Part shown: piece after piece, positions 1 through 64,000 of the stretch | Layout: every line of letters starts with the position of its first letter | Position numbering within the stretch: position 1 is the stretch's first letter | Assembly: GCA_964627825.1 (NCBI GenBank) | Contig: CAZVLJ010000005.1 | Location: 2,289 to 66,288 of the forward strand | DNA from: an uncultured Rikenella sp. | Lineage (GTDB): Bacteria > Bacteroidota > Bacteroidia > Bacteroidales > VadinHA17 | Direction: 5' to 3' | Length of the DNA: 64,000 nucleotides | Position numbers and translations under genes: made by a program | Notes under the pieces: generated by a model | The model's database searches: none | What the model was told of the DNA's origin: nothing | The model's input: the letters and a program-made list of their open reading frames with translations, nothing else

Positions 1-876
1 GACCTAGGCAAAAAAGCGAAGGAACTTGGTTACTGGGACGGGAAGGAGCCATTCAAATTCTACAAGGTTATCGACACTCGCAAACCCTATGACATCCGTG
101 ATTTCTTCGTGCTCAGCACCCTCGCCCCTGAGCTGAACCTGACGATGGAGATGGAGGAACTCCCCTTCTCGGTGAAACCGGAAAAAAAACTATCCGTAAG
201 CGATGTGATGGCTCTATTCCGTGAGACTTACGAGGGCACACCATATGACATGACGAAAAACCTGATGATTACTGTTAGGAAAAAGGATGAAGCCGGCAAT
301 GAGGTTACCGATACGGTAAAGTCACCCGCCTTCAACAACTGGATGAATAATGACATCCGCACTCTCATCAACGAGCTGAAGCCAGGCACCATCGAGAGGC
401 AGCGTACAATTGCAATCGCCGGTTGCTCATACTCGCACGTCATACAGTGCCGTTCATGGCTGCCTGACGAGGTTGGCGCCGTGGCATGGTTCTCATTTGA
501 CAATCCGGGCCAGAGCCCCCGCATCCCGATCTTCTCCGGCACCATGGCACTGCCGCAGAGCTTCCGCATCTGCGGTCAGCACCGCTATCGCGAAGACGCA
601 GCCATATGGTCGTTCCGCGAAGCCAACAGGCTCTCCACCGTGAACTGGGAACGCGGCCGAAAGCTGATTGAGCCTTCCGTGACCCACATGGAGCAGAAAG
701 CACTGGCCGAAATGCCTGCACTTGAGGAGAGAGTTAAAATAATGGTTAAGGAAGGCAGAAACGATGAGGCCAGGAAAGCGGTAACGGAATATACCAACGC
801 ATTTGCTCATGGCGCCATGAGCCGCTGGCAGGAAATGAAAGCAGAATTCTGGCAGATGTTCGGCAGGGGATTCTGA
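1..876 (+). CDS. C69-family dipeptidase, C-terminal part (5' end outside the window)
   Basis: Frame 1 is open from nt 1 (DLGKKAKELGYWDGKEPFKF...); the track ORF 109..876 starts at an internal GTG. The region ...RTIAIAGCSYSHVIQCRSWLPDEVGAVAWFSFDNPGQSPRIPIF... matches my recollection of bacteroidetal C69 (PepD-like) dipeptidases. Not verifiable without a search. Confidence 0.55.
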   Translation, partial: DLGKKAKELGYWDGKEPFKFYKVIDTRKPYDIRDFFVLSTLAPELNLTMEMEELPFSVKPEKKLSVSDVMALFRETYEGTPYDMTKNLMITVRKKDEAGNEVTDTVKSPAFNNWMNNDIRTLINELKPGTIERQRTIAIAGCSYSHVIQCRSWLPDEVGAVAWFSFDNPGQSPRIPIFSGTMALPQSFRICGQHRYREDAAIWSFREANRLSTVNWERGRKLIEPSVTHMEQKALAEMPALEERVKIMVKEGRNDEARKAVTEYTNAFAHGAMSRWQEMKAEFWQMFGRGF

Positions 877-943
877 TTTAATTGATACCGTAGGTGAACT
901 CTTCAGGGTCCCGCTTGTTAACGTTATACAATTCACAAGTAAG

Positions 944-2032
944 ATGGGGGAATCCATAGCATCTGTTCTGGAAAAGGCAAATCCTGACCGGTCAGACATA
1001 CTTGCCATGCTGCAGTGCAGCGAAGAGGAAGCTCCCCTGCTCTATCACAGAGCGGCAGCCGTCAGAGACCGCTATGTAGGGAACCATGTCTACCTTCGCG
1101 GACTGATTGAATTCTCGAATATCTGTGGTAAAAATTGCCTCTATTGCGGTGTCAGACGTGACAACATTAAGATTGAAAGGTACACCATGTCACAGGAGGA
1201 GGTGCTGGAAGCTGCAATGACTGCCTACAAACTCAATCTGGGTTCAATAGCCATACAGTCAGGAGAAAATTCATCAAACAATTTTGTTGAAACTGTTGAG
1301 GAACTGGTAAGGTCTATCCGGAAGATGACCGGCGGAAAGCTGGGTATCACTCTCTCTCTCGGCGAGCAGAGCAGGGAGACCTATCAAAGATGGTTTGACG
1401 CCGGCGCCCACCGCTACCTGCTAAGGATAGAGGCCTCCAGCGAGGCTCTCTACCGGAGGGTGCACCCTGATGATGACATGCACAGGTACCACAGGAGGCT
1501 TGAATGCCTGAAGGCAATACAGGAGACCGGTTACCAGACCGGGACCGGGGTGATGGTGGGATTGCCTTTCCAGACCATGAGTGACCTGGCGGATGATGTG
1601 ATCTTTATGCGTGATTTTGATATTGACATGTGCGGTATGGGGCCATTTATTGAGCACTCAGACACTCCGCTGGGATCAAGAGGTACGGACAACCTGTTCC
1701 TTAATGAACGTTTTAATCTGACTCTCAGGATGATAGCAATATTGAGGATCATCATGAAGGATATCAATATTGTAGCCTCCACAGCCATGCAGACCATTGA
1801 TCCTGCCGGTCGTGAGAAGGCGATTTCATGCGGTGCCAACGTGGTGATGCCCAACCTCACCCCTGCCAGGTACAGGTCAGGTTACCTGATCTACGAAGGC
1901 AAGCCCGGATATATGGAGGCGGATGAGTCCAATGTCAGCGGGCTGAACCTCGACCTGATTCCGGGAACAACCATAGAACCGGGCATATGGGGTGATACGC
2001 CCCACTACATCAGGCGGCGGACCGTGAGGTGA
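944..2032 (+). CDS. hydE: [FeFe]-hydrogenase H-cluster maturase HydE (radical SAM)
   Basis: 362 aa. N-proximal radical-SAM motif CGKNCLYCGVRRDN (CX3CX2C), biotin-synthase-like length and composition, and location beside hydG and [FeFe]-hydrogenase genes. Confidence 0.8.
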   Translation: MGESIASVLEKANPDRSDILAMLQCSEEEAPLLYHRAAAVRDRYVGNHVYLRGLIEFSNICGKNCLYCGVRRDNIKIERYTMSQEEVLEAAMTAYKLNLGSIAIQSGENSSNNFVETVEELVRSIRKMTGGKLGITLSLGEQSRETYQRWFDAGAHRYLLRIEASSEALYRRVHPDDDMHRYHRRLECLKAIQETGYQTGTGVMVGLPFQTMSDLADDVIFMRDFDIDMCGMGPFIEHSDTPLGSRGTDNLFLNERFNLTLRMIAILRIIMKDINIVASTAMQTIDPAGREKAISCGANVVMPNLTPARYRSGYLIYEGKPGYMEADESNVSGLNLDLIPGTTIEPGIWGDTPHYIRRRTVR

Positions 2033-2112
2033 TTATGCTGCAGAACAAGCAGCTGCCGTAACAACCAATCCTCTTTTTTCCGAAATTGCTCGATGTACAT
2101 AAACCTGATGTG

Positions 2113-4689
2113 ATGAAAAGAACGCTCCTTTCATCAGTGATCCTGCTGGCATCACTGATAAGTTTTGGTCAGACACACCCGACACTTGAATATTACATGC
2201 CTGCCGGCATCTCCTTTGACAGCAGCATCCCCTCGCCCGGCTCAATAGGTCATCAGGTCGGCGAATGGCATGTCACCCATGACAAGCTGGTGGGTTACAT
2301 GAAACAGCTAGATGCTGTCTCGGACAGAGCAAAATGGGAAGAGTATGGCAAGAGCTGGGAAGGAAGGCCACTGGGGCAGCTGATCATCACATCTGAAAAG
2401 AACATGGCCCGACTTGAGGAGATCCGGCTTGAGCATCTCAGTCTGTCTGATCCGGCCGTTTCAAGGAGTGTCAGTACGGCTGAGATGCCGCTGATCATCA
2501 AGCTTGGTTACGGAGTGCACGGCAACGAGTCGAGTGCACAGAACGCATCACTCCTTACAGCTTATTATCTTGTCGCGGGTCAGGGAACCAAAATTGATGG
2601 AATACTTGACAGATGCATAATTCTTGTTGACCCGGCACTCAATCCTGACGGACTGCAGCGTCACTCAACATGGGTCAATATGCACCGGGGAATGACTCTG
2701 TCCACCGATCCTTCAGGCCGTGAGTTCAACGAAGCGTGGCCCGGAGGCCGGACCAACCACTATTGGTTTGATCTTAACCGCGACTATCTCATGCTTCAGC
2801 ACCCCGAGAGCGTGGGGCGCGTGGGGGCCTTTCACCGCTGGATGCCCAACATCAACACTGACCATCATGAAATGGGCGCCAACTCCACATTCTTCTTCCA
2901 GCCCGGCGTACAGTCGCGCAACAACCCCGTGGTCCCACCGGACAACCAGATACTTACTGCTGAGATTGGCAGTTACCATGCAAGGTATCTTGACTCCATC
3001 GGCAGCCTTTACTATTCAGAGGAGAGCTTTGACGATTACTACCTCGGGAAGGGCTCTTCCTATCCGGATGTTCACGGGTCAGTTGGAATTCTCTTCGAGC
3101 AGGCCGGCACCAAAGGGCACCTGCGCGAGGTGCCGGGCGGAGTGCTTTCCTTTCCCTTTGCAATCAGGAACCAGTTCACCGTTTCACTCTCAACCATAGA
3201 GGCAGGGATAAACATGAGGATCAGACTGCTGGATATGCAGCGCGAGTTTTATCTCTCTGCTCTCAGGGAAGCTGCTGCTGCCCCTGTAAAGGGCTATCTC
3301 TTCAACGCCGGCACCGACCGTAGTGCCTGTGCTCATTTTATCGAGAATCTGCTGCGTCACAGGATAGAGGTATACAGGTGCAGCCGCCAGATCACCAAAG
3401 GAGGCGTCACCTACAGCCCCGGCGACAGTTATTTTGTTCCTGCCAGACAGAAGGAATATCGTTTCGTCAGAACCCTGTTCGAAACGGTAAAGACATTTTC
3501 GGACACCGTCTTTTATGATATCTCCACCTGGGTCATGCCGATGGCCTTCAACCTCAGCTACACCTCACTGGGCAGCACCGAGGCGGCCGGCATTGCAGGA
3601 GAAAGGGTGACGGCACCGCCTTTCCCTGCCGGAACAGTCAACAGCACGGAAACTGATTATGCATGGCTCTTCGAGTGGGGTGACACATATGCACCGAAGG
3701 CACTTTACATGATCCAGTCGGCCGGCCTGACCGCCAGAGTTGCAATGGCACCATTCACTGCAGTTACAAATGACGGGAAGGAAAAGTACTTCGGTTACGG
3801 TACTATCATGGTTCAGCGGGGAGAGAATCTGCTCACTTCCGCAAAGATCACCGCTACTCTCCGCAGGGTGGCAGCGGAGTGTGGCATAACTGTTCACGGC
3901 GTCATCTCCGGACTGACCACGGCAGGAATAGACCTTGGCAGCGGAGGTTTCACGGTCCTGAGCAGGCCGTCAGTGATGCTGGTTATTGAGGATGGTACAC
4001 CGGTGGATGATGCAGGCGAGATATGGCACCTTCTGGATGTGCGCTACGGCATGCCTGTCACTCTGGTCACTCCGTCAAGAATGGGGTCGGCCAATCTTAG
4101 CAAATACAACGTGATAATCATTGCCGGCAATCCGTCTATGTCACCCGTCGCGATTGAGGGTCTGCGCAACTGGTCCCGCTCGGGAGGAACCATTATAGGC
4201 TACCGTGGAGGCAACCGCTGGCTGGCGGCAAACGATTTTGCGGACATTAGTTACATTGAAGCCGCAGGAACTGATCCGGAAAAGGAGAGTATTTTCTCCG
4301 GGAGAAATGCAGCAAGGGCTATACAGTCAGTTCCGGGGACGATCTTCAGGGCAGAGGTTGATATCACTCATCCCATCTGTTACGGGTACACGCAGCAATA
4401 CCTGCCGGTATTCAAGACTGATGCATCGGCCGTGAAGATAACAGGAAGAAGCTATAACACTCCGGTTAAATACATATCTGACCCGTTGCTTAGCGGGTAC
4501 TGCTCAAAAGAGAATCTGCAGCGGATTGCCGGCAGCGCCGTTGTGGCTGTTCATCCAGGTGCGGGGAGGGTGATCTCGATCTATGACGACACCAACTTCA
4601 GGGCCATATGGTTCGGCACCTCGAAACTGTTCATGAATGCAGTATTTTTCGGCCAGACTCTGAGACCGGAAGGAAGGTACGGATATTAG
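2113..4689 (+). CDS. Secreted M14-family zinc carboxypeptidase-like protein
   Basis: HXXE zinc motif in YGVHGNESS, plus LNPDG and DLNRDY motifs typical of M14. Signal peptide MKRTLLSSVILLASLISFGQ begins at ATG 2113; the track ORF starts at TTG 2086. Confidence 0.65.
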   Translation: MKRTLLSSVILLASLISFGQTHPTLEYYMPAGISFDSSIPSPGSIGHQVGEWHVTHDKLVGYMKQLDAVSDRAKWEEYGKSWEGRPLGQLIITSEKNMARLEEIRLEHLSLSDPAVSRSVSTAEMPLIIKLGYGVHGNESSAQNASLLTAYYLVAGQGTKIDGILDRCIILVDPALNPDGLQRHSTWVNMHRGMTLSTDPSGREFNEAWPGGRTNHYWFDLNRDYLMLQHPESVGRVGAFHRWMPNINTDHHEMGANSTFFFQPGVQSRNNPVVPPDNQILTAEIGSYHARYLDSIGSLYYSEESFDDYYLGKGSSYPDVHGSVGILFEQAGTKGHLREVPGGVLSFPFAIRNQFTVSLSTIEAGINMRIRLLDMQREFYLSALREAAAAPVKGYLFNAGTDRSACAHFIENLLRHRIEVYRCSRQITKGGVTYSPGDSYFVPARQKEYRFVRTLFETVKTFSDTVFYDISTWVMPMAFNLSYTSLGSTEAAGIAGERVTAPPFPAGTVNSTETDYAWLFEWGDTYAPKALYMIQSAGLTARVAMAPFTAVTNDGKEKYFGYGTIMVQRGENLLTSAKITATLRRVAAECGITVHGVISGLTTAGIDLGSGGFTVLSRPSVMLVIEDGTPVDDAGEIWHLLDVRYGMPVTLVTPSRMGSANLSKYNVIIIAGNPSMSPVAIEGLRNWSRSGGTIIGYRGGNRWLAANDFADISYIEAAGTDPEKESIFSGRNAARAIQSVPGTIFRAEVDITHPICYGYTQQYLPVFKTDASAVKITGRSYNTPVKYISDPLLSGYCSKENLQRIAGSAVVAVHPGAGRVISIYDDTNFRAIWFGTSKLFMNAVFFGQTLRPEGRYGY

Positions 4690-4771
4690 AACTATCCCTC
4701 AGTGAAGTATAACAGAAAAATTCATTTCCCGTGGTCAGGCCGGAGAGTAGATACGGAGATTAGTATTTCTC

Positions 4772-5296
4772 TCAGGCAGGAAAGCAGATACTGCCAATGG
4801 CTATTTCCTCAGTCTCGCGCAGTGAACGTTCCAGGGAGGCATACTGGCTTCTGTCACCTGTCAGCTCCAGAATGATCAGTCCGGCCGGCTCACCGAAATA
4901 TATCTCATTGACGCCCAGCCTGGTGCGGATAACACACCCGTAAGTGGTCAGCAACGCCTGTACTGCCAGCCCCAGTTCATCACGTTTCGGCACCATGATA
5001 CCCAGTATTGTGATGCCTTCACACTCCACGGGAGCATCGGAGAAGCCGTGGGAGAATACCATTTCCTTAATGAACAGCCCCTCAATACTCTTCAGCTTTG
5101 CAACCAGATCCTCACAGTCGTCAGCCTGACCTGCAAGGTGGATAACCATGAAACCCTCACGGCTGCACAGTTCATCGTTCAGCTCGTGAAATCCAAGTCT
5201 TGTGCTGACCACGGCAGCATGTTCCGAGAGTGCTTTCTGGACCAGTCCTGCCTCCTTGATCCTGTCAGTGATCTTAATGCCTAATACTCTGACCAT
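4772..5296 (-). CDS. Tandem-duplicated TM1266-like putative iron-only hydrogenase system regulator (two ACT/NikR-C-like repeats)
   Basis: 174 aa. The two halves follow the same pattern: VLGIKITDR..AGLVQKALSEHAAVVSTRLGFHE...GFMVIHLAG..EDLVAKLKSIEGLFIKEMVF versus ITILGIMVPKR..LAVQALLTTYGCVIRTRLGVNE...GLIILELTG..ASLERSLRETEEIAIGSICF. It lies 11 nt downstream of hydG. Confidence 0.6.
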   Translation of the reverse strand: MVRVLGIKITDRIKEAGLVQKALSEHAAVVSTRLGFHELNDELCSREGFMVIHLAGQADDCEDLVAKLKSIEGLFIKEMVFSHGFSDAPVECEGITILGIMVPKRDELGLAVQALLTTYGCVIRTRLGVNEIYFGEPAGLIILELTGDRSQYASLERSLRETEEIAIGSICFPA

Positions 5297-5307
5297 GATA
5301 GTATGTT

Positions 5308-6729
5308 TTAATAGTAAAGGTCCCTCTCACCGTTCCTGATACGCTCAATCTTCTTCCTGATACTCTGCTTCATCCCCTCATCGAGGTCGACCATGTTCTT
5401 TTCAATAGCCTTCCATCCCTTCTCAGCAAGTTCAGGTGAGGCGTAATCAACGATATATTCCGAGAGCGTCAGTATGGCGTTGGGGGTACAGTATCTCTTG
5501 ATAAAGCCAGGCACAGAGAACTCCATGAAATGTTCGCCTGTGCGGCCGAGGCGGTAGCATGCAGTGCAGAATGACGGAATATAGTCGTTGTCTATCAGTT
5601 CATTGATGACATCGGCAAGTGACCTTTCATCATTGATCTTGAACTGCTCGCGGTTGAGGTTCTGCTCGGCATTCTTCGATGCGGAGTAACCGCCAAGTTC
5701 CAGTTTTGTTCCGCCGTCTATCTGTGAGACACCAAAGGCCATTGCTTCGGAGCGTACTGCCGGAGCCTCTCTGGCCGTCAGGATGAGTCCGGTATATGGC
5801 ACCGCAAGGCGAAGGATGGCAATCAGCTTCTTGAAATCGTCATCATTCACATAGTACTTCGGGTTCAGGTTCAGCGCCAGGGCGTCCTTAATCCTTGGGA
5901 AGGAAATTGTGTGCGGGCCAACATTATAGCAGGCCTCCAGGTGGTTGGTGTGCCTTACCAGACCCATCACCTCGAACCTCCAGTCATACAGACCGAAGAG
6001 AGCACCAATGCCTACATCATCAATACCTGCCTCCTGGGCCCTGTCGAGAGCTGTCAGCCTCCAGTTGTAGTCTTTCTTTTTACCTCCCAGGTGATACCAT
6101 GTGTAAGCTTCCGGGTCATAGGTCTCCTGGAAGATCTGGTAGGTGCCTATGCCGGCTCTGCCAACCGTGCGGAAACCGTCTATATCCAGCGGAGCAGCAT
6201 TGATGTTCACCCTGCGAATCTCACCACGGTCTTTCTTGATACCGTAGACGAGCTTCACCGTATGAGCTATGTATTCAGGACCATACTCGGGATGTTCACC
6301 ATAAACAAGTATCAGTCTCTTCTGCCCGTTGTCCTCCAGTGCCTCAACCTCTGCTGTTATGTCGGCATCGGAGAGGGTTTTGCGCCTGGCATCCTTATTC
6401 GTAACCCTGAAGCCGCAATACTGGCAGTTATTGACGCATTTGTTCCCTATGTAAAGAGGGGCAAAAAGCACTATCCTGTTGCCATAAACCTTCTTCTTCA
6501 GTTCGCGTGCTCCGGCTTTGATCTCCTCACCCAGGTCTCCTTCGGCATTGATCAGGGCTGCTGTCTCCGCAAGTGTAAGGCGCTCCTTTGAGAGCGATTT
6601 TGCTATCAGCTCCCTTACTCTCACCCTGTCAGCCCTGTTGTTATTGATAAATGACCACAGCTCGGCAGGATCAATGAACGGCTCCATCCGGCGGTCGGGA
6701 ATACTGCATTTTTCTGGATTGAATTTCAT
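5308..6729 (-). CDS. hydG: [FeFe]-hydrogenase H-cluster maturase HydG (radical SAM tyrosine lyase)
   Basis: 473 aa. Radical-SAM motif CVNNCQYCGF and the C-terminal auxiliary-cluster motif CTAC-X22-C (CTACYRLGRTGEHFMEFSVPGFIKRYC), which is characteristic of HydG. Confidence 0.9.
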   Translation of the reverse strand: MKFNPEKCSIPDRRMEPFIDPAELWSFINNNRADRVRVRELIAKSLSKERLTLAETAALINAEGDLGEEIKAGARELKKKVYGNRIVLFAPLYIGNKCVNNCQYCGFRVTNKDARRKTLSDADITAEVEALEDNGQKRLILVYGEHPEYGPEYIAHTVKLVYGIKKDRGEIRRVNINAAPLDIDGFRTVGRAGIGTYQIFQETYDPEAYTWYHLGGKKKDYNWRLTALDRAQEAGIDDVGIGALFGLYDWRFEVMGLVRHTNHLEACYNVGPHTISFPRIKDALALNLNPKYYVNDDDFKKLIAILRLAVPYTGLILTAREAPAVRSEAMAFGVSQIDGGTKLELGGYSASKNAEQNLNREQFKINDERSLADVINELIDNDYIPSFCTACYRLGRTGEHFMEFSVPGFIKRYCTPNAILTLSEYIVDYASPELAEKGWKAIEKNMVDLDEGMKQSIRKKIERIRNGERDLYY

Positions 6730-6806
6730 CTCGTTATTTTTTTCCCTCCTCCACTAAGAAATTAACACTCAATATACGGAAAATAGCCACCTGTGGTTCA
6801 GACATA

Positions 6807-7718
6807 TCAGAAGATAAGCTCCTCCATCTCCCCTGCCCCGGCAATAAGGGCTTTAGCCGGCTCAGCAAACATTCGGCTCGCATCCAGACGTTTATGAAAA
6901 AAGAGAGTCATTCTCTTGCCCGGGATATCACTCTCATAGTTCTCCAGGTGAAGGAAGAGGTCAGGCAACGGTGCCCCGTTGTCAGGGATAAACACCATAC
7001 CCCTTGAGTAGAATGTCTCTGCGGCGCATGATACAGCATACAGGCCTGGTGCAGGCAGGAGCTTGGTGACGTCAGTTACGGGAATGCGTATCATCGGCAC
7101 CTGCGGACTTATGGCCGGATCCTCCTTTACTGCTGTGCCGATGACAAGATAGAAATGGTCAAGATAGGCATTAGCGCGCTGGATGTATCCCTCTGTCAGC
7201 GCCTGCCTTATACGTGTAGAGCTGACGGTCTCATTCTGCACCTCCTGCATGGGTATCTCTTCGGCCTCAAAGCCGTATTTCTCCCTCCAGGCCCACAACG
7301 TACGATAGTCGCCCTGCTGGTTAAACCCGAAGTGATGATTATGACCCACAACTATCACCTTTGCCCCAAGGGTACCGCAGAGAATATCTCTCACGAACTC
7401 CTCGCTGGTGATCCGTGCAAAATGGCGTGTGAACTCAATAATGATGATATTGTCAAGCCCCGCCTTGCGCAGCAGTTCTATCTTCTCCTCCTGTGAACAG
7501 ATGAGCTTAAGTCCCTTGCCGGCCGTCTCGGGATAGAGGACCACCCTGGGATGAGGATGAAACGTTATTAGTACGCTCTCGCCGTTATGCTCGGAGGCAA
7601 GCTTTTTCAGCCTTTTAATGATTGTCCTGTGGCCAATGTGAACGCCGTCAAAAGTACCCGTGGTCACCACGGGAGCCTGTATTACTGATGCCTCCTGAAA
7701 GCTCCTGAAGATTCTCAT
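6807..7718 (-). CDS. ribF: RibF-like FAD synthetase with a divergent riboflavin-kinase domain
   Basis: N-terminal FMN adenylyltransferase motifs are intact: GTFDGVHIGH, ITFHPHPR, VVGHNHHFGF, VSSTRIRQAL. The C-terminal domain keeps the length and GLYAV but lacks the GFPTAN and NIGxRPT motifs. The start codon overlaps the rex stop (TAATG). Confidence 0.75.
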   Translation of the reverse strand: MRIFRSFQEASVIQAPVVTTGTFDGVHIGHRTIIKRLKKLASEHNGESVLITFHPHPRVVLYPETAGKGLKLICSQEEKIELLRKAGLDNIIIIEFTRHFARITSEEFVRDILCGTLGAKVIVVGHNHHFGFNQQGDYRTLWAWREKYGFEAEEIPMQEVQNETVSSTRIRQALTEGYIQRANAYLDHFYLVIGTAVKEDPAISPQVPMIRIPVTDVTKLLPAPGLYAVSCAAETFYSRGMVFIPDNGAPLPDLFLHLENYESDIPGKRMTLFFHKRLDASRMFAEPAKALIAGAGEMEELIF

Positions 7719-8353
7719 TACCCTGCAGGCTGCTGGTTTTCCTTAACGAAGTAGGCTACTTTCTCTATTGAGGTTATCATATCAAACTCCTCAAGGTATA
7801 CGGTATCAGGGACATTCAGCGGAACGGTTGTGAAGTTCATTATACCCCGTATTCCGTTACTTACCAGCAGTGATGCCACAGATACCGCCTGATCAGCGGG
7901 CACGGCCAGAACGGCAACAGAGATGTCAAGCTCCTCCCGCAGGCTCTTCAACTGGTTAATGTTATGGCATCGAACCCCGGCTACAACCTTATCAACTTTC
8001 TGGGGATCAATATCAAAGGCAGCCACCACATTCATGTTGGTACGTTTGCCCTTAAAGTAACCCGTGATAGCCCGTCCCAGGTTACCCATACCCATGATTG
8101 CCACATTCAGTCCGCTGGGTGCATCAATAATAGTTCCGATTGTTTTTATCAGTTCCCTTACGTCATACCCTTTACGCATCACGCTGCCGTAACCTATGAG
8201 CATAAGATCGCGTCTCACCTGTACGGCAGTGATATGCAGCATTGCTGCAAGCTCATGTGAGAACACATAGTTGCGATTGGCAGCCAGGGTAGCGGCAAGG
8301 GCTCTTCTGTACTGGCTTAGCCGTTCAACGGTCTTTCCTGGGAGTGTTTTCAT
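7718..8353 (-). CDS. rex: Redox-sensing transcriptional repressor Rex
   Basis: 211 aa. N-terminal winged-helix region (TVERLSQYRRAL...FSHELAAML..TAVQVRRDLMLIGY), Rossmann motif IMGMGNLGRAITGY, and AAFDIDPQKV, which is typical of Rex. Confidence 0.85.
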   Translation of the reverse strand: MKTLPGKTVERLSQYRRALAATLAANRNYVFSHELAAMLHITAVQVRRDLMLIGYGSVMRKGYDVRELIKTIGTIIDAPSGLNVAIMGMGNLGRAITGYFKGKRTNMNVVAAFDIDPQKVDKVVAGVRCHNINQLKSLREELDISVAVLAVPADQAVSVASLLVSNGIRGIMNFTTVPLNVPDTVYLEEFDMITSIEKVAYFVKENQQPAG

Positions 8354-9498
8354 ATTCCGGTCTTTAAATTGGAAACCTGTGATCTGGGTATTATCACTGT
8401 GAAGACTGATCCTTTGTCAGGGGCACTCTCCACATTAATCACACCATGATATAGATCGACAACCTTTTTGACTATTGAGAGACCCAGACCGCTGCCGCTG
8501 ATGTTACGTGTCTTGTCATTGCGTATCCGTGAGAACTCTTCAAAAAGCATTTCGCGCTCTTCACTGTTCATCCCTATACCTGTGTCAGCCACCGAAAGGG
8601 AGAACTCATCCTCATTGCAGTTGAGGGTTATCATTACCGTACCTCCGGGATTATTGTACTTGACGGCATTGGAAACGAGGTTATTCATGATTATCTCGAA
8701 ATCATTGGGATCTGCCCAGATGGTCTCACATCCATTGATCTCTGTAACAAACCGTATGTCCTTATGTATGGCATAGGGACTGACTGTCACCACAGCCATG
8801 GAGGCCAGCTCCCTGAGGTTAACGTTCTGCATCTTTTCCATCTGCCTCTCAAAACTCACCTTGGTGAAGTCGAGCAGGTCCATGATCAGGTGCCTCATGC
8901 TGTCAATGCGCTGAAGTGATCTCTCAATGGCAGAGGCATACTCGTCAAGTGAATCACCCATCTGTCTCTCCTGCATCATCTTGAGATATCCTTCCACTGC
9001 ATTCAGCGGGGCCTTCAGCTCGTGTGAGAGCACGGAGAGGAACTGGAACCGGACCTTCCTGCCCTCGACCTTTAGTTTGTGGGTTATCCTGCGCAGGTAT
9101 TGCTGCTTGGTGATCTGTTCTATGGAAGATTTCAGCTCCTGCGGCGTGAAGGGTTTGGGAATAAAGTCAATGGCCCCGTCACTGTGCGCTTTTACAGCGA
9201 CATCGATTGAAGCATATGATGTTATCATGGCCACCACAATGTCATAGTTCTTTTTCCTGACATATTCCAGTACCTCAACCCCCTGTATCCCGGGTAGCTT
9301 ATTGTCAAGAAGCAGGATATCAGGCATCTCCCGGTCAATTATCTCTATTCCCTCCTCGCCGGTCGCTGCCTCCAGTATCTGAAACGTATAATCCTCATCC
9401 ATAAAAGGATAGGTGACATGAAAATTGCCCAGTATCCTGGTTACGCCTGACCTGATACCGGGTTCATCATCTACAACCAGTATTTTCAGCTGTGCCAT
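8350..9498 (-). CDS. Hybrid response-regulator receiver / histidine kinase (REC-HisKA-HATPase)
   Basis: REC domain (LVVDDEPGIR...LLLDNKLPG...IPKPF), then H-box LSHELKAPLNAV and the ATPase boxes NAVKYN, DTGIGM, GSGLGLS. A 4-nt ATGA overlap with the rex start. Confidence 0.85.
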   Translation of the reverse strand: MAQLKILVVDDEPGIRSGVTRILGNFHVTYPFMDEDYTFQILEAATGEEGIEIIDREMPDILLLDNKLPGIQGVEVLEYVRKKNYDIVVAMITSYASIDVAVKAHSDGAIDFIPKPFTPQELKSSIEQITKQQYLRRITHKLKVEGRKVRFQFLSVLSHELKAPLNAVEGYLKMMQERQMGDSLDEYASAIERSLQRIDSMRHLIMDLLDFTKVSFERQMEKMQNVNLRELASMAVVTVSPYAIHKDIRFVTEINGCETIWADPNDFEIIMNNLVSNAVKYNNPGGTVMITLNCNEDEFSLSVADTGIGMNSEEREMLFEEFSRIRNDKTRNISGSGLGLSIVKKVVDLYHGVINVESAPDKGSVFTVIIPRSQVSNLKTGI

Positions 9499-9500
9499 TG

Positions 9501-9893
9501 TCAGATTTTTAAGAGTTTTCTTACTTCCTGTTCAAGCTGCTCGGGCCTCACCCCTTTCTCAAGGTAGAGATCAGCCCTGATCCAGTCGCGATCCTGCTCT
9601 CCGCTGAGCCCGAAAGTGATGCCAGTCTCGCGTGAGACTGCCGTAGCTAGTATCACCGGCACGTCGGGATACCTCCTTTTAAGCTTGTAACAGAGGATAA
9701 AGCCGCTGTCATCACTCTCCATCATCAGGTCAAAGACGGCTATGTCAGGCTTCATTTTGGCAATTACCTGTTCTGCTTCAGTCTGGCTCTCCACGGCTAT
9801 CACCTCGAAGCCGGCCTTACGCAGGTAAAAGGCTGTCTGGAAGAGATAATCGGGATCATCATCAACCAGCAGTACGGTATATACTTTGTTCAT
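9501..9893 (-). CDS. Single-domain response regulator (REC only)
   Basis: 130 aa. LLVDDDPD, phospho-acceptor context AVFDLMME, conserved T/K positions (LATAV, YLEKG). No output domain. Confidence 0.85.
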   Translation of the reverse strand: MNKVYTVLLVDDDPDYLFQTAFYLRKAGFEVIAVESQTEAEQVIAKMKPDIAVFDLMMESDDSGFILCYKLKRRYPDVPVILATAVSRETGITFGLSGEQDRDWIRADLYLEKGVRPEQLEQEVRKLLKI

Positions 9894-9940
9894 TGTAATT
9901 ATTTGTTTTTAAACTTGTTATAATGCATTCACAATCATGC

Positions 9941-11905
9941 TTATTCAGGTCTCCTCGGGAGAATTATTTTAAATGTGGTGCCGGTGTCCCCCCTGGACGG
10001 ATCACTGTTTGACTCAACGGTTATCTGACCCTTATGCATCTTGACAATACCATAGGTAGTTGCCAGGCCGAGGCCCGTGCCCTTGCCAAGGCCTTTGGTG
10101 GTAAAAAATGGCTCAAAGATTTTTGGTTTGTCCTCATCCCTTATCCCGCTGCCCGTATCCGAAACGACAATTATCACATCGGCCGCTGTATCCTCCAGGG
10201 TAACAGTCAGTGTCCCTCCCTCCGGCATTGCATCAATGGCATTCCGGAAGAGATTGGTTAGAACCTGGGTCATCTGTTCCGAATCAATAGATGCATCAGG
10301 ACTGGTGGTGCGGTCCTCTATTACAGCCTTTACATTGTCAGGAAAGACTACCCCTGCAATGCTGTTTTCGGTAAGCTTCCTGATATCAATGAACTGGTGG
10401 TTCACCTGGTTCTTGCGGGCAAAGTTCAGCAGGCCTCCTACAATCTTCTTACAACGGGCTGCCTGTTCCACAATGAGTTGCAGGTCTTCGCGGACAGGGT
10501 CCTCAGTAGTGCACTCATCAAGCAGAATGTTGCTGTACATAATGACCACACCAAGGGGATTATTCAGCTCATGGGCAATGCCAGCCGACAGCTGTCCCAT
10601 ATGTGCAAGCTTCTCTGATTGTTTGAGAGCATTCTGCATGGTGGTAAGCTTGGCGTTGGAGAGAGCGAGATCCTGAACTGATCTGTGCAGTTTCTCAATT
10701 GTATACGGCAGGCACATCTCTTCCTCGGCCAGTCCCTTGATTATGGCAATGGCATGGTCATAGCATGTTTCATAGCCACATGCGCCGCAGTTAAGATGAT
10801 CCTTCTCCGTCAGCTTGCCCATTGAGGCGAGGACCTGTTTTACCTCCTCACTGGCAGCTGACATCTGGCGCTTATCTTCAGGACGGTAACGGACAGAGAG
10901 GTCGAGCCTGTCATATAACTCAACATTTTTCTTCCACTCCACTGTATTCAGAGAGGCCATTTTATCCTGTGCATAAGCGCTCACCAGGGCTCTCCTGTTG
11001 TACTGTTTGCCGCCCTTGCTCATGCCGGGACCCATGATGCATCCCTCACAGCAGAGCAGCTCAAGATGCTGACCACCTATCATCCCCTGCTCAAACTCTT
11101 TAATTGCTTCCTGGAAATCAGTCCTTCCTTCTGCTGCAATAATATTTCCTGTTATGGCATCATCATTGACCCCGGCAGTCTGTAACAATCCCCTGGTCAC
11201 AGGGAAGATGGCCCCTCTTCCTCCCAGCGGCGGATCGAACTCCGAAGGTTCTACTGAGTCAGGAGTAATGCCGGCTGTCTCAATCATCTCACGAAGCTCA
11301 ATGAACGTTATGGCCACATCCACCTCCGCGTTCTCAGCTTTCTTGGCCACACAGGGACCGACAAAGACCACGGAGAGGTCATCTCCGTATTTCTTCCTCA
11401 TGACCCTGGTCATTGCCACCATTGGTGAGACTACCGGCACAAGGTTCTCTGTCAGGTCAGGATGATAAAATCTTATAAACGATACTATGGCAGGACAATC
11501 TGATGAGATATAGTTCTGTTTTCCGGCCTCGCTGATCAGTTGACGGTAGCGGTGCGCCACCAGGTCAGCCCCGAAGGAGACCTCGGACACATAGTCAAAG
11601 CCAAGTGATCTAACCATGCCTACAACCTTCTGGTAATCAGTTCCTTCATAGAACTCCGCAGGGAAACTGGGTGCAATGATAGCAGCTTTCCTTCCCGGTC
11701 TGGCCAGTACTTTTTTCACCAGGTCCACGGTATTGACAAAGACCTTGGCTCCCTGGCTGCATACCTTGGTGCAGTTACCGCAGGCGATGCACCTCTCGGT
11801 TATCACCTCAGCCTGTCCGCCAACTATCCGTATGGCCCGGGCAGGGCATTCTCTGACGCAGGTATAACATGTACGGCAAAGCTCTTTTATTGTATATACA
11901 AGCAT
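9941..11905 (-). CDS. [FeFe]-hydrogenase-like (H-domain) putative sensor fused to a histidine kinase
   Basis: N-terminal 2x[4Fe-4S] ferredoxin motifs ([23 protein letters not shown]). H-domain with variant motifs [16 protein letters not shown] and [13 protein letters not shown]. Four-Cys motif [14 protein letters not shown]...MCLPY. Then H-box AHELNNPL and ATPase boxes NAIDAM, DTGSGI, GTGLGL. Confidence 0.8.
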
Positions 11906-11917
11906 ACTCTTATTCTG

Positions 11918-13633
11918 TTAAAGCAAAACATCCCTCTTGCTGAAGTGGGTATGAAATACCTCTTTATCAGCGAGCTCAGAACACTGTTCAAATACCCTGC
12001 CATACAGGCCGGCCACTGCAGCAGACTGTTCGGGTGCCCGCACCGCCTCCTGGTCATCTGTCTGCCATATGAACCTTGAGCGCTGTCTTACTGCCTCCCT
12101 TGAACCGGCGGGCAGCATACCGCCGCCATTGACGCAACCGCCGGGGCAGGCCATTACCTCCACGAGGTCATATTTAGCGCCGGCATCAACCATCTGCCTG
12201 ATCTTTTCCAATCCTTTCAGGCCGTCAACCACGGCCACTGAGTAACTCCTCCCGCCAATAGTGACCATGGTCTCGCGGAAGACCCCGGTGTTCCGCAGCT
12301 TCTTCAGTGCAGGCCTGTCGGCCTCTTTCTCTCCCTTTCTTGCTGCCAGTGACCGCAGCACCGACTCGGTGATTCCACCGGCAGATTCAGCAAGGAGTGA
12401 TGCCGAGCTGCGCAGCTCCATGGGCTCGTCTGCGGGCTCGGGATCGATATTCGTAATGTCAATGCCGTAAAGCACAATAAGTCTTGCCAGCTCCCTGACA
12501 GTCAACACCGTATCAATATCACTTATCCCCTTCCTTGTCATGCTGTCTCTGCGGGCCTCGAACTTCATTGCCGTACAGGGAGTCACTGACACAGTGTAGA
12601 CCCGTGATTTCTCATCGGTTACCGGAACAACCGATTTAATTATTGATCCTGATATCTGCTGTGGTGTTTTGAGAGTTGAGAGAAGGGGCAGCAGTTCAGG
12701 TGTGAACTGCTCGCAATATTTGACCCAGGCGGGACAGGCCGAGACTATGAGCGGTCTCTTTTCCTCGTGATCCTCCGCTTTGATGACAGCATCAGTAAGT
12801 TCGGTTATCAGGATATCAGTTCCTGCTCCGGACAGGAATACTTTATCGAAGCCGGCTTTTCTCAATGCTGCATTGAGCAACCTGTCAAAGTCACGGGTGT
12901 ACTTTACGCCCAGCTCCTCAGCAAGGGCATAGGGTACCAGCGGTGAATACTGTATCACCCGTGTCACGTCGGTCCTGCTGAGCTGTTCCTGAACCTCGGA
13001 GAGGTAATGTTTTTCATGAAGTGCGCCCGTGGGACAAACCAGCACGCACTGACCGCAGTGGATGCAGCTTGAAAAGTTGAAATCGCGGTCCATGGCCGGC
13101 CCCACATGGGTGTATCGTCCCCTGCCTATGAAATCTATTGACGTGGCTGTCACCACCTCCTCGCATACCCTGAGGCAGCGGCCACAGAGTATGCATTTGG
13201 AGAGTTCGCGCACTATGGCGGGGCTCGACTGGTCACGGCGGGGTTTAATCTTGCTGCCGCGTATGCGCCGTTCTCTCACCTGCATCTCATCAGAGAGGCG
13301 CTGGAGCTCACAATCGAGGTTGCGTTCACAATAAAGACAATCATCAGGATGGTTTGAGAGCAGCAGCTCAACAATAGTCTTGCGTGCCCTGATGACCCTC
13401 GGGGAGTGGGTTTTTATCTTCATCCACTCCTCCACTGGTGCCGAGCAGGCAGTAACGAGCCTGTCACGTCCCTCCACCTCCACCACGCACATGCGGCAGG
13501 CACCCGTAGGAGTGAACTCTGCCATCCGGCAGAGGGTGGGTATTATTATGCCGTTGCGATTGAGGGCTGAAAGGATGGTCTCACCCTTTTCCGCCCTGAT
13601 GCTCTTGTTGTTTACTTCAATGGTGAACTGCAT
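11918..13633 (-). CDS. hydA: [FeFe]-hydrogenase large subunit HydA (M3 architecture) with non-canonical H-cluster motifs
   Basis: N-terminal 2Fe-2S motif (CRMAEFTPTGACRMC), His-ligated cluster motif HPDDCLYCERNLDC, two 4Fe-4S motifs (CILCGRCLRVC, CIHCGQCVLVCP). H-domain motifs VSACPAW, TPCTAMKFE and EVMACPGGCVNGGG. Directly downstream of NuoF-like and NuoE-like genes. Confidence 0.85.
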   Translation of the reverse strand: MQFTIEVNNKSIRAEKGETILSALNRNGIIIPTLCRMAEFTPTGACRMCVVEVEGRDRLVTACSAPVEEWMKIKTHSPRVIRARKTIVELLLSNHPDDCLYCERNLDCELQRLSDEMQVRERRIRGSKIKPRRDQSSPAIVRELSKCILCGRCLRVCEEVVTATSIDFIGRGRYTHVGPAMDRDFNFSSCIHCGQCVLVCPTGALHEKHYLSEVQEQLSRTDVTRVIQYSPLVPYALAEELGVKYTRDFDRLLNAALRKAGFDKVFLSGAGTDILITELTDAVIKAEDHEEKRPLIVSACPAWVKYCEQFTPELLPLLSTLKTPQQISGSIIKSVVPVTDEKSRVYTVSVTPCTAMKFEARRDSMTRKGISDIDTVLTVRELARLIVLYGIDITNIDPEPADEPMELRSSASLLAESAGGITESVLRSLAARKGEKEADRPALKKLRNTGVFRETMVTIGGRSYSVAVVDGLKGLEKIRQMVDAGAKYDLVEVMACPGGCVNGGGMLPAGSREAVRQRSRFIWQTDDQEAVRAPEQSAAVAGLYGRVFEQCSELADKEVFHTHFSKRDVLL

Positions 13634-13636
13634 GGC

Positions 13637-15586
13637 TTATTTAACTGTAACAGCACTGAACTTGCATACATCATAACAAATACCGCATCCGATGCACTTG
13701 TCCTCAACAATGAAGAAAGGCTGGAGCCTGGTGCCGTAGATGGCATTTACCGGGCATTTAGCAGCACAGACGGTACACCCGGTACACTTCTCCACGTCAA
13801 TGCTGAATGTTCTCAGTCCCCTACACACATTTGCACGGCATCTTCTGTCAAAGATATGCTCCTCAAATTCCTCCCGGTAGTTAGCCAGGGCGCTGATGAA
13901 AGGGTTTGGTGCCGTCTGCCCCAGTCCGCATAGCGAAGTGTCCTTCATCACCGCAGCGATTGTCTCAAGCTGCATCACCCCCTTGAACCTCTCGAGAGTG
14001 GCGTTGGAGTCCTCACTCAGGGGCTTCCTGACTATGTTTTCAAGTATCTCCAGCATTCGTCCCGTTCCTTCGCGGCAGGGGATGCATTTGCCACAGCTCT
14101 CCCTGTGAATGAACGCCATGTAATACCTCACAAAATCAACCAGGCAGGTGGTCTCGTCAATAATGATGAGCCCTCCTGATCCCATGGCTATGCCGTTTTC
14201 GCGCAACACGTCGAAATCGACCGGCAGATCAAGGTTCTTCTCCGTTATGAAGGTGCCCGAGGGACCTCCTATCTGCAGTGTTTTAAATGCTTTCCCATCC
14301 TTTATGCCATCGGTGATGCCTTCGGCGATTGTTCTGAAGGTGGTGCCCATCTCAACCTCAATGAGGCCCGTGAGCCGTCCCCTGCCGCCCAGGGAAAAGA
14401 GCTTGGTGCCCTTGCTTCCTTCGGTGCCCATTCCACGGAACCACTCCGGACCGTGAGACATGATGAGAGGCACATTCATCAGGGTCTCCACGTTGTTGAT
14501 GACAGTGGGTTTGCCAAAGAGGCCGCTGCTGGTGGGGTATGGGGGTTTGAGCTCGGGCATGCCCCGTTTGCCTTCCAGGCTGGCTATCAGCGCTGTCTCC
14601 TCGCCACACACGAATGCTCCTGCTTCCTCACGGATGACTATCTCCAGATTAAAGCCGCTGGAGAGGATATTGTGGCCCGTGATACCATACTCCGCGGCGG
14701 CGGCAAGAGCCTTGCGCAGGCGGGCAAGCGGGTGAGGCGATCCCGCCTTGAGATAGATGATGGCACTTGATGCCCCGATAGCATACGCAGCAATGCATAT
14801 TCCTTCAATAAGCCTGTGCGGGTCGCCTTCAAGGACAGACCTGTCAGCATATGATCCGGGGTCACTCTCCTTTGCGTTGCAGATCAGGTAGCGGTTATCA
14901 GATGCCGAGTTGAGGGCATACTTCCATTTAAGTCCGGTGTTGAAGCCTCCGCCGCTGCGCCCGCGCAGGCCGCTGCGCTCAACAATATCACAGACCTCCT
15001 CATGCGTGTAATTGCGGATCGTCTTGAGAAAGGCCCTGTAACCTCCCCTGGCAATGTACTCTTCAATGCTCTCCGGATCATAGCATCCGCAGTTGCCCAG
15101 CACAACCCTCTTCTGCAGCCTGAAGAAGGGGATCTCATCAATGAAGGGTATATCATGCCAGGCCTCGAAGCCGTAATTGCCTGATTGTCCGACGAGATCC
15201 TCCTCAGGCATGTCATTGTGGAAGACCCCGTTGAGAAGAGGTTCTACCTTGTCCTCAGTTATATTCCTGAAGACAAGCTTGTTCTTGCCCGGCAGGTGAA
15301 CACACATCACCGGCTCGAATGCGGCAGGACCATGACAGCCGGTGAGCACCACCTCACCCCTGATTTCCATTTCTTCAAGGTACTGCGATGTTGCCGCTGC
15401 CGCGGCTGTACTGCCTGCAATTATTGCAGCCGATCCCGTAGCCACATAGATGACAGGTGCGGAAGGTTTGTCACGACGTATCTCCGAGAGCCGCTTCTCC
15501 GTATCAGCCGGCAGAGTGTCAGAAGCATGGAGCAGTACCTCCCTGATAAGGAATTTCTTCAAATCGGTTTCTGTTTTCTGTTTCAT
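13637..15586 (-). CDS. hydB: NuoF-like flavoprotein subunit HydB of a trimeric (bifurcating-type) hydrogenase
   Basis: 649 aa. FMN/NADH motif GRSGGGFNTGLKWKY, 4Fe-4S motif ESCGKCIPCREGT, C-terminal 2x[4Fe-4S] (CTGCTVCAAKCP, CIGCGICYDVC). Confidence 0.85.
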   Translation of the reverse strand: MKQKTETDLKKFLIREVLLHASDTLPADTEKRLSEIRRDKPSAPVIYVATGSAAIIAGSTAAAAATSQYLEEMEIRGEVVLTGCHGPAAFEPVMCVHLPGKNKLVFRNITEDKVEPLLNGVFHNDMPEEDLVGQSGNYGFEAWHDIPFIDEIPFFRLQKRVVLGNCGCYDPESIEEYIARGGYRAFLKTIRNYTHEEVCDIVERSGLRGRSGGGFNTGLKWKYALNSASDNRYLICNAKESDPGSYADRSVLEGDPHRLIEGICIAAYAIGASSAIIYLKAGSPHPLARLRKALAAAAEYGITGHNILSSGFNLEIVIREEAGAFVCGEETALIASLEGKRGMPELKPPYPTSSGLFGKPTVINNVETLMNVPLIMSHGPEWFRGMGTEGSKGTKLFSLGGRGRLTGLIEVEMGTTFRTIAEGITDGIKDGKAFKTLQIGGPSGTFITEKNLDLPVDFDVLRENGIAMGSGGLIIIDETTCLVDFVRYYMAFIHRESCGKCIPCREGTGRMLEILENIVRKPLSEDSNATLERFKGVMQLETIAAVMKDTSLCGLGQTAPNPFISALANYREEFEEHIFDRRCRANVCRGLRTFSIDVEKCTGCTVCAAKCPVNAIYGTRLQPFFIVEDKCIGCGICYDVCKFSAVTVK

Positions 15587-16050
15587 TTCAGATCAGCCAG
15601 GGCTTTGAGTTTTGCAATCATCGCCGGAATATCCTCCGGCCGGATATGAGTAAAGTACTTTTCATTCACATAGATGACAGGTCCTTCATTACACCCTCCC
15701 TGACACGCCGTCAGTTCATAACTGAACCTGCCATCACGGGTAGTCTGCCCCGGCTCAATGCCCAACGCCTCCTTCACGGCAGTAACCACACCCCCGGAAC
15801 CATTTATGAAACAAGTCGTTCCATTACATATACGCAGATGGATCCTGCCTTCAGGAATGAACCTGAAACGGTCATAAAAGGTAGCCAGCCCATAAATCTT
15901 GGTGGTTGACATATGAAGGAACCTGCCAATGCTAACTATAGCATTCTCAGAGAGATATCCCTCTGCCTCCTGTACGTCCTGAAGGATCGGGATAAGGTTT
16001 TCATGACTCCCCTCCCTGTAGCGGGTCAGTATTTCCTCTATCTTGCTCAT
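15583..16050 (-). CDS. hydC: NuoE-like thioredoxin-fold [2Fe-2S] subunit HydC
   Basis: 155 aa. Cys pattern ICNGTTCFINGSGG...CQGGCNEGPV typical of NuoE/HydC. A 4-nt overlap with the hydB start. Confidence 0.85.
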   Translation of the reverse strand: MSKIEEILTRYREGSHENLIPILQDVQEAEGYLSENAIVSIGRFLHMSTTKIYGLATFYDRFRFIPEGRIHLRICNGTTCFINGSGGVVTAVKEALGIEPGQTTRDGRFSYELTACQGGCNEGPVIYVNEKYFTHIRPEDIPAMIAKLKALADLK

Positions 16051-16081
16051 CTTTAGTTTGATCTGATTATCCGGGCAAATG

Positions 16082-16112
16082 CAAAGCTACTTCTTTTTGT
16101 TGTTATTTCAAA
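16082..16112 (-). promoter_or_regulatory. Candidate Bacteroidota-type promoter for the hydCBA operon (-33 TTTG / -7 TAgcTTTG)
   Basis: Read on the minus strand: TTTG (16112..16109), a 19-nt spacer, then TAGCTTTG (16089..16082). This lies about 32 nt upstream of the hydC ATG at 16050. Pattern match only. Confidence 0.4.
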
Positions 16113-16134
16113 AACAATGTTATTTTATTAACAA
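16100..16134. promoter_or_regulatory. Two adjacent Rex-operator-like inverted repeats
   Basis: TTGTTATTTCAAAAACAA (16100..16117) and ATGTTATTTTATTAACAA (16117..16134), compared with the published Rex consensus TTGTTAA-N4-TTAACAA. Box 1 overlaps the predicted -33 element of hydCBA. rex is encoded in the same operon. Confidence 0.45.
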
Positions 16135-16219
16135 TTAACGACTGAAATTCTCAGTTCCCTGATGTAAGCGATTAAATTTATTGTACTTTTGAGATAGCAT
16201 GTAATAAAATATCAGATTC

Positions 16220-16465
16220 TTGGGACAATCGCACAGCATAGAGATCTGCCTTGGAAGTTCCTGTTTTTCCAGAGGTAACAGGGAGGCGGTTCAGATAATA
16301 AAGGAGTACCTCAGGAAGAATCACCTGGATGACAAGGTGGTGCTCCGGGGAGCCCGCTGCATGAATCATTGCAGTGAAGGTCCGGTCATCATTATTAACG
16401 GAAATACTTTCTTCAGTACAGGCATTCAGGATATTGAAAAGATACTGGAGAGAGAGCTGGTATGA
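16220..16465 (+). CDS. Small thioredoxin-like [2Fe-2S] ferredoxin (NuoE-fold, HfsA-like)
   Basis: 81 aa. Cys pattern ICLGSSCFSRGN...CMNHCSEGPV. Apparent TTG start at 16220 (no in-frame ATG). Immediately upstream of the H-domain-PAS gene. A TActTTTG -7-like box lies at 16184..16191. Confidence 0.65.
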   Translation: MGQSHSIEICLGSSCFSRGNREAVQIIKEYLRKNHLDDKVVLRGARCMNHCSEGPVIIINGNTFFSTGIQDIEKILERELV

Positions 16466-16488
16466 CATGATACACCAACGCATTGATT

Positions 16489-18366
16489 ATGAAGATCCCC
16501 GATCAGGTAATATACATTAATGAGGATAAGTGTCGCAACTCTTATTCATGTGTCAGGGCGTGCCCTGTAAATGCAATCGAGGTCAAGCCCGAGAGGGCGC
16601 ACCCGGTAATCATTGCCGACAGGTGCATAGGGTGCGGGCTCTGTTTTCTTGCCTGTTCACCAGGGGCCATTGAGTTTATGGATTCGAAGGGCCGTGCAAA
16701 GGAGATACTGCAATCGGGCCGTCCTGCTGCTGCCCTCATTGCCCCCAGCATAGCATCTGAGTTTGATGATATCACTGACTATCGCAAGTTCGTGGCCATG
16801 ATACGCAAGTTGGGATTCACCTATGTGCATGAGGTCTCATTCGGAGTTGACCTGGTAGCCTATGCCTACAAAAAGCTCTTCGAGGAGTCGAGCGGCAAAT
16901 ACTACATCACGGCCAACTGTCCATCCATTGTTGAGATGATAGAGAAGTATCATCCTCACCTGGTGCCTAACATGGCCCCGCTGGTTTCGCCGCTTATAGC
17001 CACGGCCATGGTCACGCGCGATCTTTATGGAGAGGAGGTGGCCAATGTGTTTATCGGGCCATGTATTGATATCAAAGCTGAAGCTGACCTGTACAGTGAC
17101 AGGAACCTGGTTGAAGGGGTTCTGACCTTCATTGAGATTCGCCAGCTCTTTGAAGAAAACAACATCCAGGAAAAGACTGTCAAGATGTCTGAGTTTGATC
17201 CTCCCTTTGGCAATTGGGGAGCACTCTACCCCTACCCTGCAGGCATACTGCAGGCAGCGGGCATCAAGCGTGACCTGGTCTCAAGCCAGGTGATCACCGC
17301 CTCCGGGGCTGAGGATGTGAAGGAGGCAATCAATGATTTTGACCATCACATTGATACAATCAGGCATCACTTTAACCTCTTCTTCTGTCCGGGGTGTATG
17401 CTGGGGCCGGGTATGATCAGGCACGATGAGCGCTACCGGCGCCGGTCACTGGTCAAGCAATACGCTGAGAAACGTGTGGAGGTGCTTGACAAGAAACAGT
17501 GGCAGAAGGATATGGACCGTTGGTCAAAGCTTGATCTCACCCGCACCTTCAGGGCCAATGACCAGCGTATTCCCGAACCAACGCCTGAAGCGATAGGCGA
17601 GGTGCTCAAGATAATTGGCAAGGATAACCGGTCAGAGGAGCTTAACTGCAATGCCTGTGGTTACGGCTCGTGCCGCGAGTTCGCATCAACGGTGGCCAAG
17701 GGGCTTGCGGTGCCGGAGATGTGCCACACCTATAACCTGCGAAACAAGCAGGAGTACATTGAAACACTTCGTCAGACCAACAGGAAGCTTTCAGAGACCA
17801 AGAAAGCCCTGAAGGACTCGGAGGAGCAGGCCATGCGTGAAAAGGATGCGGCACAGGATGCCTCTGACACCATGAACAGCATGCTCAACAAACTGCCCAA
17901 CGGGGTGGTCATCGTTGACAATGAGCTGAAGATCCTTCACTCCAATGAACGTTTTCTGGAGATCATAGGTGAGGATGCCAAGGCCATAGCCGAGATCATT
18001 CCCGGGCTCAGGGGGGCTGACCTGAAGACTCTGATGCCGTTCAACGTTTACAATATATTCTCTTTCGTGCTGCGCGAAAATGAATCAGTCATCAGCAGGG
18101 ATGTGCAGCTTGAGGATCATATGTTCAATGTCTCAATCTTCCCCATACGTCAGAACAGGATTGCCGGGGCAGTGATACGTGACCTGTTCTCACCCGAGGT
18201 GCAGCGTGAGGAGGTGATCACCAGGGTTTCAGACGTGATAGACAAGAACCTTGATATGGTGCAGAAGATAGGATTCCTACTCGGTGAGGGTGCCTCCGAG
18301 ACGGAGAAGATGCTCAACTCTATTGTTGAATCATTCCGGCAGAAGAAAAATGAACCGGGAAAATAA
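16489..18366 (+). CDS. [FeFe]-hydrogenase-like putative sensor with C-terminal PAS domain (HydS/HfsB-like)
   Basis: 2x[4Fe-4S] motifs (CRNSYSCVRACP, CIGCGLCFLAC). H-domain variants TANCPSI, GPCIDIKAE and NLFFCPGCMLGPG. Four-Cys motif LNCNACGYGSCREF...MCHTY. A coiled segment, then a PAS-like region (LPNGVVIVDNELKILHSNERFLEIIG). ATG 16489 preferred over the TTG at 16483. Confidence 0.8.
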   Translation: MKIPDQVIYINEDKCRNSYSCVRACPVNAIEVKPERAHPVIIADRCIGCGLCFLACSPGAIEFMDSKGRAKEILQSGRPAAALIAPSIASEFDDITDYRKFVAMIRKLGFTYVHEVSFGVDLVAYAYKKLFEESSGKYYITANCPSIVEMIEKYHPHLVPNMAPLVSPLIATAMVTRDLYGEEVANVFIGPCIDIKAEADLYSDRNLVEGVLTFIEIRQLFEENNIQEKTVKMSEFDPPFGNWGALYPYPAGILQAAGIKRDLVSSQVITASGAEDVKEAINDFDHHIDTIRHHFNLFFCPGCMLGPGMIRHDERYRRRSLVKQYAEKRVEVLDKKQWQKDMDRWSKLDLTRTFRANDQRIPEPTPEAIGEVLKIIGKDNRSEELNCNACGYGSCREFASTVAKGLAVPEMCHTYNLRNKQEYIETLRQTNRKLSETKKALKDSEEQAMREKDAAQDASDTMNSMLNKLPNGVVIVDNELKILHSNERFLEIIGEDAKAIAEIIPGLRGADLKTLMPFNVYNIFSFVLRENESVISRDVQLEDHMFNVSIFPIRQNRIAGAVIRDLFSPEVQREEVITRVSDVIDKNLDMVQKIGFLLGEGASETEKMLNSIVESFRQKKNEPGK

Positions 18367-19564
18367 TCCTTCGGCAGCATTGGAGAAGCAGTTCTTCATA
18401 GAGGTGAACAGCCAGCAGCGCAACCACCATGGTGAGCGTATCTGCGGCGATGTCTTCCTGTCAGAGAACGTGCGGGAAGAAAACCGAATCATCACCGTGC
18501 TCTCTGACGGCATGGGACACGGAGTAAAAGCCAATATTCTGGCAACGCTCACATCCACCATGGCCCTCAATTTCACGAAGGAACACAAGGAGCCTGACCG
18601 CATTGCCGAGATTATCATGAATACCCTCCCGGTCTGTTCGGAGAGGAAGATCAGCTATGCCACCTTCTCCATTGTTGATATTGAGAGCGACGGCCGTGTC
18701 AATATACTGGAGTATGACAACCCGCGCTGCATTATCCTCAAGGGCAGCCAGCCCTTTGAGCCGGGATGGAAGGATGTGGTGCTTGACACAGGCAGAAATG
18801 CAGGCAAACGTCTTCACAAGTGCACTTTCTACCCCGCCAAGGAGGACCGCATTATCCTTCTTTCCGACGGTGTTGCACAGAGTGGCATGGGATCAGCAGC
18901 ATGGCCCCTGGGATGGGAACGTGACAATGTACTGCAGTACGCCATGTCACTTGTCGCAGGAGAGTCATCCATCTCTGCCGGATCACTTGCAGCGAAGATT
19001 GTCAACATGGCCTATAAATATGACAATTACGAGGCCAAGGATGATATCTCGTGCGCCATTCTTTACTTCCGCGAGCCACGCAAGCTGCTCCTCTGCTCAG
19101 GTCCGCCCTATGATGAGGAAAAGGATAAGGAGCTTGCCTCCATGGTTACGGACTACAACGGCAAGGTAATTCTCTGCGGCGGAACCACCGCTGATATTGT
19201 GGCACGAGAGCTGAACCGCAAAATAGTTGATGAGCTTATATTTGAGGATAACGACCTGCCCCCTGAAAGCTTCATGGAGGGAATAGACCTGGTCACCGAA
19301 GGTATACTTACACTGCAGAAGGTAAGTGAGCTGCTGAAGAGCTACAAAAGCAGCGTCAAGCTCGGTAAGGGTCCGGCTGACAAGATTGTCAGGATGATCA
19401 TGGAGAGTGACGAAATCAACTTTGTGGTGGGCACACGGATCAATGTGGCACACCAGGACCCCAGCCTGCCGGTTGATCTTGAGATACGACGGACAGTGGT
19501 GAAGCGCATAGCGCGCCTGCTGGAGGATAAGTGGCTTAAACAGGTAAGTATTGATTATATTTGA
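18350..19564 (+). CDS. PP2C/SpoIIE-family serine phosphatase with an extra C-terminal domain
   Basis: ICGDVF, VLSDGMGHGVKA and LLSDGVAQSG motifs. ATG 18350 (MNRENN...) overlaps the upstream stop by 17 nt; the track ORF starts at GTG 18284. Confidence 0.8.
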   Translation: MNRENNPSAALEKQFFIEVNSQQRNHHGERICGDVFLSENVREENRIITVLSDGMGHGVKANILATLTSTMALNFTKEHKEPDRIAEIIMNTLPVCSERKISYATFSIVDIESDGRVNILEYDNPRCIILKGSQPFEPGWKDVVLDTGRNAGKRLHKCTFYPAKEDRIILLSDGVAQSGMGSAAWPLGWERDNVLQYAMSLVAGESSISAGSLAAKIVNMAYKYDNYEAKDDISCAILYFREPRKLLLCSGPPYDEEKDKELASMVTDYNGKVILCGGTTADIVARELNRKIVDELIFEDNDLPPESFMEGIDLVTEGILTLQKVSELLKSYKSSVKLGKGPADKIVRMIMESDEINFVVGTRINVAHQDPSLPVDLEIRRTVVKRIARLLEDKWLKQVSIDYI

Positions 19565-19570
19565 AAATAA

Positions 19571-19659
19571 AGTCCTGCGGTCAGGCAGTCATGCAGCCCT
19601 CTGTTATAACGGTTTGATTCTTTGACTGCCAGACTGCCAGACCGCAGGACCGCAGGACT
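19571..19659. terminator. Long imperfect hairpin between convergent genes (candidate bidirectional terminator)
   Basis: AGTCCTGCGGTC (19571..19582) is the exact reverse complement of GACCGCAGGACT (19648..19659). The right arm contains tandem octamers GACTGCCA x2 and GACCGCAG x2, which allow alternative pairing registers. Confidence 0.45.
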
Positions 19660-19660
19660 T

Positions 19661-20089
19661 TCAATCTTTCCGACCTTCAGACTTTTGTGCCTCCCTGAAG
19701 AGGAATGACATCACCTCCGGCAATGAAAGGTTGCGGGGACTTCTCCTGAATGCCCTGACACCCTCTATCTCATCATGGTCGGTCAGTTCTCCCAGCCTCT
19801 CCACCTCTGCATAGAACAACCTGCCATATTGCTTCCCCTTTCCGGCATCAACAGAGTAGTATGATACCGGTTCCATGATGAAATCGATTGCCCCTGTCTC
19901 CTCAATGAGTTCCCTTACTGCTGCCTCCACACTGCTCTCCCCCTCATCAGGATGACCTGCAGGCATCTCCCAGCCACCCCTTCTGCGGTGCCTGACAAAG
20001 AGCCAGCCTCTGTTGTAGCGAGCAGCTATCACAACATACGAAAGCCTTCCTTTGAAATACTCTCCAGGTATCAACTCAACCCTGACCAT
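19661..20089 (-). CDS. NUDIX hydrolase
   Basis: Nudix box GHPDEGESSVEAAVRELIEETG. ATG 20089 (MVRVELIPG...) preferred over the TTG at 20107. Confidence 0.8.
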   Translation of the reverse strand: MVRVELIPGEYFKGRLSYVVIAARYNRGWLFVRHRRRGGWEMPAGHPDEGESSVEAAVRELIEETGAIDFIMEPVSYYSVDAGKGKQYGRLFYAEVERLGELTDHDEIEGVRAFRRSPRNLSLPEVMSFLFREAQKSEGRKD

Positions 20090-20138
20090 GGTGCAAAAGT
20101 AACCCAAAAACAGAAGTGGGTATATTATTGTTTATGAA

Positions 20139-21341
20139 ATGTTACTTTTACTCAAAAGCCGGACAATGCTTTTCTATCTTACATTACTGTTTGCAGATCT
20201 GTTCCTGTGGTTCATTCTACTGAGGGAGCTGAAGGAGAGGGGTAAAATCCTCCGGTTGTCAATACTGGCAGTCAAGGCGGTAGTCTCGGCCATTTTCATA
20301 TTTCTTTTCTTCAGAATCACACTCTATAACGGTGAGTTTGCCGATCCTGCCAATGCTTTCAAACAGATACAGATGGGGACACTGGCCCTGCTGCTTGCGG
20401 CAGCATCATCAGCCTGCCTGATTATTACGGTCATAATAAGGCTGACGTCAGCGGCCCTGAGAAGGAAATACAAGGGGACGGGATTAGCCAACAGCATCGT
20501 CTTCCTTCTGTTTGTTCTCCTGATTGCAGACGGTTATGTCCGGCAGAGGCTGGATATACGCACAATAAGGGAGGAAGTGACCGTCGAGGGCCTCGATCCG
20601 GCACTTGACGGACTGAAGATTGCCCTTATCTCCGACCTGCACATCTCCTCATGGCACGGAAGCTACGGGAGACTTGATCGGGCAATGACAGCAATCACCG
20701 GGGAGGAGCCTGATCTCCTTGTCAACACAGGCGATTTCATCACCTTTGGCTGGCAGGAGTTCGGCAGCAGCGATACCATCCTGAGAAAAGCCCGTGCCGC
20801 TGCCGGTGCTTTTGCAGTTGAAGGAAACCATGACGATGGAACCTATTACCCTGAGTATGATGAGGAGTACGGCAGGATCTGCAGGGCGATGGTAAAGCAG
20901 AGAACTGAAGCATCGGGATACATGCTGCTACGAGACACTGCACTTATCCTAAGGCACCGGGGAGCGGATATTGCTGTGGCTGGCGTCATCACCCGTGGTC
21001 ACCGGCTGGATATGAGCTATGGAAATTTTGAGCAGGTACTGGCCCCACTGCCTGATTCAATACTTACAATACTGTTGCTGCATGATCCGGCAGGGTGGCT
21101 CATGTCATCCGTCTCCGGCCGTATACCACACCTGACGCTCTCAGGCCATACACACGGTTTCCAGGCCGGGTTGCCCGGCACGGGATGGTCGCCTTCCGCA
21201 CTGGTACAGGAGAGATGGAAAGGGCTTCATGAATTCAGGGGAAGACACCTGTACGTCACAACAGGTCTTGGAACCATAGGTATGGCCATGCGAATCTTCA
21301 TGCCACCGGAGATAGTATTTATTACGCTTCGAATCCCTTGA
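20139..21341 (+). CDS. Membrane-anchored calcineurin-like metallophosphoesterase
   Basis: N-terminal hydrophobic helices, then ISDLH, NTGDF, EGNHD and SGHTHG motifs. Confidence 0.8.
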   Translation: MLLLLKSRTMLFYLTLLFADLFLWFILLRELKERGKILRLSILAVKAVVSAIFIFLFFRITLYNGEFADPANAFKQIQMGTLALLLAAASSACLIITVIIRLTSAALRRKYKGTGLANSIVFLLFVLLIADGYVRQRLDIRTIREEVTVEGLDPALDGLKIALISDLHISSWHGSYGRLDRAMTAITGEEPDLLVNTGDFITFGWQEFGSSDTILRKARAAAGAFAVEGNHDDGTYYPEYDEEYGRICRAMVKQRTEASGYMLLRDTALILRHRGADIAVAGVITRGHRLDMSYGNFEQVLAPLPDSILTILLLHDPAGWLMSSVSGRIPHLTLSGHTHGFQAGLPGTGWSPSALVQERWKGLHEFRGRHLYVTTGLGTIGMAMRIFMPPEIVFITLRIP

Positions 21342-21442
21342 CCATGAAAATGTTGCACGTAAAAGTAAATAATGGACGTTGACGGGTACAACCGATTAAC
21401 CATTTCCTTACCTTTGCCGTTTTCACAATACTTTTTACGCGA

Positions 21443-23020
21443 ATGAAACTGAAATATCTGATCGTATCAGCCGTTTTGCTGACGGCGCTACCCGCATATT
21501 CCCAGAAGAAAGCCCTCAGTGTCATCACTCTGAAGGATTCCGAGATTCACATGCAATACCTGTCATCTGACAACCTGGAAGGCAGGCGGACGGGCAGTGA
21601 GGGCAACAACGCTGCTGCTGAATATATCAGGGCTGAAGCTCTCAGGCTCGGCGTGAAGCCTCTCCCCGGCCAGGATGACCTTTTCCAGCCCCTTGAATAT
21701 CTGCGGATAACCACCGTTCCCGGGGAATCGCTCATCACCCTCAGTGATACAAACTCCACTTTTATCCATTCTGAGGATCTCATGCCCCTCATGCCACCTT
21801 CTGACACCGTCAACCTTGACGGTGAGGTGGTCTTTGCGGGGTATGGTTACATGAACAGCAAGGAAAAGTACAACGATTTTGCCGGAGTCAGCGTTAAGGA
21901 CCGCATAGTGATTGTAATGACAAGGGTGCCGGAGGTAAAGGGAAATGGTATGCCCGAGGCCGGTTCAGGCATCAGTGAGATGACCGAGGTGCGCAAGCTT
22001 CCCATGATAATGCTGCAGCAGGCAAAAGCAGTCCTTTTTGTGGCTGACCCCGCCCTCGGCAAAGAGATCTCAGCTGACCTGATGTCAATGGGATCATCAT
22101 ACCAGTTGGTACCACTCTTCAGGAAACAGATACTCACCTTTTCCATCAACGCCTATGCCATCACCACGGAGATGGCCGACAGGATGCTGGGCCAGTCAGG
22201 ACTGACTCTCAGAGAGTTGCAGGACAGCATTGCGTCCAGCCACCAGCCGGCATCATTTATAGTACCCAATCTTAAGGCACAGGTAAGCATCAATGTATCG
22301 AAAGATACCGTTACAAGCAACAACATCATCGGTTACATCGAAGGCTCTGATCCGGAATTAAGTAAGGAAGCTGTGATGTTCACCGCCCATTATGATCATG
22401 TGGGAGTTGATGCGGCCGGTAACATCTATAACGGTGCCAATGACAATGCCTCGGGCAGCGTTGGTCTGCTCAACATCGCGGCAGCCTTTGCCGCCCTTGA
22501 AAGGAAACCGGCAAGAAGTGCAATTTTCTTCTGGACCACCGGCGAGGAGGAGGGTCTCCACGGCTCCTCCTTCTATACCGAGAATCCACTCTTCCCCCTT
22601 GAAAAAACCGTAGCCGACATCAACTTTGACATGATAGGAAGGTCACGGCGCGACACCGACGTGGGCGCATCACTCACCGGAGAGATAGATATCACCGGCC
22701 CCGACACCATCAAGATCATAAACGGTACCGACTGCCCGGTACTGGTGTCATATGCCACTGACGCATGCCGCGAGTCAGGCGTTTATCCCATCAATGAAGG
22801 CAAGGGAACCCACTTCTCGGGATCAGACCACTACCCATTCTACAGGAAGAAAATACCTGTGCTTTTCTTCTTTACCGGACTGCACAAGGACTACCACAAG
22901 CCAACCGATGATTTTGAATTCATTGATTTCGACAAGCTGGTGAATGTATCCAGAGCAGGATTCCTTACCGGTTACAGGGTGGCCTCAGATACTGATTTCC
23001 TTTCAAAAGATACTGATTAA
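21443..23020 (+). CDS. Secreted M28-family aminopeptidase with PA-like insert
   Basis: Signal peptide MKLKYLIVSAVLLTALPAYSQ. Metal-ligand motifs FTAHYDHVG, NDNASG, GEEEGLHGS, NFDMIG and GSDHYPF. Confidence 0.8.
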   Translation: MKLKYLIVSAVLLTALPAYSQKKALSVITLKDSEIHMQYLSSDNLEGRRTGSEGNNAAAEYIRAEALRLGVKPLPGQDDLFQPLEYLRITTVPGESLITLSDTNSTFIHSEDLMPLMPPSDTVNLDGEVVFAGYGYMNSKEKYNDFAGVSVKDRIVIVMTRVPEVKGNGMPEAGSGISEMTEVRKLPMIMLQQAKAVLFVADPALGKEISADLMSMGSSYQLVPLFRKQILTFSINAYAITTEMADRMLGQSGLTLRELQDSIASSHQPASFIVPNLKAQVSINVSKDTVTSNNIIGYIEGSDPELSKEAVMFTAHYDHVGVDAAGNIYNGANDNASGSVGLLNIAAAFAALERKPARSAIFFWTTGEEEGLHGSSFYTENPLFPLEKTVADINFDMIGRSRRDTDVGASLTGEIDITGPDTIKIINGTDCPVLVSYATDACRESGVYPINEGKGTHFSGSDHYPFYRKKIPVLFFFTGLHKDYHKPTDDFEFIDFDKLVNVSRAGFLTGYRVASDTDFLSKDTD

Positions 23021-23050
23021 GGAGCAGGGAGGTCAGCCCCCACCGCCATC

Positions 23051-23749
23051 ATGAGTAAAAGAACTGTCTCACTATCATCAGGTGATGTTGAAGTTGACAT
23101 AATCAGGTCATCACGGAGGACAGTGGCTTTATATGTCGGGCCGGGTGGCACATTGCTGATCAGGGCTCCATGGCTTGTGCCGGTAAAGACGCTGCTGCAG
23201 TTCGCAGAAAAAAAGGCGGGGTGGATTGAACGTCAACGGGACAGGCTGAAGCAGGTTACGCCTCCGGGCTCACCGATGACCGTCACAGATGGCAGCATGG
23301 TGCCGTTCATGGGCAAGCTGCTGGAGGTGAGGATTATCAGAGGACCGGTGCGTATGATAAGGCATGATGACACCAGCCTCCTGCTGACCTTACCGGATGA
23401 TGCCGGTACTGATGAGTCCGTCAGCATGATGGAGGTCTGGTACCTGCGGGAAGCCAAAAGATACCTTCCTGCCAGAACAATGGAGCTTGCCATGCAGCAC
23501 TCCGGGCTGGTCCCTCTGCCCGGCAAGGTGAGTGTCCGTAAAATGAAGCGACGGTGGGGCACATGCCACTCCAATGGCAATATAATGCTTAACAGGGAAC
23601 TGATGAAGAAGACTCCGGATCTGACGGACTACGTCATTGTACATGAACTGTGCCACCTGGTGCATCATAACCACGGCAGGGAGTATTATGAGCTGCTGGA
23701 AAAGATTGTGCCGGATTTCCGGGAAAAGAGGAGAAGGTTGCTGCAATAA
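23051..23749 (+). CDS. YgjP/DUF45-type M48-like metal-dependent hydrolase
   Basis: 232 aa. C-terminal HExxH in VIVHELCHLVHHNHG, with WGTCHSNGNIMLN upstream. Confidence 0.75.
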   Translation: MSKRTVSLSSGDVEVDIIRSSRRTVALYVGPGGTLLIRAPWLVPVKTLLQFAEKKAGWIERQRDRLKQVTPPGSPMTVTDGSMVPFMGKLLEVRIIRGPVRMIRHDDTSLLLTLPDDAGTDESVSMMEVWYLREAKRYLPARTMELAMQHSGLVPLPGKVSVRKMKRRWGTCHSNGNIMLNRELMKKTPDLTDYVIVHELCHLVHHNHGREYYELLEKIVPDFREKRRRLLQ

Positions 23750-23862
23750 TAAGGTCTGAGGGTCTGGCCGCCCTTGGCGGCTGTCCTGTCGGAGCGCAGC
23801 GGAGATCCCGACGGGAAGGTTTGGACGGACCTGCCCTTCGTGAAAACAAAATCCCAAAATCA

Positions 23863-24573
23863 CTATGCAATATTTGTATAGACCGCCAGAATGTCATCAT
23901 CATCCTCGAGGCGGTCGATAAGCTTCTCAACATCAGCCATCTGCTCCTCGGAGAGGGTTACCGGATTAAGCGGAATGCGTTTCAGTGAGGCTCTTTGCAC
24001 CTCAATGCCCTTATCCTCGAGAGCCCTGGACAGAGAGCCAAAGCTCGGGAAGTCGGCATAAACATACCACATGTCATCATACTCCTCAAGAGATTCCAGC
24101 CCGGCCTCTATCAGATCCAGCTCCAGCTCATCACCTGACATGTCTGCCGGAGGATCGAACTCGAACACTGCCTTTCGTGAGAACATGAATTCGAGAGAGC
24201 CTGTAGGGACCACCGTCCCTCCATTCTTGCTGAAGGATGCCCTCACATTGGCAATGGTGCGGGTATTGTTATCGGTGGCAGCCTCCGCCATCACCAGCAC
24301 GCCGTGAGGTCCCTTCCCCTCATATGTAATCTCGGCGTAGTCTGCCGTATCTTTTCCCGCTGCACGATCGATGGCAGCCCTGATATTATCCTTGGGCATG
24401 TTCTGCGCCTTGGCGTTCATGATGGCCGTGCGGAGACGCGCATTCATCTCCGGGTCAGTGCCCCCTTCCCTGGCAGCCATCGTGATTGCCCTGGCAAGCT
24501 TGGGAAAGAGTTTTGACATCCTGTCCCATCTGGCCTCCTTGGAGGCTCTGCGATATTCAAATGCACGTCCCAT
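23863..24573 (-). CDS. YebC/PmpR-family transcriptional regulator
   Basis: 236 aa. The N-terminus [47 protein letters not shown] is highly characteristic of the family. Confidence 0.85.
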
Positions 24574-24663
24574 ATATTAAACAATTACAGGTTTGGATAA
24601 ATGTGCGGCAAAAATACAATTTGGGCCGGAAATTGTTATTCGCGTCAGCAAAAAAACTATCTG

Positions 24664-25896
24664 TCAGGCAAAGAAGAGGTAAGCGATGAAGATTGCCGCT
24701 ATGCTGCCCACGATATCGGCCGTCAGTCCGCATATCACCGCGTACCGTGAATTTTTAATCCCTACAGAGCCAAAATAGACTGCCAGGACATAGAATACCG
24801 TATCGGTTGAACCCTGCAGGCAGCATGCCAGTCGTCCCACAAAGGAATCTGCCCCGTGGGTTGTCATTACATCAATCATCATACCCCGTGAGCCGCTCCC
24901 GCTGAGTGGTTTCATGAGAGCCGTGGGCAGTGCTTCGGTGAATGAAGTGTCAAGTCCCATCCAGGCCACCATGGCAGTAATCCCATCGACCAGCAGGTCC
25001 ATAGCACCCGAGGCTCTGAATACTCCGATGGCAACCAGTATAGCCACCAGGTAGGGAATAATTGTGATTGCGGTCTTGAATCCGTCTTTCGCGCCCTCAA
25101 TAAAGGTCTCATAGACGTTAACCTTCTTCACCATTGCCATCACTATGAATGAGATGATTATGCTGAAGAGGATGAAGTTTGCAGCAAAGGTGGAGATAGT
25201 ATTTATCTGATCCTGGGGCAGGGTACTGAAATACCAGACTATGCCTGCGATAATGGCGGTAAGCCCTCCAAGGTATGCCAGCACCACGCGGTTAAGGAGG
25301 TTGATCTTCTGAGCTATTGCCACGCTGATGAGCCCGGCGAGGGTGGCAATAAACGTTGATATGAGAATAGGTATGAATACGTCGGCAGGATTGGCAGCCC
25401 CCAACTGTGCCCGATAGACCATTATTGTCACCGGTATGAGGCAGAGCCCCGAGGCATTAAGCACCAAAAACATAATCATTGGATCAGAAGCCACCTCCTT
25501 GTCAGGGTTATGTTCCTGCAGCTCCTTCATAGCCTTCAGCCCCATAGGTGTGGCAGCATTGTCCAGACCCAGCATATTGGCCGCCACGTTAAGCATCATG
25601 GAGCCGTTGGCAGGACTTTCGGACGGCAGCTTCGGAAAGAGCTTCCTGAAGAAAGGCCCGATGGCACGAGAGAGCAGTCTCACAGCGCCGCCCTTTTCTC
25701 CCACGCGCATCAGACCCATCCAGAGGGTAAGCACGCCTGTCAGGCCGAGAGATATCTCAAAGCCGGTCTTCGCACTTGAAAAGGTAGAATCAACTATCCG
25801 GTTGAATATCTCCGTGTCACCATTGAAAATCAGTTGCGCAAGGGCGAAGAGAAACCCAATCAGAAAAAATGCAATCCAGATATAATTCAGAGCCAT
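24664..25896 (-). CDS. Nucleoside-recognition (Gate) domain membrane protein, fused SpmA/SpmB-like
   Basis: 410 aa and multi-pass hydrophobic. The pattern GVLTLWMGLMRVGEKGG...NMLGLDNAATPMGLKAM resembles SpmA/SpmB-type proteins, by recall. Confidence 0.6.
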   Translation of the reverse strand: MALNYIWIAFFLIGFLFALAQLIFNGDTEIFNRIVDSTFSSAKTGFEISLGLTGVLTLWMGLMRVGEKGGAVRLLSRAIGPFFRKLFPKLPSESPANGSMMLNVAANMLGLDNAATPMGLKAMKELQEHNPDKEVASDPMIMFLVLNASGLCLIPVTIMVYRAQLGAANPADVFIPILISTFIATLAGLISVAIAQKINLLNRVVLAYLGGLTAIIAGIVWYFSTLPQDQINTISTFAANFILFSIIISFIVMAMVKKVNVYETFIEGAKDGFKTAITIIPYLVAILVAIGVFRASGAMDLLVDGITAMVAWMGLDTSFTEALPTALMKPLSGSGSRGMMIDVMTTHGADSFVGRLACCLQGSTDTVFYVLAVYFGSVGIKNSRYAVICGLTADIVGSIAAIFIAYLFFA

Positions 25897-25960
25897 CCGG
25901 TAAATTCTCAGATCCTAAAAATAGGGATTTTTTTGTTCAGCCGCAGGGCGAAGGAAGATA

Positions 25961-26344
25961 TCAGAGCTCATCCACCTCAATTATTTCGAAAGGGACCTGG
26001 AGGATGGTCTTAAAATCCCTTCCTGCATCACGCATATTCTCATCACCCTTCTCACAATACCACCTGATAAGCACATCCCGGTCAGCCAGACTGATCCGTT
26101 CAAACCTCTTGAAAAGGGCATGTATCCTGTTTGATGAACTGGTATTGAAAAACTCGAACCTGACGCTCAGAACCGTCCTCTCGGCCGGCCTGGCACCATA
26201 TTTCTCAACATAGTGCAGCAACGGCGTATAAAAACTGTTTGAGTTCTCGGGTACGGATTTGCCCCTTATCTCAAACAGACCAAGTTCAGGATCAAACGAT
26301 ACTGACGGTGTCCTGGATGTTTGCTTGATCTCTATCTTTTCCAT
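25961..26344 (-). CDS. DUF1987 / SiaC-family protein (partner-switch phosphoprotein family)
   Basis: MEKIEIKQTSRTPSVSFDPELGLFEIRGKSVPENSNSFYTPLL...FEFFNTSSS...WYCEKGDENM matches my recollection of DUF1987. ATG 26344 preferred over the upstream start at 26398. Confidence 0.6.
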   Translation of the reverse strand: MEKIEIKQTSRTPSVSFDPELGLFEIRGKSVPENSNSFYTPLLHYVEKYGARPAERTVLSVRFEFFNTSSSNRIHALFKRFERISLADRDVLIRWYCEKGDENMRDAGRDFKTILQVPFEIIEVDEL

Positions 26345-26494
26345 ATGTATGAATACACAGCAAAGTATAAATGTATGGATTTCCTCCAATATAGGCAAAC
26401 TCGCAGTGAGATGTTGAAAAGTTACCGGGAAATTAACACTGCTTTATGCTACATTTGAAGACAACAGCTATTCATCATCAATCATTTACATTAA

Positions 26495-29215
26495 ATGATC
26501 AGACAGACCATGTGGATTAAACACCTATTAATCAGCATAATATATTTTCTCTGCCTGGTTCCGATACTCCTGGCGGAAGAGGTGAATATTACCGGGACAG
26601 TCACTGACGGAGGTGGCGTGCCGGTTATGAATGCGCAAGTCTCTTTCTTTCTGAATACCAAGGAGTTCAGAGCCATATCCGGCACTGACGGCCGATATTC
26701 ATTGAAGGTGACCGGTTACTACAGTGATGTAGCAGGGGAATTCAGTGCAGGCACTCCCTACCCCAATCCCTTTGACAACGGTGTGAACATTCCATTTATT
26801 ATCAACACGCCTGGTGACGTAATGCTTACCATATACAACCTTGCCGGCGTGAAGATGCGCATCATGGTCTTTCCCGATGTGGCTCCCGGAAGTTACAATG
26901 CCATCTGGGATGGCTGCGGGCAGAACAATTCCCCCCTTAATGCCGGTATGTACATCTACGCGCTCACCTTTAAGGGCAGATCCTATAGCGGGAGGCTGGT
27001 TAAGTCATCCACCAGCGGGTCGCTCTCCTCCGGCAGCGGGCTGGAGCCGGTGATGCTGCCTCCTGACGAACCCCTGCCTGCGCCATCGCTTCGTTTCCCG
27101 GTGACAGCCGAGGTAACAGCGGAGGGTTACTACCCCGTAAGACTGACCGATATCACCATTGCGCGCGACACAGTCATTGACTTCGCCCTTACCCGGAAAC
27201 ATTCCATGCCCTTCACAGTATCCGGCAACTACATTGCCCGCTACATTGATGGTGAATACAAGCCGATGGTACTCAAAGGAATCAACCTCGGATCGTCGCC
27301 TCCGGGATACTTCCCCGGCGAGATAGCCTATGCAATTAAGCCTGCCACTTATGAGAGATGGATCAGGCGGATAGCGGAAGCGGGATTCAATACGATAAGG
27401 GTTTACACACTCCATCCGCCTGTCTTCTATGAGAAGCTGGCCGAGTACAATCAGCGTCATCCAGAAAGGCCCCTGCTGCTTTTCCAGGGGATATGGCTGG
27501 AGGAGATAGAAGATGGCGCTGACCCATGGTGCTATGATCTCATCAACAGACGCCAGGCATTCACTGATGAGATCACTGAGGTCATCAACTGCATCAACGG
27601 TAATGCTGATATTGCATTCAGGTATGGCAAATCATACGGCATATACAGGACAGACGTTACTCAATGGACAGCAGGATACATAATAGGGCGAGAGGTGGCA
27701 CCGCAGGAGATAGACTCCACCAACAAATTCCATCCGGGCACCTCATCCTATTCAGGCACGCGTTTCAGCATCAGCGGAGGCAGCGCATCCGAAGCCTTCA
27801 TCACCGAGATGCTTGACCGGGTGGTTGTCATTGAAGAGTCAGCATATGAGGTCAGCAGGCCTGTCAGCTTCTCCAGCTGGCCTACGCTTGATCCGCTGGA
27901 ACATCCGACAGAGATATACACTGACGAGGATGTAGCCTCCTTTGATATAACCAAAATAAGCCGCAACGGTGGTCCGGGATTGTTTGCCAGTTACCATGCC
28001 TATCCATACTATCCGAATTTTATCAGCCAGGAACCTTCTTACCTTGGGTACAGTGACAGCCAGGGGCCAAACAGCTACCTCGGCTACCTTACAGCCATGA
28101 AGAGCCATTACTCATCGATGCCTCTGGTTATAGCCGAATTTGGTGTGCCCTCAAGCTGGGGCAGCGCCCACCAGTCGTACAGCTCAATGCACCACGGTGG
28201 CTACTCCGAGATCCAGCAGGGTGAGAAGAACATGAGGATGATGGATAACATGCTTGATGCCGGCTGTGCTGGCGGATTCATGTTCGCATGGATGGATGAG
28301 TGGTTCAAGCGCACATGGATCGTCCTTTACCAGGAGGCCTACGGGATCGGTTCCGGTGAAGCAACCATCCCAACACGCCAGCTGTGGCACAATGAGACAT
28401 CGCCGGAACAGTGCTTCGGCCTGCTTGCTTTTGATCAGAAGGATACTCCCTCATTCGTGCCTTACGATCTGGACCAGTCCGAAGGACCGGTAAGCTCGGT
28501 CACCGCCACACATGACGAAGGATTCCTCTATCTGGAGATAAACACTGAATCCGATCTCACTCCTGCCGATGAGTTCATGGTCGCGTTTGATACCTATCTG
28601 GCCGGAACAGGCGAATCAACCCTCCCCGGTGGAGCCACGGTAAACAACAGGGCCGAGTTCCTGCTCACATTCACCCTGGATGATGATACGGCGCTCCATC
28701 ATGTGACACAGGCTTATGACATGAATGCTCTTACCGTGCGGTTCAACCTCACGGACCCGGTGGTGCAGATGTTCAGGAGCACCATAACCGATGGAGATCC
28801 GTGGAAGGTGATGAGATGGACAAATGACGGATTTGAGCTGACCTGGCAGGATATCGGGAAGGTACCCCTTGAGCACTCTTCCGCCTTCACAGAGGGTAAC
28901 AGGGCGGCAGTGGCCTGGGACGGGAAGAAGATAAACATCAGGCTGCCCTGGACCATGCTCCATTTCTATGATCCCACTCAGATGACGGTCAACGACGGGG
29001 CGATCTCATATGACGGTGGCTATAACTTTGAGATAATCACAGGTGAATCTGACGGCATTGCTGTTTCTGTCTGGCATAACGGGACCGTTACAAACACAAC
29101 CAACAGGTACAGATGGCCGAAGTGGCTCATTGTTCCGCCCACCAAGGAACGGGAGAAGGCTTCGCTCCATATCATCGAAGAAGGTTTATCCGCCATACCT
29201 GATTTTACGGATTAA
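26495..29215 (+). CDS. Large secreted multidomain protein with a clan GH-A-like (TIM-barrel) glycoside hydrolase core
   Basis: Signal/anchor, CarboxypepD_reg-like segment (ITGTVTDGGGVPVMNAQV), internal FlgD/T9SS-like Ig segment (YPNPFDNG...LTIYNLAGV), then NTIRVYTLHP, IIGREV (candidate acid/base), VIAEFGVPS (candidate nucleophile) and FMFAWMDEWFKRTW. The GH family is not assignable by eye. Confidence 0.45.
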   Translation: MIRQTMWIKHLLISIIYFLCLVPILLAEEVNITGTVTDGGGVPVMNAQVSFFLNTKEFRAISGTDGRYSLKVTGYYSDVAGEFSAGTPYPNPFDNGVNIPFIINTPGDVMLTIYNLAGVKMRIMVFPDVAPGSYNAIWDGCGQNNSPLNAGMYIYALTFKGRSYSGRLVKSSTSGSLSSGSGLEPVMLPPDEPLPAPSLRFPVTAEVTAEGYYPVRLTDITIARDTVIDFALTRKHSMPFTVSGNYIARYIDGEYKPMVLKGINLGSSPPGYFPGEIAYAIKPATYERWIRRIAEAGFNTIRVYTLHPPVFYEKLAEYNQRHPERPLLLFQGIWLEEIEDGADPWCYDLINRRQAFTDEITEVINCINGNADIAFRYGKSYGIYRTDVTQWTAGYIIGREVAPQEIDSTNKFHPGTSSYSGTRFSISGGSASEAFITEMLDRVVVIEESAYEVSRPVSFSSWPTLDPLEHPTEIYTDEDVASFDITKISRNGGPGLFASYHAYPYYPNFISQEPSYLGYSDSQGPNSYLGYLTAMKSHYSSMPLVIAEFGVPSSWGSAHQSYSSMHHGGYSEIQQGEKNMRMMDNMLDAGCAGGFMFAWMDEWFKRTWIVLYQEAYGIGSGEATIPTRQLWHNETSPEQCFGLLAFDQKDTPSFVPYDLDQSEGPVSSVTATHDEGFLYLEINTESDLTPADEFMVAFDTYLAGTGESTLPGGATVNNRAEFLLTFTLDDDTALHHVTQAYDMNALTVRFNLTDPVVQMFRSTITDGDPWKVMRWTNDGFELTWQDIGKVPLEHSSAFTEGNRAAVAWDGKKINIRLPWTMLHFYDPTQMTVNDGAISYDGGYNFEIITGESDGIAVSVWHNGTVTNTTNRYRWPKWLIVPPTKEREKASLHIIEEGLSAIPDFTD

Positions 29216-29279
29216 AGAGGACTGAAGATTTACGATTGCCGAGTTAAGCGAAAATCGGAAATCAGAAATTAAAAATCTA

Positions 29280-30686
29280 TCAGGCTTTCTTCTTCTCATG
29301 GAACCCGCTTCTCTCCGCCTTGCCCCATCCTTTCTTGCCACGGAGCGACTCAAGGTTACCCCTGACGGCAAAATAGGTATGCACCGGGTAGAAGAAAGGC
29401 TCAAGCATTGTTGTGCCGATGAGCCTCAGCACATCACGTTTCCTGCGGTATTTATGGAATGTTATCTCCTCAAAGAGGACAGCCCAGGTTGTAAGGCTGA
29501 CAGCGAAGCTGTAGACAAAAAGGAACAGAAGCAGGAAGAAAGGCAGGTTGAGGGCGCCTGTTATGGCAAGATAGATAGTATAGATTATACCGAGGAATGC
29601 TATCAGGGGTGCTGCCCATTCAAACAAGAGCCAGTATGGGTAGCCCAGCATTCCCAGTTTTCCGTAGCGGGCGTTAAGCATCATCTTGCGGTGTGACCAG
29701 AGTGATTCTATGAGGCCACGGGTCCATCTTGTTCTCTGCTTGCGCATTGATTTGAGGTCAGAGGGCACCTCCGTCCAGCAGAGCGGATCAGGTATATAAG
29801 TAACCTCATAGTTCTCCTTGTGTTCGGCCATGTAGCGCCTCATTCTCAGCACCAGTTCCATGTCCTCTCCCACAGTCTTGACATTATATCCGCCGGCTTT
29901 TATAACCGTCTCGCGGTCAAACATGCCCATGGCACCCGAGATAAGCATCAGCCCGTCCAGATGGCTCCAGGCCATGCGTCCCAGCAGGAAGGCACGGGTG
30001 TAGTCAAGCACCTGCAACCTTGGGAGGAACTTTTTCGGCAGATTGATCTGGCGAATATGGCCGCGCTCAATATCGCATGAATTAACAATGCGAATAACCC
30101 CGCCTGTTCCAATTACCCTCTTCTCCTTCTCCTCAAGGAAGGGCTTGACCAGCTTGAGAATTGAATCAGGTTCAATGATTGAGTCGGCATCAATAGTCAC
30201 TATCAGGTTACTGCGGCTGATGTTGATACCTGCATTGAGAGAGTCAGCTTTGCCACCGTTATTCTTGTCAATGACGGTAAGCCGGTTGTATGCCGGGTCC
30301 TTGGAACGGTAAACGCCTCTTATCCTCTCGCAGGGGATGCGGTAATCAAAGTAATAGTTTACCCTGACAAGCTCATAGGCATTCCTGATCTTCTCAAAAG
30401 TGTCATCCGTTGAGCCATCATTGACAATGATAACTTCAAAGTTGTTGTAGTAGAGAGAGAGCAGGGTACGGACGTTATCTATTATGGTCTTCCCCTCGTT
30501 GAATGCAGGGGCAATAATTGTGATACGCGGACTCAGTGGCGAGAGGACGAGTGAGTTGTAGTTGACATAGCTGTTCTTGCGCAGGTACTTTCTCAGCGCA
30601 AGGGCCGAGTATATGCCTAGCAGCAGGTATGTCCCGAAGAGGACGAGGGTCAGGTAGAATATCAGATGTGCAAAGATAAATCCCAT
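29280..30686 (-). CDS. Processive family-2 glycosyltransferase (PgaC/IcaA/BcsA-like polysaccharide synthase)
   Basis: N-terminal TM helix, IIAPAFNE, VNDGSTD, GGKADSLNAG, TIDADS, GEDMEL and the processivity motif QRTRW (QxxRW), then 3-4 C-terminal TM helices. Confidence 0.8.
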   Translation of the reverse strand: MGFIFAHLIFYLTLVLFGTYLLLGIYSALALRKYLRKNSYVNYNSLVLSPLSPRITIIAPAFNEGKTIIDNVRTLLSLYYNNFEVIIVNDGSTDDTFEKIRNAYELVRVNYYFDYRIPCERIRGVYRSKDPAYNRLTVIDKNNGGKADSLNAGINISRSNLIVTIDADSIIEPDSILKLVKPFLEEKEKRVIGTGGVIRIVNSCDIERGHIRQINLPKKFLPRLQVLDYTRAFLLGRMAWSHLDGLMLISGAMGMFDRETVIKAGGYNVKTVGEDMELVLRMRRYMAEHKENYEVTYIPDPLCWTEVPSDLKSMRKQRTRWTRGLIESLWSHRKMMLNARYGKLGMLGYPYWLLFEWAAPLIAFLGIIYTIYLAITGALNLPFFLLLFLFVYSFAVSLTTWAVLFEEITFHKYRRKRDVLRLIGTTMLEPFFYPVHTYFAVRGNLESLRGKKGWGKAERSGFHEKKKA

Positions 30687-30691
30687 GGTAT

Positions 30692-32434
30692 TCAGTATAT
30701 CCTGCGGTCAAGCACATGCCTGACTATAATGTTATAATTCTTATACTCCGATTTCATCACCTTGACAAGAGCCTGTACACCTGTCTCACCCAGGTTTTCA
30801 ATGGCTTTCACTGACTCTATCTGGAGCTGCACGTCATCCTCCTTGTCAAGCACCAGCTTGAGAAAGCCGAGCATCGATGCATCCGGCATCTTGCCCATTG
30901 ACCTGACAATCTCGAGGCAGTTGTTGTACTCCTGGTACTTGTACATGCGTTTCATGGTATCCAGGGTGCTTCTCATGTCCATGTCACCAGCCACCTCCAC
31001 GGCCAGCTGGCTTACACGCTGATCGCGATGAAGCAATACCTTTTTAATCTCCGACTCAGCCTCTTTCTGTTTGAACTCCCTTATCATCCTCAGGGCGAAC
31101 ATCACCACGGTCGGATTTTCTGAAGAAAGCCACCTCTGAAATTCAGGCACAGGCAGATCATGCTGGATTATAAGATCATGCAGTGTGATCTGCTCCCACA
31201 AAGAGAATGGTCTCTTAAGGTGCGACAGGAATTCAAAGTGATCATGGTCGCTCAGGCGTACCAGTGCAATCTGGGCCTCCATCCTCAGGATCTCATTCCT
31301 GGAGTTCAGGCATCTGTAGATATCATCATTACCTTCCCTGATACCCATGAAGGCCAGCTCACGGAATCCCTTTATCTTCTTGTGCCACCGCCTGCTGCGG
31401 GCCCTGGCCAGTGAGTCATTGTCAAGTCCCAGTTCATTATAGAGCCTGGTGAGCTTTTCTCTCGAGTCACCCTTCAGGTTTACGCTGACGTCTATCATCT
31501 GGTCAATAAGCACCTGCCTGCGATAGTCACTTGAGGCAATCTTTTTGAACGACTCAGGACTGCTGTTGCCGAAGAGGTAATCAATTATCAGCGTCTGGTA
31601 CTGTTCAAGCAGATACTGCCGCAGCCTGGCCTCCCTCTCCATCCTTCTCCTGTTAAGGAGGATGACAAGCAGCAGTATAAGCATCGTAGCCAGCGAGGCA
31701 ATAATAGCAATTATAAGTGCATTTACCAGGGCAACCGATTTGCCGAAATAGTTGTACCGGGAGAGCCACGGACTGTCGCCCTTCAGGAGAAAGATATTCC
31801 TGAACCTTTCCCACCTTGTAGGCTCTCTTCCGTAAGTGATCTCAGTATCACCGTCAGATGCAACTGGTTCTTCCCCGGTGGCTGATTCATTCATGCCTTC
31901 TGTAACAGGCACTGTTTCGTTCGCCTGCCTGTCAGCAGATGATGGTATTGTATCCTGCACTGCCGTAACCTCAACCTGATATTGTGGTGTCAGTGCAGTC
32001 TCCGGCTGACCGGGTTCAGATGCTTCAGTCTCCTCTGCTGATACGGGTCTCTCTGTGTGATCAGCGGGGAATGATACCGGGACAAAGAGGCAGGCAGACT
32101 GATCTCTCAATGAGCTGTTTATAAATACCTTGAACAATCCATCCTCTTCCACCAGGTCAAGTGAGAGTCCGGTCATCTCTTCCACTCTTTTCCGGAGGGC
32201 TTCAGCATTGACATGCCTGCTGAAAGCGCCCATCTGGATGGCATATTCGCCGCCGGCCAGCGAGACCAGTCCGTCTACCGTCAGCTCGGCAGGAAAGGTT
32301 GACATGGCTGGCTGGGCTTTGTTGGTTTTATTCAGGGGTACTGAATCAGGTCCATTGTCACTGATACTTCCTGACAAAGACAGAGATGCACTCCCGACGG
32401 CAATGGTCAGTAATATGGTCAGGATGGCTTTCAT
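30692..32434 (-). CDS. Bitopic membrane protein: N-terminal SPOR-like domain, TM helix, C-terminal HEAT/ARM-like repeats
   Basis: Signal peptide, then YAIQMGAFSRHVNAEALRKRVEE...GLFKVFINS (SPOR-like). TM segment VALVNALIIAIIASLATMLILLLVILL, followed by NRRR and about 300 aa of helical repeats. A 4-nt overlap with the upstream gene and a 5-nt gap to the GT2. Confidence 0.5.
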   Translation of the reverse strand: MKAILTILLTIAVGSASLSLSGSISDNGPDSVPLNKTNKAQPAMSTFPAELTVDGLVSLAGGEYAIQMGAFSRHVNAEALRKRVEEMTGLSLDLVEEDGLFKVFINSSLRDQSACLFVPVSFPADHTERPVSAEETEASEPGQPETALTPQYQVEVTAVQDTIPSSADRQANETVPVTEGMNESATGEEPVASDGDTEITYGREPTRWERFRNIFLLKGDSPWLSRYNYFGKSVALVNALIIAIIASLATMLILLLVILLNRRRMEREARLRQYLLEQYQTLIIDYLFGNSSPESFKKIASSDYRRQVLIDQMIDVSVNLKGDSREKLTRLYNELGLDNDSLARARSRRWHKKIKGFRELAFMGIREGNDDIYRCLNSRNEILRMEAQIALVRLSDHDHFEFLSHLKRPFSLWEQITLHDLIIQHDLPVPEFQRWLSSENPTVVMFALRMIREFKQKEAESEIKKVLLHRDQRVSQLAVEVAGDMDMRSTLDTMKRMYKYQEYNNCLEIVRSMGKMPDASMLGFLKLVLDKEDDVQLQIESVKAIENLGETGVQALVKVMKSEYKNYNIIVRHVLDRRIY

Positions 32435-33522
32435 TCTGCTTTACCTATACCCATAATTAATCCAATATTGCCCTCAAACCTGTTACGATATGACGAGGGG
32501 TCATATTTCTCATAGGAATATCCGGCTCCGATCCTGAATGACCAGCGGGAGTTTATCTGGTTGAAGTATGTGAGTCTGACGCTCGAGGCCTTCTGGCGCT
32601 CCAGGTCCGTGATAATATCATAGGGTTCGTCAGGGGCCGTTCCCGTACCAAGGGTCAGCTGAAGGTAATCAGTGATATCGAAATACCTCCTTGCCGTAAT
32701 GAAGAACGATGTTGTGACACCGATATCCTTGAAATGGAAATACCCCCTTGCTGAGAACCAGTAGTTGCCCAGGTATTTTTCCACCGAGGCTGTTCCCAGG
32801 AAAATATGCTCCTCAAAATAATAATAGTTGATGCCTGCTGACAATGCCCAGCCGGGAGGGAGTGACTGCCACAGCTCGAAGGCTGCCCTGTGCCGGGGAA
32901 ACCATGAACCGGGACTGTAGGCATAGGCCAGGTAGGCATAGTTATGGCTGCCGAACTCTGGCCATGCTTCCATGGCAAACTGAACATCATTGTCGGCCAG
33001 TGGGGAGGGCTCTCCTATATTAATATGTCCATAGTTGACCATTGCCACCGCGGTGCCCCAGCCAAAGCGGTGTCCCGCACCCAGGCTGAAGACCTGCCAG
33101 AGACGTTCGTAAGGCTCGTTGAATGTGTCAAACATGTATCCGGCCCTTATATCGGCAGGAAGTGTGAACTGCTGTGAACGGTCACGCATCCATCTCCTGA
33201 TATCAGTCACTGCCTCCAGGGCATCGCTGTTTCCGGGATCAGTCATCAGCAGGGTGTCTATTACTGCTGCCCCTTCCTCATAACGACCCTGCCATGCAAT
33301 GATTCTTCCGAGAAGTACCCTGGCATCTCCGTAGTCCGGGAACTGGTCTACCAGCAGGCGGGCAGCAGGTTCTGCCTCACCATACCTGCCTTCGAAAGCC
33401 AGAGTGCGTATCCTCGCATACTCCTCCTCCGGATTGGTAATGGTCTGGGCAGACAGCAGGCCCGTGGTCATGAACATCATGACCAGTGAAATTATTATGG
33501 CTCTATATTTCCAGTGCCCCAT
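32431..33522 (-). CDS. TPR + YaiO-family outer-membrane beta-barrel protein
   Basis: Signal peptide and N-terminal TPR-like helices (YGEAEPAARLLVDQFPDYGDARVLLGRIIAWQGRYEEG). Then alternating aromatic/Gly beta-strand pattern ending in ...GNIGLIMGIGKAE. YaiO assignment is by recall. Confidence 0.55.
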   Translation of the reverse strand: MGHWKYRAIIISLVMMFMTTGLLSAQTITNPEEEYARIRTLAFEGRYGEAEPAARLLVDQFPDYGDARVLLGRIIAWQGRYEEGAAVIDTLLMTDPGNSDALEAVTDIRRWMRDRSQQFTLPADIRAGYMFDTFNEPYERLWQVFSLGAGHRFGWGTAVAMVNYGHINIGEPSPLADNDVQFAMEAWPEFGSHNYAYLAYAYSPGSWFPRHRAAFELWQSLPPGWALSAGINYYYFEEHIFLGTASVEKYLGNYWFSARGYFHFKDIGVTTSFFITARRYFDITDYLQLTLGTGTAPDEPYDIITDLERQKASSVRLTYFNQINSRWSFRIGAGYSYEKYDPSSYRNRFEGNIGLIMGIGKAE

Positions 33523-33526
33523 ATTA

Positions 33527-33889
33527 TCATATAACTGCTACGGCCGCCCTGATCTTAGTGAGAAGATCATCCGGATCAAAGGGTTTGGTCAGATAACCGC
33601 TCACCTTCATCTCGGCAGCCTGACGCTGCATCTGAGGATCACTGAAGGCAGAGACGATGAGAACAGGTGTCTGCCTTTTCAGCTCGGTGCGCAGAAATCT
33701 TATTACCTCCAGTCCGCTGTGGTACGGCATGTGAATATCTATTATTGCAAGGTCAAAATCAGTTTTCCTGAGCGCTTCAATAGCCTTGTTCCCATCACAT
33801 ACCGTTACAGGATCATATCCCTCACGATCAAGCACTACAGACATAGCTCTTGAAGCCAGCTGGTTATCTTCACAAATAAGTATCTTCAT
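33527..33889 (-). CDS. Single-domain response regulator (REC only)
   Basis: 120 aa. ILICEDN, acceptor context AIIDIHMP, SAF and TKPF motifs. First gene of the four-gene operon. Confidence 0.85.
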   Translation of the reverse strand: MKILICEDNQLASRAMSVVLDREGYDPVTVCDGNKAIEALRKTDFDLAIIDIHMPYHSGLEVIRFLRTELKRQTPVLIVSAFSDPQMQRQAAEMKVSGYLTKPFDPDDLLTKIRAAVAVI

Positions 33890-34057
33890 CTTCTGAACAA
33901 TTCTTTCCGCCCGTTCTAATAACGCTATAATCTGACCTTTATTAGATCAGAACGTCAAAAATGACGCTTTTGTATGACGCTCTCCAAAAATGCAGTTTTA
34001 ATTTTGACTTCCGTACAAAAACTGATGATCATCTGCCTTCAGTGCATGACAAACAGA

Positions 34058-37000
34058 TCATAGTTCCTTAATCCTGATGTTTCTGAATTTTACTACAGAT
34101 CCATGACCCAGGAACCCGATATATCCTTTGCTGTTCTTCAGTCCCGGGTGATCTTTCCCGTCAATGGTTCCGTTCAGGGCAGCGTCTGCGATGTCACCGT
34201 TGACAATAACAGTCCCGTTAAGCACAACCTTCACCTTCGTCCCCTTTACGGTCACCTCCTGGTAGTTCCACTCTCCCACGGGACGGAGGAATCCCCTGCG
34301 TGCAGGAATGACACCATATACTGAGCCGTGATACTGGTATGGCGCCAGTTCGGCATAGACAGAAGCCGTATTGTCAAGTATCTGCAGCTCCATGCCCACG
34401 TATGCGGCATCACCCTCTGTGGGGGTCCTTATCCCCAGGCCGTTGTTGGCCCCGGGAGTAAGCTGGAACTCAAAGCGGAAGATAAAGTCAGCATACTCTC
34501 TCTCAGTATAGAGGTTACCACCGCTGTCATTGCCCGGTTTGATAACAATCATTCCATCTTCGGCCGTATATGACACTTTGTTGCCAATCCATCCGTCGAG
34601 GTTTCTGCCGTTGAAAAGTGAGGTGAAGCCCTCCTCCTTCTCCTTCTCCGTCAGGCTGTATTCCGGGCTCTTGATTTCCCTTATCCAGATATCCCTGAAG
34701 GCAAGGTCAGTACCGTGAGCCTGCAACTCAACCGGGCCGGTGGGGAAGATAGGGATGCTCCTGTCCCAGTAGTTTTCCATAATGACATTGTCAACAGTCA
34801 GTTCGCCGTTAAGCCAGACTGACACTCTCTCACCGGTCATGATGATACGGAAGGTATTCCATTCACCGATGGGATTATCTGCCACGGTAAGGGGCACGGA
34901 GGGATTTTTCTGATTGTTATAGAGTCCTCCAGATCCCACCTCTGCTCCGTCATCGGTGCGCGAGGTGTCCCATATCTGTACCTGCGGGGTTCCACGGAGA
35001 TAGATTCCGCTGTCACCATCCCTTGTAATGCGCCAGTCAACATACATCTCAAAATCACCATACTCTTTTACACTGCAGAGATTATCACCCCGTCCGCTGA
35101 ACCATATCATCCCATCCCTGACGCTCCAGTTCTCAAGCATCCTGATATTGGCTTCCTTCTGCCTGGCGGCCAGCTCCCCGGGCTTCATCTTAGCCCTGGT
35201 GAGAGGGTTTCCTGCCAGTCCCTGCCAACCTTCAAGGTCCTTTCCGTTGAACATCGGTTCGAACAATTCATCAGCAGGGAGATTCATTGATTCAATTGCC
35301 TCTGATGCTGCCCTGCTGACATCTTCGGAAGGATCAGAGAGATAGGGCATGATAAAGAAGTGTGCCTGTCGGATGCCCAGTGAGGCCGCAAGGGCCAGCA
35401 TTCCCGATCTGGCGTCCGGAGCAGCGGCATAACGGGATATATCCTTTATCATCAGGAGCTTGTGCTCCGGTGTCACCGGTGCAGCCGCCACCATTCTCAT
35501 ATAGGCATCAAATGCCGGCATGCCAAATGTTTTATTTCCCGATGCCGCTATCTCCATCAGCACTCCGGCTGCCGAGTGATCTTTCCAGTGCGCCAGTGCA
35601 TCAAAGCATATATCACGTGTGGCGGCATCTCCGTTATCGAAATCATGTGCAACCTTTTTGAGGGCCTCATCTCCTCCTGTTACTGCCAGCATAGGTATCA
35701 GCTTTGCCTTCTCTGCGCCCTTGTCCAGGGCTTGAAGAATAAGGTACGATCTGCGTTCAGGGTCATCGTGACGCATAGCTGCACCAAGGAGTGCCTGCTG
35801 CAGCTGGGTTACTTCAGCCCTGTCAGTTGCAGTACCAAGCAGTTTAATGATTGCCGGTTGGTCATTCCATGAACCCAGTGAAGAAAGAGAGGTGAGGGCT
35901 GCTGCCCTTATTGCCAGGTCATCCGAGGTGGTATAAGGAAGCACTGTTTTAAAATAATGTGTATCACCTGACCATGCCAGAAGTCTGATCAGGGTAACCG
36001 TAGCCTGGCCTGATGACTCCGGCAGCCTGTCAGCCACCATCCTGATGCTAGTGCTGTCAAGGATTGTTGTCAGGGCACTGGCAGCCGCACGGTGGCCCTC
36101 CTCACTGTCATACTTCACTATCCATGAAAGGAGCGGCTCTACGGCTTTACGACCCTGCAGTCTGGCCAGGGCAGTGAGGGCCGAGGATGACACCTCGCGG
36201 GAAGGATCATCCAGAGCCTTCATCATCAGCGGAACAGCCAGCTCATCACCCCGCTCGCCAAGCATGAAAAGTATGTCTGCCTTCGCTTCGGGAGCGACCT
36301 TTCCATATCTGTTGATCCATTTTTTTGTAGCATCGCTTCCCTTAATTGCTGATGCCAGGCGCAGTGCGCCCACCCTTATAGCCACATCCGTATCACCGGC
36401 AGCCTGAAGGAGCATGCCAAGAGCATCACTACCCTTCACCTCCGCGATAACGCTCATTGCTGCCAGCCGCTGGCTGGAAGCCTCAGGTGCCTGGCTGACG
36501 TCCATGACCAGGCTGGCTATGCGTTCCATCTTTTTCACCTCTCCTGCGAGTCCAATGTTGCGGGCATATAGGAGCAGGGCACGTACAGCATCGGTCTGGT
36601 CCCTGCGATATGATGCTGCAGCGGCAGCCCCGGTGAGGATCTCTGCAGCCCCGGGTGCCCCCGTGGAAGCAAGGGCATACAGGGCAGCTGATTTTTCGGC
36701 TGTGTTGCCCTTATTATACCACAAGAGGTAAGGCTCAACTGTTGTTCCCGGAAATGTCTCTGCCAGAGAAATCATGATCTGAGCAGCGCACGGGCACTCA
36801 TCGGCCCTGAGAGCAGAGGTAAGGGCTTCTGCGGCGGAGGCAGTTCCAACAGACTGAAGGGCAATGACGGCATCATCACACATTTCGGGAGAGGTAGTCC
36901 ATTCCTTCAGTGCCTCTGCAGCGGCTTCGGAGCCAATCAGGTTAAGCTGTCGCATAAAGAATGACCTCACCTCCCTGTCAATGGCAGATTGCATATACTT

Positions 37001-37324
37001 TATGCACTGCTTCTCCCATGCGCCTCTGCGTGAATCGTCGGAGCCGGCAGAGAGATGAGCGGTCAGGGTGGCGACGGCATATCGGGCGCTGAGATCGTCA
37101 CCGGTACCGGCAGGGACCACCTTCTGACAGATCATGTCTCTGCCCTCTTCTCCAAGCAGGTACATATCCTCCATTAACCGGGAGGCCAGCTCCTGGTTGT
37201 CAGCCGGCATGCGTGCGAGCAGGTCAGCTACCTTCGTGCTGAGGGTCCTGACATCCTGGGCTCCCGTAACTGCACTGATAAGCAACAGCATTGCTGCTGC
37301 AAAAAGAGTTTTGATTCTGTTCAT
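34058..37324 (-). CDS. Secreted HEAT-repeat protein with two C-terminal DUF1080 (3-keto-disaccharide hydrolase-like) domains
   Basis: Signal peptide MNRIKTLFAAAMLLLISAVTGAQD (ATG 37324), then about 700 aa of Ala/Leu-rich helical repeats. Then two copies of the DUF1080 pattern: FNGKDLEGWQG...WSVRDGMI...YGDFEMYVDW...DSGIYLRG...IWD and FNGRNLDGWIG...YTAEDGMI...YADFIFRFEF...NNGLGIR...LQILDN...GYIGFLGHGS.VKFRNIRIKEL. Confidence 0.65.
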   Translation of the reverse strand: MNRIKTLFAAAMLLLISAVTGAQDVRTLSTKVADLLARMPADNQELASRLMEDMYLLGEEGRDMICQKVVPAGTGDDLSARYAVATLTAHLSAGSDDSRRGAWEKQCIKYMQSAIDREVRSFFMRQLNLIGSEAAAEALKEWTTSPEMCDDAVIALQSVGTASAAEALTSALRADECPCAAQIMISLAETFPGTTVEPYLLWYNKGNTAEKSAALYALASTGAPGAAEILTGAAAAASYRRDQTDAVRALLLYARNIGLAGEVKKMERIASLVMDVSQAPEASSQRLAAMSVIAEVKGSDALGMLLQAAGDTDVAIRVGALRLASAIKGSDATKKWINRYGKVAPEAKADILFMLGERGDELAVPLMMKALDDPSREVSSSALTALARLQGRKAVEPLLSWIVKYDSEEGHRAAASALTTILDSTSIRMVADRLPESSGQATVTLIRLLAWSGDTHYFKTVLPYTTSDDLAIRAAALTSLSSLGSWNDQPAIIKLLGTATDRAEVTQLQQALLGAAMRHDDPERRSYLILQALDKGAEKAKLIPMLAVTGGDEALKKVAHDFDNGDAATRDICFDALAHWKDHSAAGVLMEIAASGNKTFGMPAFDAYMRMVAAAPVTPEHKLLMIKDISRYAAAPDARSGMLALAASLGIRQAHFFIMPYLSDPSEDVSRAASEAIESMNLPADELFEPMFNGKDLEGWQGLAGNPLTRAKMKPGELAARQKEANIRMLENWSVRDGMIWFSGRGDNLCSVKEYGDFEMYVDWRITRDGDSGIYLRGTPQVQIWDTSRTDDGAEVGSGGLYNNQKNPSVPLTVADNPIGEWNTFRIIMTGERVSVWLNGELTVDNVIMENYWDRSIPIFPTGPVELQAHGTDLAFRDIWIREIKSPEYSLTEKEKEEGFTSLFNGRNLDGWIGNKVSYTAEDGMIVIKPGNDSGGNLYTEREYADFIFRFEFQLTPGANNGLGIRTPTEGDAAYVGMELQILDNTASVYAELAPYQYHGSVYGVIPARRGFLRPVGEWNYQEVTVKGTKVKVVLNGTVIVNGDIADAALNGTIDGKDHPGLKNSKGYIGFLGHGSVVKFRNIRIKEL

Positions 37325-37343
37325 GATATCTTTTTCTTGTGTT

Positions 37344-38612
37344 TTACATATGCCATTCACCTCTCATGGGCTGCTCTATTAATGCATTGGCTGCATCATC
37401 ACCTGTAAAGAGCTGTTTCACGGGGTCAAATTTAAGGTTCCTGCCCAGCCGCAGAGCCACCACACCCATATTCACAATGGTACACGATCTGTGTCCGTTC
37501 TGCTCGTTGAGGGCGAAGGGGCGACGTGTCTTCACCGATTCGGTGAAACGGGTGATCTGAGGCTCAGGGTCGGGAAGATCCCTTACCAGCTCCTGGAGAT
37601 TGGGTATGTCTGAGACAAAGCCCTTATATATCCTCCCGAGAGGTCCTTCGATATAAGCAGCATCACTGTCACGGTTTTCGCCATCAAGAATGATCTGGCA
37701 CCCGTCCTCATAGGTATATGTGATCCTTCGCCATGAGCCCACGGCATCATAGTGCTGCTGCGGAGCGTCAATCTCCACGGAGACGGGGCTGGTGTCATCC
37801 TTTCCCAGCAGGTACTGAACAGGATCAATATAGTGTTGCCCCATATCTCCCAATCCTCCCCCGTCATAGTCCCAGTATCCCCTGAAGTTCTCGTGTACGC
37901 GCATCTTATTGTAAGGCTTGAACGGTGCAGGTCCCAGCCACATATCATAATCAAGTTCAGCCGGTACCGGTTCGGGAACGAGATCGGTCCGTCCGCTCCA
38001 GTAGAACTTCCAGTCATATCCGGTGATTCCGCTGATGGTTACCTTCAGGGGCCATCCCAGCACCCCGCTGCTGACAACCTTTTTAAGAGGCATGACGGTA
38101 GTACCCAGGCCGTAGAACTGGCCTGTAAACCGGAACCAGGTGTTGAGCCTGAATATCCTGCCGTTGGCCCTGACGGCCTCCACCAGTCTCTTGCCCTCAC
38201 CAATGGTACGAGTCATTGGTTTCTCGCACCATATGTCCTTGCCGGCCTCAGCAGCCATCCGCGCAATGATCCCGTGCCAGTGAGGCGGAGTGGCTATGTG
38301 TACAATGTCTATGTCAGGCCTGCTGATGAGTTCGCGGAAATCATGATATCCAACCACTCCTTTCCCGGCTTTATCAAGCGCTCTTTTCAGGTGCCTTGAA
38401 TCAACATCACAGACAGCCAGAAGGCGGGTATTCTCATAATTGAAATGGCCAAGTCCCATTCCTCCCACTCCAACAATTCCCTTTGTGAGCTTGTCGCTGG
38501 GAGCAAGATAACCGCTGCCGCCAAGCACGTGCCTGGGAACAATGGTGATGGCGGTACCGGCCACTGCTCCCCTCCTTATAAATTCTCTTCTCTTTATTGG
38601 ATTCAATGACAT
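37344..38612 (-). CDS. Tat-exported Gfo/Idh/MocA-family oxidoreductase
   Basis: Twin-arginine signal KRREFIRRGAVAGTAITIV. Rossmann start GIVGVGGMG and ATPPHWH, followed by a typical C-terminal alpha/beta domain. Confidence 0.8.
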   Translation of the reverse strand: MSLNPIKRREFIRRGAVAGTAITIVPRHVLGGSGYLAPSDKLTKGIVGVGGMGLGHFNYENTRLLAVCDVDSRHLKRALDKAGKGVVGYHDFRELISRPDIDIVHIATPPHWHGIIARMAAEAGKDIWCEKPMTRTIGEGKRLVEAVRANGRIFRLNTWFRFTGQFYGLGTTVMPLKKVVSSGVLGWPLKVTISGITGYDWKFYWSGRTDLVPEPVPAELDYDMWLGPAPFKPYNKMRVHENFRGYWDYDGGGLGDMGQHYIDPVQYLLGKDDTSPVSVEIDAPQQHYDAVGSWRRITYTYEDGCQIILDGENRDSDAAYIEGPLGRIYKGFVSDIPNLQELVRDLPDPEPQITRFTESVKTRRPFALNEQNGHRSCTIVNMGVVALRLGRNLKFDPVKQLFTGDDAANALIEQPMRGEWHM

Positions 38613-38623
38613 AATTTTATGTT

Positions 38624-40162
38624 TTAGTCTTCAGGAACGCTATACTCTTTTCTCAGAGCAGCAAGTTTCTTTCTGAGTTTCTGCTCCACCCGGTCATATG
38701 CCGGATCATCTATCAAGTTATTCATCTCATGCGGATCAGAGGTGATGTCATACAGTTCCCACTGGTCAATGTCATTATAGAAATGAATCAGCTTGTACCT
38801 GTCAGTACGAATTCCATAATGTCTTCTTACTGCATGTTCGGCCGGGTACTCATAATAGTGATAATAAAGTGCATCACGCCATTTTTTGGGTTTTTCTCCC
38901 CTGAGCAGCGGTACAAGTGAGACACCCTGCATCTCTTCAGGAGGCTTCACCCCTGCCAGTTCCAGGAATGTTGGAGCGTAATCAATATTCTGTACCATTT
39001 CGGTTATATCTCCATGGGCAGAGAGCGACTCCGGCAGCCGCATCATCAAGGGAGTACGGAAAGATTCTTCGTACATGAAGCGCTTGTCAAACCAGCCATG
39101 CTCACCCAGGTAGAAGCCCTGGTCAGAGGTGTAGACCACGAGGGTATTTTCAAGCAGGCCGGACTGCTCAAGGTAATCAAGCAGCCTGCCCGTATTGCGG
39201 TCAACAGACTCGATGGTCCTGAGGTAGTCAGTGAGGTACCTGTTCAGCTTGAATAGTGCCAGCTCATCACCCTGAGGCGGATTTGTCCTGTAGGCTTCAC
39301 TGATGCTGTCATACTCCTTCAGCCATGCCTCGCGTTGCTCCGGGGTCATGCGACGGTTGAGGTACCACAGATAGTCCTGCTCTGTTTTGGTCAGGGAGTC
39401 GCCCTGAGCGCTGGTGATCTTGAGGTCATAGGACATGCGCATATCCTTTATGACGCTCATCTCCTGGAGACCGGCGGCGGCTCTGCCCTCATATGTGTCA
39501 AAGAAGTTATCCGGGACGGGGAATTCTGTGCCGTCAAAGAGATCGAGGTCACAGGTTTCAGGCATCCAGTTGCGATGGGGAGCCTTGTGGTGCACCATCA
39601 GGCAGAAAGGCTTTGTGGTATCACGTTGCTCCAGCCACCCGATGGCCTTATCGGTTATGATTGTGGTGGCGTATCCCGTCTGCCTGTAAGTGCGATCCAT
39701 CTCAACAAAGTCAGGGTTATAATAGCTGCCCTGACCGGGAACGATACTCCAGTAGTCAAAGCCTGTTGGTTCACTCTTGAGGTGCCATTTGCCGATGAGA
39801 GCGGTCTGGTATCCTGCCTCACGGAGCAGCTTGGGGAAGGTCACCTGGGAGCTGTCAAACCGGGCACGGTTGTCCCTGTGGCCGTTGGCATGGCTGTGCT
39901 TGCCGGTGAGCAGCGCCGCCCTGCTGGGAGCACATATGGAGTTGCATACAAAACTGTTGCGGAATATGATCCCCTCGTCCGCAATGCGGTCGAGATTCGG
40001 GGTTTTATTTATCTGGCTTCCATAGGCGCTGACAGCCTGGTAGGCATGATCATCCGTCATGATGTAGACGATGTTCAGTTTCTGTGGTTCCGGCTCAGGT
40101 CCTGAGCAACCCAGGATCATGAGGGGCAGCAGAATTGCGGAGAGTCCTTTCACTTTTTTCAT
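38624..40162 (-). CDS. Formylglycine-dependent sulfatase (lipoprotein)
   Basis: Lipobox LMILGCSG. MTDDH, then the CxPSR signature in SICAPSRAALLTGK, and GKWHL. Confidence 0.85.
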   Translation of the reverse strand: MKKVKGLSAILLPLMILGCSGPEPEPQKLNIVYIMTDDHAYQAVSAYGSQINKTPNLDRIADEGIIFRNSFVCNSICAPSRAALLTGKHSHANGHRDNRARFDSSQVTFPKLLREAGYQTALIGKWHLKSEPTGFDYWSIVPGQGSYYNPDFVEMDRTYRQTGYATTIITDKAIGWLEQRDTTKPFCLMVHHKAPHRNWMPETCDLDLFDGTEFPVPDNFFDTYEGRAAAGLQEMSVIKDMRMSYDLKITSAQGDSLTKTEQDYLWYLNRRMTPEQREAWLKEYDSISEAYRTNPPQGDELALFKLNRYLTDYLRTIESVDRNTGRLLDYLEQSGLLENTLVVYTSDQGFYLGEHGWFDKRFMYEESFRTPLMMRLPESLSAHGDITEMVQNIDYAPTFLELAGVKPPEEMQGVSLVPLLRGEKPKKWRDALYYHYYEYPAEHAVRRHYGIRTDRYKLIHFYNDIDQWELYDITSDPHEMNNLIDDPAYDRVEQKLRKKLAALRKEYSVPED

Positions 40163-40225
40163 GTTACAGTTTTCTTTTCCGGTTGCAGGCAGATGAATTA
40201 TTATGCCGGGGATGCCCGGCGGCTA

Positions 40226-41395
40226 TTATATAGTCACAATCCTTTTCCTGATTATGATCCATGCCACTACAAGCAGGTATATTGCACAGAGCAGAAGCAC
40301 TCCCATTCCCGGCACTACCCCCATGGAATCACTTACCAGTCCCATCAGCGGAGGGATGAGAGCCCCGCCGGAGATAGCCATCATCATCAGACCTGATATC
40401 TCATTGCTCCTCTCAGGGTATTTCTGAACAGTGAGTGAGAAGACCAGGGGGAAGATGTTTGCCACACCGAGGCCGATCAGGAAGACGAGGATCCATGCGG
40501 CAGCCTTTGATGCCGGGATGATCATGATAAGCAATATTGTGAGTATTGAGAGTACAGCGCTGTATAGCAATCCTTTTGTTGAAGCAAGCTTCGTCAGTAT
40601 CAGTGCGCCCAGGAAAGTGCCAAGCATACGCCCGAAGAAGTAGACACTGCGGCCCGACTGTGCACTAACCTCCTCAAACCCGAATCTGGTTGTAAGGTAT
40701 TTACCGGAGAAATAGTTGAATCCCACATCAATACCAACTACCAGGAAGATTGAGAGAACCATCATCAGTATGTACGAGTTGCCCAGAAGTTTGAAGGCGG
40801 AGGCCATAGAAGCCCTGCTGCCGGTGGATGCTGTCTCCTCTATCTTGACCGAGCCGAGCCAGAGCACGCTGAGGAATGAGATGATTCCGTATACGAGGAA
40901 GAGTATCTTCCAGTCGCCGAACCGGCTGGCAAACAGTGCCGCCAGGGGTGCTGCCAGCATTGAGCCAATGGCTTTGATGAACTGTGAGAAACTGAGGAAG
41001 CTGGACGCTCTTTTACCGGGTACCACATCAACCAGCAGCGGGTTGGCGGAGACCTGGACAATTGTGTTTCCTATTCCCAGCAGGGCGAAACCAATAATGA
41101 CAGTCACGAAGTTGTAGAAGAGATAAGGGATAAAAAGACCTGTTCCCGTGATGATCATGCCGGCGTTGAGCATGCGCTTCTTCCCGAGACGGGCCTGCAG
41201 GATCCCTACAGGTACGGAGAGGATGAAGAACCATACGAAGGCAGCAAAGGGTATCAGACCCAGGATGAAATCGCTCAGTCCCAGATCACCTGCCACACGG
41301 TCCTTGCCGATACCCACCAGGTCAACGAAGCTCATCACGAAGAATGAGAGGAGTACCGGAACCACCAGCCTCATCTCAATTTTTTTCTCATTCAT
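40226..41395 (-). CDS. MFS sugar transporter (FucP/GluP-like)
   Basis: 389 aa with about 12 hydrophobic helices. Located between kinase and sulfatase genes. Subfamily assigned by recall only. Confidence 0.65.
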   Translation of the reverse strand: MNEKKIEMRLVVPVLLSFFVMSFVDLVGIGKDRVAGDLGLSDFILGLIPFAAFVWFFILSVPVGILQARLGKKRMLNAGMIITGTGLFIPYLFYNFVTVIIGFALLGIGNTIVQVSANPLLVDVVPGKRASSFLSFSQFIKAIGSMLAAPLAALFASRFGDWKILFLVYGIISFLSVLWLGSVKIEETASTGSRASMASAFKLLGNSYILMMVLSIFLVVGIDVGFNYFSGKYLTTRFGFEEVSAQSGRSVYFFGRMLGTFLGALILTKLASTKGLLYSAVLSILTILLIMIIPASKAAAWILVFLIGLGVANIFPLVFSLTVQKYPERSNEISGLMMMAISGGALIPPLMGLVSDSMGVVPGMGVLLLCAIYLLVVAWIIIRKRIVTI

Positions 41396-41415
41396 AGTCT
41401 TTTGGTTAATCAGTC

Positions 41416-42360
41416 TTACATCAATGCAAGAGCCGGCTGCACCGCCTTCCAGAAGTCCTCATTAAGGAGATAGGCGCTTCCCAGCAGGGCCGCATCTTCC
41501 TTCAGTCCGGAGATGGCTGTCACCGTTTGGCATCCCTCTTTACGCATAGCCTCTTCCATTGACTTACCGAAGAGGTTATACGCATTGGAGATGTTCCCTC
41601 CCATAATGAGAGTTTCGGCTCCAAATCGTTTCAGCCATGGAACCAGGAAGGCCCCGAGATTGTTGCCAAACTCCTTAAAGATATCAAGCACCCGGGTATC
41701 CTCCGAAGCCATCATGGCCACCTCCCTCACACCCTCCGCCTCATTGCCCGTCACTTCACGGTAACGCGCAGTGAACCATCGCGTTGAAAAGTAGTCATCA
41801 GCTATTCCGGTTCCATAAGGCAGATGATAGACACAACCCATTCCAGGTACCCTGTCACCCTCCACCACCGGGATGTGGTTTTCAAGGAAAGCTGATCCAA
41901 AGCCGGTACCCAGAGTTATGGCCATCATCCTTTCATATCCTGCAGCCTTGCCTGCCCAGGCCTCACCCACAGCGAAGGAGCTGGCGTCATTCATGAACCG
42001 CACCCTGCAGTCACATGGAAGCCCCAGTCTGGAGCTGATGGCCTTGCCAACATTGATACCATATAGTTTTTCGTATTTCGGAACACCTTTAATAAGGCAG
42101 ATGCCCCTGACATAGTCAAATGGTCCCGGCATGGCAAAGCCTATCCCGCGCAGATTGAAGATCTGCATTCCTCTGAGAACCTTTTTAAGTGTATTGGTCC
42201 AGACTGACAGGATCTCATCTGCTTCAGCCTTGTTGTCCACAGGGCTTTCGGCTCGTGAGCCGCTTATTATGCGGTGTTTTTCCATATCAACGGCTACGGC
42301 TGTAATATGGCTTCCGCCAATGTCCACGCCAATGGCGATGTTCTGAAATGGGGAATTCAT
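41416..42360 (-). CDS. ROK-family sugar kinase-like protein lacking the zinc motif
   Basis: ATP motif GVDIGGSHITAV, GIGFAMPGPFD, NDASSFAVGE and TLGTGFGSAF. The usual CxCGxxGC motif is absent; the region reads GMGCVYHLPYGTGIADDYF. Confidence 0.7.
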   Translation of the reverse strand: MNSPFQNIAIGVDIGGSHITAVAVDMEKHRIISGSRAESPVDNKAEADEILSVWTNTLKKVLRGMQIFNLRGIGFAMPGPFDYVRGICLIKGVPKYEKLYGINVGKAISSRLGLPCDCRVRFMNDASSFAVGEAWAGKAAGYERMMAITLGTGFGSAFLENHIPVVEGDRVPGMGCVYHLPYGTGIADDYFSTRWFTARYREVTGNEAEGVREVAMMASEDTRVLDIFKEFGNNLGAFLVPWLKRFGAETLIMGGNISNAYNLFGKSMEEAMRKEGCQTVTAISGLKEDAALLGSAYLLNEDFWKAVQPALALM

Positions 42361-42529
42361 TGATGGTCTGTTCAGGATCCGGTTTTAAGGCTTTGAAAGT
42401 ATCCATTTTTAACCAATAGTGCAAAGCAGTCAATCATATTATTCCGAAAAAATAGGAGCAGTCTGAGAAATGTTATAAATTCGTGTTCATAACATCTGTT
42501 CCCCTGAACGTTCATAATCAAATCCTGTT

Positions 42530-43837
42530 ATGCCAAAAGCAACTAAAGAAGATGCGCTTCTGTACCACAGTCGCGGCCGTAAGGGCAAGATAGAAGTCAT
42601 TCCTACAAAGCCCTACTGTACCCAGTTTGATCTCAGCCTGGCATATACACCCGGCGTGGCCCATCCGTGCCTTGAGATTGAAAAGAACCCCGGGGATGCT
42701 TACATGTATACCGCAAAGGGCAATCTTGTAGCAGTTATCTCCAACGGTACTGCTGTTCTTGGTCTGGGTGATATCGGGTCGCTGGCCGGCAAGCCGGTGA
42801 TGGAGGGCAAGGGACTGCTTTTTAAAGTCTTTGCTGATGTGGATGTATTTGATATTGAGATTGATGAGAAGGATCCGGAGAAGCTGATAGAAATATGTGC
42901 AAAGATAGCACCCACCTTCGGAGGAATCAATCTGGAAGACATAAAGGCGCCGGAGTGCTTTGAGGTGGAGACAAGGCTCAAACAGATGCTTGATATACCG
43001 GTGTTCCATGATGATCAGCACGGCACTGCCATCATCTCGGCAGCCGGACTGCTCAATGCTGTGGAGATCAGCGGCAAGAACCTTGCAGAATTGAAGGTTG
43101 TGGTATGCGGGGCAGGGGCTGCTGCCAACTCCTGCACAAGGCTGTATGTTGCCCTCGGGGTTAAGAAGGAGAATGTCATCATGGTTGACAGCAAGGGGGT
43201 GATAAACAGTAAAAGGACCGATCTCAATAAATACAAGAAAGAGTGGGTTACCGAAAGGGATATCAGCACCCTTGCTGAAGCTGTTGAAGGCGCCGATCTC
43301 TTTCTCGGACTTTCGGTTGCCAACATGCTGACGAAGGAGATGCTCAGCACCATGGCCCCTGATCCTATTGTCTTTGCGATGGCCAATCCCAACCCGGAGA
43401 TCAGTTTTGAGGATGCCATGTCAACCCGTGACGATTTGATCTTCGCCACAGGCAGGTCAGACTATCCCAACCAGATAAACAACGTATTGGGATTTCCCTT
43501 CATTTTCAGGGGAGCGCTGGATGTGCGGGCACGTAATATCAATGAGGAGATGAAGCTTGCCGCCACCAGGGCGCTGGCTGCCCTTACAAGGGAGAAAGTA
43601 CCAGCTTCGGTACTGAAGGCCTACTCGTTAGAGAGCCTTGAGTTCGGACGCGAATACATCATCCCCAAGCCTCTTGATCCCCGGCTGATCTCATGGGTTG
43701 CTCCGGCGGTAGCCCGGGCAGCAGTAGAGACGGGGGTAGCCAGGTCAGTGATTGAGGATTGGGATGCCTATGCGGCGTCGCTTGACAAACGCACATCAGA
43801 GCATATCAAACGGATATCGGAGATATGCTGTCTCTGA
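42530..43837 (+). CDS. NAD(P)-dependent malic enzyme (short form, no PTA domain)
   Basis: Characteristic [62 protein letters not shown] and VVCGAGAAA. Confidence 0.85.
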
Positions 43838-43853
43838 GACAGAAACCGGAAGA

Positions 43854-43877
43854 GGCCGGATGACATTGGTCACCGGC
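43854..43877. terminator. Hairpin between convergent genes (candidate bidirectional terminator)
   Basis: GGCCGGaTGAC-ATTG-GTCACCGGCC: a 10-bp stem with one bulged A and no strong T-tract. Confidence 0.35.
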
Positions 43878-43945
43878 CCCTTCACTTACCCTCCTGTTAA
43901 ACAACCAGCCCGCTGTGCCAAACTCTAAAACGCACAGCTTTATCA

Positions 43946-44644
43946 TTACCGTTTCACCGCCAGTTTCGTCTCGTACAATGTAAGAATGAGCGACGAGATC
44001 TGCTCCAGGGTGAAGCTGCTCCTGTTCAATGTAACATCAAAGAGATAATCAATGCTCTGAGGCTTCTTGTCAAGAAAGTCAACAATCAGCTTATGCCTTT
44101 TTTCATCAGTCTGCAGGGTATACTGCTCTGCTTTTTCAATGACCATCCCCTTCTTCTTCATTACATTCTGTACCCTCCAGTAGACAGGCGCTACCAGGCG
44201 TACATGCAGGGCATTTGCCATATCACGGGTTATTGCCACGCCTCCCCTTCCGATAATCACAACATAACCATCACGGGCAATGGAGAGAACAACCTCCTTA
44301 ATGGCCTTCTTTACAGAGCTGTCAGTAACAAATGTACCTGAGAAGGCCATGATCATCTGTGATATATCCGTCATACCCAGACCCTGGTAGTAGGTCTCAA
44401 CGCGGTTGGTATCTGTTCTGAGCTCATGGGCAGCATGATATATAATATCCTTATCCACCCATTTCCACCTGTTAGTATTGTATCTCAGGTTCATCTGCGC
44501 AACCAGTTCAGCAGCAACCTCCCTGCCATCGCAACCTGTCAGACGTGATATAGTTATCACCGGGCCTGTACTGTCAACGGGCCTGCCAAGCATTTCAGCC
44601 CTGTAGCGGGTGTCAAAATAATCAAATATCTTTTTCACATCCAA
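43946..44644 (-). CDS. Cytidylate kinase-like family protein
   Basis: 232 aa. N-terminal pattern PVITISRLTGCDGREVAAEL and later VIIGRGG, typical of the cytidylate-kinase-like family of unknown function. Confidence 0.6.
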   Translation of the reverse strand: MDVKKIFDYFDTRYRAEMLGRPVDSTGPVITISRLTGCDGREVAAELVAQMNLRYNTNRWKWVDKDIIYHAAHELRTDTNRVETYYQGLGMTDISQMIMAFSGTFVTDSSVKKAIKEVVLSIARDGYVVIIGRGGVAITRDMANALHVRLVAPVYWRVQNVMKKKGMVIEKAEQYTLQTDEKRHKLIVDFLDKKPQSIDYLFDVTLNRSSFTLEQISSLILTLYETKLAVKR

Positions 44645-44807
44645 GGCTTTAGCTACTACCGAACATCAACTATGCCACCACGCCGGCAGCAGTTGTTAAA
44701 TCTCTCATAATATACTAAATTCAAAGAGCAAAAGCAACTAATTATGGCAAAAAAAGTGCGCCGTATTCCTCACGGATACGGCGGCTCTCATCATATGGTT
44801 ATTTCCG

Positions 44808-47177
44808 TCAGAAACTCTTATGCTCGGTACGTCTGATGATCTCGTTCTGCAGATCTTCACCCAGGTCATTGAAATAATCGCTGTAACCCGCAACGCGCAC
44901 AATCAGGTCGCGGTACAGTTCAGGGTGTTTCTGTGCTTCACGGAGGGTATCGGCGCTGACTACATTGAACTGCATATGGTGACCGTCAAGGCTGAAGTAA
45001 CTCCTTATCAGTGCAGTAAGTTTCTGATAGCTTCCCTCATCCTCAAAAAATTCAGGAGAGAACTTCTGGTTAAGCAAAGTGCCTCCTGTTCTTAGATGAT
45101 CTATTCTGGAGGCAGACTTAATGACTGCTGTCGGACCCTGCCTGTCCACACCCTGGAAGGGAGAGATACCCTCTGAGAGGGGTACCCATGCCTTGCGGCC
45201 ATCGGGGGTTGCTCCGGTGACATTGCCAAAGTAAACATGTGATGTGGTCGGGAGCATATTTATGCGGTGAATCCCTCCTCTGGGAGTGGCCCGGCCATTC
45301 ACTGCATCATAGAAAAACTCGAAGACAGCTGTAGCCTGAGCATCAGCATAATCATCGTCATTTCCGTACTTGGGAGTGTGATAGATCATGTCATACTGCA
45401 TCTCCTCATGCCCTTCGAAATTATCCCTGAGGGCTGAAAGCATCTCATTCCAGGTAAACCTTTTCCTGTCATAGATATTGAACCTGATGGATGTAAGGAT
45501 ATCAGTGATACTTCCGAGGCCCACCCCCTGTATGTAGGTTGTGTTGTACCTGGCGCCGCCGGCGTTATAGTCCCTGCCGTTGGCAATGCAGTCTTCAAGG
45601 AGAAGGGAAAGGTACGGAACGGGAAGATGGATGGCAAAGGTCTTTTCTATTACATTGTTTCCCTGCACCTTGATATCGGCAAAGAATCTGATCTGCTGCC
45701 TGAATGCCTGCATGAACTCTTCAAAGGTGTCAAATGAAGATGGTTCGCCCGTCTGTGGTCCCACCTGCACACCTGTTCGGTGATCGAAGCCGTTGTTGAG
45801 GGTTACCTCGAGTATTTTGACGAGGTTAAAGTATCCTGTCAGCCAGTAGCACTCGGTACCGAAGGCGCCTGTCTCAACGCATCCGGAAGCGCCGCCATTG
45901 CGGGCATCAACTATGTTCTTACCCTGTCTCAGCAACTCCTGGATGATTGCTTCTGTATTGAAGACTGAGGGCTGTCCGAAACCGGTACGGATGATATCCA
46001 GGGCTTTGTGCACAAATGAGTCAGGGCTCTTGCGGCTCACCTGCACCATTGAGCTGGGCTGAAGGATCCTCATCTCCCGGATGACGTCAAGTAGGATATA
46101 GGTCATGGGATTGACCGCATCTGTACCATCAGGCTTCACTCCTCCCAGGTTGATCAGGCAGAAGTCAGTGTAGGTATTGCTCTCCTGTGCCGTGATCCCC
46201 ATCTTTGGGGGTGACGGATGGTTATTGAATTTTACCCAGAAGCATCCGAGCAGTTCATATGCTTCCTCAGGGGTGAGGATACCTTCATTGATGCTCTTAT
46301 GGTAAACGGGCCACAGGTGCTGGTCAAGGCGTCCGGGATTGAATGAGTCCCATGGATTTAGTTCGGTCACTACCCCCAGATGTATGAACCAGTAGTGTTG
46401 AAGCATCTCATGGAAGGTCTCAGGCGCGTGGGCGGGCACGCGACGGCATACAGCAGACATCCTGGCGAGCTCCTCCCTCCTGCCGGCATCCTTCTCCTCG
46501 CCGGCCATCTGTTCAAGCCTGTCAGCATGTCTGCCGGCATACATGATAATGGCATCACAGGCAACGTCCATGGCCCTGAGTTCCTCATTGCGCTCATAGG
46601 CCTGGAGATCATTGCGGAAATCGAGTGCTACCACAGCAGCGGCTATCTCCTCTTTGAGATCCAGAAACCCTGTATGGAACATCTTGTATCCCAGCACAGT
46701 ATGTCCCGGCGCCCTCTGTTCCTGGAACTCGGTGAAAATCCCCGCCCTGTATGCCGCCAGCCATTCAGGAGTCATGCGCTCCATGATGCGGTCACGGTTA
46801 CTGCGTCCCGTCCAGAAGGGTATGATCTCCTCGGTGTAAATCCTCTTTACCTCATCACTCACTCTGAAGAAGACCTTTTCCCGCGTGTTCAGGATATCAA
46901 GATCCTGAATTGAATGAAGGCTTATCTCAGGGTAAGTGGGGGTAGCCTTGGGTGCCGGTCCTCTCTCTCCCACTATCAGTTCGCCTGCATTGATGCATAT
47001 TTCCTTGTTCCTGAGCAGGTACTCAAAGGCACGTGCTCTGAGCATAGGAGCTGAGAGGCCCTGTGCTTCGGTGCCTGAGTAGAACCTGGTTATCAGCTGT
47101 GCCCTCTCCGCGGTGATTGTCTCAATGGCGTTAAGGCTCTGTTCCCTGAGCCTCATTACTCTTTCTGTCATTTTCAT
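44808..47177 (-). CDS. Glycyl radical enzyme, PFL2/dehydratase class (possibly trans-4-hydroxy-L-proline dehydratase-like)
   Basis: 789 aa. Glycyl-radical motif LIVRVAGYSDYF near the C-terminus and Cys-loop GGASGCVETG (the GCVE type found in the dehydratase/lyase class, not the CC of PFL). Length and several stretches (MTPEWLAAY, EQRAPGHTV) match my memory of HypD. Substrate is unverified. Confidence 0.75.
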   Translation of the reverse strand: MKMTERVMRLREQSLNAIETITAERAQLITRFYSGTEAQGLSAPMLRARAFEYLLRNKEICINAGELIVGERGPAPKATPTYPEISLHSIQDLDILNTREKVFFRVSDEVKRIYTEEIIPFWTGRSNRDRIMERMTPEWLAAYRAGIFTEFQEQRAPGHTVLGYKMFHTGFLDLKEEIAAAVVALDFRNDLQAYERNEELRAMDVACDAIIMYAGRHADRLEQMAGEEKDAGRREELARMSAVCRRVPAHAPETFHEMLQHYWFIHLGVVTELNPWDSFNPGRLDQHLWPVYHKSINEGILTPEEAYELLGCFWVKFNNHPSPPKMGITAQESNTYTDFCLINLGGVKPDGTDAVNPMTYILLDVIREMRILQPSSMVQVSRKSPDSFVHKALDIIRTGFGQPSVFNTEAIIQELLRQGKNIVDARNGGASGCVETGAFGTECYWLTGYFNLVKILEVTLNNGFDHRTGVQVGPQTGEPSSFDTFEEFMQAFRQQIRFFADIKVQGNNVIEKTFAIHLPVPYLSLLLEDCIANGRDYNAGGARYNTTYIQGVGLGSITDILTSIRFNIYDRKRFTWNEMLSALRDNFEGHEEMQYDMIYHTPKYGNDDDYADAQATAVFEFFYDAVNGRATPRGGIHRINMLPTTSHVYFGNVTGATPDGRKAWVPLSEGISPFQGVDRQGPTAVIKSASRIDHLRTGGTLLNQKFSPEFFEDEGSYQKLTALIRSYFSLDGHHMQFNVVSADTLREAQKHPELYRDLIVRVAGYSDYFNDLGEDLQNEIIRRTEHKSF

Positions 47178-47208
47178 ATAACTGTCTCCTTCTTCTTTGC
47201 TTTTTTTG

Positions 47209-48009
47209 TCATCCGCCCTTCTTTACATGTATTCCAAGCGGTTTGAAAATATCAATGTATTCGTCGAGATGACCATTTGACACCTGACTGACAGAAGTCA
47301 TCCTGTCATCGATCCCGAAGCGACGATACTTCGAACTGCCGGTCTTGTGATAAGGCAGCAGGTTTATCTCTTTGATATGGCCATTATTACGATTGCCGAT
47401 GAAATCCCTCAGACTCTCCATGTATATGGTATCGGCTGTCACCCCGGGAATGACCGGAACACGTATCATCACATCCTTCTTTTCTGTCAGAAGCATGTCA
47501 AGGTTTGATATGATCAGTTCATTGCTTACTCCGGTATACTTCCTGTGCAGCTCCGGATCAGTATGTTTGATATCATAAAGAAACAGGTCTGTGACAGGTA
47601 TGACAGACTGCAATACCTCCCTCCTGGCATAGCCTGAAGTATCAATTGTAGTATGGAAACCTGACTTTTTGAGAAGAGACAGTGCTTCACGGAGAAATAC
47701 CGGTTGCATCAGTGGTTCACCTCCGGAAAATGAAACACCTCCTCCCGAATGTTCCATGAAGACCCTGTCAGCCTCCGCCCTGGCAACAATCTCCTCCGGT
47801 GTATACTCTCGTCCTACCTGCTCCTCTGATCTGAATTCTCTCTTACCAATCCTGTCAATCTTTTCCACCATTCTTATGCCCGGTGCCTTACCTTCCGGGT
47901 TATGACACCACCAGCAGTCGAGCGGACAACCCTTCATGAAGAATGTGATCCTGATACCGGGACCGTCATGAATTGCATATCTTTTTATACTGAATATCAA
48001 GCCTTTCAT
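47209..48009 (-). CDS. Glycyl-radical enzyme activating protein (radical SAM), minimal form
   Basis: MKGLIFSIKRYAIHDGPGIRITFFMKGCPLDCWWCHNPE (CX3CX2C), and GGGVSFSGGEPL. Only three Cys in the whole protein. ATG 48009 preferred over the track start at 48087. Confidence 0.85.
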   Translation of the reverse strand: MKGLIFSIKRYAIHDGPGIRITFFMKGCPLDCWWCHNPEGKAPGIRMVEKIDRIGKREFRSEEQVGREYTPEEIVARAEADRVFMEHSGGGVSFSGGEPLMQPVFLREALSLLKKSGFHTTIDTSGYARREVLQSVIPVTDLFLYDIKHTDPELHRKYTGVSNELIISNLDMLLTEKKDVMIRVPVIPGVTADTIYMESLRDFIGNRNNGHIKEINLLPYHKTGSSKYRRFGIDDRMTSVSQVSNGHLDEYIDIFKPLGIHVKKGG

Positions 48010-48129
48010 AGTAACTGAATGATTTGCAGGGAAACAGATAAGGGGAAGCAGGGCTTCGCACGCCCTGGACGAAAGGCTAGCTGGCATAGAACATTAGGCA
48101 ATGATAGAGCCTTCTTCCGAGGCGATTCA

Positions 48130-48164
48130 TCATAAACCTGTGTTTCAGACTGTTCATAAACCTG
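48130..48164. repeat. Exact 11-nt direct repeat TCATAAACCTG x2 (24-nt period) in the leader/promoter region of the GRE operon
   Basis: Copies at 48130..48140 and 48154..48164, read directly from the sequence. Confidence 0.7.
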
Positions 48165-48174
48165 ATTTGGTACG

Positions 48175-48206
48175 CAAAGGTAAATAATAATCCCGAAAAA
48201 GCCAAA
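48175..48206 (-). promoter_or_regulatory. Candidate promoter of the activase-GRE operon (-33 TTTG / -7 TAccTTTG)
   Basis: On the minus strand: TTTG (48206..48203), a 20-nt spacer, then TACCTTTG (48182..48175). This implies a leader of about 160 nt before the ATG at 48009. Pattern match only. Confidence 0.35.
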
Positions 48207-48423
48207 TCCGGCACATCCGCACGGATCCCTTACAACATTTAGTTTCTATATCTGATTGTCTTAATGATCATTACAGAAAAAATAAATAGCTTAACATAAG
48301 ATTAACACAAAGCAGATGCAACAGAAGTGGTGGTTAGCGGTCTTTATATCGGAAAGAAGATGGAAAAGGACAGTTCCGCTTTTTCACAGGACAGTTTAGG
48401 TTTTAAACATAAACGGGTTAGTC

Positions 48424-48879
48424 ATGAAAAGAATTATTCTTGGTTTGTTGCTCTTTGCAGCAGTATCAGCACTCTCTTTCGGCAAGGTGATCATCAGGGG
48501 AAATTCCAACACTCCATTTGGCACGTATACGATAGAGGTCTCCGACAAGCCGGTGGTAGTTGCCGGTGAGGAGCTTAAATGCTATCTCATTAACTATGAA
48601 AACTCCCCTTTGCAGGTCAGGGTACTTATTGACAAGGAGAAGAAATGCAAAAATTACGTGGTTGTGTCCGATGACCTTTCAGTCATGTACACATGCAACG
48701 GAAAATTCATGGGTGTAAACATGCTGGGCGAGAAGTACAGCAAAGCAGGGTTGGGTACATCCACTGAAAAGCTTGACAGGTATGATTATTTCCATCAGAA
48801 GGTAATCACACAGGGTAATCCTGCAGAATTTGATGCAATGATGCTTATTGCGTCATTCTATCCTGAGCTCATTAAATAA
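48424..48879 (+). CDS. Hypothetical secreted protein
   Basis: 151 aa. Signal peptide MKRIILGLLLFAAVSALSFG. No recognisable motif. Followed by a strong terminator. Confidence 0.5.
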   Translation: MKRIILGLLLFAAVSALSFGKVIIRGNSNTPFGTYTIEVSDKPVVVAGEELKCYLINYENSPLQVRVLIDKEKKCKNYVVVSDDLSVMYTCNGKFMGVNMLGEKYSKAGLGTSTEKLDRYDYFHQKVITQGNPAEFDAMMLIASFYPELIK

Positions 48880-48953
48880 CTCCGGGAGTAAGATTTTTTT
48901 TCTTTCCTTAATCAGGCCGTCCGGCCTGTATACGATCAGGTTTAGGTTGAATT

Positions 48954-48987
48954 GAAGATACCCCGTCCGGGTATCTTCTTTCTTTTT
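48954..48987 (+). terminator. Rho-independent terminator
   Basis: GAAGATACCC-cgtcc-GGGTATCTTC (10-bp perfect stem) followed by TTTCTTTTT. Confidence 0.75.
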
Positions 48988-49151
48988 GATCCGGCAGAAG
49001 CTGCCTGATATCTTCTTTTCCGCATCATGGACCGGTCTGCCGGGCTACCTTATTATTATTGATTTTTGTCACACGCCGGTAAAAGTAACGAGTTATCTTT
49101 GATGCTTTGATCCGCCTCCTTTTCGGGGAGACCGGTATTAATCAACAGATC

Positions 49152-50894
49152 ATGAAACAAAAGATAAGATTCAGTCTCCTTTACCGTGACATGTGGCAAT
49201 CGTCCGGCAAGTATCAGCCACGAGTTGATCAGCTGACAACCGTAGCTCCGTATATTGTTGAGATGGGTTGTTTTGACCGTATTGAAACAAATGGCGGTGC
49301 CTTTGAGCAGGTACAGCTGCTCTACGGTGAGAATCCCAACACCGCTGTGAGGGAATGGGTTAAACCATTCAACCGTGCGGGGATACAGACCCACATGCTT
49401 GAGAGGGCTCTCAACGGAATAAGGATGTATCCGGTGCCGGCAGATGTCAGGAGACTGATGTATAAGGTCAAGAAAGCGCAGGGTGTTGATATTGCCCGTT
49501 CCTTCTGCGGGCTGAATGATCACCGCAACCTTGAGCTTTCAATAAAGTACGCCCGTGAAGCCGGCATGATATCACAGGCTGCCCTCTCCATAACCCACTC
49601 TCCCGTGCATACGGTTGATTACTACATGACTGTTGTGGATCATCTTGTGGAATACGGAGCTGATGAGATATGCCTCAAGGACATGGCGGGAGTCGGCCGG
49701 CCTGCCTCACTGGGTGAACTTGTCAAAAGGATTAAGAAAAAATATCCCGGTATCCTGGTGCAGTATCACGGTCACAGCGGCCCGGGGATGTCAGTTGCGT
49801 CCATGCTTGAGGTTGCACGTGCCGGAGCTGATTATATAGACGTGGCCATGGAACCTTTGAGCTGGGGAATGGTCCACCCTGACGTGATAGCTGTACAGGC
49901 AGTGATGAAGGATGCCGGTTTTGATGTTCCGGAGATAAACATGGATGCCTACATGAAGGTAAGGTCACTAACACAGGAATTCATTGATGATTTCCTGGGC
50001 TACTTTATTGACCCGCGCAACAGGCAGATGACCTCGCTGCTGATAGGATCAGGGCTTCCGGGAGGAATGATGGGCAGCATGATGGCTGACCTCAAGGGCG
50101 TCCACCAGGGTATCAATGCCGCACTTAAAGCAAAGAAAAAACCGGAGATGACTGAAGATGAACTGGTTGTCTGGCTTTTCAGGGAGGTGGAGCATATCTG
50201 GCCAATGATGGGATATCCCCCGCTTGTTACACCTTTCAGCCAGTATGTCAAGAACGTTGCACTGATGAATATTGTTTCACTGGTTAACGGCAGGGAACGG
50301 TTCGCAATGATTGACCCCAACACCTGGGACATGCTTCTGGGGCGTGCAGGAAAGCTGCCCGGGCCACTGGCGCCGGAACTGGTTGAGCTTGCTGCAAAAG
50401 AGGGTAAAGAGTTCTATGAAGGCAACCCGCAGGACAACTACCCTGATGCCCTCGACGGATACCGTCAAGAGATGAAAGAGAATGGATGGCCACATGGACC
50501 TGACGAAGAGGAGCTCTTTGAACTGGCAATGCATGACAGGCAATACCGTGACTATAAGTCAGGCACAGCGAGGAAGAGATTCCTGAAGGAGATAGAAGAG
50601 AGACAGGCAGAACTATCCAAAACAGGGCCGGTAAAGGTCCCTCCCAGGAAACTGCTGAATGCGCCGGAGAGCGGCATAGCGTTCCTTTATTCGGGAACTA
50701 CAGGAACCTACTGGCCTGACGAGGAACTGCTCAACGTAGGAGAGACGGTGAAGAAAGGAGAGATTCTGATGTATATCATGATAGGAAAAACCATCAGGGA
50801 GGTTCTGTCAGACCGGGAAGGCGTCATTAAAAATATTCTCGTAAAGAGCGGTGACAAGATCAGCAAAGGTGATCCGCTAGTTGAGTTCAGCTAG
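49152..50894 (+). CDS. Oxaloacetate decarboxylase alpha / pyruvate carboxylase B-type carboxyltransferase with a C-terminal biotinyl-like domain
   Basis: LYRDMWQS, carbamyl-Lys context ICLKDMAGVG and metal motif QYHGHSGPG. The C-terminal 50 aa align without gaps to the BCCP fold, with MIGKT in place of EAMKM. ATG 49152 (MKQKIRF...) preferred. Confidence 0.7.
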   Translation: MKQKIRFSLLYRDMWQSSGKYQPRVDQLTTVAPYIVEMGCFDRIETNGGAFEQVQLLYGENPNTAVREWVKPFNRAGIQTHMLERALNGIRMYPVPADVRRLMYKVKKAQGVDIARSFCGLNDHRNLELSIKYAREAGMISQAALSITHSPVHTVDYYMTVVDHLVEYGADEICLKDMAGVGRPASLGELVKRIKKKYPGILVQYHGHSGPGMSVASMLEVARAGADYIDVAMEPLSWGMVHPDVIAVQAVMKDAGFDVPEINMDAYMKVRSLTQEFIDDFLGYFIDPRNRQMTSLLIGSGLPGGMMGSMMADLKGVHQGINAALKAKKKPEMTEDELVVWLFREVEHIWPMMGYPPLVTPFSQYVKNVALMNIVSLVNGRERFAMIDPNTWDMLLGRAGKLPGPLAPELVELAAKEGKEFYEGNPQDNYPDALDGYRQEMKENGWPHGPDEEELFELAMHDRQYRDYKSGTARKRFLKEIEERQAELSKTGPVKVPPRKLLNAPESGIAFLYSGTTGTYWPDEELLNVGETVKKGEILMYIMIGKTIREVLSDREGVIKNILVKSGDKISKGDPLVEFS

Positions 50895-51002
50895 GAGCTC
50901 GCCCCTGTTCATGCTGTAAAACAACCTAATTGCCTTATGAATCATTGTATTTTAGGGTATTAATCTATATTTTAGCCAGCCAAACCCAAACAATTAACCG
51001 TT

Positions 51003-53096
51003 ATGAAGAAATTTTTTGTCATGTTATTGATCGTATCACTCGGAGCAGTATCCTGCAAACAGGAGAAATGCGAAAATCCATTTTACTGTGATTGGGACAC
51101 ACCCTTTGAAGTGCCCCCGTTTGATCAGATTAAATTCGAACATTTCAAACCGGCATACCTGAAGGGCATGGAGGAACAGATGGCCGAGGTCAATGCCATA
51201 ATAAATAATCCGAAAGAACCAACCTTTGACAACACTGTCAGGGCAATGCAGTTCACAGGTAAACTGCTGACGAAGGTCCAGCGCGCCATGGGTCCGCTTA
51301 GCGGAGCTAACACAAATGACTCGATACAGGCACTGCAGAGAGAGATGTCTCCCCTTTTCTCAAAGCACAGGGATGATATAGCACTCAATGAAAAACTGTT
51401 TGAAAGGGTAAAATCAGTTTATGAAAACCGCGACAAGTTTGAGCTCACTCCGGAAGAGAGCATGCTTCTGGAAGATGAGTATCTCGGTTTCATCAGGAGT
51501 GGTATCGGACTCTCACCCGAAGACAAGGAGAAGTTGCGCAAGGTCAACACTGAGCTCTCCCTGCTGGGTGTGAAATTCGGTGAGAACCTGCTGGCTGAAA
51601 CAAATGGCTTCACACTGATAATTGAAAATGAAGAGGATCTTTCAGGGCTTCCTGAAGGTCTCAGGGCACAGGCTGCCGAGGCCGCAAAGGCGAAGGATAT
51701 GGAAGGCAAGTGGCTCTTCACCCTGCATAACCCCAGCTACATTCCCTTCATGACCTACGCTGACAACAGGGACCTGAGGGAGAAGATGTTCAGGGGATAT
51801 TCAATGCGAGGCAACAACGGCAATGCCAATGACAACAACCAGATCCTTGCTGACATCATCAGGCTTCGCGTTGAAAAGGCAAGACTCCTTGGTTACGAGA
51901 GTCATGCCGATTATGTGCTTGAACGCAATATGGCCAAGGAGCCTGAAACAGTGCTCAATTTTCTGGCACAGATATGGGAAGCAGCCCTTCCGGTGGCAAA
52001 GGCCGAAGCTGCTGCCCAGCAGGAGCTGATTGACAGGGAAGGCGGTAAATTCAGGCTCGAGCCATGGGACTGGTTCTACTACACCGAGAAGATACGGAAG
52101 GAAAAGTATGATCTCAGTGACGAGGAGACAAAACCCTATTTCTCTGCCAAAAACGTCACTGACGGCATGTTCTATGTTGCAAACAGACTTTACGGGCTGG
52201 AATTCAGTGAACGGAATGATATTCCCCTGTACCATCCTGATGTAAAGACGTTTGAGGTGATGCGTGACAACAACCATGTTGGCATCCTGATGATTGACTA
52301 CCACCCGAGGGCTTCAAAGCGTGGCGGAGCATGGTGCAGCGCCATGAGGCCCCAGCAGCTTGACGAGAAGGGTAAATTCGTAAACCCGCTGGTAAGCATG
52401 GTGACCAACTTCACTCCCCCTTCAGGTGACACACCTTCACTGCTGACTCCTGACGAGGCCAGCACCCTCTTCCATGAGTTCGGGCATGCCCTGCACAGCC
52501 TCCTTTCAAATACCGAATATACCAGCGGCACTTCACGCGATTTTGTGGAGCTCCCATCACAGATTATGGAACACTGGGTATTCGAGCCGGAAGTGCTGAA
52601 GGTTTATGCAAAACATTACCAGACCGGTGAGGTGATCCCTGACGCGCTCATTGAAAAGATCGAAAAATCTGGTAAGTTCAACCAGGGATTCACTACCATA
52701 GAGTACCTGGCGGCCTCATCGCTTGACATGGAATATCACTCACTTACCGAACCGGTTGAGCTCAATATTGGTGATTTTGAGAAGAAGGCCATGGAAAAGT
52801 ATGGCCTTATAAAGGAGATCATTCCCCGCTACAGGTCCACATACTTCAACCACATCATTGGCGGATATTCGGCAGGGTACTACAGCTATATATGGTGTGA
52901 GCAGCTCGATGCAGATGCATTCAAGGCCTTCAAGGAGACCGGAGACATCTTCAACCCTGAGGTTGCCGCCCGTTTTGAGAAGGAGATCCTTGCCCGCAAG
53001 GGGTCAAAGGATGAACTTGATATGTGGGTCGCCTTCAGGGGCCGCGAGCCGGGGATTGAGGCACTGCTTGAAAACCGGGGTTTTATTAACAAGTAA
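51003..53096 (+). CDS. dcp: M3-family peptidyl-dipeptidase (Dcp-like), lipoprotein
   Basis: Lipobox LGAVSC. Zinc motif LFHEFGHALH. Length and flanking sequence typical of M3A. Confidence 0.8.
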   Translation: MKKFFVMLLIVSLGAVSCKQEKCENPFYCDWDTPFEVPPFDQIKFEHFKPAYLKGMEEQMAEVNAIINNPKEPTFDNTVRAMQFTGKLLTKVQRAMGPLSGANTNDSIQALQREMSPLFSKHRDDIALNEKLFERVKSVYENRDKFELTPEESMLLEDEYLGFIRSGIGLSPEDKEKLRKVNTELSLLGVKFGENLLAETNGFTLIIENEEDLSGLPEGLRAQAAEAAKAKDMEGKWLFTLHNPSYIPFMTYADNRDLREKMFRGYSMRGNNGNANDNNQILADIIRLRVEKARLLGYESHADYVLERNMAKEPETVLNFLAQIWEAALPVAKAEAAAQQELIDREGGKFRLEPWDWFYYTEKIRKEKYDLSDEETKPYFSAKNVTDGMFYVANRLYGLEFSERNDIPLYHPDVKTFEVMRDNNHVGILMIDYHPRASKRGGAWCSAMRPQQLDEKGKFVNPLVSMVTNFTPPSGDTPSLLTPDEASTLFHEFGHALHSLLSNTEYTSGTSRDFVELPSQIMEHWVFEPEVLKVYAKHYQTGEVIPDALIEKIEKSGKFNQGFTTIEYLAASSLDMEYHSLTEPVELNIGDFEKKAMEKYGLIKEIIPRYRSTYFNHIIGGYSAGYYSYIWCEQLDADAFKAFKETGDIFNPEVAARFEKEILARKGSKDELDMWVAFRGREPGIEALLENRGFINK

Positions 53097-53100
53097 AAAC

Positions 53101-55218
53101 ATGTTTACCGGGATGGGTGTACCGTGGAGATTCTTTCTCTCCCTTGCCTCTCTCTTGCTGATATCATGCAGTAATGCAGACGTCCCTTCCAGGGTTGAGA
53201 AGGGCGTGCTTGACCTGAGGCATCAGGAGCAGGGAGATGATTTCTCCGTCAGGATGAACGGAGAATGGGAATTCTGGTTCGGCACATTCATCTATGGCTC
53301 CCCCGGTGAGATCACTGACACCCTGGTACCTGACTGTTACGGCAGGGTGCCCGGATACTGGAGCGAATACACCGTTGCCGGTGAACCTCTGCCACAGTTC
53401 GGGTATGGCACATACAGGACACTGATACTGCTGCCCTCAGGCTACCGTGACCGGATGGGGTTTGACATGCCGGTATTCGACACCTCCTACGAGATAAGCG
53501 TCAACGGAGTCACCATGGCAAGGAACGGAACACCTGCAAGGAGCAGGGCAGAGTCTGTCGCCTCGTATGAACCCCTCTTCTTCAGCTACGTACCAAAAAG
53601 TGATACTCTGGAGATACTCATAAGAGTCTCCAACTACGAGCACCGCCGAGGCGGATTCTGGATGCCTATGAAAACAGGATCATTTAAAACCATCCAGACC
53701 AATTTCACAAACCAATGGTTCATCTCCATAGCGGTCTCCGGCATGCTCTTTGCCTCCTTCCTCTTCTTCCTTATCTTTTATCTTCTTGACCGCAGAGACA
53801 GGAAACTGCTTATGTTCTCATTGCTGGTGCTCTGCCTGGCACTTCGTCCCTTTCTCTCAGCCCCCTACCTCATCACTCTTATTGATATCAGGCACTGGCA
53901 CCTCATCATCAGGGGAGAATACCTCATACTGTTCTTCATGATCACTTCCGGTGCGTGGCTGGCATACCTGATCTATCCAACCCGTTGGTTCAGGAGATTT
54001 GCATTAGCTATTGACGTTGTCTTCCTTTTCGGTATCGCAGCCGTCATACTCCTTCCCATATATCATTTCTCCTATTCGGTCTGGATAATACAGGCATCAG
54101 CCGTGATAGTGCTGTTGTATGCCATCATTATGAGCATCAGGGGCGTTGCAGAGGGTAACAGGATTGATGTGCTTTACATTATAGCATTTATGACCATTGC
54201 TGTCGGCCTGGTTTCAGATATCATTCTCTCCAATGCTCTTGAAGAAAACCAGCGGCTTTACATTCTTTCTTTTACCATGCTGGCCTTTGTTTTTATTCAG
54301 GCAACGCTTCTGATACGGGACTGGGTAAGACGCGGACAGGAGAGGGAGAGACTGGCGGCACAGCTGGAAGAGCTCAACCGTGATCTTGAGAACAGGGTAA
54401 GGAGACGCACTGCAGAGTTGCAGGAGAGGAGTGACGAGCTGCGCAGCAGAAACGAACAAATTGCCCGCCAGAACAAGAAGCTCTCTGAAACCATAAACCT
54501 TAAAAACAAGATATTCTCCGTCATATCTCATGACCTCCGCAGCCCGGTGGTCAACATTCTCTATACTCTCTATATGCTTAAGGAGGAAGAGTTTCGTGAC
54601 AGAACAGAGCTTATGGCCGACGCATGTATCCAGTCATCACAGCAGCTGATTACACTGCTTGAGAACATGCTGGTCTGGGGAAGAGGGCAGGAAGACATGA
54701 TCCGTTACGCTCCTGCTGAACATGACCTGGCCGATCTGATCCTCACCAACATCAGCATACTCAAGGACGGAGCCGACAGAAAAGATATATCCCTCAATTT
54801 CACGCAGGTAGGGAAAGCCAAGGGATGGTTTGACAGGGACCTTATTGACATTGTCATCAGAAATCTTCTGTCAAATGCCATTAAATACACCAACCATGGC
54901 GGCAGGGTCACCATTGTTGTCAGGAAGAAGGAGGAGTTATCGGACTGGGTAACAATCAGTATCTGTGACAACGGTGTGGGTATCAGCCCGGAACGACAGA
55001 AAAGGCTGTTTAAGGAAAGTGAACTGGAATCTACTCCGGGTACCGACTCTGAGAAAGGTACCGGCATAGGTCTCAGGCTAGTCCATGAGCTGGTAACACT
55101 GAGCAAAGGCACAATCACCGTGGAGAGCACCCCCGGCAGCGGCAGCTGTTTCACAGTGATGCTGCCTGCCACGGGTCACACCAAAAAAGGCAGGACCAGG
55201 CTGCATCAGACCTCATAG
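53101..55218 (+). CDS. 7TMR-DISM-type sensor histidine kinase
   Basis: Signal/lipobox, an extracellular domain of about 200 aa, seven hydrophobic helices (WFISIAVSGMLF... to LYILSFTMLAFVFIQATLLI), a coiled coil, H-box SHDLRSPV, and N/G boxes (NAIKYT, DNGVGI, GTGIGL). ATG 53101; the track ORF 52858 is an upstream extension overlapping dcp. Confidence 0.8.
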   Translation: MFTGMGVPWRFFLSLASLLLISCSNADVPSRVEKGVLDLRHQEQGDDFSVRMNGEWEFWFGTFIYGSPGEITDTLVPDCYGRVPGYWSEYTVAGEPLPQFGYGTYRTLILLPSGYRDRMGFDMPVFDTSYEISVNGVTMARNGTPARSRAESVASYEPLFFSYVPKSDTLEILIRVSNYEHRRGGFWMPMKTGSFKTIQTNFTNQWFISIAVSGMLFASFLFFLIFYLLDRRDRKLLMFSLLVLCLALRPFLSAPYLITLIDIRHWHLIIRGEYLILFFMITSGAWLAYLIYPTRWFRRFALAIDVVFLFGIAAVILLPIYHFSYSVWIIQASAVIVLLYAIIMSIRGVAEGNRIDVLYIIAFMTIAVGLVSDIILSNALEENQRLYILSFTMLAFVFIQATLLIRDWVRRGQERERLAAQLEELNRDLENRVRRRTAELQERSDELRSRNEQIARQNKKLSETINLKNKIFSVISHDLRSPVVNILYTLYMLKEEEFRDRTELMADACIQSSQQLITLLENMLVWGRGQEDMIRYAPAEHDLADLILTNISILKDGADRKDISLNFTQVGKAKGWFDRDLIDIVIRNLLSNAIKYTNHGGRVTIVVRKKEELSDWVTISICDNGVGISPERQKRLFKESELESTPGTDSEKGTGIGLRLVHELVTLSKGTITVESTPGSGSCFTVMLPATGHTKKGRTRLHQTS

Positions 55219-55877
55219 AGCCGGGAGAGGCTTTTCATGTCAATAAGCCTGACCTCACGGCGGTCAACAGCAATCAGGCCATCATGTGCCATCTCCCCTA
55301 TTGCCCTGGCAAGTGAAGGCCGGGTTACACCAAAAAACTCCGCCAGCTCCTGCTGGGTGCGGTCAATAGTGACTCTACCCGTTGCTGCCCCGGGAAGAGC
55401 AGACAGATAATGAGCAAATTTGCCTTTGATTGTATGGAAGGAATGAAATCTGAGCCGGCCTGACAGAAACTGGGCTTTGTTGCAGATGAATGACAGGTAA
55501 TTGGACAAGAGACGCCTGTCACCGGCCATCAGTGTCAGATAATCATCCTTATTGATTATCAGCAACTCTGAATCAGTGTTGGCAATCACATTCACAGGGT
55601 ACTTTGCCCCGGCACCGAAAAGGACTGCAGAGGCAAGAGCATGCGGAGGATTGATATCCTCTATCTTCATAGTGCGTCCTGCCAGATCAGTCATCTCCCC
55701 TCTGACACTGCCTGACAACACAATCATCAATGAATGGATCTCGTCTCCTGACAGTGCTATCACGGCACCCGCCGGAAAGAACCTCACCCTGTAATTGGTC
55801 CCCTCCAGCAGTTTTTCTATCTCTGCATCACTCAATCCCCTGAAAAGAATGCTGCCATTCAGTACTGGAAACCGCAT
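55206..55877 (-). CDS. Crp/Fnr-family transcriptional regulator (HcpR-like by context)
   Basis: cNMP-binding-like beta-barrel, then the C-terminal HTH TQQELAEFFGVTRPSLARAIGEM. ATG 55877. Divergent from the ferredoxin-hcp operon. Confidence 0.75.
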   Translation of the reverse strand: MRFPVLNGSILFRGLSDAEIEKLLEGTNYRVRFFPAGAVIALSGDEIHSLMIVLSGSVRGEMTDLAGRTMKIEDINPPHALASAVLFGAGAKYPVNVIANTDSELLIINKDDYLTLMAGDRRLLSNYLSFICNKAQFLSGRLRFHSFHTIKGKFAHYLSALPGAATGRVTIDRTQQELAEFFGVTRPSLARAIGEMAHDGLIAVDRREVRLIDMKSLSRLYEV

Positions 55878-55910
55878 AGTTTTTTCTTTAAAAATAGAAA
55901 ATATTGTAAA

Positions 55911-55928
55911 TTGTAACAAATGATACAA
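55911..55928. promoter_or_regulatory. Crp/Fnr-type imperfect palindrome (candidate HcpR site)
   Basis: TTGTAAC-AAAT-GATACAA; 6 of 7 half-site positions are symmetric. It lies in the 102-bp divergent intergenic region, about 21 nt upstream of the -7-like box. Confidence 0.45.
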
Positions 55929-55948
55929 CGCATCGAGGTCAGAGCGGG

Positions 55949-55956
55949 TAACTTTG
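55949..55956 (+). promoter_or_regulatory. -7-like box TAACTTTG for the ferredoxin-hcp operon
   Basis: Matches TAnnTTTG, 24 nt upstream of ATG 55980. No TTTG at the -33 position, as expected if the promoter depends on an activator. Confidence 0.4.
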
Positions 55957-55979
55957 CAATTATAAAAAGGAACCTGAAG

Positions 55980-56891
55980 ATGGTAAGGGATATTATAAAG
56001 ATTGACGAGGAGAAGTGCAACGGTTGCGGCCTGTGTGTGCCAAACTGCCATGAAGGGGCACTCCAGGTCATTGACGGGAAAGTAAGGCTGGTGTCAGAGC
56101 TTATGTGTGACGGTCTGGGAGCCTGTATCGGATACTGTCCTGAAGGGGCAATCACGGTAGAGAGGCGTGAGGCAGAGCCTTATGACGAGATAGCAGTGAT
56201 AAGCGAGATGGTGAAGAAGGGGGCCAATACCGTTAAAGCGCATCTGAAGCACCTGAAGGATCATCATGAATATGGGTACCTGGAAGAGGGCACCACATGG
56301 CTTGAGGTCCACAGGGATGAGCTCCCGTTCAGGCTTGGTGATGTGCTTGCTGCTGTAAGCGGCAACGGTGGAGACGGACATGCTCCGCAGGCAGTTGCTG
56401 CTGCTCCTGTTGCTCACCATAACCATGGAGGCGGTTGCCCCGGCAGTGCGGAGAGGATAATTGCTCCGGCACCTGTCATTGCAGCCCCGTCATCTGTGGC
56501 AGATGCACCCTCGCACCTGACCCACTGGCCGGTACAGATGCACCTGGTCAACCCGGATTCGCCGGCTTACAGGGGTGCTGACCTGCTTCTGGCAGCCGAC
56601 TGTGTGGCATTCTCATTGGGCGCATTTCACAACCGCTTCCTTAAAGGGAAAGCCCTGGCAATAGCCTGCCCCAAACTTGATCATGGAACGGAATCATACA
56701 TAGATAAACTGACTGTCATGATAGACAAAGCCCGTATCAACACCATTACCGTTGTGATGATGGAGGTGCCCTGTTGCGGGGGACTGATACAGATGGTGCA
56801 CACAGCCCTGGCAAAGGCCTCGAGGAAAGTCCCGGTAAAGGCAATAATTGTCAGTATTGAAGGAAAAATACTGCAGGACGATTGGATATAA
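55980..56891 (+). CDS. 4Fe-4S dicluster ferredoxin-domain protein with an MvhD/FlpD-like C-terminal domain (hcp-associated)
   Basis: [15 protein letters not shown] and [15 protein letters not shown] motifs. C-terminal LLAADCVAF...ACPKLD...VPCCGG. ATG 55980 preferred. Confidence 0.65.
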
Positions 56892-56935
56892 TAAACAGAA
56901 AACAGAATAATACAAACCTCAAACAAAAACAAGAA

Positions 56936-58582
56936 ATGAGTATGTTTTGTTACCAGTGCCAGGAAACGGCAAAAGGAACCGGATGCGTCGTAAGAGGCGT
57001 ATGCGGTAAGACAGATGATGTTGCCCAAATGCAGGACATGCTGATATGGATTGCCAAGGGGATCTCCATCCTTGGAACCACAGCACGTCAGAACCACTAT
57101 TCCAATGCAAAGGTTGACCGCTTTGTGCAGGAAGCTCTCTTCACAACAATCACCAATGCCAACTTTGACAATGCGAAAATCATTGAGAGAATTCATGAAG
57201 GAATTGCCCTCAGGGACAAGTTGGCAGGTGAGATGAAAGCCAAAGGCATAGCCATGCCGGAGAACATGCATGAGAGTGTTACATGGAAGCCTGCAGACGA
57301 GGCTGACCTGGTTGCAAAGGCGGCTACCATAGGTGTTCTCACAACAGAGAATGAAGATGTAAGGTCACTCCGCGAACTGACCATCTACGGTGTAAAGGGG
57401 ATGGCAGCCTATGCTGAGCATGCAGGTAACCTCGGATACAACAGTGACAGCGTGGATGCATTCATCCAGAAGGCTCTTGCAGCCACAACAGACGACTCAT
57501 TGTCGGCTGATGAGCTGGTAGCCCTTGTCCTTGAGACAGGCAAGCATGGCGTGGAAGTAATGGCCCTGCTTGACAAGGCAAACACCACAACCTACGGCAA
57601 TCCGGAGATTACCGAGGTTAACATCGGCGTAAGGACCAATCCTGCTATCCTGATCAGCGGCCATGACATGAAGGATATGGAAGAACTGCTGCGCCAGACT
57701 GAGGACACAGGTGTTGATGTATACACTCACAGTGAGATGCTGCCTGCCAACTACTATCCCGCATTCAAGAAGTACAGCCACTTTGTTGGCAACTATGGCA
57801 ACTCATGGTGGAAGCAGACCACCGAGTTCGAGACCTTCAACGGTCCGGTCCTTTTTACAACCAACTGTATTGTACCCTTGCGCGACAGCTACCGTGACCG
57901 TGTTTATACAACCGGTTCATCAGGCTATCCCGGATGCCCTCATATTCCTGACAGGGAGCCCGGCAGGGAGAAGGATTTCTCGGCAATCATTGAGCATGCC
58001 AAAAGGTGCAAGCCCCCGATAGCCATTGAAGAGGGAAGCATCATCGGAGGCTTTGCACACAACCAGGTTGTTCAGCTTGCCGATAAAGTTGTTGAGGCTG
58101 TGAAGAGCGGTGCAATACGCAAGTTCTTTGTGATGGGCGGATGTGACGGACGCATGAAGAGCCGCGAATACTACACCGAGTTTGCACAGAAACTTCCGAA
58201 AGACACAGTTATACTGACAGCAGGCTGTGCCAAGTACCGCTACAACAAGCTCAAGCTCGGAGACATCAACGGTATCCCGCGCGTACTTGATGCAGGTCAG
58301 TGCAATGACTCCTACTCACTGGCTGTGATAGCTCTGACCCTCAAGGATATATTCGGCAAGAATGATATCAACGAACTCCCGATAGCATACAACATCGCCT
58401 GGTATGAGCAGAAGGCTGTAATCGTTCTCCTTGCTCTTCTGTACCTTGGTGTAAAGAACATTCACCTCGGACCGACAATCCCGGGATTCCTCTCACCCAA
58501 TGTTGTGAACGTGCTGGTGGAAAAGTTTGGAATTGCAGGCATTACATCAGTTGATGAGGATATGAAGCTTCTGCTCAACTAA
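56936..58582 (+). CDS. hcp: Hydroxylamine reductase / hybrid-cluster protein Hcp
   Basis: N-terminal [23 protein letters not shown] cluster motif, about 548 aa. Conserved GHDMKD, TNC and GGCDG stretches. Confidence 0.9.
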
Positions 58583-58643
58583 AAACCTGCTCCCGCTGCC
58601 AAAACATGCAGTAAGGGCAGAACAGGTAAAAGCATGCCTGAAA

Positions 58644-58676
58644 GATCGCCTCCGGTTATGGGGGCGGTCTTTTTTT
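58644..58676 (+). terminator. Rho-independent terminator after hcp
   Basis: GATCGCCTCC-ggttat-GGGGGCGGTC (10-bp stem including G-U pairs) followed by TTTTTTT. Confidence 0.8.
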
Positions 58677-58800
58677 ATAGCCGGGCATCTGCCTGAGATG
58701 ATATTTATGCACGCTATGACCTTCTTTGTGCAGAATTATCTAAATTAGCATTATAAGATCTTAGATACGCGGGTTCTTTCATTCTCAAAACAGTGAAGTC

Positions 58801-61800
58801 ATGGGTGCAGTTGACGGATTATCCGGAGCTGGTATTTTTATAGGTTTTGATATAGGCTCAGTATCTCTGAACAGTGTTGTGATGGATGATCATTACAATG
58901 TACTGGAAGACTACTATGATTATGTCTATGGCAAGCCTTTCAACAGGCTGCATGAACGGCTCTCCTTACTTCTGAATGATCATCCTGCGGATACCATCGA
59001 AGGAATTGCACTGACAGGCACGGGAGGCAAACTGGCGGCCGGACTGATCGGGGGCATCTTCGTAAACGAGATCATCTCGCAGGCTGCCTCCACCGGGCGG
59101 TTATATCCTGATTCCCGCACCGTGATAGAGATCGGGGGTGAGGACTCGAAACTTATTGTTCTTGAGAGAGAGCCGGGAGATGAGTGTGCCAGGCTGGTCG
59201 ACTTTGAGATGAACAGCATCTGTGCCGCAGGCACAGGGTCATTCCTTGACCAGCAGGCCAGGAGGATCGGTGTGCCGATAGAGAAGGAATTCGGAAAAAT
59301 GGCTATGAAGTCGGTCAATCCGCCGCGCATAGCCGGACGCTGCAGTGTCTTCGCCAAGAGTGACATGATACACCACCAGCAGATAGCCACACCGCTTCAT
59401 GATATTGTAGCAGGGCTTTGCTTCGCCCTGGCAAGGAACTTTCGCAGTACCGTGGCGCGTAGCAAGGAGATAAAAAAGCCTGTCGTCTTCTCCGGCGGGG
59501 TTGCGGCAAACGCAGGCATGGTAAGAGCCTTCCGGGAGGTGCTCGGACTGACGGGTGATGAGCTGATAATTCCTGCGCACCATGCATCCATGGGTGCCAT
59601 CGGAGCGGTCATGTATGTACGGTCCACCGGGTTGAATCAGGGTGAATTCTCCGGATTGAGGAAGCTAGAGGAATATCTGCAGAACAACACCACCACGTTT
59701 GTCAGCCTCCCGCAGCTTAAGGAGTCCGAGGCCCTGTACAGCAAGGAGGTCAGATTCATGAAGAACGGCCTTGAAAAGCTACCCGTCTACCTTGGCATAG
59801 ATGTGGGATCACTCAGCACCAACGTAGTGCTTATCGATGCAGAGCATAATGTGGTTGCAAGACGCTATCTCCCCACTGCCGGCAAGCCCCTGGAGGCTAT
59901 AAAGAAAGGCATGAGAGAGATCTATGACGAAGTAGGGGAAGAGGTGGAGGTGATTGGTGCAGGCACTACCGGCTCAGGCCGATATCTCACCGGCGACTTC
60001 ATCGGTGCCGACACCATCCGCAATGAGATCACGGCACAGGCCACAGCCGCTATCGACTATGACCCCACAGTTGATACTATCTTCGAGATCGGAGGCCAGG
60101 ATTCAAAGTACATCAGCATAGAGAACGGGGTGGTGGTTGACTTCGAGATGAACAAGGTCTGTGCTGCCGGCACCGGCTCATTTCTGGAAGAACAGGCCGA
60201 AAAGCTTAACATAAACATAGTGGGTGAGTTCGGAAACATGGCCCTGAAGTCAAATTCGCCGGTAAAATTGGGTGACCGCTGTACTGTTTTTATGGAATCG
60301 GACCTGAACAGCTTCATGCAGAAGGGCGCCCGCAATGACAACCTGGTGGGTGGTCTGGCCTACTCCATAGTATACAACTACCTTCAGAAGGTGGTTGCTG
60401 ACCGCAGGATAGGCGACAAGATCTTTTTCCAGGGAGGGGTGACCAACAACAAGGCTGTGGTTGCAGCCTTTGAGCAGGTGCTGGGGAAAAAGATCATTAT
60501 CCCGCCCCATTTTGATGTAACGGGTGCCATCGGCGCTGCCATACTGGCGCAGAAAACGATGACCGAAGGGCAGAAGACTACCTTCAAGGGCTTCGGCATT
60601 CGCAATGCCACATATGAGATCACCAGGTTTGTCTGCAACGGCTGCACAAACCACTGTGAGATCAGCAGGGTGAAAATTGCCGGTGAGAGCAAATCACTCT
60701 GCTACGGCGGCCGCTGTGAAAAATATGAGATAGACTCCAGAAAGAAAAAGACGGACCATTTGCCCAACCTGTTTAAAAAGAGAACGGAGATGCTTATGGG
60801 CAACTACCGGGAGAGGGAGGCCGACGGCAAGCCTACGGTTGGTATCCCCCGGGCACTGATGATATATTATCAGCAGTTCCCCTTCTGGAGGACCTTCTTT
60901 GAGGAGGTTGGCTTCAACGTTATCCTATCACGGGAGTCGGACAAGAGTCTTGTGACACGTTCCCTGGAGACCGTCACGGCGGAGACCTGCCTTCCCGTGG
61001 AGCTGATGCACGGCCATATTGTGGACCTGACAGACAGGGGTGCTGACTATATATTCATGCCCTTCATCGTCAGCGGCAAATACCGCGAGGGAGACACCAC
61101 CACCAACTCCAACTGTCCGTGGATACAGTCGTTCCCCTTCATGGTCCGCGCAGCCCTCAGGGGTAAGGTGGATGAGAAGAAGTTCCTCACTCCCACCCTC
61201 CACTTCAGGTACTTTGAACGGGCACTTGTTAAGGAGATGATCGCTTTCTTCGGTGAGAGATTCAATCTTGACGCCGGAAAGATAAAGAAGGCGATATGCA
61301 AGGCTGACAGCGTTCAGGTGTCCTTTGAGAAGGGCCTGGTGGAATTCGGCAAAACGGTGATGGATAATATTCCTGAGGGTTGCCGACCGGTCATCATCCT
61401 TGGCAGACCATACAACAGTTCTGACCCTCATCTGAACCTTAACCTGACGGAGAAGCTGCTGGCACAGAACGTCATGCCCATACCCCTTGACATGCTTGAT
61501 CTTTCACCGGCTCATATCTACTACAACTACAGGAACATGTACTGGCCCAACGGGCAGAAGATGATTGCCGGCGCCCAGCATGTGGCAAAGACCGATGGGC
61601 TTTATGCAGTCTATATCAGCAACTTCAGGTGCGGTCCCGACTCCTTCATATGGCATTATGTCACCGAGGAGCTCAAGGGTAAGCCGTTCCTCCACCTGGA
61701 GGTGGATGAGCACTCTGCCGATGCCGGCATGGTAACGCGCATCGAGGCTTTCCTTGACAGCCTGAAGGGATCAGAACAGAATGAGAAGAGAGAGATTGAA

Positions 61801-63048
61801 GTTATCAGGCCGCGGCCCAGTCCAGCCGAGCCACCGGTGAACAGGACGCTCTACTTCCCCTATATGCATGACGGCGCCTATTTTGTTGCTGCGGCAGCAC
61901 GCAGTGTAGGCATCCCCTCGGAGGTGCTGCCCAAACAGACCGATGAGGATATTGCACTGGGGAGAAAATACACCTCCTCCAAGGAGTGCTTCCCTATGAT
62001 ATGCACCACCGGCAGTTTTCTCAAAAAACTGATGGAACCCGGCGCTGATCCGTCAAGGATGAGTTTCTTCATGCCCGACCATAACGGTCCCTGCCGCTTC
62101 GGGCAATACAACCAGTTCCAGAGGATACTCTTTGACCGGCTCGGATTCAGGGAAGCAGAGCTGGTAACACCCTCCAATGACACATCATATGCAGACCTTG
62201 CCGGTGACCGCAGCCAGCGGTTCCGTATCAATGCCTGGAAGGGATTTGTGGCCTTTGACTATATCAGGAAGCTCTACAGGGAGACAAGGCCCTACGAGCT
62301 CAACCCGGGAGACACTGAAGCGGTATACCAGGATGCCCTGAAGAAGGCAGAGGCTTCCATAGAGAATAACTGCAGGGGATTGCGAAGGGTACTTGTGGAG
62401 ACGGCCCATGAGTTCATGGCCGTGAAGGCTGACAGGAGCCGGAGGAAGCCTGTCATTGCGGTGATAGGCGAGGTCTACATGCGTGATAATGCCGGGTGCA
62501 ACGGTAACATTGCCAACAGGCTGGAGGCGCTGGGTGCTGAGGTGACCATCGGCCCCTTTTCTGAGTGGATAACCTATTCAACACATCGCTATACCCGTGA
62601 CAGCAGGTGGAAGAATGACACCAGGGGAGTGATCAGATCGAAGATACAGTCCGTTGGCCAGGAGGTGATCGTCGATTACCTGCTCAGGGGGATCAACAAA
62701 TATACTGACACCACAAAGGATGTCTCCCTTCATGAGATGCTTGAACTGAGCAACAGGTATGTCAGCGAATTCTATGACGGTGACCCGCCGATAGCTATGG
62801 GCACCTCGGCAGCACTGGCAAAACGGGGGGTGTCAGGCATAGCCGCCATCCTCCCCTTCACCTGTATGCCCGGGACACTGGTGGCATCGGTGAGTGACTC
62901 ATTCAGGAAGGACCACAACAACATACCATTCCTGAATATCCCCTATGACGGACAGGATACCGTCTCACTGGAGACCAGGCTGCAGGCGTTCGTCTTCCAG
63001 GTCAGGGAGTATGCTGCGGCTCACCAACCAGTGTCAACTCTTCAATGA
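58801..63048 (+). CDS. Giant acyl-CoA dehydratase activase-related fusion (2x BcrAD/BadFG ATPase + 2x DUF2229-like domains)
   Basis: Two actin-fold ATPase copies, each with DIGS.S, EIGG(E/Q)DSK, EMN..CAAGTGSF and (R)C(S/T)VF motifs, then a Cys-rich linker CNGCTNHCEISR...CYGGRCEKYE. The C-terminal ~750 aa resembles the uncharacterised CoA-enzyme-activase domain, by recall. Confidence 0.7.
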   Translation: MGAVDGLSGAGIFIGFDIGSVSLNSVVMDDHYNVLEDYYDYVYGKPFNRLHERLSLLLNDHPADTIEGIALTGTGGKLAAGLIGGIFVNEIISQAASTGRLYPDSRTVIEIGGEDSKLIVLEREPGDECARLVDFEMNSICAAGTGSFLDQQARRIGVPIEKEFGKMAMKSVNPPRIAGRCSVFAKSDMIHHQQIATPLHDIVAGLCFALARNFRSTVARSKEIKKPVVFSGGVAANAGMVRAFREVLGLTGDELIIPAHHASMGAIGAVMYVRSTGLNQGEFSGLRKLEEYLQNNTTTFVSLPQLKESEALYSKEVRFMKNGLEKLPVYLGIDVGSLSTNVVLIDAEHNVVARRYLPTAGKPLEAIKKGMREIYDEVGEEVEVIGAGTTGSGRYLTGDFIGADTIRNEITAQATAAIDYDPTVDTIFEIGGQDSKYISIENGVVVDFEMNKVCAAGTGSFLEEQAEKLNINIVGEFGNMALKSNSPVKLGDRCTVFMESDLNSFMQKGARNDNLVGGLAYSIVYNYLQKVVADRRIGDKIFFQGGVTNNKAVVAAFEQVLGKKIIIPPHFDVTGAIGAAILAQKTMTEGQKTTFKGFGIRNATYEITRFVCNGCTNHCEISRVKIAGESKSLCYGGRCEKYEIDSRKKKTDHLPNLFKKRTEMLMGNYREREADGKPTVGIPRALMIYYQQFPFWRTFFEEVGFNVILSRESDKSLVTRSLETVTAETCLPVELMHGHIVDLTDRGADYIFMPFIVSGKYREGDTTTNSNCPWIQSFPFMVRAALRGKVDEKKFLTPTLHFRYFERALVKEMIAFFGERFNLDAGKIKKAICKADSVQVSFEKGLVEFGKTVMDNIPEGCRPVIILGRPYNSSDPHLNLNLTEKLLAQNVMPIPLDMLDLSPAHIYYNYRNMYWPNGQKMIAGAQHVAKTDGLYAVYISNFRCGPDSFIWHYVTEELKGKPFLHLEVDEHSADAGMVTRIEAFLDSLKGSEQNEKREIEVIRPRPSPAEPPVNRTLYFPYMHDGAYFVAAAARSVGIPSEVLPKQTDEDIALGRKYTSSKECFPMICTTGSFLKKLMEPGADPSRMSFFMPDHNGPCRFGQYNQFQRILFDRLGFREAELVTPSNDTSYADLAGDRSQRFRINAWKGFVAFDYIRKLYRETRPYELNPGDTEAVYQDALKKAEASIENNCRGLRRVLVETAHEFMAVKADRSRRKPVIAVIGEVYMRDNAGCNGNIANRLEALGAEVTIGPFSEWITYSTHRYTRDSRWKNDTRGVIRSKIQSVGQEVIVDYLLRGINKYTDTTKDVSLHEMLELSNRYVSEFYDGDPPIAMGTSAALAKRGVSGIAAILPFTCMPGTLVASVSDSFRKDHNNIPFLNIPYDGQDTVSLETRLQAFVFQVREYAAAHQPVSTLQ

Positions 63049-64000
63049 GATAACCTGCTCCGGCAAACTTGTCTATAAGGAACAGCGCATACCTGATATC
63101 AAGGCTGATATTGCGGCTCTGCTTCGGGTTATACATGATATCCGAGGCAACGCCCTCCCAGGCACGGTCAAAGTTAACGCCTATCAGGTGACCCTCGGCA
63201 TTGAGCACCGGGCTGCCCGAGTTACCGCCTGTGGTATGGTTGTTGGCAATGAAGCATACAGGCACATCGCCGTTGACTGCATACCTGCCAAAATCCTTCT
63301 TCTCGTACAGTTCCCTCAGCCTGTCAGGCACATCATAATCATATATCTCCGGGTTATCTTTCTCCATTACTCCCGTAAGAGTGGTCTGATGCTTATGGTA
63401 GACAGCATCACGGGAATCATACCCCATCACCTTGCCATATGCCAGCCTGAGAGTGGAGTTGGCATCAGGATAGAAGATCCGGTCTTTATCCTTTTCCATC
63501 TGTGCCGTCATGTACAGCTTGTTCAGCTCTGTCAGCCTCCTGTCAGCAGTATTCATCTTTTCGTTAACCCTGGAACTGATAAGCTCTGAGGCCGAGAGAG
63601 CCATAATGTAGAATGGATCCTTCTCTACCTTTTTCGGGCTGAAATTGCTGATAAGATTCTTCACCTTTGCCTCATCCGTAAAGATTGATCTGGTAAAGAG
63701 CTTATCCGCCACGGCGGCGAAGTCGCCCCTGGCAGAGGCTGCAAGTTCCCTGTAGACACCCGTCTGCCACTCAGGCGCAATATTATCTCCGTAAAGCTCC
63801 ATTACGGCAACAAACAACTGCTTTGACACATTTTTGTCAAAGTTGCGGAAGAAATTGTCAGCATAACCGCTCAGTCTCTGAAGCTCCTTTTCAAGCTCTG
63901 CTTTCTGGTCAGGCTCTTTTTTGCCAGCCATCTCAACAGCCCTGCTGAATGCGACTGCCAGACCGGCCGGTTCCACTCCTGTTGAACCGAAGACCTCATT
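63002..64000 (-). CDS. S46-family dipeptidyl-peptidase (DPP7/DPP11-like), C-terminal part (5' end outside the window)
   Basis: The frame stays open to nt 64000. Catalytic Ser context NHTTGGNSGSPVLNAEGHLIGVNFD, typical of S46. Confidence 0.75.
   Translation of the reverse strand, partial: NEVFGSTGVEPAGLAVAFSRAVEMAGKKEPDQKAELEKELQRLSGYADNFFRNFDKNVSKQLFVAVMELYGDNIAPEWQTGVYRELAASARGDFAAVADKLFTRSIFTDEAKVKNLISNFSPKKVEKDPFYIMALSASELISSRVNEKMNTADRRLTELNKLYMTAQMEKDKDRIFYPDANSTLRLAYGKVMGYDSRDAVYHKHQTTLTGVMEKDNPEIYDYDVPDRLRELYEKKDFGRYAVNGDVPVCFIANNHTTGGNSGSPVLNAEGHLIGVNFDRAWEGVASDIMYNPKQSRNISLDIRYALFLIDKFAGAGYLIEELTLVGEPQHTP

What the first reader, a model, noticed from the sequence alone, without database searches (positions are those of the whole stretch)
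4772..19564. Hydrogenase island combining a HydABC complex, two different H-domain sensors, Rex, a phosphorelay without output and the maturases
Seen directly: on the minus strand hydC, hydB, hydA, an H-domain histidine kinase, REC, a REC-HK hybrid, rex and ribF are chained. The junctions are ATGA overlaps (hydC/hydB, hybrid HK/rex), a TAATG overlap (rex/ribF) and gaps of 2-47 nt. After 77 nt come hydG and a tandem TM1266-like gene. A 169-bp region separates this chain from a divergent plus-strand trio: a small 2Fe-2S protein, an H-domain-PAS protein and a PP2C phosphatase whose start overlaps the preceding stop by 17 nt. One locus therefore holds three paralogous H-cluster domains and two mechanistically different signalling branches (His-Asp phosphorelay and Ser/Thr phosphatase). 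Established knowledge: putative sensory [FeFe]-hydrogenases (HydS, 'group C') occur next to hydrogenase genes in Firmicutes and Thermotogae, with kinase or PP2C partners, and Rex regulates hydrogenase genes in several anaerobes. Inference: I do not know of a characterised example with both sensor types, Rex and output-less REC proteins wired around a single HydABC in a Bacteroidota-like genome. The signal flow (H2 and NADH to what target?) is undefined.
Basis: partly seen in the sequence, partly recalled or inferred. Interest (0 to 1): 0.8.

Follow-up and report, generated by a model that had tools for sequence, protein, structure and literature searches.

The report
Rex-controlled hydrogenase operon with two sensors
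An uncultured Bacteroidales bacterium from biogas reactors carries a widely conserved gene cluster in which a three-subunit iron hydrogenase-type complex is flanked by two hydrogenase-like sensor proteins and an NADH-sensing repressor; this layout has been noted in genome surveys but never tested, and the supposedly catalytic subunit has an unusual active-site pocket.

Summary
In detail: all 13 genes, strands and junctions are as described. Corrections are small. The PAS domain is just below Pfam thresholds. The 'ribF' is a FAD-synthetase domain plus a degenerate kinase domain. Only hydG lies inside the stated coordinates; hydE is at 944-2032 and hydF is absent from the 64 kb.

The cluster is not a one-off. 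At least 36 species-level Bacteroidales genomes have the same 13 genes in the same order. The core hydCBA / H-domain kinase / REC / REC-kinase, with rex, also occurs in other phyla.

Two abutting Rex operators (16100-16134) are the only such sites in the window. They are conserved across these loci, immediately upstream of a Bacteroidetes-type promoter element for hydC.

The two sensors are 38% identical paralogues of the group C sensory [FeFe]-hydrogenase type and differ only in their output module.

Published surveys already report two sensors around one HydABC in Bacteroidota, and a rex-hydCBA-kinase sensor operon in Caldithrix. No functional study was found.

Verdict: new variant of a known kind; moderate interest.

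The parts
   Evidence: NCBIfam TIGR03956 scores 321.8 bits against a cutoff of 254.6. It is syntenic in relatives.
4772..5296 (-). Tandem TM1266-like protein (two ACT-like repeats)
   Evidence: NCBIfam NF052672 (CPF_0552 family) scores 131.3 against a cutoff of 85, with two matched stretches. Pfam TM1266-like scores 31.6 against 27.
5308..6729 (-). hydG maturase, probably with its own promoter
   Evidence: TIGR03955 scores 477.4 against a cutoff of 312. A -7 element TATCTTTG is conserved about 50 nt upstream in relatives; in the window it is degenerate (TATATTGA).
6807..7718 (-). ribF-like gene: FMN adenylyltransferase (FAD synthetase) domain plus a degenerate riboflavin-kinase domain
   Evidence: Pfam FAD_syn E = 2.6e-45. 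Flavokinase scores only 16.1 bits against a cutoff of 19.6. The motifs GTFDGVHIGH, ITFHPHP and SSTRIR are conserved, but the PTAN motif is lost. The gene follows rex in 64 loci.
7718..8353 (-). rex, NADH/NAD+-sensing repressor
   Evidence: NF003995 scores 191.5 against a cutoff of 126. Pfam Put_DNA-bind_N and CoA_binding both hit. The GxGNLG motif is conserved.
8350..9498 (-). REC-HisKA-HATPase protein: a receiver-gated histidine kinase with no sensor or output domain
   Evidence: Pfam Response_reg 82.1, HisKA 50.1 and HATPase_c 101.6 bits. The DD, D, T/S and K receiver residues and the H, G1 and G2 boxes are conserved in about 67 orthologues.
9501..9893 (-). Stand-alone receiver protein (130 aa)
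   Evidence: Pfam Response_reg scores 58.6. The acidic pocket, phospho-acceptor Asp, Thr and Lys are conserved in 72 orthologues.
9941..11905 (-). Sensory-type [FeFe]-hydrogenase domain fused to a histidine kinase. Domain order: two 4Fe-4S sites, H domain, Cx2Cx4Cx16C site, coiled coil, HisKA, HATPase.
   Evidence: Pfam Fe_hyd_lg_C 156.4, FeS (PF04060) 36.3, HisKA 50 and HATPase_c 90.4 bits. P1 is ISSDCP (C299 to Asp), P2 is GPCVAKK and P3 is ELLCCEGC, all conserved. Its kinase core is closest to ZraS/AtoS types.
11918..13633 (-). hydA: M3-type [FeFe]-hydrogenase large subunit with a non-canonical H-cluster pocket
   Evidence: Full-length match to T. kivui HydA1 (8a6t), 405 bits. NCBIfam A6 scores 545.7, below its cutoff of 765, and TIGR02512 scores 337, below 406. 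The four Cys ligands are kept, but E279L, E282A, R286A, C299A, M353T and K358M are substituted.
13637..15586 (-). hydB: NuoF-like flavoprotein subunit with a C-terminal 2x[4Fe-4S] domain; the N-terminal [2Fe-2S] cysteines are lost
   Evidence: Pfam Complex1_51K, NADH_4Fe-4S and two Fer4 hits. Best PDB match is 7t2r_B at 594 bits, where VCRGTGC aligns with VATGSAA in the window. The loss is conserved in the clade.
15583..16050 (-). hydC: NuoE-like [2Fe-2S] subunit
   Evidence: Pfam 2Fe-2S_thioredx scores 150 bits. NF005722 scores 142.9 against a cutoff of 141.
16082..16089 (-). Bacteroidetes-type -7 promoter element TAGCTTTG for the hydC operon
   Evidence: A TAnnTTTG element sits at -39 from the hydC start and is conserved in nearly all Bacteroidales loci.
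16100..16134 (.). Two abutting 18-bp Rex operators (16100-16117 and 16117-16134)
   Evidence: They are the only two matches in 64 kb to TTGTTAWNNNNWTAACAA at up to 2 mismatches; 0.41 are expected by chance. They are conserved at -84 and -67 from hydC in about 50 loci, down to 37% HydC identity, and in L084 and L086.
16184..16191 (+). -7 promoter element TACTTTTG for the plus-strand operon
   Evidence: It is conserved about 35 nt upstream of the 2Fe-2S gene start in about 45 loci.
16220..16465 (+). Small thioredoxin-like [2Fe-2S] protein (HfsA-like by domain content); TTG start
   Evidence: Pfam 2Fe-2S_thioredx scores 39.1 against a cutoff of 24.8. The TTG start is conserved in 40 loci, with in-frame stops upstream.
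16489..18366 (+). Sensory-type [FeFe]-hydrogenase with a C-terminal coiled coil and a PAS-like domain
   Evidence: Fe_hyd_lg_C scores 131 and FeS (PF04060) 32.5. P1 is IT[AS]NCP (C299 to Asn), P2 is GPCIDIK and P3 is NLFFCPGC. Six PAS models score just below threshold. It is 38% identical to the kinase-fused sensor.
18350..19564 (+). PP2C (SpoIIE/RsbU-type) Ser/Thr phosphatase with an unassigned C-terminal domain of about 150 aa; an alternative start is TTG 18380
   Evidence: Pfam SpoIIE scores 47.7 against a cutoff of 25. The predicted N-terminal fold matches SpoIIE, the Rv1364c RsbU domain and RsbX, with Foldseek E values from 3e-11. The catalytic motifs GD, DGMGHG, DG and DD are conserved.

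Best explanation
This is a conserved chromosomal regulon of fermentative Bacteroidales, built around an NADH- and ferredoxin-linked HydABC-type [FeFe]-hydrogenase complex. Three inputs converge on it.

1. Rex (well supported). Rex binds two abutting operators that overlap the -33 region of a Bacteroidetes-type promoter. When NADH/NAD+ is low, it shuts off the operon hydC-hydB-hydA-sensor kinase-REC-REC kinase-rex-ribF-like. Because rex is in that operon, it autoregulates. Rising NADH releases Rex.

2. The kinase-fused sensor (inferred). This group-C-type H domain reports H2, or the redox state set by H2, through its C-terminal FeS site and coiled coil to its kinase core. The kinase phosphorylates the stand-alone receiver and the receiver of the REC-kinase. 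The REC-kinase then acts on a response regulator encoded elsewhere. The stand-alone receiver acts as a sink or as an allosteric partner.

3. The divergent operon (inferred). It has its own promoter and makes a second, paralogous sensor with a small 2Fe-2S partner and a PAS-like domain. This sensor controls a partner-switching-type PP2C phosphatase. The phosphoprotein target is also outside the locus.

hydG with the TM1266-like gene, and hydE, supply the H-cluster.
For: - Gene content and junctions are confirmed.
- The 13-gene layout is conserved in at least 36 species-level genomes. The 8-gene hydC-to-ribF unit recurs in deeply diverged loci with 38-46% HydA identity.
- The regulators are as conserved as the enzyme genes (82-94% identity, against 50-82% for flanking genes), which indicates purifying selection.
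- The Rex protein passes its NCBIfam cutoff.
- The only two Rex-box matches in the window are adjacent, in the hydC upstream region. They are conserved in about 50 loci, immediately upstream of a conserved TAnnTTTG element.
- Both sensors have the hallmarks published for sensory [FeFe]-hydrogenases. These are no C299, M353 replaced by Gly, an N-terminal 2x[4Fe-4S] domain and a C-terminal Cx2Cx4Cx16C site (literature).
- The kinase and receiver catalytic residues and the PP2C metal-binding motifs are conserved in all orthologues. The PP2C fold is confirmed.
- Genetics in Thermoanaerobacterium show that the homologous hfsAB and hfsCD genes act in a regulatory pathway (PMC5707799).
- A Rex site upstream of rex-hydCBA-sensor was proposed for Caldithrix.
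- The Verrucomicrobiota relative L072 extends the same chain with REC and a REC-Ser/Thr kinase, which gives one example of an output.
Against: - There are no experimental data for any member of this operon type.
- No output domain, Hpt, STAS or RsbW-type partner occurs in the 64 kb, so the end of both branches is unknown.
- H2 as the sensed signal is assumed by analogy with TmHydS and TamHydS. Those proteins bind an H-cluster, but their signalling has never been shown.
- The PAS domain is sub-threshold, and the structure model of that region was of low confidence.
- HydA lacks the proton pathway, K358 and M353, and HydB lacks one cluster site. The complex being regulated may therefore not be an efficient hydrogenase.
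- Co-transcription is inferred only from short gaps and overlaps. Some relatives carry a promoter-like TAnnTTTG before REC, or pst genes between hydA and the kinase.
Confidence: 0.6

Rival explanations
1. The HydABC-type complex in this operon family is not a proficient hydrogenase. Its HydA retains only the [4Fe-4S] part of the site, or holds a poorly tuned H-cluster. Under this view the complex is the NADH/ferredoxin redox-input module of a larger sensing machine, together with the adjacent H-domain kinase. Alternatively, it is a slow, strongly biased enzyme that uses a different proton route.
For: - HydA has L279, A282, A286, A299, T353 and M358 in place of E279, E282, R286, C299, M353 and K358, while the four Cys ligands are kept.
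- Across the nearest 50%-identity cluster representatives, the second-sphere positions 230, 232, 279, 282, 286, 299, 325, 353, 358, 417 and 497 are hypervariable. In canonical group A sequences they are invariant.
- Four of those non-canonical representatives sit in the same hydCBA-kinase-REC-REC kinase-rex-ribF operon.
- Loss of the HydB N-terminal [2Fe-2S] cysteines co-occurs with the non-canonical HydA.
- HydA and HydB fall below the NCBIfam cutoffs.
- There is a precedent: in NiFe-HydABCSL the H-cluster position of HydA holds a plain [4Fe-4S] cluster (PMC9304861).
- The kinase-fused sensor keeps K358 and has Asp at position 299. Asp is the only substitution reported to keep activity in prototypical enzymes.
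Against: - TmHydS also has Ala at position 299 yet turns over H2, so an alternative proton route is possible.
- hydG and hydE are adjacent.
- The whole 571-aa M3 architecture, including the small-subunit-like tail, is retained under strong purifying selection. The SACPAW and PCTAMKFEA motifs are invariant in about 50 species.
- A flavin- and FeS-rich three-subunit complex is a costly device for a sensor alone.
- It is unknown whether another hydrogenase exists elsewhere in the genome.
Confidence: 0.2
2. The modules are functionally independent neighbours. hydCBA with rex is a metabolic operon. The kinase, REC and REC-kinase genes control something unrelated. The divergent trio is a separate HydS-PP2C unit. 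Under this view they cluster only because all three H-domain proteins need the same maturases.
For: - No output regulator ties the signalling genes to hydCBA.
- In L055 and L062, pst-type transporter genes separate hydA from the kinase genes.
- In other phyla rex lies upstream and the PAS/PP2C trio is absent, so the modules can be gained and lost separately.
Against: - The order and orientation of all 13 genes are kept in at least 36 species. The 8-gene unit is kept at 38-46% HydA identity, with 2-12-nt gaps and 4-nt overlaps.
- hydF is not clustered, and hydE sits behind an unrelated gene. Maturase sharing is therefore a weak force for clustering.
Confidence: 0.1
3. The H-domain proteins do not sense H2. 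They sense the ferredoxin or NADH redox poise through their accessory FeS clusters, or they sense O2 or CO.
For: - Each sensor carries two N-terminal [4Fe-4S] sites and a C-terminal four-Cys site.
- The PAS-type sensor has Ile, not Lys, at the K358 position.
- Published sensory enzymes show altered CO and O2 reactivity.
Against: - The four H-cluster cysteines are invariant, and maturase genes are adjacent.
- TmHydS and TamHydS bind an H-cluster and react with H2.
Confidence: 0.1

Closest known systems
Two-sensor BfuABC/HydABC clusters of cultured Bacteroidota (Perlabentimonas gracilis, Tenuifilum thalassicum, Williamwhitmania taraxaci), noted in PMC11406978
   Same: One group-C sensor gene lies upstream of hydC/bfuC and another lies downstream of hydA/bfuA, in the same phylum.
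   Different: These clusters are known only as a one-sentence genomic remark ('implications unclear'). That paper does not mention Rex, and the passages read do not describe receivers, ribF-like or PP2C partners. I could not fetch those genomes, so I do not know whether their HydA has the non-canonical pocket seen here.
Caldithrix abyssi Cabys_3675-3679 (rex-hydCBA-kinase-fused sensor) and similar Elusimicrobia and Hydrogenedentota 'sub-type V' clusters
   Same: A trimeric HydABC is followed directly by an H domain fused to a histidine kinase. Rex is in the same cluster, with a predicted Rex box. The relatives L072, L074 and L076 found here have this layout, plus REC and a REC-kinase.
   Different: In those clusters rex is upstream rather than downstream. 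There is a single Rex box, no PAS/PP2C trio and no ribF-like gene. Their HydA is canonical (TSCSP, MPCTAKK).
HydS / HfsABCD systems of Thermotoga maritima, Ruminococcus albus and Thermoanaerobacterium saccharolyticum
   Same: A small 2Fe-2S protein, an H-domain-PAS protein lacking C299 and carrying a C-terminal four-Cys site, and a Ser/Thr phosphatase sit next to a bifurcating hydrogenase, often with Rex nearby. Regulatory function is supported genetically for the hfs genes.
   Different: The Firmicutes systems include a Ser/Thr kinase or an anti-sigma-type kinase (hfsD), which is absent here. They have no kinase-fused paralogue and no receivers.
Regulatory [NiFe]-hydrogenase HoxBC-HoxJ-HoxA of Cupriavidus necator (Ralstonia eutropha)
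   Same: A low-activity hydrogenase serves as an H2 sensor that controls a histidine kinase, and thereby hydrogenase expression. It works in a similar way (described).
   Different: The metal site and protein family are unrelated. That system has a defined DNA-binding response regulator (HoxA), which is missing here.
Rex regulons of Clostridia and Thermotogales
   Same: The Rex family protein is the same, and the operator is of the TTGTTAAnnnnTTAACAA type, in front of hydrogenase genes and sometimes hydG.
   Different: Here two operators abut each other, upstream of a Bacteroidetes -33/-7 type promoter. I did not find Rex operators described for Bacteroidota in the papers read.

Membership tests
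Electron-bifurcating HydABC ([FeFe] group A3) | HydA with M3 domain order (2Fe-2S, His-ligated 4Fe-4S, 2x4Fe-4S, H domain, small-subunit-like tail) and the four H-cluster cysteines | tested here: met
   The Pfam domains occur in the expected order. There is a full-length alignment to 8a6t_A, 7q4v_A and 7p5h_A. C300, C355, C499 and C503 are conserved.
Electron-bifurcating HydABC ([FeFe] group A3) | Canonical H-cluster motifs P1 TSC[CS]P, P2 MPCxxKK and P3 ExMxCxxGC, together with the proton pathway residues E279, E282, R286, C299 and S319 | tested here: not met
   P1 is VSACP and P2 is TPCTAMK. E279, E282 and R286 are replaced by L, A and A; only S319 and P3 are kept. NCBIfam A6 scores 545.7, below its cutoff of 765, and TIGR02512 scores 337, below 406. 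The CpI residue numbers were checked against a CpI sequence recalled from memory and against the literature.
Electron-bifurcating HydABC ([FeFe] group A3) | HydB with an FMN/NADH site, a NuoF-type 4Fe-4S site and a C-terminal 2x[4Fe-4S] domain | tested here: met
   Pfam Complex1_51K, NADH_4Fe-4S and two Fer4 hits. The alignment to 7t2r_B extends through the C-terminal ferredoxin domain.
Electron-bifurcating HydABC ([FeFe] group A3) | HydB N-terminal [2Fe-2S] cluster ligands | tested here: not met
   VATGSAA and GCHGPAAFEP in the window align with VCRGTGC and GCHGMCEMGP in 7t2r_B. The loss is conserved in the window clade.
Electron-bifurcating HydABC ([FeFe] group A3) | NADH- plus ferredoxin-coupled H2 turnover | not testable with these tools
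   This needs biochemistry.
Sensory [FeFe]-hydrogenase (group C, HydS / M2f type) | An N-terminal 2x[4Fe-4S] domain, an H domain with the Cys ligands but without C299 or the canonical proton path, M353 replaced, and a C-terminal Cx2Cx4Cx16C site | tested here: met
   Both sensors meet this. They have Fer4 pairs, Fe_hyd_lg_C and PF04060. Position 299 is Asp or Asn, and position 353 is Gly. The four-Cys motif is conserved. The criteria are taken from PMC8163306 and PMC10055695.
Sensory [FeFe]-hydrogenase (group C, HydS / M2f type) | C-terminal PAS domain | tested here: inconclusive
   For the plus-strand protein, six PAS Pfam models hit one region, all just under their cutoffs. The PDB sequence search and the AlphaFold model were uninformative. 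The minus-strand protein has HisKA-HATPase in place of a PAS domain.
Sensory [FeFe]-hydrogenase (group C, HydS / M2f type) | HydDB subgroup assignment (C1 kinase-linked or C3 phosphatase-linked) | not testable with these tools
   HydDB is not available here, and the published assignments of kinase-fused forms disagree: C1 for Petrimonas and C3 for Caldithrix-type forms.
Rex redox repressor and its regulon | Rex family protein with a winged-helix domain and a Rossmann NADH domain | tested here: met
   NF003995 scores 191.5 against a cutoff of 126. Pfam Put_DNA-bind_N and CoA_binding hit, and the GxGNLG motif is conserved.
Rex redox repressor and its regulon | Palindromic 18-bp operator in the promoter of the target operon | tested here: met
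   There are two sites at 16100-16134, each with 1 mismatch to TTGTTAWNNNNWTAACAA. They are unique in the window and conserved in about 50 loci next to the -7 element. Binding itself was not tested.
Two-component system / phosphorelay | Histidine kinase with H, N, G1 and G2 boxes, and receivers with the acidic pocket, Asp, Thr/Ser and Lys | tested here: met
Two-component system / phosphorelay | An output (effector) domain or an Hpt protein | tested here: not met
   None is found in the locus or elsewhere in the 64 kb. A relative, L072, has a REC-Ser/Thr kinase downstream.
PP2C partner-switching module (RsbU/SpoIIE type) | PP2C fold with the metal-binding Asp motifs | tested here: met
   Pfam SpoIIE scores 47.7. 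Foldseek matches 5ucg, 3ke6 and 3w40. The motifs are conserved.
PP2C partner-switching module (RsbU/SpoIIE type) | A cognate STAS-domain substrate and an anti-sigma-type kinase | tested here: not met
   No such genes occur in the window.
H-cluster maturation set HydE/HydF/HydG | All three maturases present | tested here: inconclusive
   HydG and HydE pass their equivalog cutoffs. HydF is absent from the window but could be elsewhere in the genome.
Bifunctional RibF (riboflavin kinase / FAD synthetase) | Both an FMN adenylyltransferase domain and a riboflavin kinase domain with the PTAN motif | tested here: not met
   All NCBIfam RibF models score below cutoff. Flavokinase scores 16.1 against a cutoff of 19.6. 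The PTAN motif is replaced in all orthologues.

The most novel reading that the evidence does not exclude
In this widespread eight-gene operon (hydC-hydB-hydA-sensor kinase-REC-REC kinase-rex-ribF-like), none of the H-domain proteins is a conventional hydrogenase. HydA belongs to an undescribed clade in which the whole second coordination sphere of the H-cluster is free to vary, and HydB has lost one cluster. Together with the kinase-fused H domain, the HydABC-like complex would then form an integrated device. That device would compare H2 with the NADH and ferredoxin pools and convert the result into phosphorylation. Alternatively, it is a new, mechanistically distinct subclass of bifurcating hydrogenase with its own proton route.
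Probability: 0.2. Interest if true: 0.75.

Novelty: new variant of a known kind. Interest (0 to 1): 0.5.

Why it matters
What sensory [FeFe]-hydrogenases signal to has been an open question since they were proposed about a decade ago. How fermenters decide between making H2 and other reduced products matters for anaerobic digesters, the rumen and the gut.

This locus type is abundant in digester Bacteroidales. It is highly conserved and brings three inputs together in one place: NADH through Rex, and two H-domain sensors. It yields concrete, testable predictions:
- a tandem Rex operator on a defined promoter;
- a kinase with two candidate receiver partners;
- a PP2C with a missing substrate.

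Cultured relatives with similar clusters exist (Tenuifilum, Perlabentimonas, Williamwhitmania, Petrimonas).

The non-canonical HydA and HydB raise a further question: are many genes annotated as 'group A3 bifurcating hydrogenases' in Bacteroidota really efficient H2 producers? This would affect metagenome-based H2 budgets.

Tried and rejected
1. A third Rex-like site (TTGTTATAATGCATTCACAA) lies in the 47-nt kinase/REC gap. Its spacing differs and it is not conserved in any relative, so I rejected it as chance.

2. A Rex-like site at 921-938, in front of hydE, scores 12-13 of 14 only in the closest relatives. I left it as a weak lead.

3. The sigma-70 promoter and intrinsic terminator scans gave no more hits than shuffled sequence, and none in the gaps. 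They are uninformative for a Bacteroidetes genome.

4. The AlphaFold2 model of the PP2C protein has a C-terminal 150 aa with pLDDT below 50, so that domain could not be assigned a fold. No Pfam family hits it even at E = 10.

5. The AlphaFold2 model of the PAS region has a mean pLDDT of 51.6. The available homologues are more than 90% identical, so the alignment was too shallow. A PDB sequence search gave only E values around 0.8 to Aer2 PAS.

6. HydDB classification of the three H domains was not possible. NCBIfam has no group C model, and both sensors hit only the group B1 model, below cutoff.

7. The search for an output regulator scanned all ORFs of 150 aa or more in the window. It found only an unrelated 7TMR-DISM kinase and a Crp/Fnr-type regulator next to a hybrid-cluster protein gene.

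8. I considered that the locus is a mobile island. This was rejected for this lineage because GC content matches the flanks and the flanking genes are syntenic. The core module has clearly moved between phyla over longer timescales.

9. Literature searches found no functional study of a kinase-fused [FeFe] sensor and no description of HydABC with A299/M358. The library lacks most subscription-journal papers, including Zheng et al. 2014 and Chongdar et al. 2018.

Full report
OBSERVATION.

On the minus strand lie:
- hydC (15583-16050)
- hydB (13637-15586)
- hydA (11918-13633)
- an H-domain histidine kinase (9941-11905)
- a 130-aa receiver (9501-9893)
- a REC-HisKA-HATPase protein (8350-9498)
- rex (7718-8353)
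- a ribF-like gene (6807-7718)
- after 77 nt, hydG (5308-6729) and a tandem TM1266-like gene (4772-5296)

After a 169-bp divergent region, the plus strand carries:
- a small 2Fe-2S gene (TTG 16220-16465)
- an H-domain protein (16489-18366)
- a PP2C gene (18350-19564)

All overlaps and gaps are as stated. The corrections are these:
- The PAS domain is only sub-threshold.
- The PP2C start may be TTG 18380, as in most orthologues.
- The ribF-like protein has intact FMN-adenylyltransferase motifs but a degenerate riboflavin-kinase domain.
- hydE lies outside the stated range, at 944-2032.
- hydF is not in the window.

CONSERVATION. The kinase-fused sensor has thousands of relatives, and the closest 120 are all from Bacteroidales metagenome bins. 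The identical protein occurs on biogas-fermenter contigs.

A scan of one genome per species returned 80 loci. tblastn mapping shows the full 13-gene layout, in the same order and orientation, in at least 36 of them. Most other loci are cut by contig ends.

The regulators are as conserved as the enzyme genes, at 82-94% identity. The flanking nudix and phosphoesterase genes are at 50-76% and the M14 peptidase gene at 60-82%.

The core hydCBA-kinase-REC-REC kinase also occurs in Verrucomicrobiota, Polyangia and unclassified bins, there with rex upstream of hydC.

THE H DOMAINS. The two sensors are 38% identical over 506 residues. The shared region covers the two N-terminal 4Fe-4S sites, the H domain, the Cx2Cx4Cx16C site and the coiled coil. 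They diverge only afterwards, into HisKA-HATPase or a PAS-like domain.

Both lack C299 (Asp in one, Asn in the other) and have Gly at the M353 position. This matches the published signature of putative sensory [FeFe]-hydrogenases (PMC8163306, PMC10055695). They are therefore one sensor lineage with two outputs. They are also old paralogues: the kinase form is 50% identical to its orthologues in other phyla.

REX AND PROMOTERS. The pattern TTGTTAWNNNNWTAACAA, with up to 2 mismatches, matches only twice in 64 kb. The two matches, at 16100-16117 and 16117-16134, abut each other; 0.41 matches are expected by chance.

The same pair lies at -84 and -67 from hydC in about 50 loci, including ones with only 37-45% HydC identity. 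It is followed, after about 10 nt, by a conserved Bacteroidetes -7 element TAnnTTTG at -39. It recurs in the deeply diverged loci L084 and L086.

The proximal box therefore covers the expected -33 region of the hydC promoter, which is the classic geometry for repression.

The plus-strand operon has its own conserved -7 element (TACTTTTG, 16184-16191). This lies about 35 nt before the conserved TTG start. hydG has its own conserved TATCTTTG element in relatives.

SIGNALLING PROTEINS. The kinase H, G1 and G2 boxes, the receiver acidic pocket, Asp, Thr and Lys, and the PP2C metal-binding motifs are conserved in all orthologues.

The PP2C domain model is confident. It matches SpoIIE, the RsbU domain of Rv1364c and RsbX, which places it in the partner-switching subfamily. 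Its C-terminal 150 residues remain unassigned.

The REC-kinase has a full ATP-binding core and there is no Hpt protein. The arrangement is therefore a kinase cascade gated by a receiver, not a classical phosphorelay.

The H box of the REC-kinase is HELK[AS]P in all orthologues, and that of the sensor kinase is HExNNP. From my own knowledge of HisKA phosphatase motifs, this suggests that only the sensor kinase is bifunctional. This inference carries low weight.

No output domain, STAS or RsbW-type protein exists in the window. In the Verrucomicrobiota locus L072 the same chain continues with REC and a REC-Ser/Thr protein kinase. This hints that Ser/Thr phosphorylation could be the common currency of both branches.

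LITERATURE.
- HydDB defines kinase-linked (C1) and phosphatase-linked (C3) putative sensory classes.
- A 2024 survey calls the sensor 'BfuT'. It describes PAS and His-kinase forms next to BfuABC. It also states that three cultured Bacteroidota carry one copy upstream of bfuC and one downstream of bfuA, with unclear implications.
- Caldithrix abyssi has rex-hydCBA plus the sensor, with a predicted Rex box.
- Elusimicrobia show a kinase-fused group C enzyme with Rex nearby.
- Petrimonas mucosa has a C1 enzyme near HndABCD.
- hfsAB and hfsCD deletions in Thermoanaerobacterium show a regulatory role for the PAS-type system.

I found no functional work on the kinase-fused type. The library misses many subscription-journal papers.

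AN UNNOTICED FEATURE. Alignment to structurally solved bifurcating HydA subunits shows several substitutions in the window HydA:
- P1 is VSACP instead of TSCCP.
- P2 is TPCTAMK instead of MPCxxKK.
- E279, E282 and R286 are replaced by L, A and A.
- The four Cys ligands are kept.

This variant is invariant in about 50 species.

A search of 1.8 billion cluster representatives shows that the nearest relatives, at 38-46% identity, are also non-canonical. They are hypervariable at positions 230, 232, 279, 282, 286, 299, 325, 353, 358, 417 and 497. More distant canonical sequences are invariant at those positions.

Four such representatives lie in the same eight-gene operon.

In the same loci, HydB has lost the cysteines of its N-terminal [2Fe-2S] site. 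Loci with canonical HydA keep three of them.

The residue numbering rests on the literature and on a CpI sequence recalled from memory, whose motif positions agree with that literature. The role of K358 as the cyanide-binding lysine is my own knowledge.

MECHANISM.

Best supported:
- Rex represses the hydC operon through the tandem operators when NADH/NAD+ is low. That operon includes rex itself and the kinase cascade.

Inferred:
- The kinase-fused sensor converts H2 or redox state into phosphorylation of the two receivers.
- The REC-kinase passes the signal to a regulator elsewhere in the genome.
- The PAS-type sensor, with its 2Fe-2S partner, controls the PP2C, whose substrate is also elsewhere.

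In a syntrophic fermenter this would couple hydrogenase supply to NADH pressure. It would also adjust metabolism when H2 accumulates. Confidence in this overall picture is about 0.6. The Rex step is the most secure, and the two outputs are unknown.

RIVALS.
1. The HydABC-like complex is a redox-input module or a slow, atypical enzyme rather than an efficient hydrogenase (0.2). This is supported by the pocket and cluster losses. It is opposed by strong purifying selection, the adjacent maturases and the activity of TmHydS despite Ala at position 299.
2. The modules are independent neighbours (0.1). This is opposed by deep synteny.
3. The sensors read redox poise, O2 or CO rather than H2 (0.1).

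VERDICT.

New here:
- the conserved tandem Rex operator on a Bacteroidetes-type promoter;
- the conserved receiver and REC-kinase pair without an output;
- the constant ribF-like partner of rex;
- the non-canonical HydA and HydB.

I rate it a new variant of a known kind, with interest 0.5.

Noticed in passing
window 11918-13633 (hydA) and 13637-15586 (hydB): HydA lacks the canonical proton pathway (E279L, E282A, R286A, C299A), as well as K358 (Met) and M353 (Thr), but keeps the four H-cluster cysteines. HydB has lost the cysteines of its N-terminal [2Fe-2S] site. The two changes co-occur across loci. The nearest HydA cluster representatives are hypervariable at all second-sphere positions.
   Followed up: partly
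window 6807-7718: The ribF-like gene always follows rex (64 loci). It keeps the FMN-adenylyltransferase motifs but has lost the riboflavin-kinase PTAN motif. The reason for a FAD-synthetase-only protein in a Rex operon next to an FMN enzyme is unknown.
   Followed up: partly
L072:13503-15526 (Verrucomicrobiota MAG): Directly after the REC-kinase gene come a second stand-alone receiver and a REC-Ser/Thr protein kinase (Pkinase) fusion. This is a possible output for the same cascade in another phylum.
   Followed up: partly
L055:6131-9813 and L062:6454-9962: Four pstSCAB-like ABC transporter genes are inserted between hydA and the H-domain kinase in Bacteroidota loci that have a canonical HydA.
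   Followed up: no
L012, L013, L019, L039 and L077, upstream of hydC: Tandem repeats of about 49 bp (four copies in L019, each containing TAACTTTG) are inserted between the Rex boxes and hydC. They are absent from the window.
   Followed up: no
window 921-938: A Rex-like site, ACGTTATACAATTCACAA, lies 6 nt before the hydE start. It scores 12-13 of 14 only in the closest relatives, so it may be weak or may be chance.
   Followed up: partly
window 6730-6806: Relatives have a conserved TATCTTTG -7 element about 50 nt before hydG. The window reads TATATTGA at that position. hydG and the TM1266-like gene are therefore probably a separate transcription unit.
   Followed up: partly
window 55206-58582: A Crp/Fnr-type regulator (minus strand) lies divergent from a 4Fe-4S protein and a hybrid-cluster protein (Prismane family). 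This looks like an HcpR-Hcp type nitrosative-stress unit.
   Followed up: no
window 44808-48087: A pyruvate-formate-lyase-like glycyl-radical enzyme lies next to its radical-SAM activase.
   Followed up: no
window 58801-63048: A 1415-aa protein fuses two BcrAD/BadFG-type ATPase domains with DUF2229 and a weak 2-hydroxyglutaryl-CoA dehydratase D-component match. It resembles a dehydratase activator.
   Followed up: no
L086:17235-17710: In this relative the TM1266-like protein is encoded as two separate genes of about 85 aa, instead of the single tandem gene of the window.
   Followed up: no

What the first reader, a model, noticed from the sequence alone, without database searches (positions are those of the whole stretch)
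9941..11905. H-cluster domain fused in one polypeptide to a histidine kinase
Seen: a 654-aa protein with 2x[4Fe-4S] ferredoxin motifs and an H-domain. L1 is SSDCPAI (Asp at the relay position, Ile instead of Trp), L2 is GPCVAKKAE (Gly instead of Met) and L3 is [13 protein letters not shown]. These are followed by the four-Cys motif CGACGYETC...C, an H-box (AHELNNPL) and a complete HATPase. All four H-cluster Cys ligands are retained, so a diiron site is plausible. Established: histidine-kinase-linked sensory hydrogenases have been predicted from genomes but remain essentially uncharacterised biochemically. In studied enzymes, Asp at the relay position is the one substitution known to retain proton-transfer function. 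Inference: this may be a direct H2- or redox-gated kinase feeding the two REC proteins encoded immediately downstream.
Basis: partly seen in the sequence, partly recalled or inferred. Interest (0 to 1): 0.65.

Follow-up and report, generated by a model that had tools for sequence, protein, structure and literature searches.

The report
Hydrogenase-like sensor fused to histidine kinase
This gene encodes a putative hydrogen sensor, a hydrogenase active-site domain fused to a signalling kinase; the class is already catalogued and widespread but has never been tested biochemically, so it is a good experimental model rather than a new discovery.

Summary
ORF 9941..11905 (-) encodes 654 aa: a 2x[4Fe-4S] domain, an [FeFe]-hydrogenase H-domain, a Cx2Cx4Cx16C cluster domain, HisKA and HATPase_c.

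The protein is not rare. The same architecture occurs in more than 120 close protein clusters. Relatives occur in at least 544 species genomes, and the 80 best loci, from about 13 phyla, are almost all full-length.

It nearly always sits in a conserved cassette: hydC-hydB-hydA, then this gene, a stand-alone REC and a REC-kinase, often with rex and the maturase genes.

All residues that hold the diiron subcluster are invariant in 76 orthologues, so a Nar1-like relic is excluded. Asp at the proton-relay position is a Bacteroidota trait; orthologues in other phyla have Thr or Ser. The rest of the classical proton pathway is absent.

One continuous predicted helix runs from the fourth Cys of the C-terminal cluster to the phospho-His. 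Its length is 47 residues in 76 of 78 orthologues, and distant relatives mostly differ by multiples of seven. This points to coiled-coil signal transmission.

The class is already catalogued (HydDB group C, "histidine kinase-linked"; "BfuT" in Bacteroidota). No biochemical study was found. Verdict: a new member of a known, uncharacterised kind, of moderate interest.

The parts
9941..11905 (-). Sensor gene (654 aa): 2x[4Fe-4S] domain, H-domain, Cx2Cx4Cx16C domain, coiled-coil helix, HisKA, HATPase_c.
   Evidence: ORF; Pfam; AF2 model with mean pLDDT 89.5.
11747..11896 (-). N-terminal 2x[4Fe-4S] ferredoxin-like domain, residues 4-53.
   Evidence: Fer4_10, Fer4 and Fer4_9 matches. C10, C13, C16, C20, C39, C42, C45 and C49 are invariant or nearly invariant in alignment A1.
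11027..11686 (-). H-domain, residues 74-293, with the L1, L2 and L3 motifs. H-cluster ligands are C137, C185, C286 and C289. Second-sphere residues are A78-P79-S80, S160-P161, K188, E191 and F234.
   Evidence: Fe_hyd_lg_C, E = 1.3e-45; alignment to CpI, TmHydA and TkHydA; conservation in 76 orthologues; Foldseek top hits are [FeFe] hydrogenases.
11498..11500 (-). Codon for Asp136, which occupies the position of the proton-relay Cys299 of CpI.
   Evidence: Translation; aligned to the Asp of the CpI C299D variant 6glz. Across orthologues the position reads D38, T22, S13, A2, N1.
10706..10795 (-). C-terminal cluster motif C373-x2-C376-x4-C381-x16-C398, residues 371-400.
   Evidence: PF04060, E = 4.6e-9. 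All four Cys are present in 76 of 76 orthologues. The same motif is described for TmHydS and TamHydS (PMC8163306).
10514..10711 (-). One continuous predicted helix, residues 399-464. It starts right after the cluster ligand C398 and contains the phospho-acceptor His445.
   Evidence: DSSP on the AF2 model. The C398-to-His spacing is 47 residues in 76 of 78 orthologues and 40 in the other two. Distant representatives show 54, 40, 33 and 68, which differ by multiples of seven.
10409..10600 (-). HisKA (DHp) domain, residues 436-499, with the H-box AHELNNPL.
   Evidence: Pfam HisKA, E = 3.2e-13. H445 and N449 are present in 76 of 76 orthologues. The closest solved kinase is ZraS, 9jfj.
9950..10285 (-). 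HATPase_c catalytic domain, residues 541-652, with N, G1, F and G2 boxes.
   Evidence: Pfam, E = 1.3e-25. N555, D583, G585, G587, G611 and G613 are present in 76 of 76 orthologues.
9501..9893 (-). Stand-alone receiver protein (130 aa); probable first phospho-acceptor or phosphate sink.
   Evidence: Response_reg, E = 8e-16. The acidic pocket DDD, Asp55, Thr and Lys are conserved in 74 orthologues. It is immediately downstream of the sensor in 52 of 73 loci.
8350..9498 (-). REC-HisKA-HATPase_c protein (382 aa): a second kinase whose only input domain is a receiver.
   Evidence: Pfam. Its receiver Asp and its H, N, G1, F and G2 boxes are conserved in 73 orthologues. It lies within three genes downstream in 68 of 73 loci.
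7718..8353 (-). Rex, the NADH/NAD+-sensing repressor. Its start overlaps the stop of the REC-kinase gene by 4 bases.
   Evidence: NCBIfam Rex, 191.5 bits against a cutoff of 126; coordinates. Rex is present in 44 of 78 related loci.
16100..16134 (.). Two tandem Rex-box-like palindromes, TTGTTATTTCAAAAACAA and ATGTTATTTTATTAACAA, in the divergent promoter region upstream of hydC.
   Evidence: A tandem pair 17 bp apart is conserved upstream of hydC in most Bacteroidota loci that carry rex, and absent in those lacking rex. Density is 2.4 per kb upstream against 0.13 per kb in the background.
11918..16050 (-). hydC (NuoE-like, 15583..16050), hydB (NuoF-like, 13637..15586) and hydA (11918..13633). 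This trimeric bifurcating-type hydrogenase is presumably what the sensor reports on.
   Evidence: Pfam and NCBIfam; closest solved structure is T. kivui HydA1, E = 3.5e-120. HydA lies within two genes upstream of the sensor in 65 of 73 loci.
16220..19564 (+). Divergent second sensory module: a small [2Fe-2S] thioredoxin-like protein (16220..16465), an H-domain-FeS-PAS paralogue (16483..18366) and a SpoIIE/PP2C phosphatase (about 18350..19564).
   Evidence: Pfam. The same layout is present in 16-18 related Bacteroidota loci.
4772..6729 (-). hydG (5308..6729) and a TM1266-like protein (4772..5296), at the tail of the same gene string. hydE lies at 944..2032 (+).
   Evidence: TIGR03955 HydG, 477 bits; TM1266/CPF_0552 family; radical SAM protein of 362 aa.

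Best explanation
This is a cytoplasmic, group C-type "sensory" [FeFe]-hydrogenase whose usual PAS output has been replaced by a directly fused histidine kinase of the NtrB/ZraS/AtoS type.

Shown by sequence:
- It has everything needed to bind a complete H-cluster, two N-terminal [4Fe-4S] clusters and one C-terminal [4Fe-4S] cluster.
- It has a catalytically complete kinase.
- It is co-transcribed with the hydCBA hydrogenase, two receiver proteins, rex and the maturase genes.

Inferred mechanism:
1. H2 is split at the H-cluster. Gly replaces Met353, Leu replaces Met497 and the group A proton pathway is missing.
2. As in TmHydS and TamHydS, turnover is therefore slow and a reduced H-cluster state persists.
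3. The polar residue at position 299 (Asp here) accepts or positions the proton from the adt amine.
4. The resulting conformational or redox change passes through the C-terminal cluster domain into a rigid, heptad-phased coiled-coil helix. That helix begins at cluster ligand Cys398 and carries His445.
5. This shifts the kinase/phosphatase balance of the dimer.
6. Phosphate then goes to the stand-alone REC and to the receiver of the REC-kinase. The REC-kinase relays to a response regulator that is not linked in this genome.

Together with Rex, which probably binds the tandem boxes upstream of hydC, this would set hydrogenase expression according to both H2 and NADH/NAD+. Whether H2 switches the kinase on or off is not known.
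For: - Domain architecture and motifs.
- Diiron-specific residues are invariant in 76 species-level orthologues: K358, E361, A230-P231, S323-P324 and G422, with S232 in 75 of 76. So are the four Cys ligands.
- Fold and sequence neighbours are true hydrogenases.
- The checked H-, N-, G1- and G2-box residues of the kinase are invariant. The closest kinase is ZraS/AtoS.
- A continuous helix spans residues 399-464.
- The Cys398-to-His445 spacing is 47 residues in 76 of 78 orthologues, and other lengths mostly differ by multiples of seven.
- The cassette hydCBA / sensor / REC / REC-kinase is conserved across about 13 phyla.
- The receivers keep all phospho-acceptor residues.
- hydG and hydE are in the window.
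- Rex boxes correlate with the presence of rex.
- Published behaviour of TmHydS and TamHydS: slow turnover, a stabilised Hred state and H2-induced secondary-structure change (PMC8163306; PMC13104023).
Against: - No experiment exists for any member; nothing was found in the searchable literature.
- In TamHydS the C-terminal cluster is not reduced under H2 (PMC13104023). A purely redox relay through that cluster is therefore doubtful, and the coupling may be only conformational.
- No DNA-binding response regulator is encoded in the window, so the link to transcription is conjecture.
- The relay position varies in the wider family, so the specific role of Asp136 is uncertain.
- The AF2 model is a monomer without cofactors.
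Confidence: 0.6

Rival explanations
1. It is a redox sensor rather than an H2 sensor. The three accessory [4Fe-4S] clusters, or the H-domain [4Fe-4S] alone, equilibrate with ferredoxin or with the HydABC complex. The kinase reads the reduction state of the electron pool, and H2 chemistry is irrelevant or secondary.
For: There are three accessory clusters, and one of them is wired directly to the signalling helix. The gene is co-located with rex, another redox sensor. In TamHydS the C-terminal cluster does not respond to H2 but can be photoreduced (PMC13104023).
Against: Residues whose only known role is to hold the diiron subcluster and its CN ligands are invariant in 76 of 76 orthologues: K358, E361, A230-P231 and S323-P324, with S232 in 75 of 76. 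This is hard to explain without a [2Fe] site. The maturase genes hydG and hydE sit in the same locus.
Confidence: 0.2
2. It is a stoichiometric accessory subunit ("BfuT") docked on the HydABC complex. There it reports or tunes the state of the complex after translation. The kinase and receivers would act on enzyme activity or assembly rather than on transcription.
For: The gene sits directly after hydA in 65 of 73 loci. The Hydrogenedentota study names it as a T subunit of the BfuABC clusters (PMC11406978). No DNA-binding regulator is linked in most loci.
Against: There is no structural or biochemical evidence for a complex. Solved HydABC complexes lack such a subunit. Some loci carry the sensor cassette without an adjacent hydABC, for example L053, L066, L077 and L079, although several of those contigs are short.
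Confidence: 0.12
3. It is a degenerate, Nar1/NARF-like H-domain that binds only FeS clusters and has no diiron site, attached to a kinase that senses something else.
For: Group C proteins from Hydrogenedentota were reported to lack recognisable P1-P3 motifs (PMC11406978). Here Met353, Met497 and Cys299 all deviate from group A.
Against: All four ligands and the CN-binding Lys358 are invariant. The best family and fold matches are hydrogenases. The protein has the N-terminal 2x[4Fe-4S] domain typical of hydrogenases. The same Gly353 deviation occurs in TmHydS, which does bind an H-cluster (PMC8163306).
Confidence: 0.05

Closest known systems
HydDB [FeFe] group C putative sensory hydrogenases, subgroup C1 "histidine kinase-linked (putative)" (Sondergaard, Pedersen and Greening 2016, PMC5037454). 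Also the "BfuT" genes with a His-kinase domain in Hydrogenedentota, Calditrichota and Bacteroidota (PMC11406978), and the C1 gene next to hnd in Petrimonas mucosa (PMC7768429).
   Same: An H-domain with N-terminal 2x[4Fe-4S] and a C-terminal four-Cys motif, tied to a histidine kinase. It is encoded beside a trimeric bifurcating hydrogenase. The arrangement of two sensor genes flanking hydCBA is described for Bacteroidota.
   Different: Nothing essential. I could not run the HydDB classifier, so assignment to C1 or C3 is open; the Caldithrix His-kinase type is filed under C3 in PMC11406978. This analysis adds the conserved REC / REC-kinase cassette, the fixed helical linker and the D/T/S pattern at position 299.
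TmHydS, the Thermotoga maritima group C (M2f) sensory [FeFe] hydrogenase.
   Same: The 2x[4Fe-4S] / H-domain / Cx2Cx4Cx16C layout. Met353 is replaced by Gly. There is no Cys at position 299 and the group A proton pathway is missing.
   Different: TmHydS carries a PAS domain and no kinase, has Ala at position 299 and Ser at position 497. The protein here has a direct coiled-coil link to HisKA-HATPase, Asp at 299 and Leu at 497.
TamHydS, the Thermoanaerobacter mathranii group D (M2e) putative sensor.
   Same: No PAS domain. Leu at position 497. A C-terminal [4Fe-4S] cluster. Encoded next to a bifurcating hydrogenase, with a separate histidine kinase-like ATPase gene nearby.
   Different: Group D markers are absent here. 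Position 353 is Gly rather than Ser/Thr. The position of TamHydS Glu252 (CpI V423) is Leu240, so the group D proton pathway is missing. The kinase is fused rather than separate.
HoxBC-HoxJ-HoxA, the regulatory [NiFe] hydrogenase and histidine kinase system of Cupriavidus necator (HydDB [NiFe] group 2b).
   Same: The logic is the same: a slow, sensor-grade hydrogenase controls a histidine kinase that governs hydrogenase expression (otherwise my own knowledge).
   Different: The metal site and fold are unrelated. Sensor and kinase are separate proteins linked through a PAS domain. The response regulator HoxA is known.

Membership tests
[FeFe] hydrogenase H-domain able to bind a full H-cluster | Four Cys ligands (CpI C300, C355, C499, C503). 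| tested here: met
   C137, C185, C286 and C289 align to the ligands and are present in 76 of 76 orthologues.
[FeFe] hydrogenase H-domain able to bind a full H-cluster | Second-sphere residues that anchor the [2Fe] subcluster: K358, E361, A230-P231-S232, S323-P324 and F417. | tested here: met
   K188, E191, A78-P79-S80, S160-P161 and F234 occupy these positions. They are invariant or nearly so; S232 is kept in 75 of 76, and F417 reads F70/Y6.
[FeFe] hydrogenase H-domain able to bind a full H-cluster | Actual incorporation of the diiron cofactor (FTIR or EPR evidence). | not testable with these tools
   This needs purified protein. Only indirect support is available: hydG and hydE are in the window.
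Prototypical group A [FeFe] hydrogenase | Proton pathway C299-E279-S319-E282-R286, plus M353 and M497. | tested here: not met
   Position 299 is Asp, E279 falls in a gap, E282 aligns to Arg119 (variable), R286 is Leu and S319 is Val or Ala. M353 is Gly and M497 is Leu.
Group C (M2f-like) putative sensory [FeFe] hydrogenase | 2x[4Fe-4S] N-terminus, H-domain, C-terminal Cx2Cx4Cx16C motif, followed by a signalling domain. | tested here: met
   Pfam layout. The motif spacing of 16 holds in all 78 orthologues. The signalling domain is HisKA-HATPase rather than PAS.
Group C (M2f-like) putative sensory [FeFe] hydrogenase | Phylogenetic placement within HydDB group C, and the subgroup (C1 or C3). | not testable with these tools
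Literature files equivalent Bacteroidales and Caldithrix proteins under C1 or C3.
Group D (M2e) putative sensory [FeFe] hydrogenase | Ser/Thr at position 353, and the Glu252-Glu289 proton path (Glu at CpI position 423). | tested here: not met
   Gly183 is present in 76 of 76 orthologues. Leu, Met or Ile occupy the V423 position. Criteria are taken from PMC8163306 and PMC10407848.
Nar1/NARF-like non-hydrogenase H-domain proteins | Loss of the [2Fe]-anchoring residues, with closest homology to Nar1 rather than to hydrogenases. | tested here: not met
   The anchoring residues are kept. The top NCBIfam hit for the H-domain is TIGR04105, monomeric [FeFe] hydrogenase. The top PDB sequence and fold hits are hydrogenases.
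HisKA-type sensor histidine kinase | H, N, G1, F and G2 boxes, with a DHp plus CA fold. | tested here: met
   Pfam. ZraS 9jfj matches with E = 1.8e-33 and TM 0.79 on the target. The checked H-, N-, G1- and G2-box residues are present in 76 of 76 orthologues.
HisKA-type sensor histidine kinase | Demonstrated autophosphorylation and transfer to a cognate receiver. | not testable with these tools
   Only synteny with two receivers that have intact acceptor sites is available.

The most novel reading that the evidence does not exclude
This would be a one-polypeptide H2-gated histidine kinase. The fourth ligand of a [4Fe-4S] cluster sits at the first turn of a heptad-locked coiled coil that carries the phospho-His, so H2 binding at the H-cluster is converted directly into a measurable phosphorylation signal. 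In the Bacteroidota version an Asp at the relay position makes the sensor kinetically distinct from the Thr/Ser versions of other phyla. If so, it would give the first direct biochemical readout of signalling by any sensory [FeFe] hydrogenase, and would define a three-protein relay (sensor kinase, REC, REC-kinase) that works alongside Rex.
Probability: 0.5. Interest if true: 0.65.

Novelty: new member of a known kind. Interest (0 to 1): 0.4.

Why it matters
How sensory [FeFe] hydrogenases pass on their signal is still open. As of April 2026 only TmHydS and TamHydS had been characterised. The partners of TamHydS are unknown, and the idea that its C-terminal cluster relays redox state was challenged (PMC13104023).

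A protein in which the H-domain is fused to a kinase gives an output that can be measured directly (autophosphorylation), with defined candidate partners encoded next door. The family is widespread in fermenters from anaerobic digesters, sediments and guts, where H2 partial pressure controls fermentation balance and syntrophy.

The value lies in having a tractable model and a conserved regulatory cassette. It does not lie in a new kind of system.

Tried and rejected
- Nar1/NARF-like relic: rejected, because the [2Fe]-anchoring residues are invariant and the nearest relatives are hydrogenases.
- Group D (TamHydS-type) membership: rejected (Gly353, Leu at position 423).
- Asp136 as part of an intact group A proton pathway: rejected, because the other pathway residues are absent.
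- Asp136 as a family-defining residue: rejected, because it is specific to Bacteroidota.
- First Rex-box search: I used the wrong spacer (N6) and it gave only chance-level hits. The classical TTGTGAAN4TTCACAA pattern was also at chance level. Only the TTGTTAAN4TTAACAA form gave the conserved tandem sites.
- Linked DNA-binding response regulator: searched for and not found in the window. The only other receiver, at about 33530..33910, lies in an unrelated exopolysaccharide-type gene cluster.
- NCBIfam has no model for the fused protein.
- The Greening 2016 ISME J paper could not be read because it is not held in the library.
- My first P2 regular expression had the wrong spacing and returned nothing; this was fixed.
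Full report
**Observation**

The minus-strand ORF 9941..11905 encodes 654 aa. Pfam finds the following:
- a 2x[4Fe-4S] ferredoxin-like domain (residues 4-53);
- the [FeFe]-hydrogenase H-domain Fe_hyd_lg_C (74-293, E = 1.3e-45);
- the "putative Fe-S cluster" domain PF04060 (371-400);
- HisKA (436-499);
- HATPase_c (541-652).

Alignment to solved hydrogenases fixes the numbering:
- Asp136 is CpI position 299. The best CpI match is the C299D variant 6glz, which reads TSDCPGW.
- Cys137 is C300, Gly183 is M353, Cys185 is C355, Lys188 is K358 and Glu191 is E361.
- Leu284 is M497, Cys286 is C499 and Cys289 is C503.

The only correction concerns the second downstream "REC protein" (8350..9498). It is a REC-HisKA-HATPase kinase.

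**How common it is**

The identical architecture occurs in more than 120 protein clusters at 82-100% identity. Most come from Bacteroidales metagenome bins, and public annotation already reads them as hydrogenase-like protein plus histidine kinase. The exact protein is found on contigs from several metagenome samples, one of them a biogas fermenter.

At the 50%-identity representative level, about 45 distinct clusters cover the whole length.

The 80 best loci are almost all full-length. They come from Bacteroidota, Hydrogenedentota, Myxococcota, Planctomycetota, Calditrichota, Verrucomicrobiota, Acidobacteriota, Desulfobacterota, Fibrobacterota, Elusimicrobiota, Melainabacteria, Thermoleophilia and Spirochaetota.

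**Is the H-domain a real H-cluster site?**

In 76 species-level orthologues, conservation is as follows:

| CpI position | Role | Conservation in 76 orthologues |
|---|---|---|
| C300, C355, C499, C503 | H-cluster ligands | 76 of 76 |
| A230, P231, S323, P324, K358, E361, G422 | hold the diiron subcluster | 76 of 76 |
| S232 | holds the diiron subcluster | 75 of 76 |
| F417 | second sphere | F70 / Y6 |
| M353 | deviates from group A | Gly, 76 of 76 |
| M497 | deviates from group A | Leu, 75 of 76 |
| Q325 | deviates from group A | Met, 74 of 76 |

The AF2 model is confident, with mean pLDDT 89.5. Its best structural matches are true hydrogenases over about 430 columns: CbA5H, T. kivui HydA1, DdH, TmHydA and CpI. 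The kinase half matches ZraS. hydG and hydE are in the window.

**The Asp at the relay position**

The literature agrees that Asp is the one tolerated substitution of Cys299 in group A enzymes. It also reports that this position is variable in group C: Ala about 43%, Cys 17%, Pro 10% and Ser 10% (PMC10055695).

In this orthologous group Asp is found in all 38 Bacteroidota-type loci. Other phyla have Thr (22), Ser (13), Ala (2) or Asn (1). More distant kinase-fused representatives show N, T, A, P, S, H, W, F and L.

The other members of the group A proton pathway are not kept. E279 falls in an alignment gap, the E282 position is variable, R286 is Leu and S319 is Ala or Val. The group D alternative path is also absent, since Leu occupies the TamHydS Glu252 position.

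A hydrogen-bonding side chain next to the adt amine thus seems to be favoured (D, T or S in 73 of 76). A fast proton wire is not present. This fits a slow, sensor-grade site like TmHydS and TamHydS.

**Coupling to the kinase**

The model shows one continuous helix from residue 399 to 464. It starts immediately after Cys398, the fourth ligand of the Cx2Cx4Cx16C cluster, and contains the phospho-acceptor His445.

The number of residues from that Cys to the His is 47 in 76 of 78 orthologues and 40 in the other two. In distant representatives it is 47, 54, 40, 33 or 68, which differ by multiples of seven, with only two exceptions. This is the signature of a register-sensitive coiled-coil signalling helix.

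There is no PAS or HAMP domain in between. The checked H-, N-, G1- and G2-box residues of the kinase are invariant. The closest named kinases are AtoS, ZraS and FixL.

**Genomic context**

The gene is the fourth in a tightly packed string: hydC, hydB, hydA, sensor kinase, REC, REC-kinase, rex, ribF, hydG and a TM1266-like gene. Several junctions overlap or are only 1-12 bases apart.

Across 78 species loci:

| Neighbour | Frequency |
|---|---|
| REC-kinase within three genes downstream | 68 of 73 evaluable |
| Stand-alone REC immediately downstream | 52 of 73 |
| Stand-alone REC immediately upstream | 8 of 73 |
| hydA within two genes upstream | 65 of 73 |
| rex in the locus | 44 of 78 |

Both receiver families keep all phospho-acceptor residues, and the second kinase keeps all of its boxes.

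No DNA-binding response regulator is encoded in the window, so the final output is unknown.

Upstream of hydC lie two tandem Rex-box-like palindromes (16100..16134). An equivalent tandem pair is conserved upstream of hydC in most Bacteroidota loci that carry rex. It is absent in Bacteroidota loci without rex, which instead carry a NarL-type regulator and a 173-aa receiver upstream of hydC.

**Comparison with what is known**

- HydDB lists [FeFe] group C1 as "histidine kinase-linked (putative)", with an undetermined role (PMC5037454).
- A C1 gene next to the hnd genes was noted in the biogas Bacteroidales Petrimonas mucosa (PMC7768429).
- The Hydrogenedentota study describes "BfuT" sensor genes with PAS or His-kinase domains. 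It notes that three Bacteroidota genomes carry two such genes flanking the hydrogenase genes, which is exactly the layout seen here (PMC11406978).
- I found no biochemical study of a kinase-fused member.
- The field still regards the signalling mechanism and the partners of sensory [FeFe] hydrogenases as unknown (PMC13104023).

**Verdict**

This is a real, well-conserved feature and a new member of a known but uncharacterised kind. The weight placed on Asp136 is not justified by comparative data, and the architecture itself is not new.

Interest is moderate. The protein is an attractive experimental handle on an open question, not a surprise.

Noticed in passing
window 11918..13633 (-), hydA: The presumed catalytic HydA has a non-canonical H-cluster pocket. 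TSCCPxW is replaced by VSACPAW, so C299 is Ala. MPCxxKKFE is replaced by TPCTAMKFE, so M353 is Thr and the CN-binding K358 is Met. All four Cys ligands are kept. The same variant (SACPAW plus TPCxAMKFE) is shared by about 15 closely related Bacteroidales species, while other lineages are canonical. Of the three H-domain proteins at this locus, only the kinase-fused one keeps K358.
   Followed up: partly
window 16220..19564 (+): A second sensory module is transcribed divergently: a small [2Fe-2S] thioredoxin-like protein, an H-domain-FeS-PAS paralogue (L1 ANCPSI, L2 GPCIDIKAE, so K358 is lost and Asn sits at position 299) and a SpoIIE/PP2C phosphatase. Two different putative H2 sensors therefore flank one hydrogenase operon. 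The arrangement is shared by 16-18 related Bacteroidota loci and was noted as unexplained in PMC11406978.
   Followed up: partly
window 16100..16134: Tandem Rex-box-like palindromes of the TTGTTAAN4TTAACAA type lie upstream of hydC. A tandem pair 17 bp apart is conserved in most related loci that encode Rex, and absent in Bacteroidota loci without rex.
   Followed up: yes
loci L019, L029, L034-L040, L043, L082 (upstream of hydC): Bacteroidota relatives that lack rex carry a NarL/LuxR-type response regulator (about 212 aa) and a 173-aa receiver protein upstream of hydC instead. These are candidates for the missing DNA-binding output of the relay in those genomes.
   Followed up: partly
loci L041-L075 (hydA genes) and PDB 7q4v: Many HydA partners outside Bacteroidota read TSCSPxW, with Ser at the position of the cluster ligand C300 (26 of the loci). 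Acetobacterium woodii HydA1 shows the same in the PDB alignment. I did not resolve how the [4Fe-4S] subcluster of the H-cluster is ligated in these proteins.
   Followed up: no
window 11039..11062 (-), L3 motif of the sensor: The two L3 cysteines are spaced CxGC (C286-E-G-C289), one residue shorter than the group A spacing CxxGC. The preceding Cys285 is variable (C58, A9, S7, F2), so it is not a ligand. The PAS paralogue has the same short spacing (FCPGC).
   Followed up: partly
window 33530..33910 (-): Another stand-alone receiver protein (Response_reg, E = 3.7e-26) sits in a gene cluster with a YaiO beta-barrel/TPR protein, HEAT-repeat proteins and a possible glycosyltransferase (not tested). 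It is probably unrelated to the hydrogenase relay.
   Followed up: no
window 4772..5296 (-): The protein downstream of hydG is a 174-aa tandem duplication of the TM1266/CPF_0552 "iron-only hydrogenase system regulator" fold. Some related loci have two separate 85-aa genes instead (L020, L031).
   Followed up: no

Follow-up and report, generated by a model that had tools for sequence, protein, structure and literature searches.

The closest described relatives of the protein considered here, which we call HydA*, are the HydA subunits of the group A3 HydABC hydrogenases of T. kivui (8a6t), A. woodii (7q4v) and T. maritima (7p5h). They are homologous to HydA* from end to end, show the same M3 domain order and Fe-S ligands and, as in the case of HydA*, have HydB and HydC as operon partners and an adjacent gene for a sensory HydS protein. 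Unlike them, HydA* bears replacements of the relay Cys, E279, E282, R286, K358, M353, A272 and F417 (CpI numbering), scores under the curated group-A HMM cut-offs and has a faster-evolving H-domain.

In HylA of the HylABC-Fdh complexes and in the eukaryotic Nar1/NARF proteins, a polypeptide derived from HydA owes its retention to the Fe-S clusters rather than to any H2 chemistry. HylA has NuoF/NuoE-like partners, hands electrons on to a catalytic subunit distinct from itself and contains no H-domain at all, while Nar1 is monomeric and acts in cytosolic Fe-S assembly. HydA* differs from both, as they are generally described, in that its H-domain is complete and includes the cubane Cys. What it has in common with them is that the Fe-S ligands are kept and the [2Fe]-site environment appears unselected, which is a functional likeness and not one of common descent.

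Among laboratory variants of hydrogenases, the one at the distal CN- contact is reportedly K358N, from the work of Knorzer et al. in 2012. Exchange of the distal CN- contact residue for Asn yields an inactive enzyme in which the [2Fe] signals are absent (PMC11376134), and replacement of C299 by anything but Asp abolishes or severely impairs activity (PMC10055695). Such changes, including the CpI C299A, E279 and E282 variants and the distal-CN- Lys-to-Asn variant (PDB 6gly, 5la3, 6gm1), were studied singly, each in an optimised scaffold; in HydA* they are combined naturally, about a dozen being found together and evolving so across many species.

The sensory enzymes TmHydS (group C) and TamHydS (group D) resemble HydA* in having a non-protic residue at position 299 and a small hydroxyl residue at 353, and in the absence of the canonical proton pathway. 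Sensory [FeFe]-hydrogenases have Ala at position 299 in approximately 43% of cases and Gly, Ser or Thr at 353, and TmHydS, with Ala at 299, is far more active than CpI C299A (PMC10055695). The HydS proteins are characterised by N-terminal 2x[4Fe-4S], a C-terminal 4-Cys cluster and a PAS/kinase output domain, and the hydrogen-bonding residues of their [2Fe] subsite are reportedly kept; HydA*, unlike them, has the M3 architecture, no output domain, no K358, no group-D Glu relay and an A3-type descent.

Gene order and subunit architecture at the hydA* locus

The window, i.e. the whole stretch of DNA analysed, comprises 64,000 nucleotides, and its relevant features are collected in Table 1. The initial annotation gave the right coordinates for hydA*, although the gene in fact lies on the minus strand; it starts with ATG and encodes 571 amino acids. 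The 2Fe-2S, His-ligated 4Fe-4S, 2x4Fe-4S, H-domain and SSU-like tail follow each other in this order (Pfam matches Fer2_4, NADH-G_4Fe-4S_3, Fer4 x2, Fe_hyd_lg_C and Fe_hyd_SSU), and every accessory Fe-S ligand column holds Cys or His, which is the M3 architecture of a group A/A3 HydA. The best PDB match in phmmer searches was 8a6t_A (E 3.5e-120); 7q4v_A, 7p5h_A and CpI were also aligned, and residues were mapped to CpI numbering from these alignments together with a MAFFT alignment. An AlphaFold2 model of HydA* (mean pLDDT 59.9, approximately 80 in the H-domain only) served for a Foldseek fold check alone, in which 8a6t_A was again the top match. Scores against NF040763 (group A6; 545.7 bits, cut-off 765) and TIGR02512 (337.2 bits, cut-off 405.95) were too low for assignment to these families. 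Such genes carry the JGI label 'iron-only hydrogenase group A'.

Table 1. Features of the hydA* locus, in window coordinates
Feature	Coordinates	Strand	Basis
HydA*, M3-type [FeFe]-hydrogenase-like large subunit; di-iron pocket degenerate, proton pathway absent	11918..13633	-	Pfam, phmmer vs PDB, NCBIfam, Foldseek
L1 motif VSACPAW, residues 297-303; A299 = CpI C299 relay position, C300 = cubane ligand	12725..12745	-	alignments
L2 motif TPCTAMKFE, residues 351-359; T351=M353, C353=C355, M356=K358, K357=K359, E359=E361	12557..12583	-	alignments
L3 motif EVMACPGGCVNGGG, residues 492-505; M494=M497, C496=C499, C500=C503; canonical	12119..12160	-	alignments
Segment LITELTDAVIKA in place of the CpI E279/E282/R286 proton-pathway helix (L, A, A)	12776..12811	-	alignments
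HydB, NuoF/BfuB-type flavoprotein; C-terminal 2x[4Fe-4S] domain, N-terminal 2Fe-2S ligands lost	13637..15586	-	Pfam, NCBIfam, PDB matches, Cys columns
HydC, NuoE-type thioredoxin-like [2Fe-2S] subunit; 4-nt overlap with hydB start	15583..16050	-	Pfam, NCBIfam, Cys columns
HydS-HK, sensory-type H-domain protein (2x4Fe-4S, H-domain, C-terminal 4-Cys FeS domain) with HisKA and HATPase	9941..11905	-	
Response regulator, single-domain	9501..9893	-	domains, synteny
Response regulator / histidine kinase, hybrid	8350..9498	-	domains, synteny
Rex redox-sensing repressor	7718..8353	-	profile matches, synteny
RibF-type FAD synthetase	6807..7718	-	
HydG H-cluster maturase	5308..6729	-	TIGR03955, 477 bits; synteny
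TM1266-like putative iron-only hydrogenase system regulator	4772..5296	-	
HydE H-cluster maturase	944..2032	+	TIGR03956, 322 bits
Thioredoxin-like [2Fe-2S] mini-ferredoxin, 81 aa, first gene of divergent operon	16220..16465	+	
HydS-PAS, second sensory-type H-domain protein	16483..18366	+	Pfam, residue columns
SpoIIE/PP2C-type phosphatase, HydS-PAS partner	18284..19564	+	domains, synteny

By its M3 domains, and by its position directly after NuoE- and NuoF-like genes, HydA* does look like the catalytic subunit of a HydABC complex, as was originally proposed. The top PDB matches of HydB were 7t2r_B, 9n5u_B and 7q4v_B (E <= 1e-166). The Cys columns of HydB and HydC are invariant and all core cofactor ligands are kept, the N-terminal 2Fe-2S of HydB excepted, so that a NuoF-like HydB and a NuoE-like HydC with the bifurcation-type cofactor set are encoded in one operon. 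Their composition corresponds to that of BfuABC, with the FMN/NAD(H) site, the N3-type 4Fe-4S and the C-terminal 2x[4Fe-4S] of BfuB, the 2Fe-2S of BfuC, and BfuA clusters feeding BfuB.

The gene for HydS-HK starts 12 nt past the hydA* stop codon. In this protein, compared over approximately 90 loci from the same genomes as an internal control, A230, P231, A272, P324, G353, K358, F417 and L497 never vary; a single sequence departs from S232, and two depart from D299, the Asp at the relay position. The HydS-PAS proteins of the same genomes have no Lys at 358, the remaining pocket being invariant; loss of K358 may thus not be diagnostic of cofactor loss. The mini-ferredoxin gene of the divergent operon is found also at loci L086, L089-L092 and L094. 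A search for the Rex operator TTGTGAAN4TTCACAA, with up to three mismatches, gave no match in the hydC / hydS-PAS intergenic region, and two matches elsewhere in the window, which is chance level.

Active-site motifs, di-iron pocket and proton path

The three H-cluster motifs had been read correctly in the initial annotation, as the phmmer and MAFFT alignments agree: the four cluster-ligating Cys are all retained (C300, C353, C496 and C500, aligned to C300, C355, C499 and C503 of CpI), and 'CCP' occurs nowhere in the protein. L3 conforms to ExMxCxxGCxxGGG, including M497. L1 departs from TSCCPxW, with Ala in place of the relay Cys (shared by 75 of the 80 subclade members described below), and L2 departs from MPCxxKxxE, with T351 and M356 in place of M353 and K358. 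The exchanges C299A, M353T and K358M are therefore real when judged against CpI and the three solved HydABC HydA subunits. One detail has to be rejected, namely that the Lys of L2 has merely moved along by one residue: K357 is the counterpart of CpI K359 and not a displaced K358, K359 being the latter half of the KK pair and itself conserved in canonical enzymes.

The list of changed residues, although genuine, was too short, about a dozen positions being altered in all, far more than the relay Cys and one Lys. Further substitutions relative to CpI are E279L, E282A, R286A, A230S, S232L, A272T, F417A, G418E and V423I. The group-A proton pathway E279-S319-E282-R286 reads L, S, A, A, which leaves only S319, and the second-sphere residues of the [2Fe] subsite are mostly lost (K358M, M353T, A272T, S232L, F417A), while M497, P231, P324, Q325 and E361 are kept. 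Over 16 pocket and proton-path positions HydA* is unlike the T. kivui HydA (TkHydA1) at 12; the Bacteroidales orthologue of locus L093, from the same module, matches TkHydA1 at all 16.

The loss of the relay Cys had also been called a hallmark of sensory-type enzymes. The residue profile at 299 and 353 does fit such enzymes, and so does the replacement of the canonical pathway (A299, T351, L279, A282 and A286), but the architecture and descent are not those of groups C/D: HydA* has no PF04060, PAS, HisKA or HATPase domain and thus neither the 2x[4Fe-4S]-only arrangement with a Cx2Cx4Cx16C cluster nor a signalling domain. The hydrogen-bonding [2Fe] residues conserved in sensory proteins are also replaced, by M356 at K358 and Leu at S232, whereas HydS-HK of the window keeps both. 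Membership in group C/D was rejected on the M3 architecture and on the position of HydA* with A3-type HydA in the tree described below. The alternative proton pathway of the group-D TamHydS (E252/E289) was rejected as well, for E252 maps to CpI V423, which is I, L or M in the HydA* subclade.

Conservation, module distribution and descent

Among the 120 closest homologues (66-97% identity), Ala occupies the relay position in 112, and 115 share the xPCxAMKFE form of L2. Chance, sequencing error or a pseudogene cannot account for motifs conserved in this way, in ORFs intact in 80 or more species and with an overall dN/dS of approximately 0.03-0.06 (0.006-0.03 in the Fe-S domain). This ratio, together with the retention of the HydB/HydC core cofactor ligands, indicates that the HydA*BC complex is maintained and not decaying.

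For a wider comparison, clusters at 50% identity supplied 24 degenerate and 63 canonical representatives. The degenerate sequences show no variation at any of the 16 accessory Fe-S ligands or the four H-cluster Cys, whereas at A230, A272, C299, M353, K358, V423, M497, E279, E282 and R286, invariant in the 63 canonical sequences, they have 1.9-3.7 bits of entropy. Compared with the canonical set, the degenerate one is better conserved in the N-terminal Fe-S domain (1.49 versus 2.20 bits) and less well in the H-domain (2.37 versus 1.87 bits). Orthologues from the same module vary freely at A272, C299, M353, K358, F417, V423 and M497, some having a bulky F, H, I or N at 272, and the orthologous group shares no conserved acidic or protic replacement.

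Within the subclade of HydA* itself (80 sequences, 62-97% identity) the picture is different, the altered pocket showing 0.42 bits against 0.97 bits for the average H-domain column. S230, Q325, M358 and E418 are invariant there, and T272, A299, T353, A417 and M497 almost so; position 358 holds neither Lys nor Arg, L, I or V stands in place of E279, and the positions of E282 and R286 are hypervariable. As buried residues are conserved with or without a cofactor, conservation alone is no arbiter of its presence.

The HydA* motifs are common to approximately 80 species-level Bacteroidales MAGs, in all of which the module hydC-hydB-hydA-hydS(histidine kinase)-RR-RR/HK-rex-ribF-hydG is conserved together with the divergent fdx-hydS(PAS)-spoIIE arm. 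In other Bacteroidota the identical module contains a fully canonical HydA, which makes HydA* a derived orthologue; synteny shows that degenerate and canonical HydA are orthologues and not a separate paralogue family. Variants of the 13-gene module include fully canonical HydA, HydA missing only E279, natural C299D forms and thoroughly degenerate forms. In a neighbor-joining tree computed without the pocket and proton-path columns, which is a distance tree devoid of support values, HydA* is nested in the A3-type Bacteroidota HydA clade, and its best PDB and NCBIfam matches belong to group A. In this tree degenerate lineages, with longer branches, originate repeatedly within a Bacteroidota clade that otherwise preserves the pocket, examples being P0394/P0336, P0124/P0411 and HydA*/P0121; P0394 (588 aa, equal in length to the B. 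caccae gene) reads F299/S353/R358.

We found no well-characterised active clade with the pocket residues of HydA*, and the motif assignment stands on alignment with CpI and the HydABC HydA chains. Nor did we find a published description of this variant in the literature on HydABC/Bfu variants, including the Hydrogenedentota BfuABC-T clusters.

Possible functions of HydA*

On balance we lean to the reading that HydA* would be catalytically dead, or almost so, and would be retained to serve the HydBC flavin core as an Fe-S wire or scaffold. As judged from the residues present, a functional [2Fe] subcluster is most likely absent from it, fast H2 catalysis would no longer be performed, and HydA* and similar genes probably make little or no hydrogen. 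The complete electron-transfer wire is kept, from the 2Fe-2S through the His-ligated 4Fe-4S and two 4Fe-4S to the four-Cys [4Fe-4S]H cubane, and the gene is flanked on one side by those of the intact NuoF/NuoE-type HydBC core and on the other by that of the sensory hydrogenase-histidine kinase. Purifying selection would then keep HydA* as the scaffold on which the HydBC flavin and iron-sulfur module dimerises and as the Fe-S wire of that module, and the nearby HydG and HydE would serve HydS-HK, whose pocket is conserved, and HydS-PAS, whose pocket is mostly conserved. There is no indication of a shift of catalysis to HydS-HK upon degeneration of HydA, because HydS-HK has D299 and an identical pocket beside canonical or degenerate HydA alike, and loci L076 and L035 have no HydS-HK.

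The main rival to this reading, which we regard as possible but distinctly less probable, is that the complete H-cluster is still bound and that hydrogenase activity persists in HydA* in a slow, sensor-like or strongly biased form, with HydS-like rates and water-mediated or other proton transfer. A299 and T353 agree with H-cluster-binding sensory enzymes such as TmHydS (A131), which, with its Ala, is much more active than CpI C299A, and the retention of M497, P231, P324, Q325, E361, all four Cys and the Gly-rich L3 motif, combined with the low variability of the altered pocket among subclade members, is what one would expect if the pocket were still occupied. These observations count against a dead HydA. 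The invariant E418 lies beside the F417 position, the site of TmHydS Y223, which has been discussed as a possible start of a proton relay; moreover, K358 is missing from the otherwise invariant pocket of the HydS-PAS proteins, and HydG and HydE are encoded in the cluster. On the other hand, orthologues of the same module differ freely at the pocket positions and admit bulky residues at 272, as the two true sensor proteins do not, Lys and Arg are missing from position 358 in the subclade, the group-D relay Glu is missing, and E279 has become L, I or V. The earlier proposal of a slow or regulatory enzyme, or of an alternative proton path, holds as to the sensory profile at 299 and 353, but less well as to the path: the group-A pathway is gone save S319 and has no group-D relay in its place; the hypervariability of the di-iron pocket across the orthologues favours loss of the catalytic site over a tuned alternative route.

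That HydA* is a normally active bifurcating subunit, in which a clade-specific proton pathway and CN- contacts compensate for the changes, seems improbable. The HydBC core and the operon organisation are intact, purifying selection is strong, and proton pathways vary among phylogenetic groups (PMC10407848); however, 12 of 16 positions invariant in the 63 canonical representatives are changed, with no conserved acidic or protic replacement across the orthologous group, and single changes at several such sites cripple model enzymes. Canonical residues in the same module of other Bacteroidota mean, in addition, that the host background does not require the change. Least probable of all is that hydCBA* are functionless relics en route to loss and that only the sensor and regulator genes matter: in the most divergent lineages HydS-HK does evolve more slowly than HydA*, HydB and HydC (identity to L093 of 33-37% for HydA and 37% for HydB versus 54-55% for HydS-HK), and HydC of L089 and L090 has no Pfam family on record, but the ORFs are intact in more than 80 species-level genomes, the Fe-S ligands of all three subunits are kept even in those lineages, and dN/dS is as low as given above.

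If HydA* is indeed dead or nearly so, HydA*BC could have a low-flux or regulatory redox role, in which the poise of NADH and ferredoxin would be coupled to the H2-sensing two-component system. We favour such a role over bulk H2 disposal, while noting that this is the weakest step of the proposal and that the two loci without HydS-HK count against it. A bolder extension, which we consider rather unlikely, is that HydA has repeatedly turned into a pseudo-hydrogenase in many Bacteroidota and that HydA*BC is a redox-integrating input device. Via the bifurcating flavin core, the wire would bring the NADH/NAD+ and ferredoxin pools into equilibrium with the Fe-S clusters of the H2-sensing HydS histidine kinase, which is translationally coupled, and the phosphorelay would report the thermodynamic headroom for H2 formation and not H2 concentration alone.

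The degeneracy of HydA* may also bear on the 'group A3' subunit of Bacteroides thetaiotaomicron, a candidate link, as this subunit was found to be barely transcribed and to reach 0.22% of CrHydA1 activity after artificial maturation (PMC12578642). Homology classification would file hydA* genes as 'group A / A3 electron-bifurcating hydrogenases'; a motif-based survey dropped HytA homologues without L1-L3 motifs (PMC6085437). If the clade is dead or only sensor-grade, the H2-production potential inferred for Bacteroidales in digesters, sediments and peat would be overestimated. The variants of the HydA module constitute a natural experiment on the second-sphere residues needed for [2Fe] insertion and proton transfer, and can reveal what the HydBC bifurcating core does with its hydrogenase partner disabled.

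Residue mapping of the degenerate HydA subunit

The initial annotation placed the gene of HydA*, a degenerate [FeFe]-hydrogenase-like subunit, at the right coordinates, which are filled by a single ATG-to-stop reading frame (571 aa); its strand is to be corrected to minus. Pfam domains of the product (Fer2_4, NADH-G_4Fe-4S_3, two 4Fe-4S ferredoxin motifs, Fe_hyd_lg_C at 2.6e-64 and a weak Fe_hyd_SSU tail) follow the order of the M3 architecture. A phmmer search against PDB chains gave full-length alignments of HydA* with the HydA subunit of bifurcating HydABC from T. kivui (8a6t_A, E 3.5e-120), as well as with HydA of A. woodii (7q4v_A), HydA of T. maritima (7p5h_A) and CpI of Clostridium pasteurianum, whose numbering is used here. 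Mapping of residues by these alignments and by a MAFFT alignment indexed on CpI upheld the motif assignment proposed earlier: C299 is replaced by Ala, M353 by Thr and K358 by Met, the H-cluster ligands C300, C355, C499 and C503 are all kept, and there is no CCP in the whole protein. The Lys previously described as shifted one position later is not a displaced K358; its counterpart is K359, which follows K358 in the canonical KK pair and is conserved in canonical enzymes too.

The substitutions reported at first are real, but the change is larger, affecting the proton path and second-sphere positions as well. In the same alignments, E279L, E282A and R286A remove all of the group-A proton pathway but S319, and A230S, S232L, A272T, F417A, G418E and V423I are further replacements; 12 of the 16 pocket and proton-path positions differ from T. 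kivui HydA. HydA* scores under the NCBI curated group-A cut-offs (TIGR02512, 337 vs 406 bits; NF040763 'group A6', 546 vs 765 bits), which is consistent with the generic name that NCBI gives its relatives, '[Fe-Fe] hydrogenase large subunit C-terminal domain-containing protein'. HydA* thus differs from a group-A catalytic subunit in four defining features (L1, L2, proton pathway and HMM cut-offs), although the two are alike in architecture, ligands, L3 and operon context.

Positions of genes and motifs in the window and, where a locus is named, in homologous loci
Feature	Positions	Strand	Detail
rex and ribF	6807-8353	-	Rex repressor, RibF-type FAD synthetase
hydS-HK	9941-11905	-	sensory-type H-domain protein with histidine kinase
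hydA*	11918-13633	-	
L3 motif	12119-12160	-	EVMACPGGCVNGGG, residues 492-505
L2 motif	12557-12583	-	TPCTAMKFE, residues 351-359
L1 motif	12725-12745	-	VSACPAW, residues 297-303
hydB	13637-15586	-	N-terminal [2Fe-2S] site, residues ~46-95
Small ferredoxin gene	16220-16465	+	81 aa, TTG start
hydS-PAS	16483-18366	+	second sensory-type H-domain protein
spoIIE	18284-19564	+	phosphatase, GTG start as listed
hydC, locus L089	6644-7099		
hydC, locus L090	6630-7073		
hydA of P0394, locus L091	9001-10767		588 aa, 1767 nt

The conserved module and the descent of HydA*

Bacteroidales MAGs are the source of nearly all of the 120 closest proteins (66-97% identity), which have the motifs [VI]SACPAW and TPC[TM]AMKFE in common. 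When one genome of each GTDB species was scanned, 80 loci came up, every one from Bacteroidales or Bacteroidota MAGs, and by tblastn they share one syntenic module of two divergent arms. One arm runs from the small 2Fe-2S ferredoxin gene through hydS(PAS) to spoIIE; the other comprises, in this order, hydC, hydB, hydA*, hydS(HisKA-HATPase), a response regulator, a response regulator/histidine kinase hybrid, rex, ribF, hydG and a TM1266-like gene, and hydE lies close by. The window's hydC and hydB overlap by 4 nt, hydB and hydA* are 3 nt apart, and 12 nt separate the hydA* stop from the hydS-HK start.

The rex and ribF genes are conserved members of the module (70/80 and 68/80 loci, respectively); a search of the window's hydC/hydS-PAS intergenic region for a Rex-box-like site found none. 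The frame directly upstream of hydS-PAS encodes a truncated thioredoxin-like [2Fe-2S] ferredoxin (PF01257, 8.2e-10; CxxxxC...CxxxC), and a gene of equal size and the same family stands in the corresponding place in L086, L089-L092 and L094. The listed spoIIE start lies 83 nt inside the end of hydS-PAS, and the true one is probably further downstream. Two genomes (L076 and L035) keep hydCBA* but lack the downstream hydS-HK, L076 being also devoid of both response-regulator genes and L035 of the hybrid one; thus, HydA*BC is not strictly tied to HydS-HK.

Among 1.84 billion cluster representatives, searched exhaustively with phmmer, there were many M3-type relatives of ~550-575 aa with the four Cys kept, bearing A, S, N, F, L, H or E at position 299 and M, A, R, G, N, H or others at 358. 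The same module surrounds every such representative whose contig reaches past hydA (P0123, P0126, P0127, P0129, P0139, P0138, P0169 and P0394; 33-62% identity to L093), and the 5.9-kb contig of P0124 carries hydC and hydB upstream and ends at hydA. A profile built from distant members led to Bacteroidota HydA proteins named '[FeFe] hydrogenase, group A' by NCBI, and all three that were looked at reside in the same module: P0396 (L093) equals T. kivui HydA at 16/16 indexed positions, P0317 (L094) has five second-sphere positions changed and retains the relay Cys, M353, K358, M497 and a complete proton path, and P0413 (L092) keeps most of the pocket, with E279T, E282L and R286K. Since canonical HydA occurs in the same module, HydA* is a derived orthologue of canonical bifurcating-type HydA, outside the sensory groups. 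The suggestion that it belongs to the sensory type fails, as HydA* differs from sensory HydS in architecture, [2Fe]-anchoring residues and descent.

In a neighbour-joining distance tree without support values, built from columns other than the pocket and proton-path positions, the degenerate lineages (query/P0121, P0394/P0336, P0124/P0411 and others) have more than one origin inside the Bacteroidota clade, on long branches whose deep positions may be an artefact. The HydA proteins P0309-P0426 form a graded series from canonical to degenerate; many are 574-aa Bacteroidota proteins from the same module (loci L092-L094), with the pocket kept and E279 changed to V, Q, M, L, I or T, and ~20 of the 118 bear a natural C299D (SADCP...). 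P0394 is an independently degenerate HydA (F299, S353, R358) within a group of relatives whose pocket is intact. C69 and M14 peptidase genes border its locus, just as they do in the window, and its gene has the exact length of the B. caccae 'group A3' gene in PMC12578642.

Constraint on HydA* and its partners

Compared pairwise with 12 close orthologues, hydA* had dN/dS ratios of 0.03-0.06 over its whole length, with 0.006-0.03 in the Fe-S domain and 0.03-0.09 in the H-domain; they are rough because dS is saturated. The gene is not a pseudogene. Entropy was compared between 24 degenerate and 63 canonical HydA representatives. The 16 accessory Fe-S ligands are invariant in 24/24 degenerate proteins and near-invariant in canonical ones (0-0.45 bits); the four H-cluster Cys are likewise invariant in 24/24, and in the canonical set C355, C499 and C503 are invariant and C300 is Cys in 50/63. 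Positions A230, A272, C299, M353, K358, V423, M497, E279, E282 and R286, invariant in canonical HydA, reach 1.9-3.7 bits in the degenerate set, HydA* orthologues having, for example, A/S/N/C/L/F at 299, M/A/R/N/G/H/K at 358 and T/G/H/V/I/N/F/A at 272. Mean entropy of degenerate vs canonical proteins is 1.49 vs 2.20 bits in the N-terminal Fe-S domain and 2.37 vs 1.87 bits in the H-domain. Selection thus acts strictly on the electron wire with its cubane, and the constraint on the [2Fe] environment and proton path is lost or at least different.

The strongest control for this variability is the essentially invariant HydS-HK pocket in the same genomes: every sequence has A230, P231, A272, P324, G353, K358, K359, E361, F417 and L497, all but one have S232, and all but two have Asp at 299 (78/80 loci, 9/11 distant loci). 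In the window, this Asp of the relay position stands in SSDCPAIV; no replacement of C299 other than Asp is reported to leave prototypical enzymes active (PMC10055695). HydS-PAS has N299, V272, G353, Y417 and F497 in 70/70 orthologues from the 80-locus set and departs from these residues in L089 and L090, two distant loci. Position 358 is never Lys (A/I/S/T/N/V) and stands next to an invariant K359; either K359 may have taken over the CN- contact or the protein would be a sensor without a normal H-cluster.

In all lineages, HydB retains its FMN-domain, N3-type and C-terminal 2x[4Fe-4S] ligands and HydC its 2Fe-2S ligands. The window's HydB has lost the N-terminal thioredoxin-like [2Fe-2S] ligands (A53, C84, A88); Cys occur at this site in the L081, L086 and L088 orthologues and in the solved BfuB chain 7t2r_B, the loss being patchy over lineages with every other HydB cluster intact. 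For HydC of L089 and L090, the two lineages that diverge most, no Pfam family is recorded; HydB there is only 37% identical to its counterpart in the canonical module, against 54-55% for HydS-HK. Nevertheless, HydC has lost none of its four Cys and HydB none of its core Cys.

Possible roles of HydA* and its complex

The variant with Asn at the distal CN- is reportedly K358N, of Knorzer et al. 2012. Such an enzyme lacks [2Fe] signals according to a review that names the replaced residue an arginine (PMC11376134), and changing C299 to anything but Asp abolished or crippled activity (PMC10055695). Selection on the electron wire, the lost or different [2Fe] and proton-path constraint, and this mutagenesis together incline us, with some reserve, to regard HydA* as a dead or near-dead catalyst that is kept to serve the HydBC core as Fe-S wire and scaffold. 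It would then presumably work most like the Fe-S-only hydrogenase relatives HylA and Nar1, a resemblance in mode of action and no sign of shared descent.

That HydA* still binds a sensor-grade H-cluster is a serious rival, possible though in our opinion doubtful. A299 and T353 fit the residue profile of sensory enzymes that bind the H-cluster, and HydS-PAS of the same genomes also lacks K358, yet the rest of its pocket is invariant. Moreover, conservation of the altered pocket is high in the subclade to which the query belongs (mean of 0.42 bits, against 0.97 bits for H-domain columns), with M358, S230, Q325 and E418 invariant and A299, T353, T272, A417 and M497 nearly so. Normal activity by a clade-specific proton path seems quite unlikely, as no protic replacement is conserved over orthologues and the group-D relay Glu (TamHydS E252, mapped here to CpI V423) is I, L or M in HydA*. 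A functionless relic is most unlikely, given the invariant Fe-S ligands and low dN/dS.

Nothing was found in favour of a transfer of catalysis to HydS-HK upon HydA degeneration: the HydS-HK pocket, with D299, is the same beside canonical and degenerate HydA, and two loci (L076, L035) have no HydS-HK at all. No description of the HydA* variant was found in the literature, including a Bfu-family survey, the Hydrogenedentota BfuABC-T paper and a 2024 archaeal hydrogenase paper; a survey of bifurcating enzymes discarded HytA homologues without L1-L3 motifs (PMC6085437). The B. thetaiotaomicron 'A3' subunit, with 0.22% of CrHydA1 activity and ~3-5 TPM of transcript (PMC12578642), may be related to the HydA* variant, which we offer as a lead only.

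The module contains two H2-sensor-type proteins, a phosphorelay, Rex, FAD synthetase and the maturases HydG and HydE. A 'redox-integrating sensor' would be a more specific model of HydA*BC, rather improbable in that form; the role which we favour, as the least secure step of our reasoning, is a low-flux or regulatory redox one.
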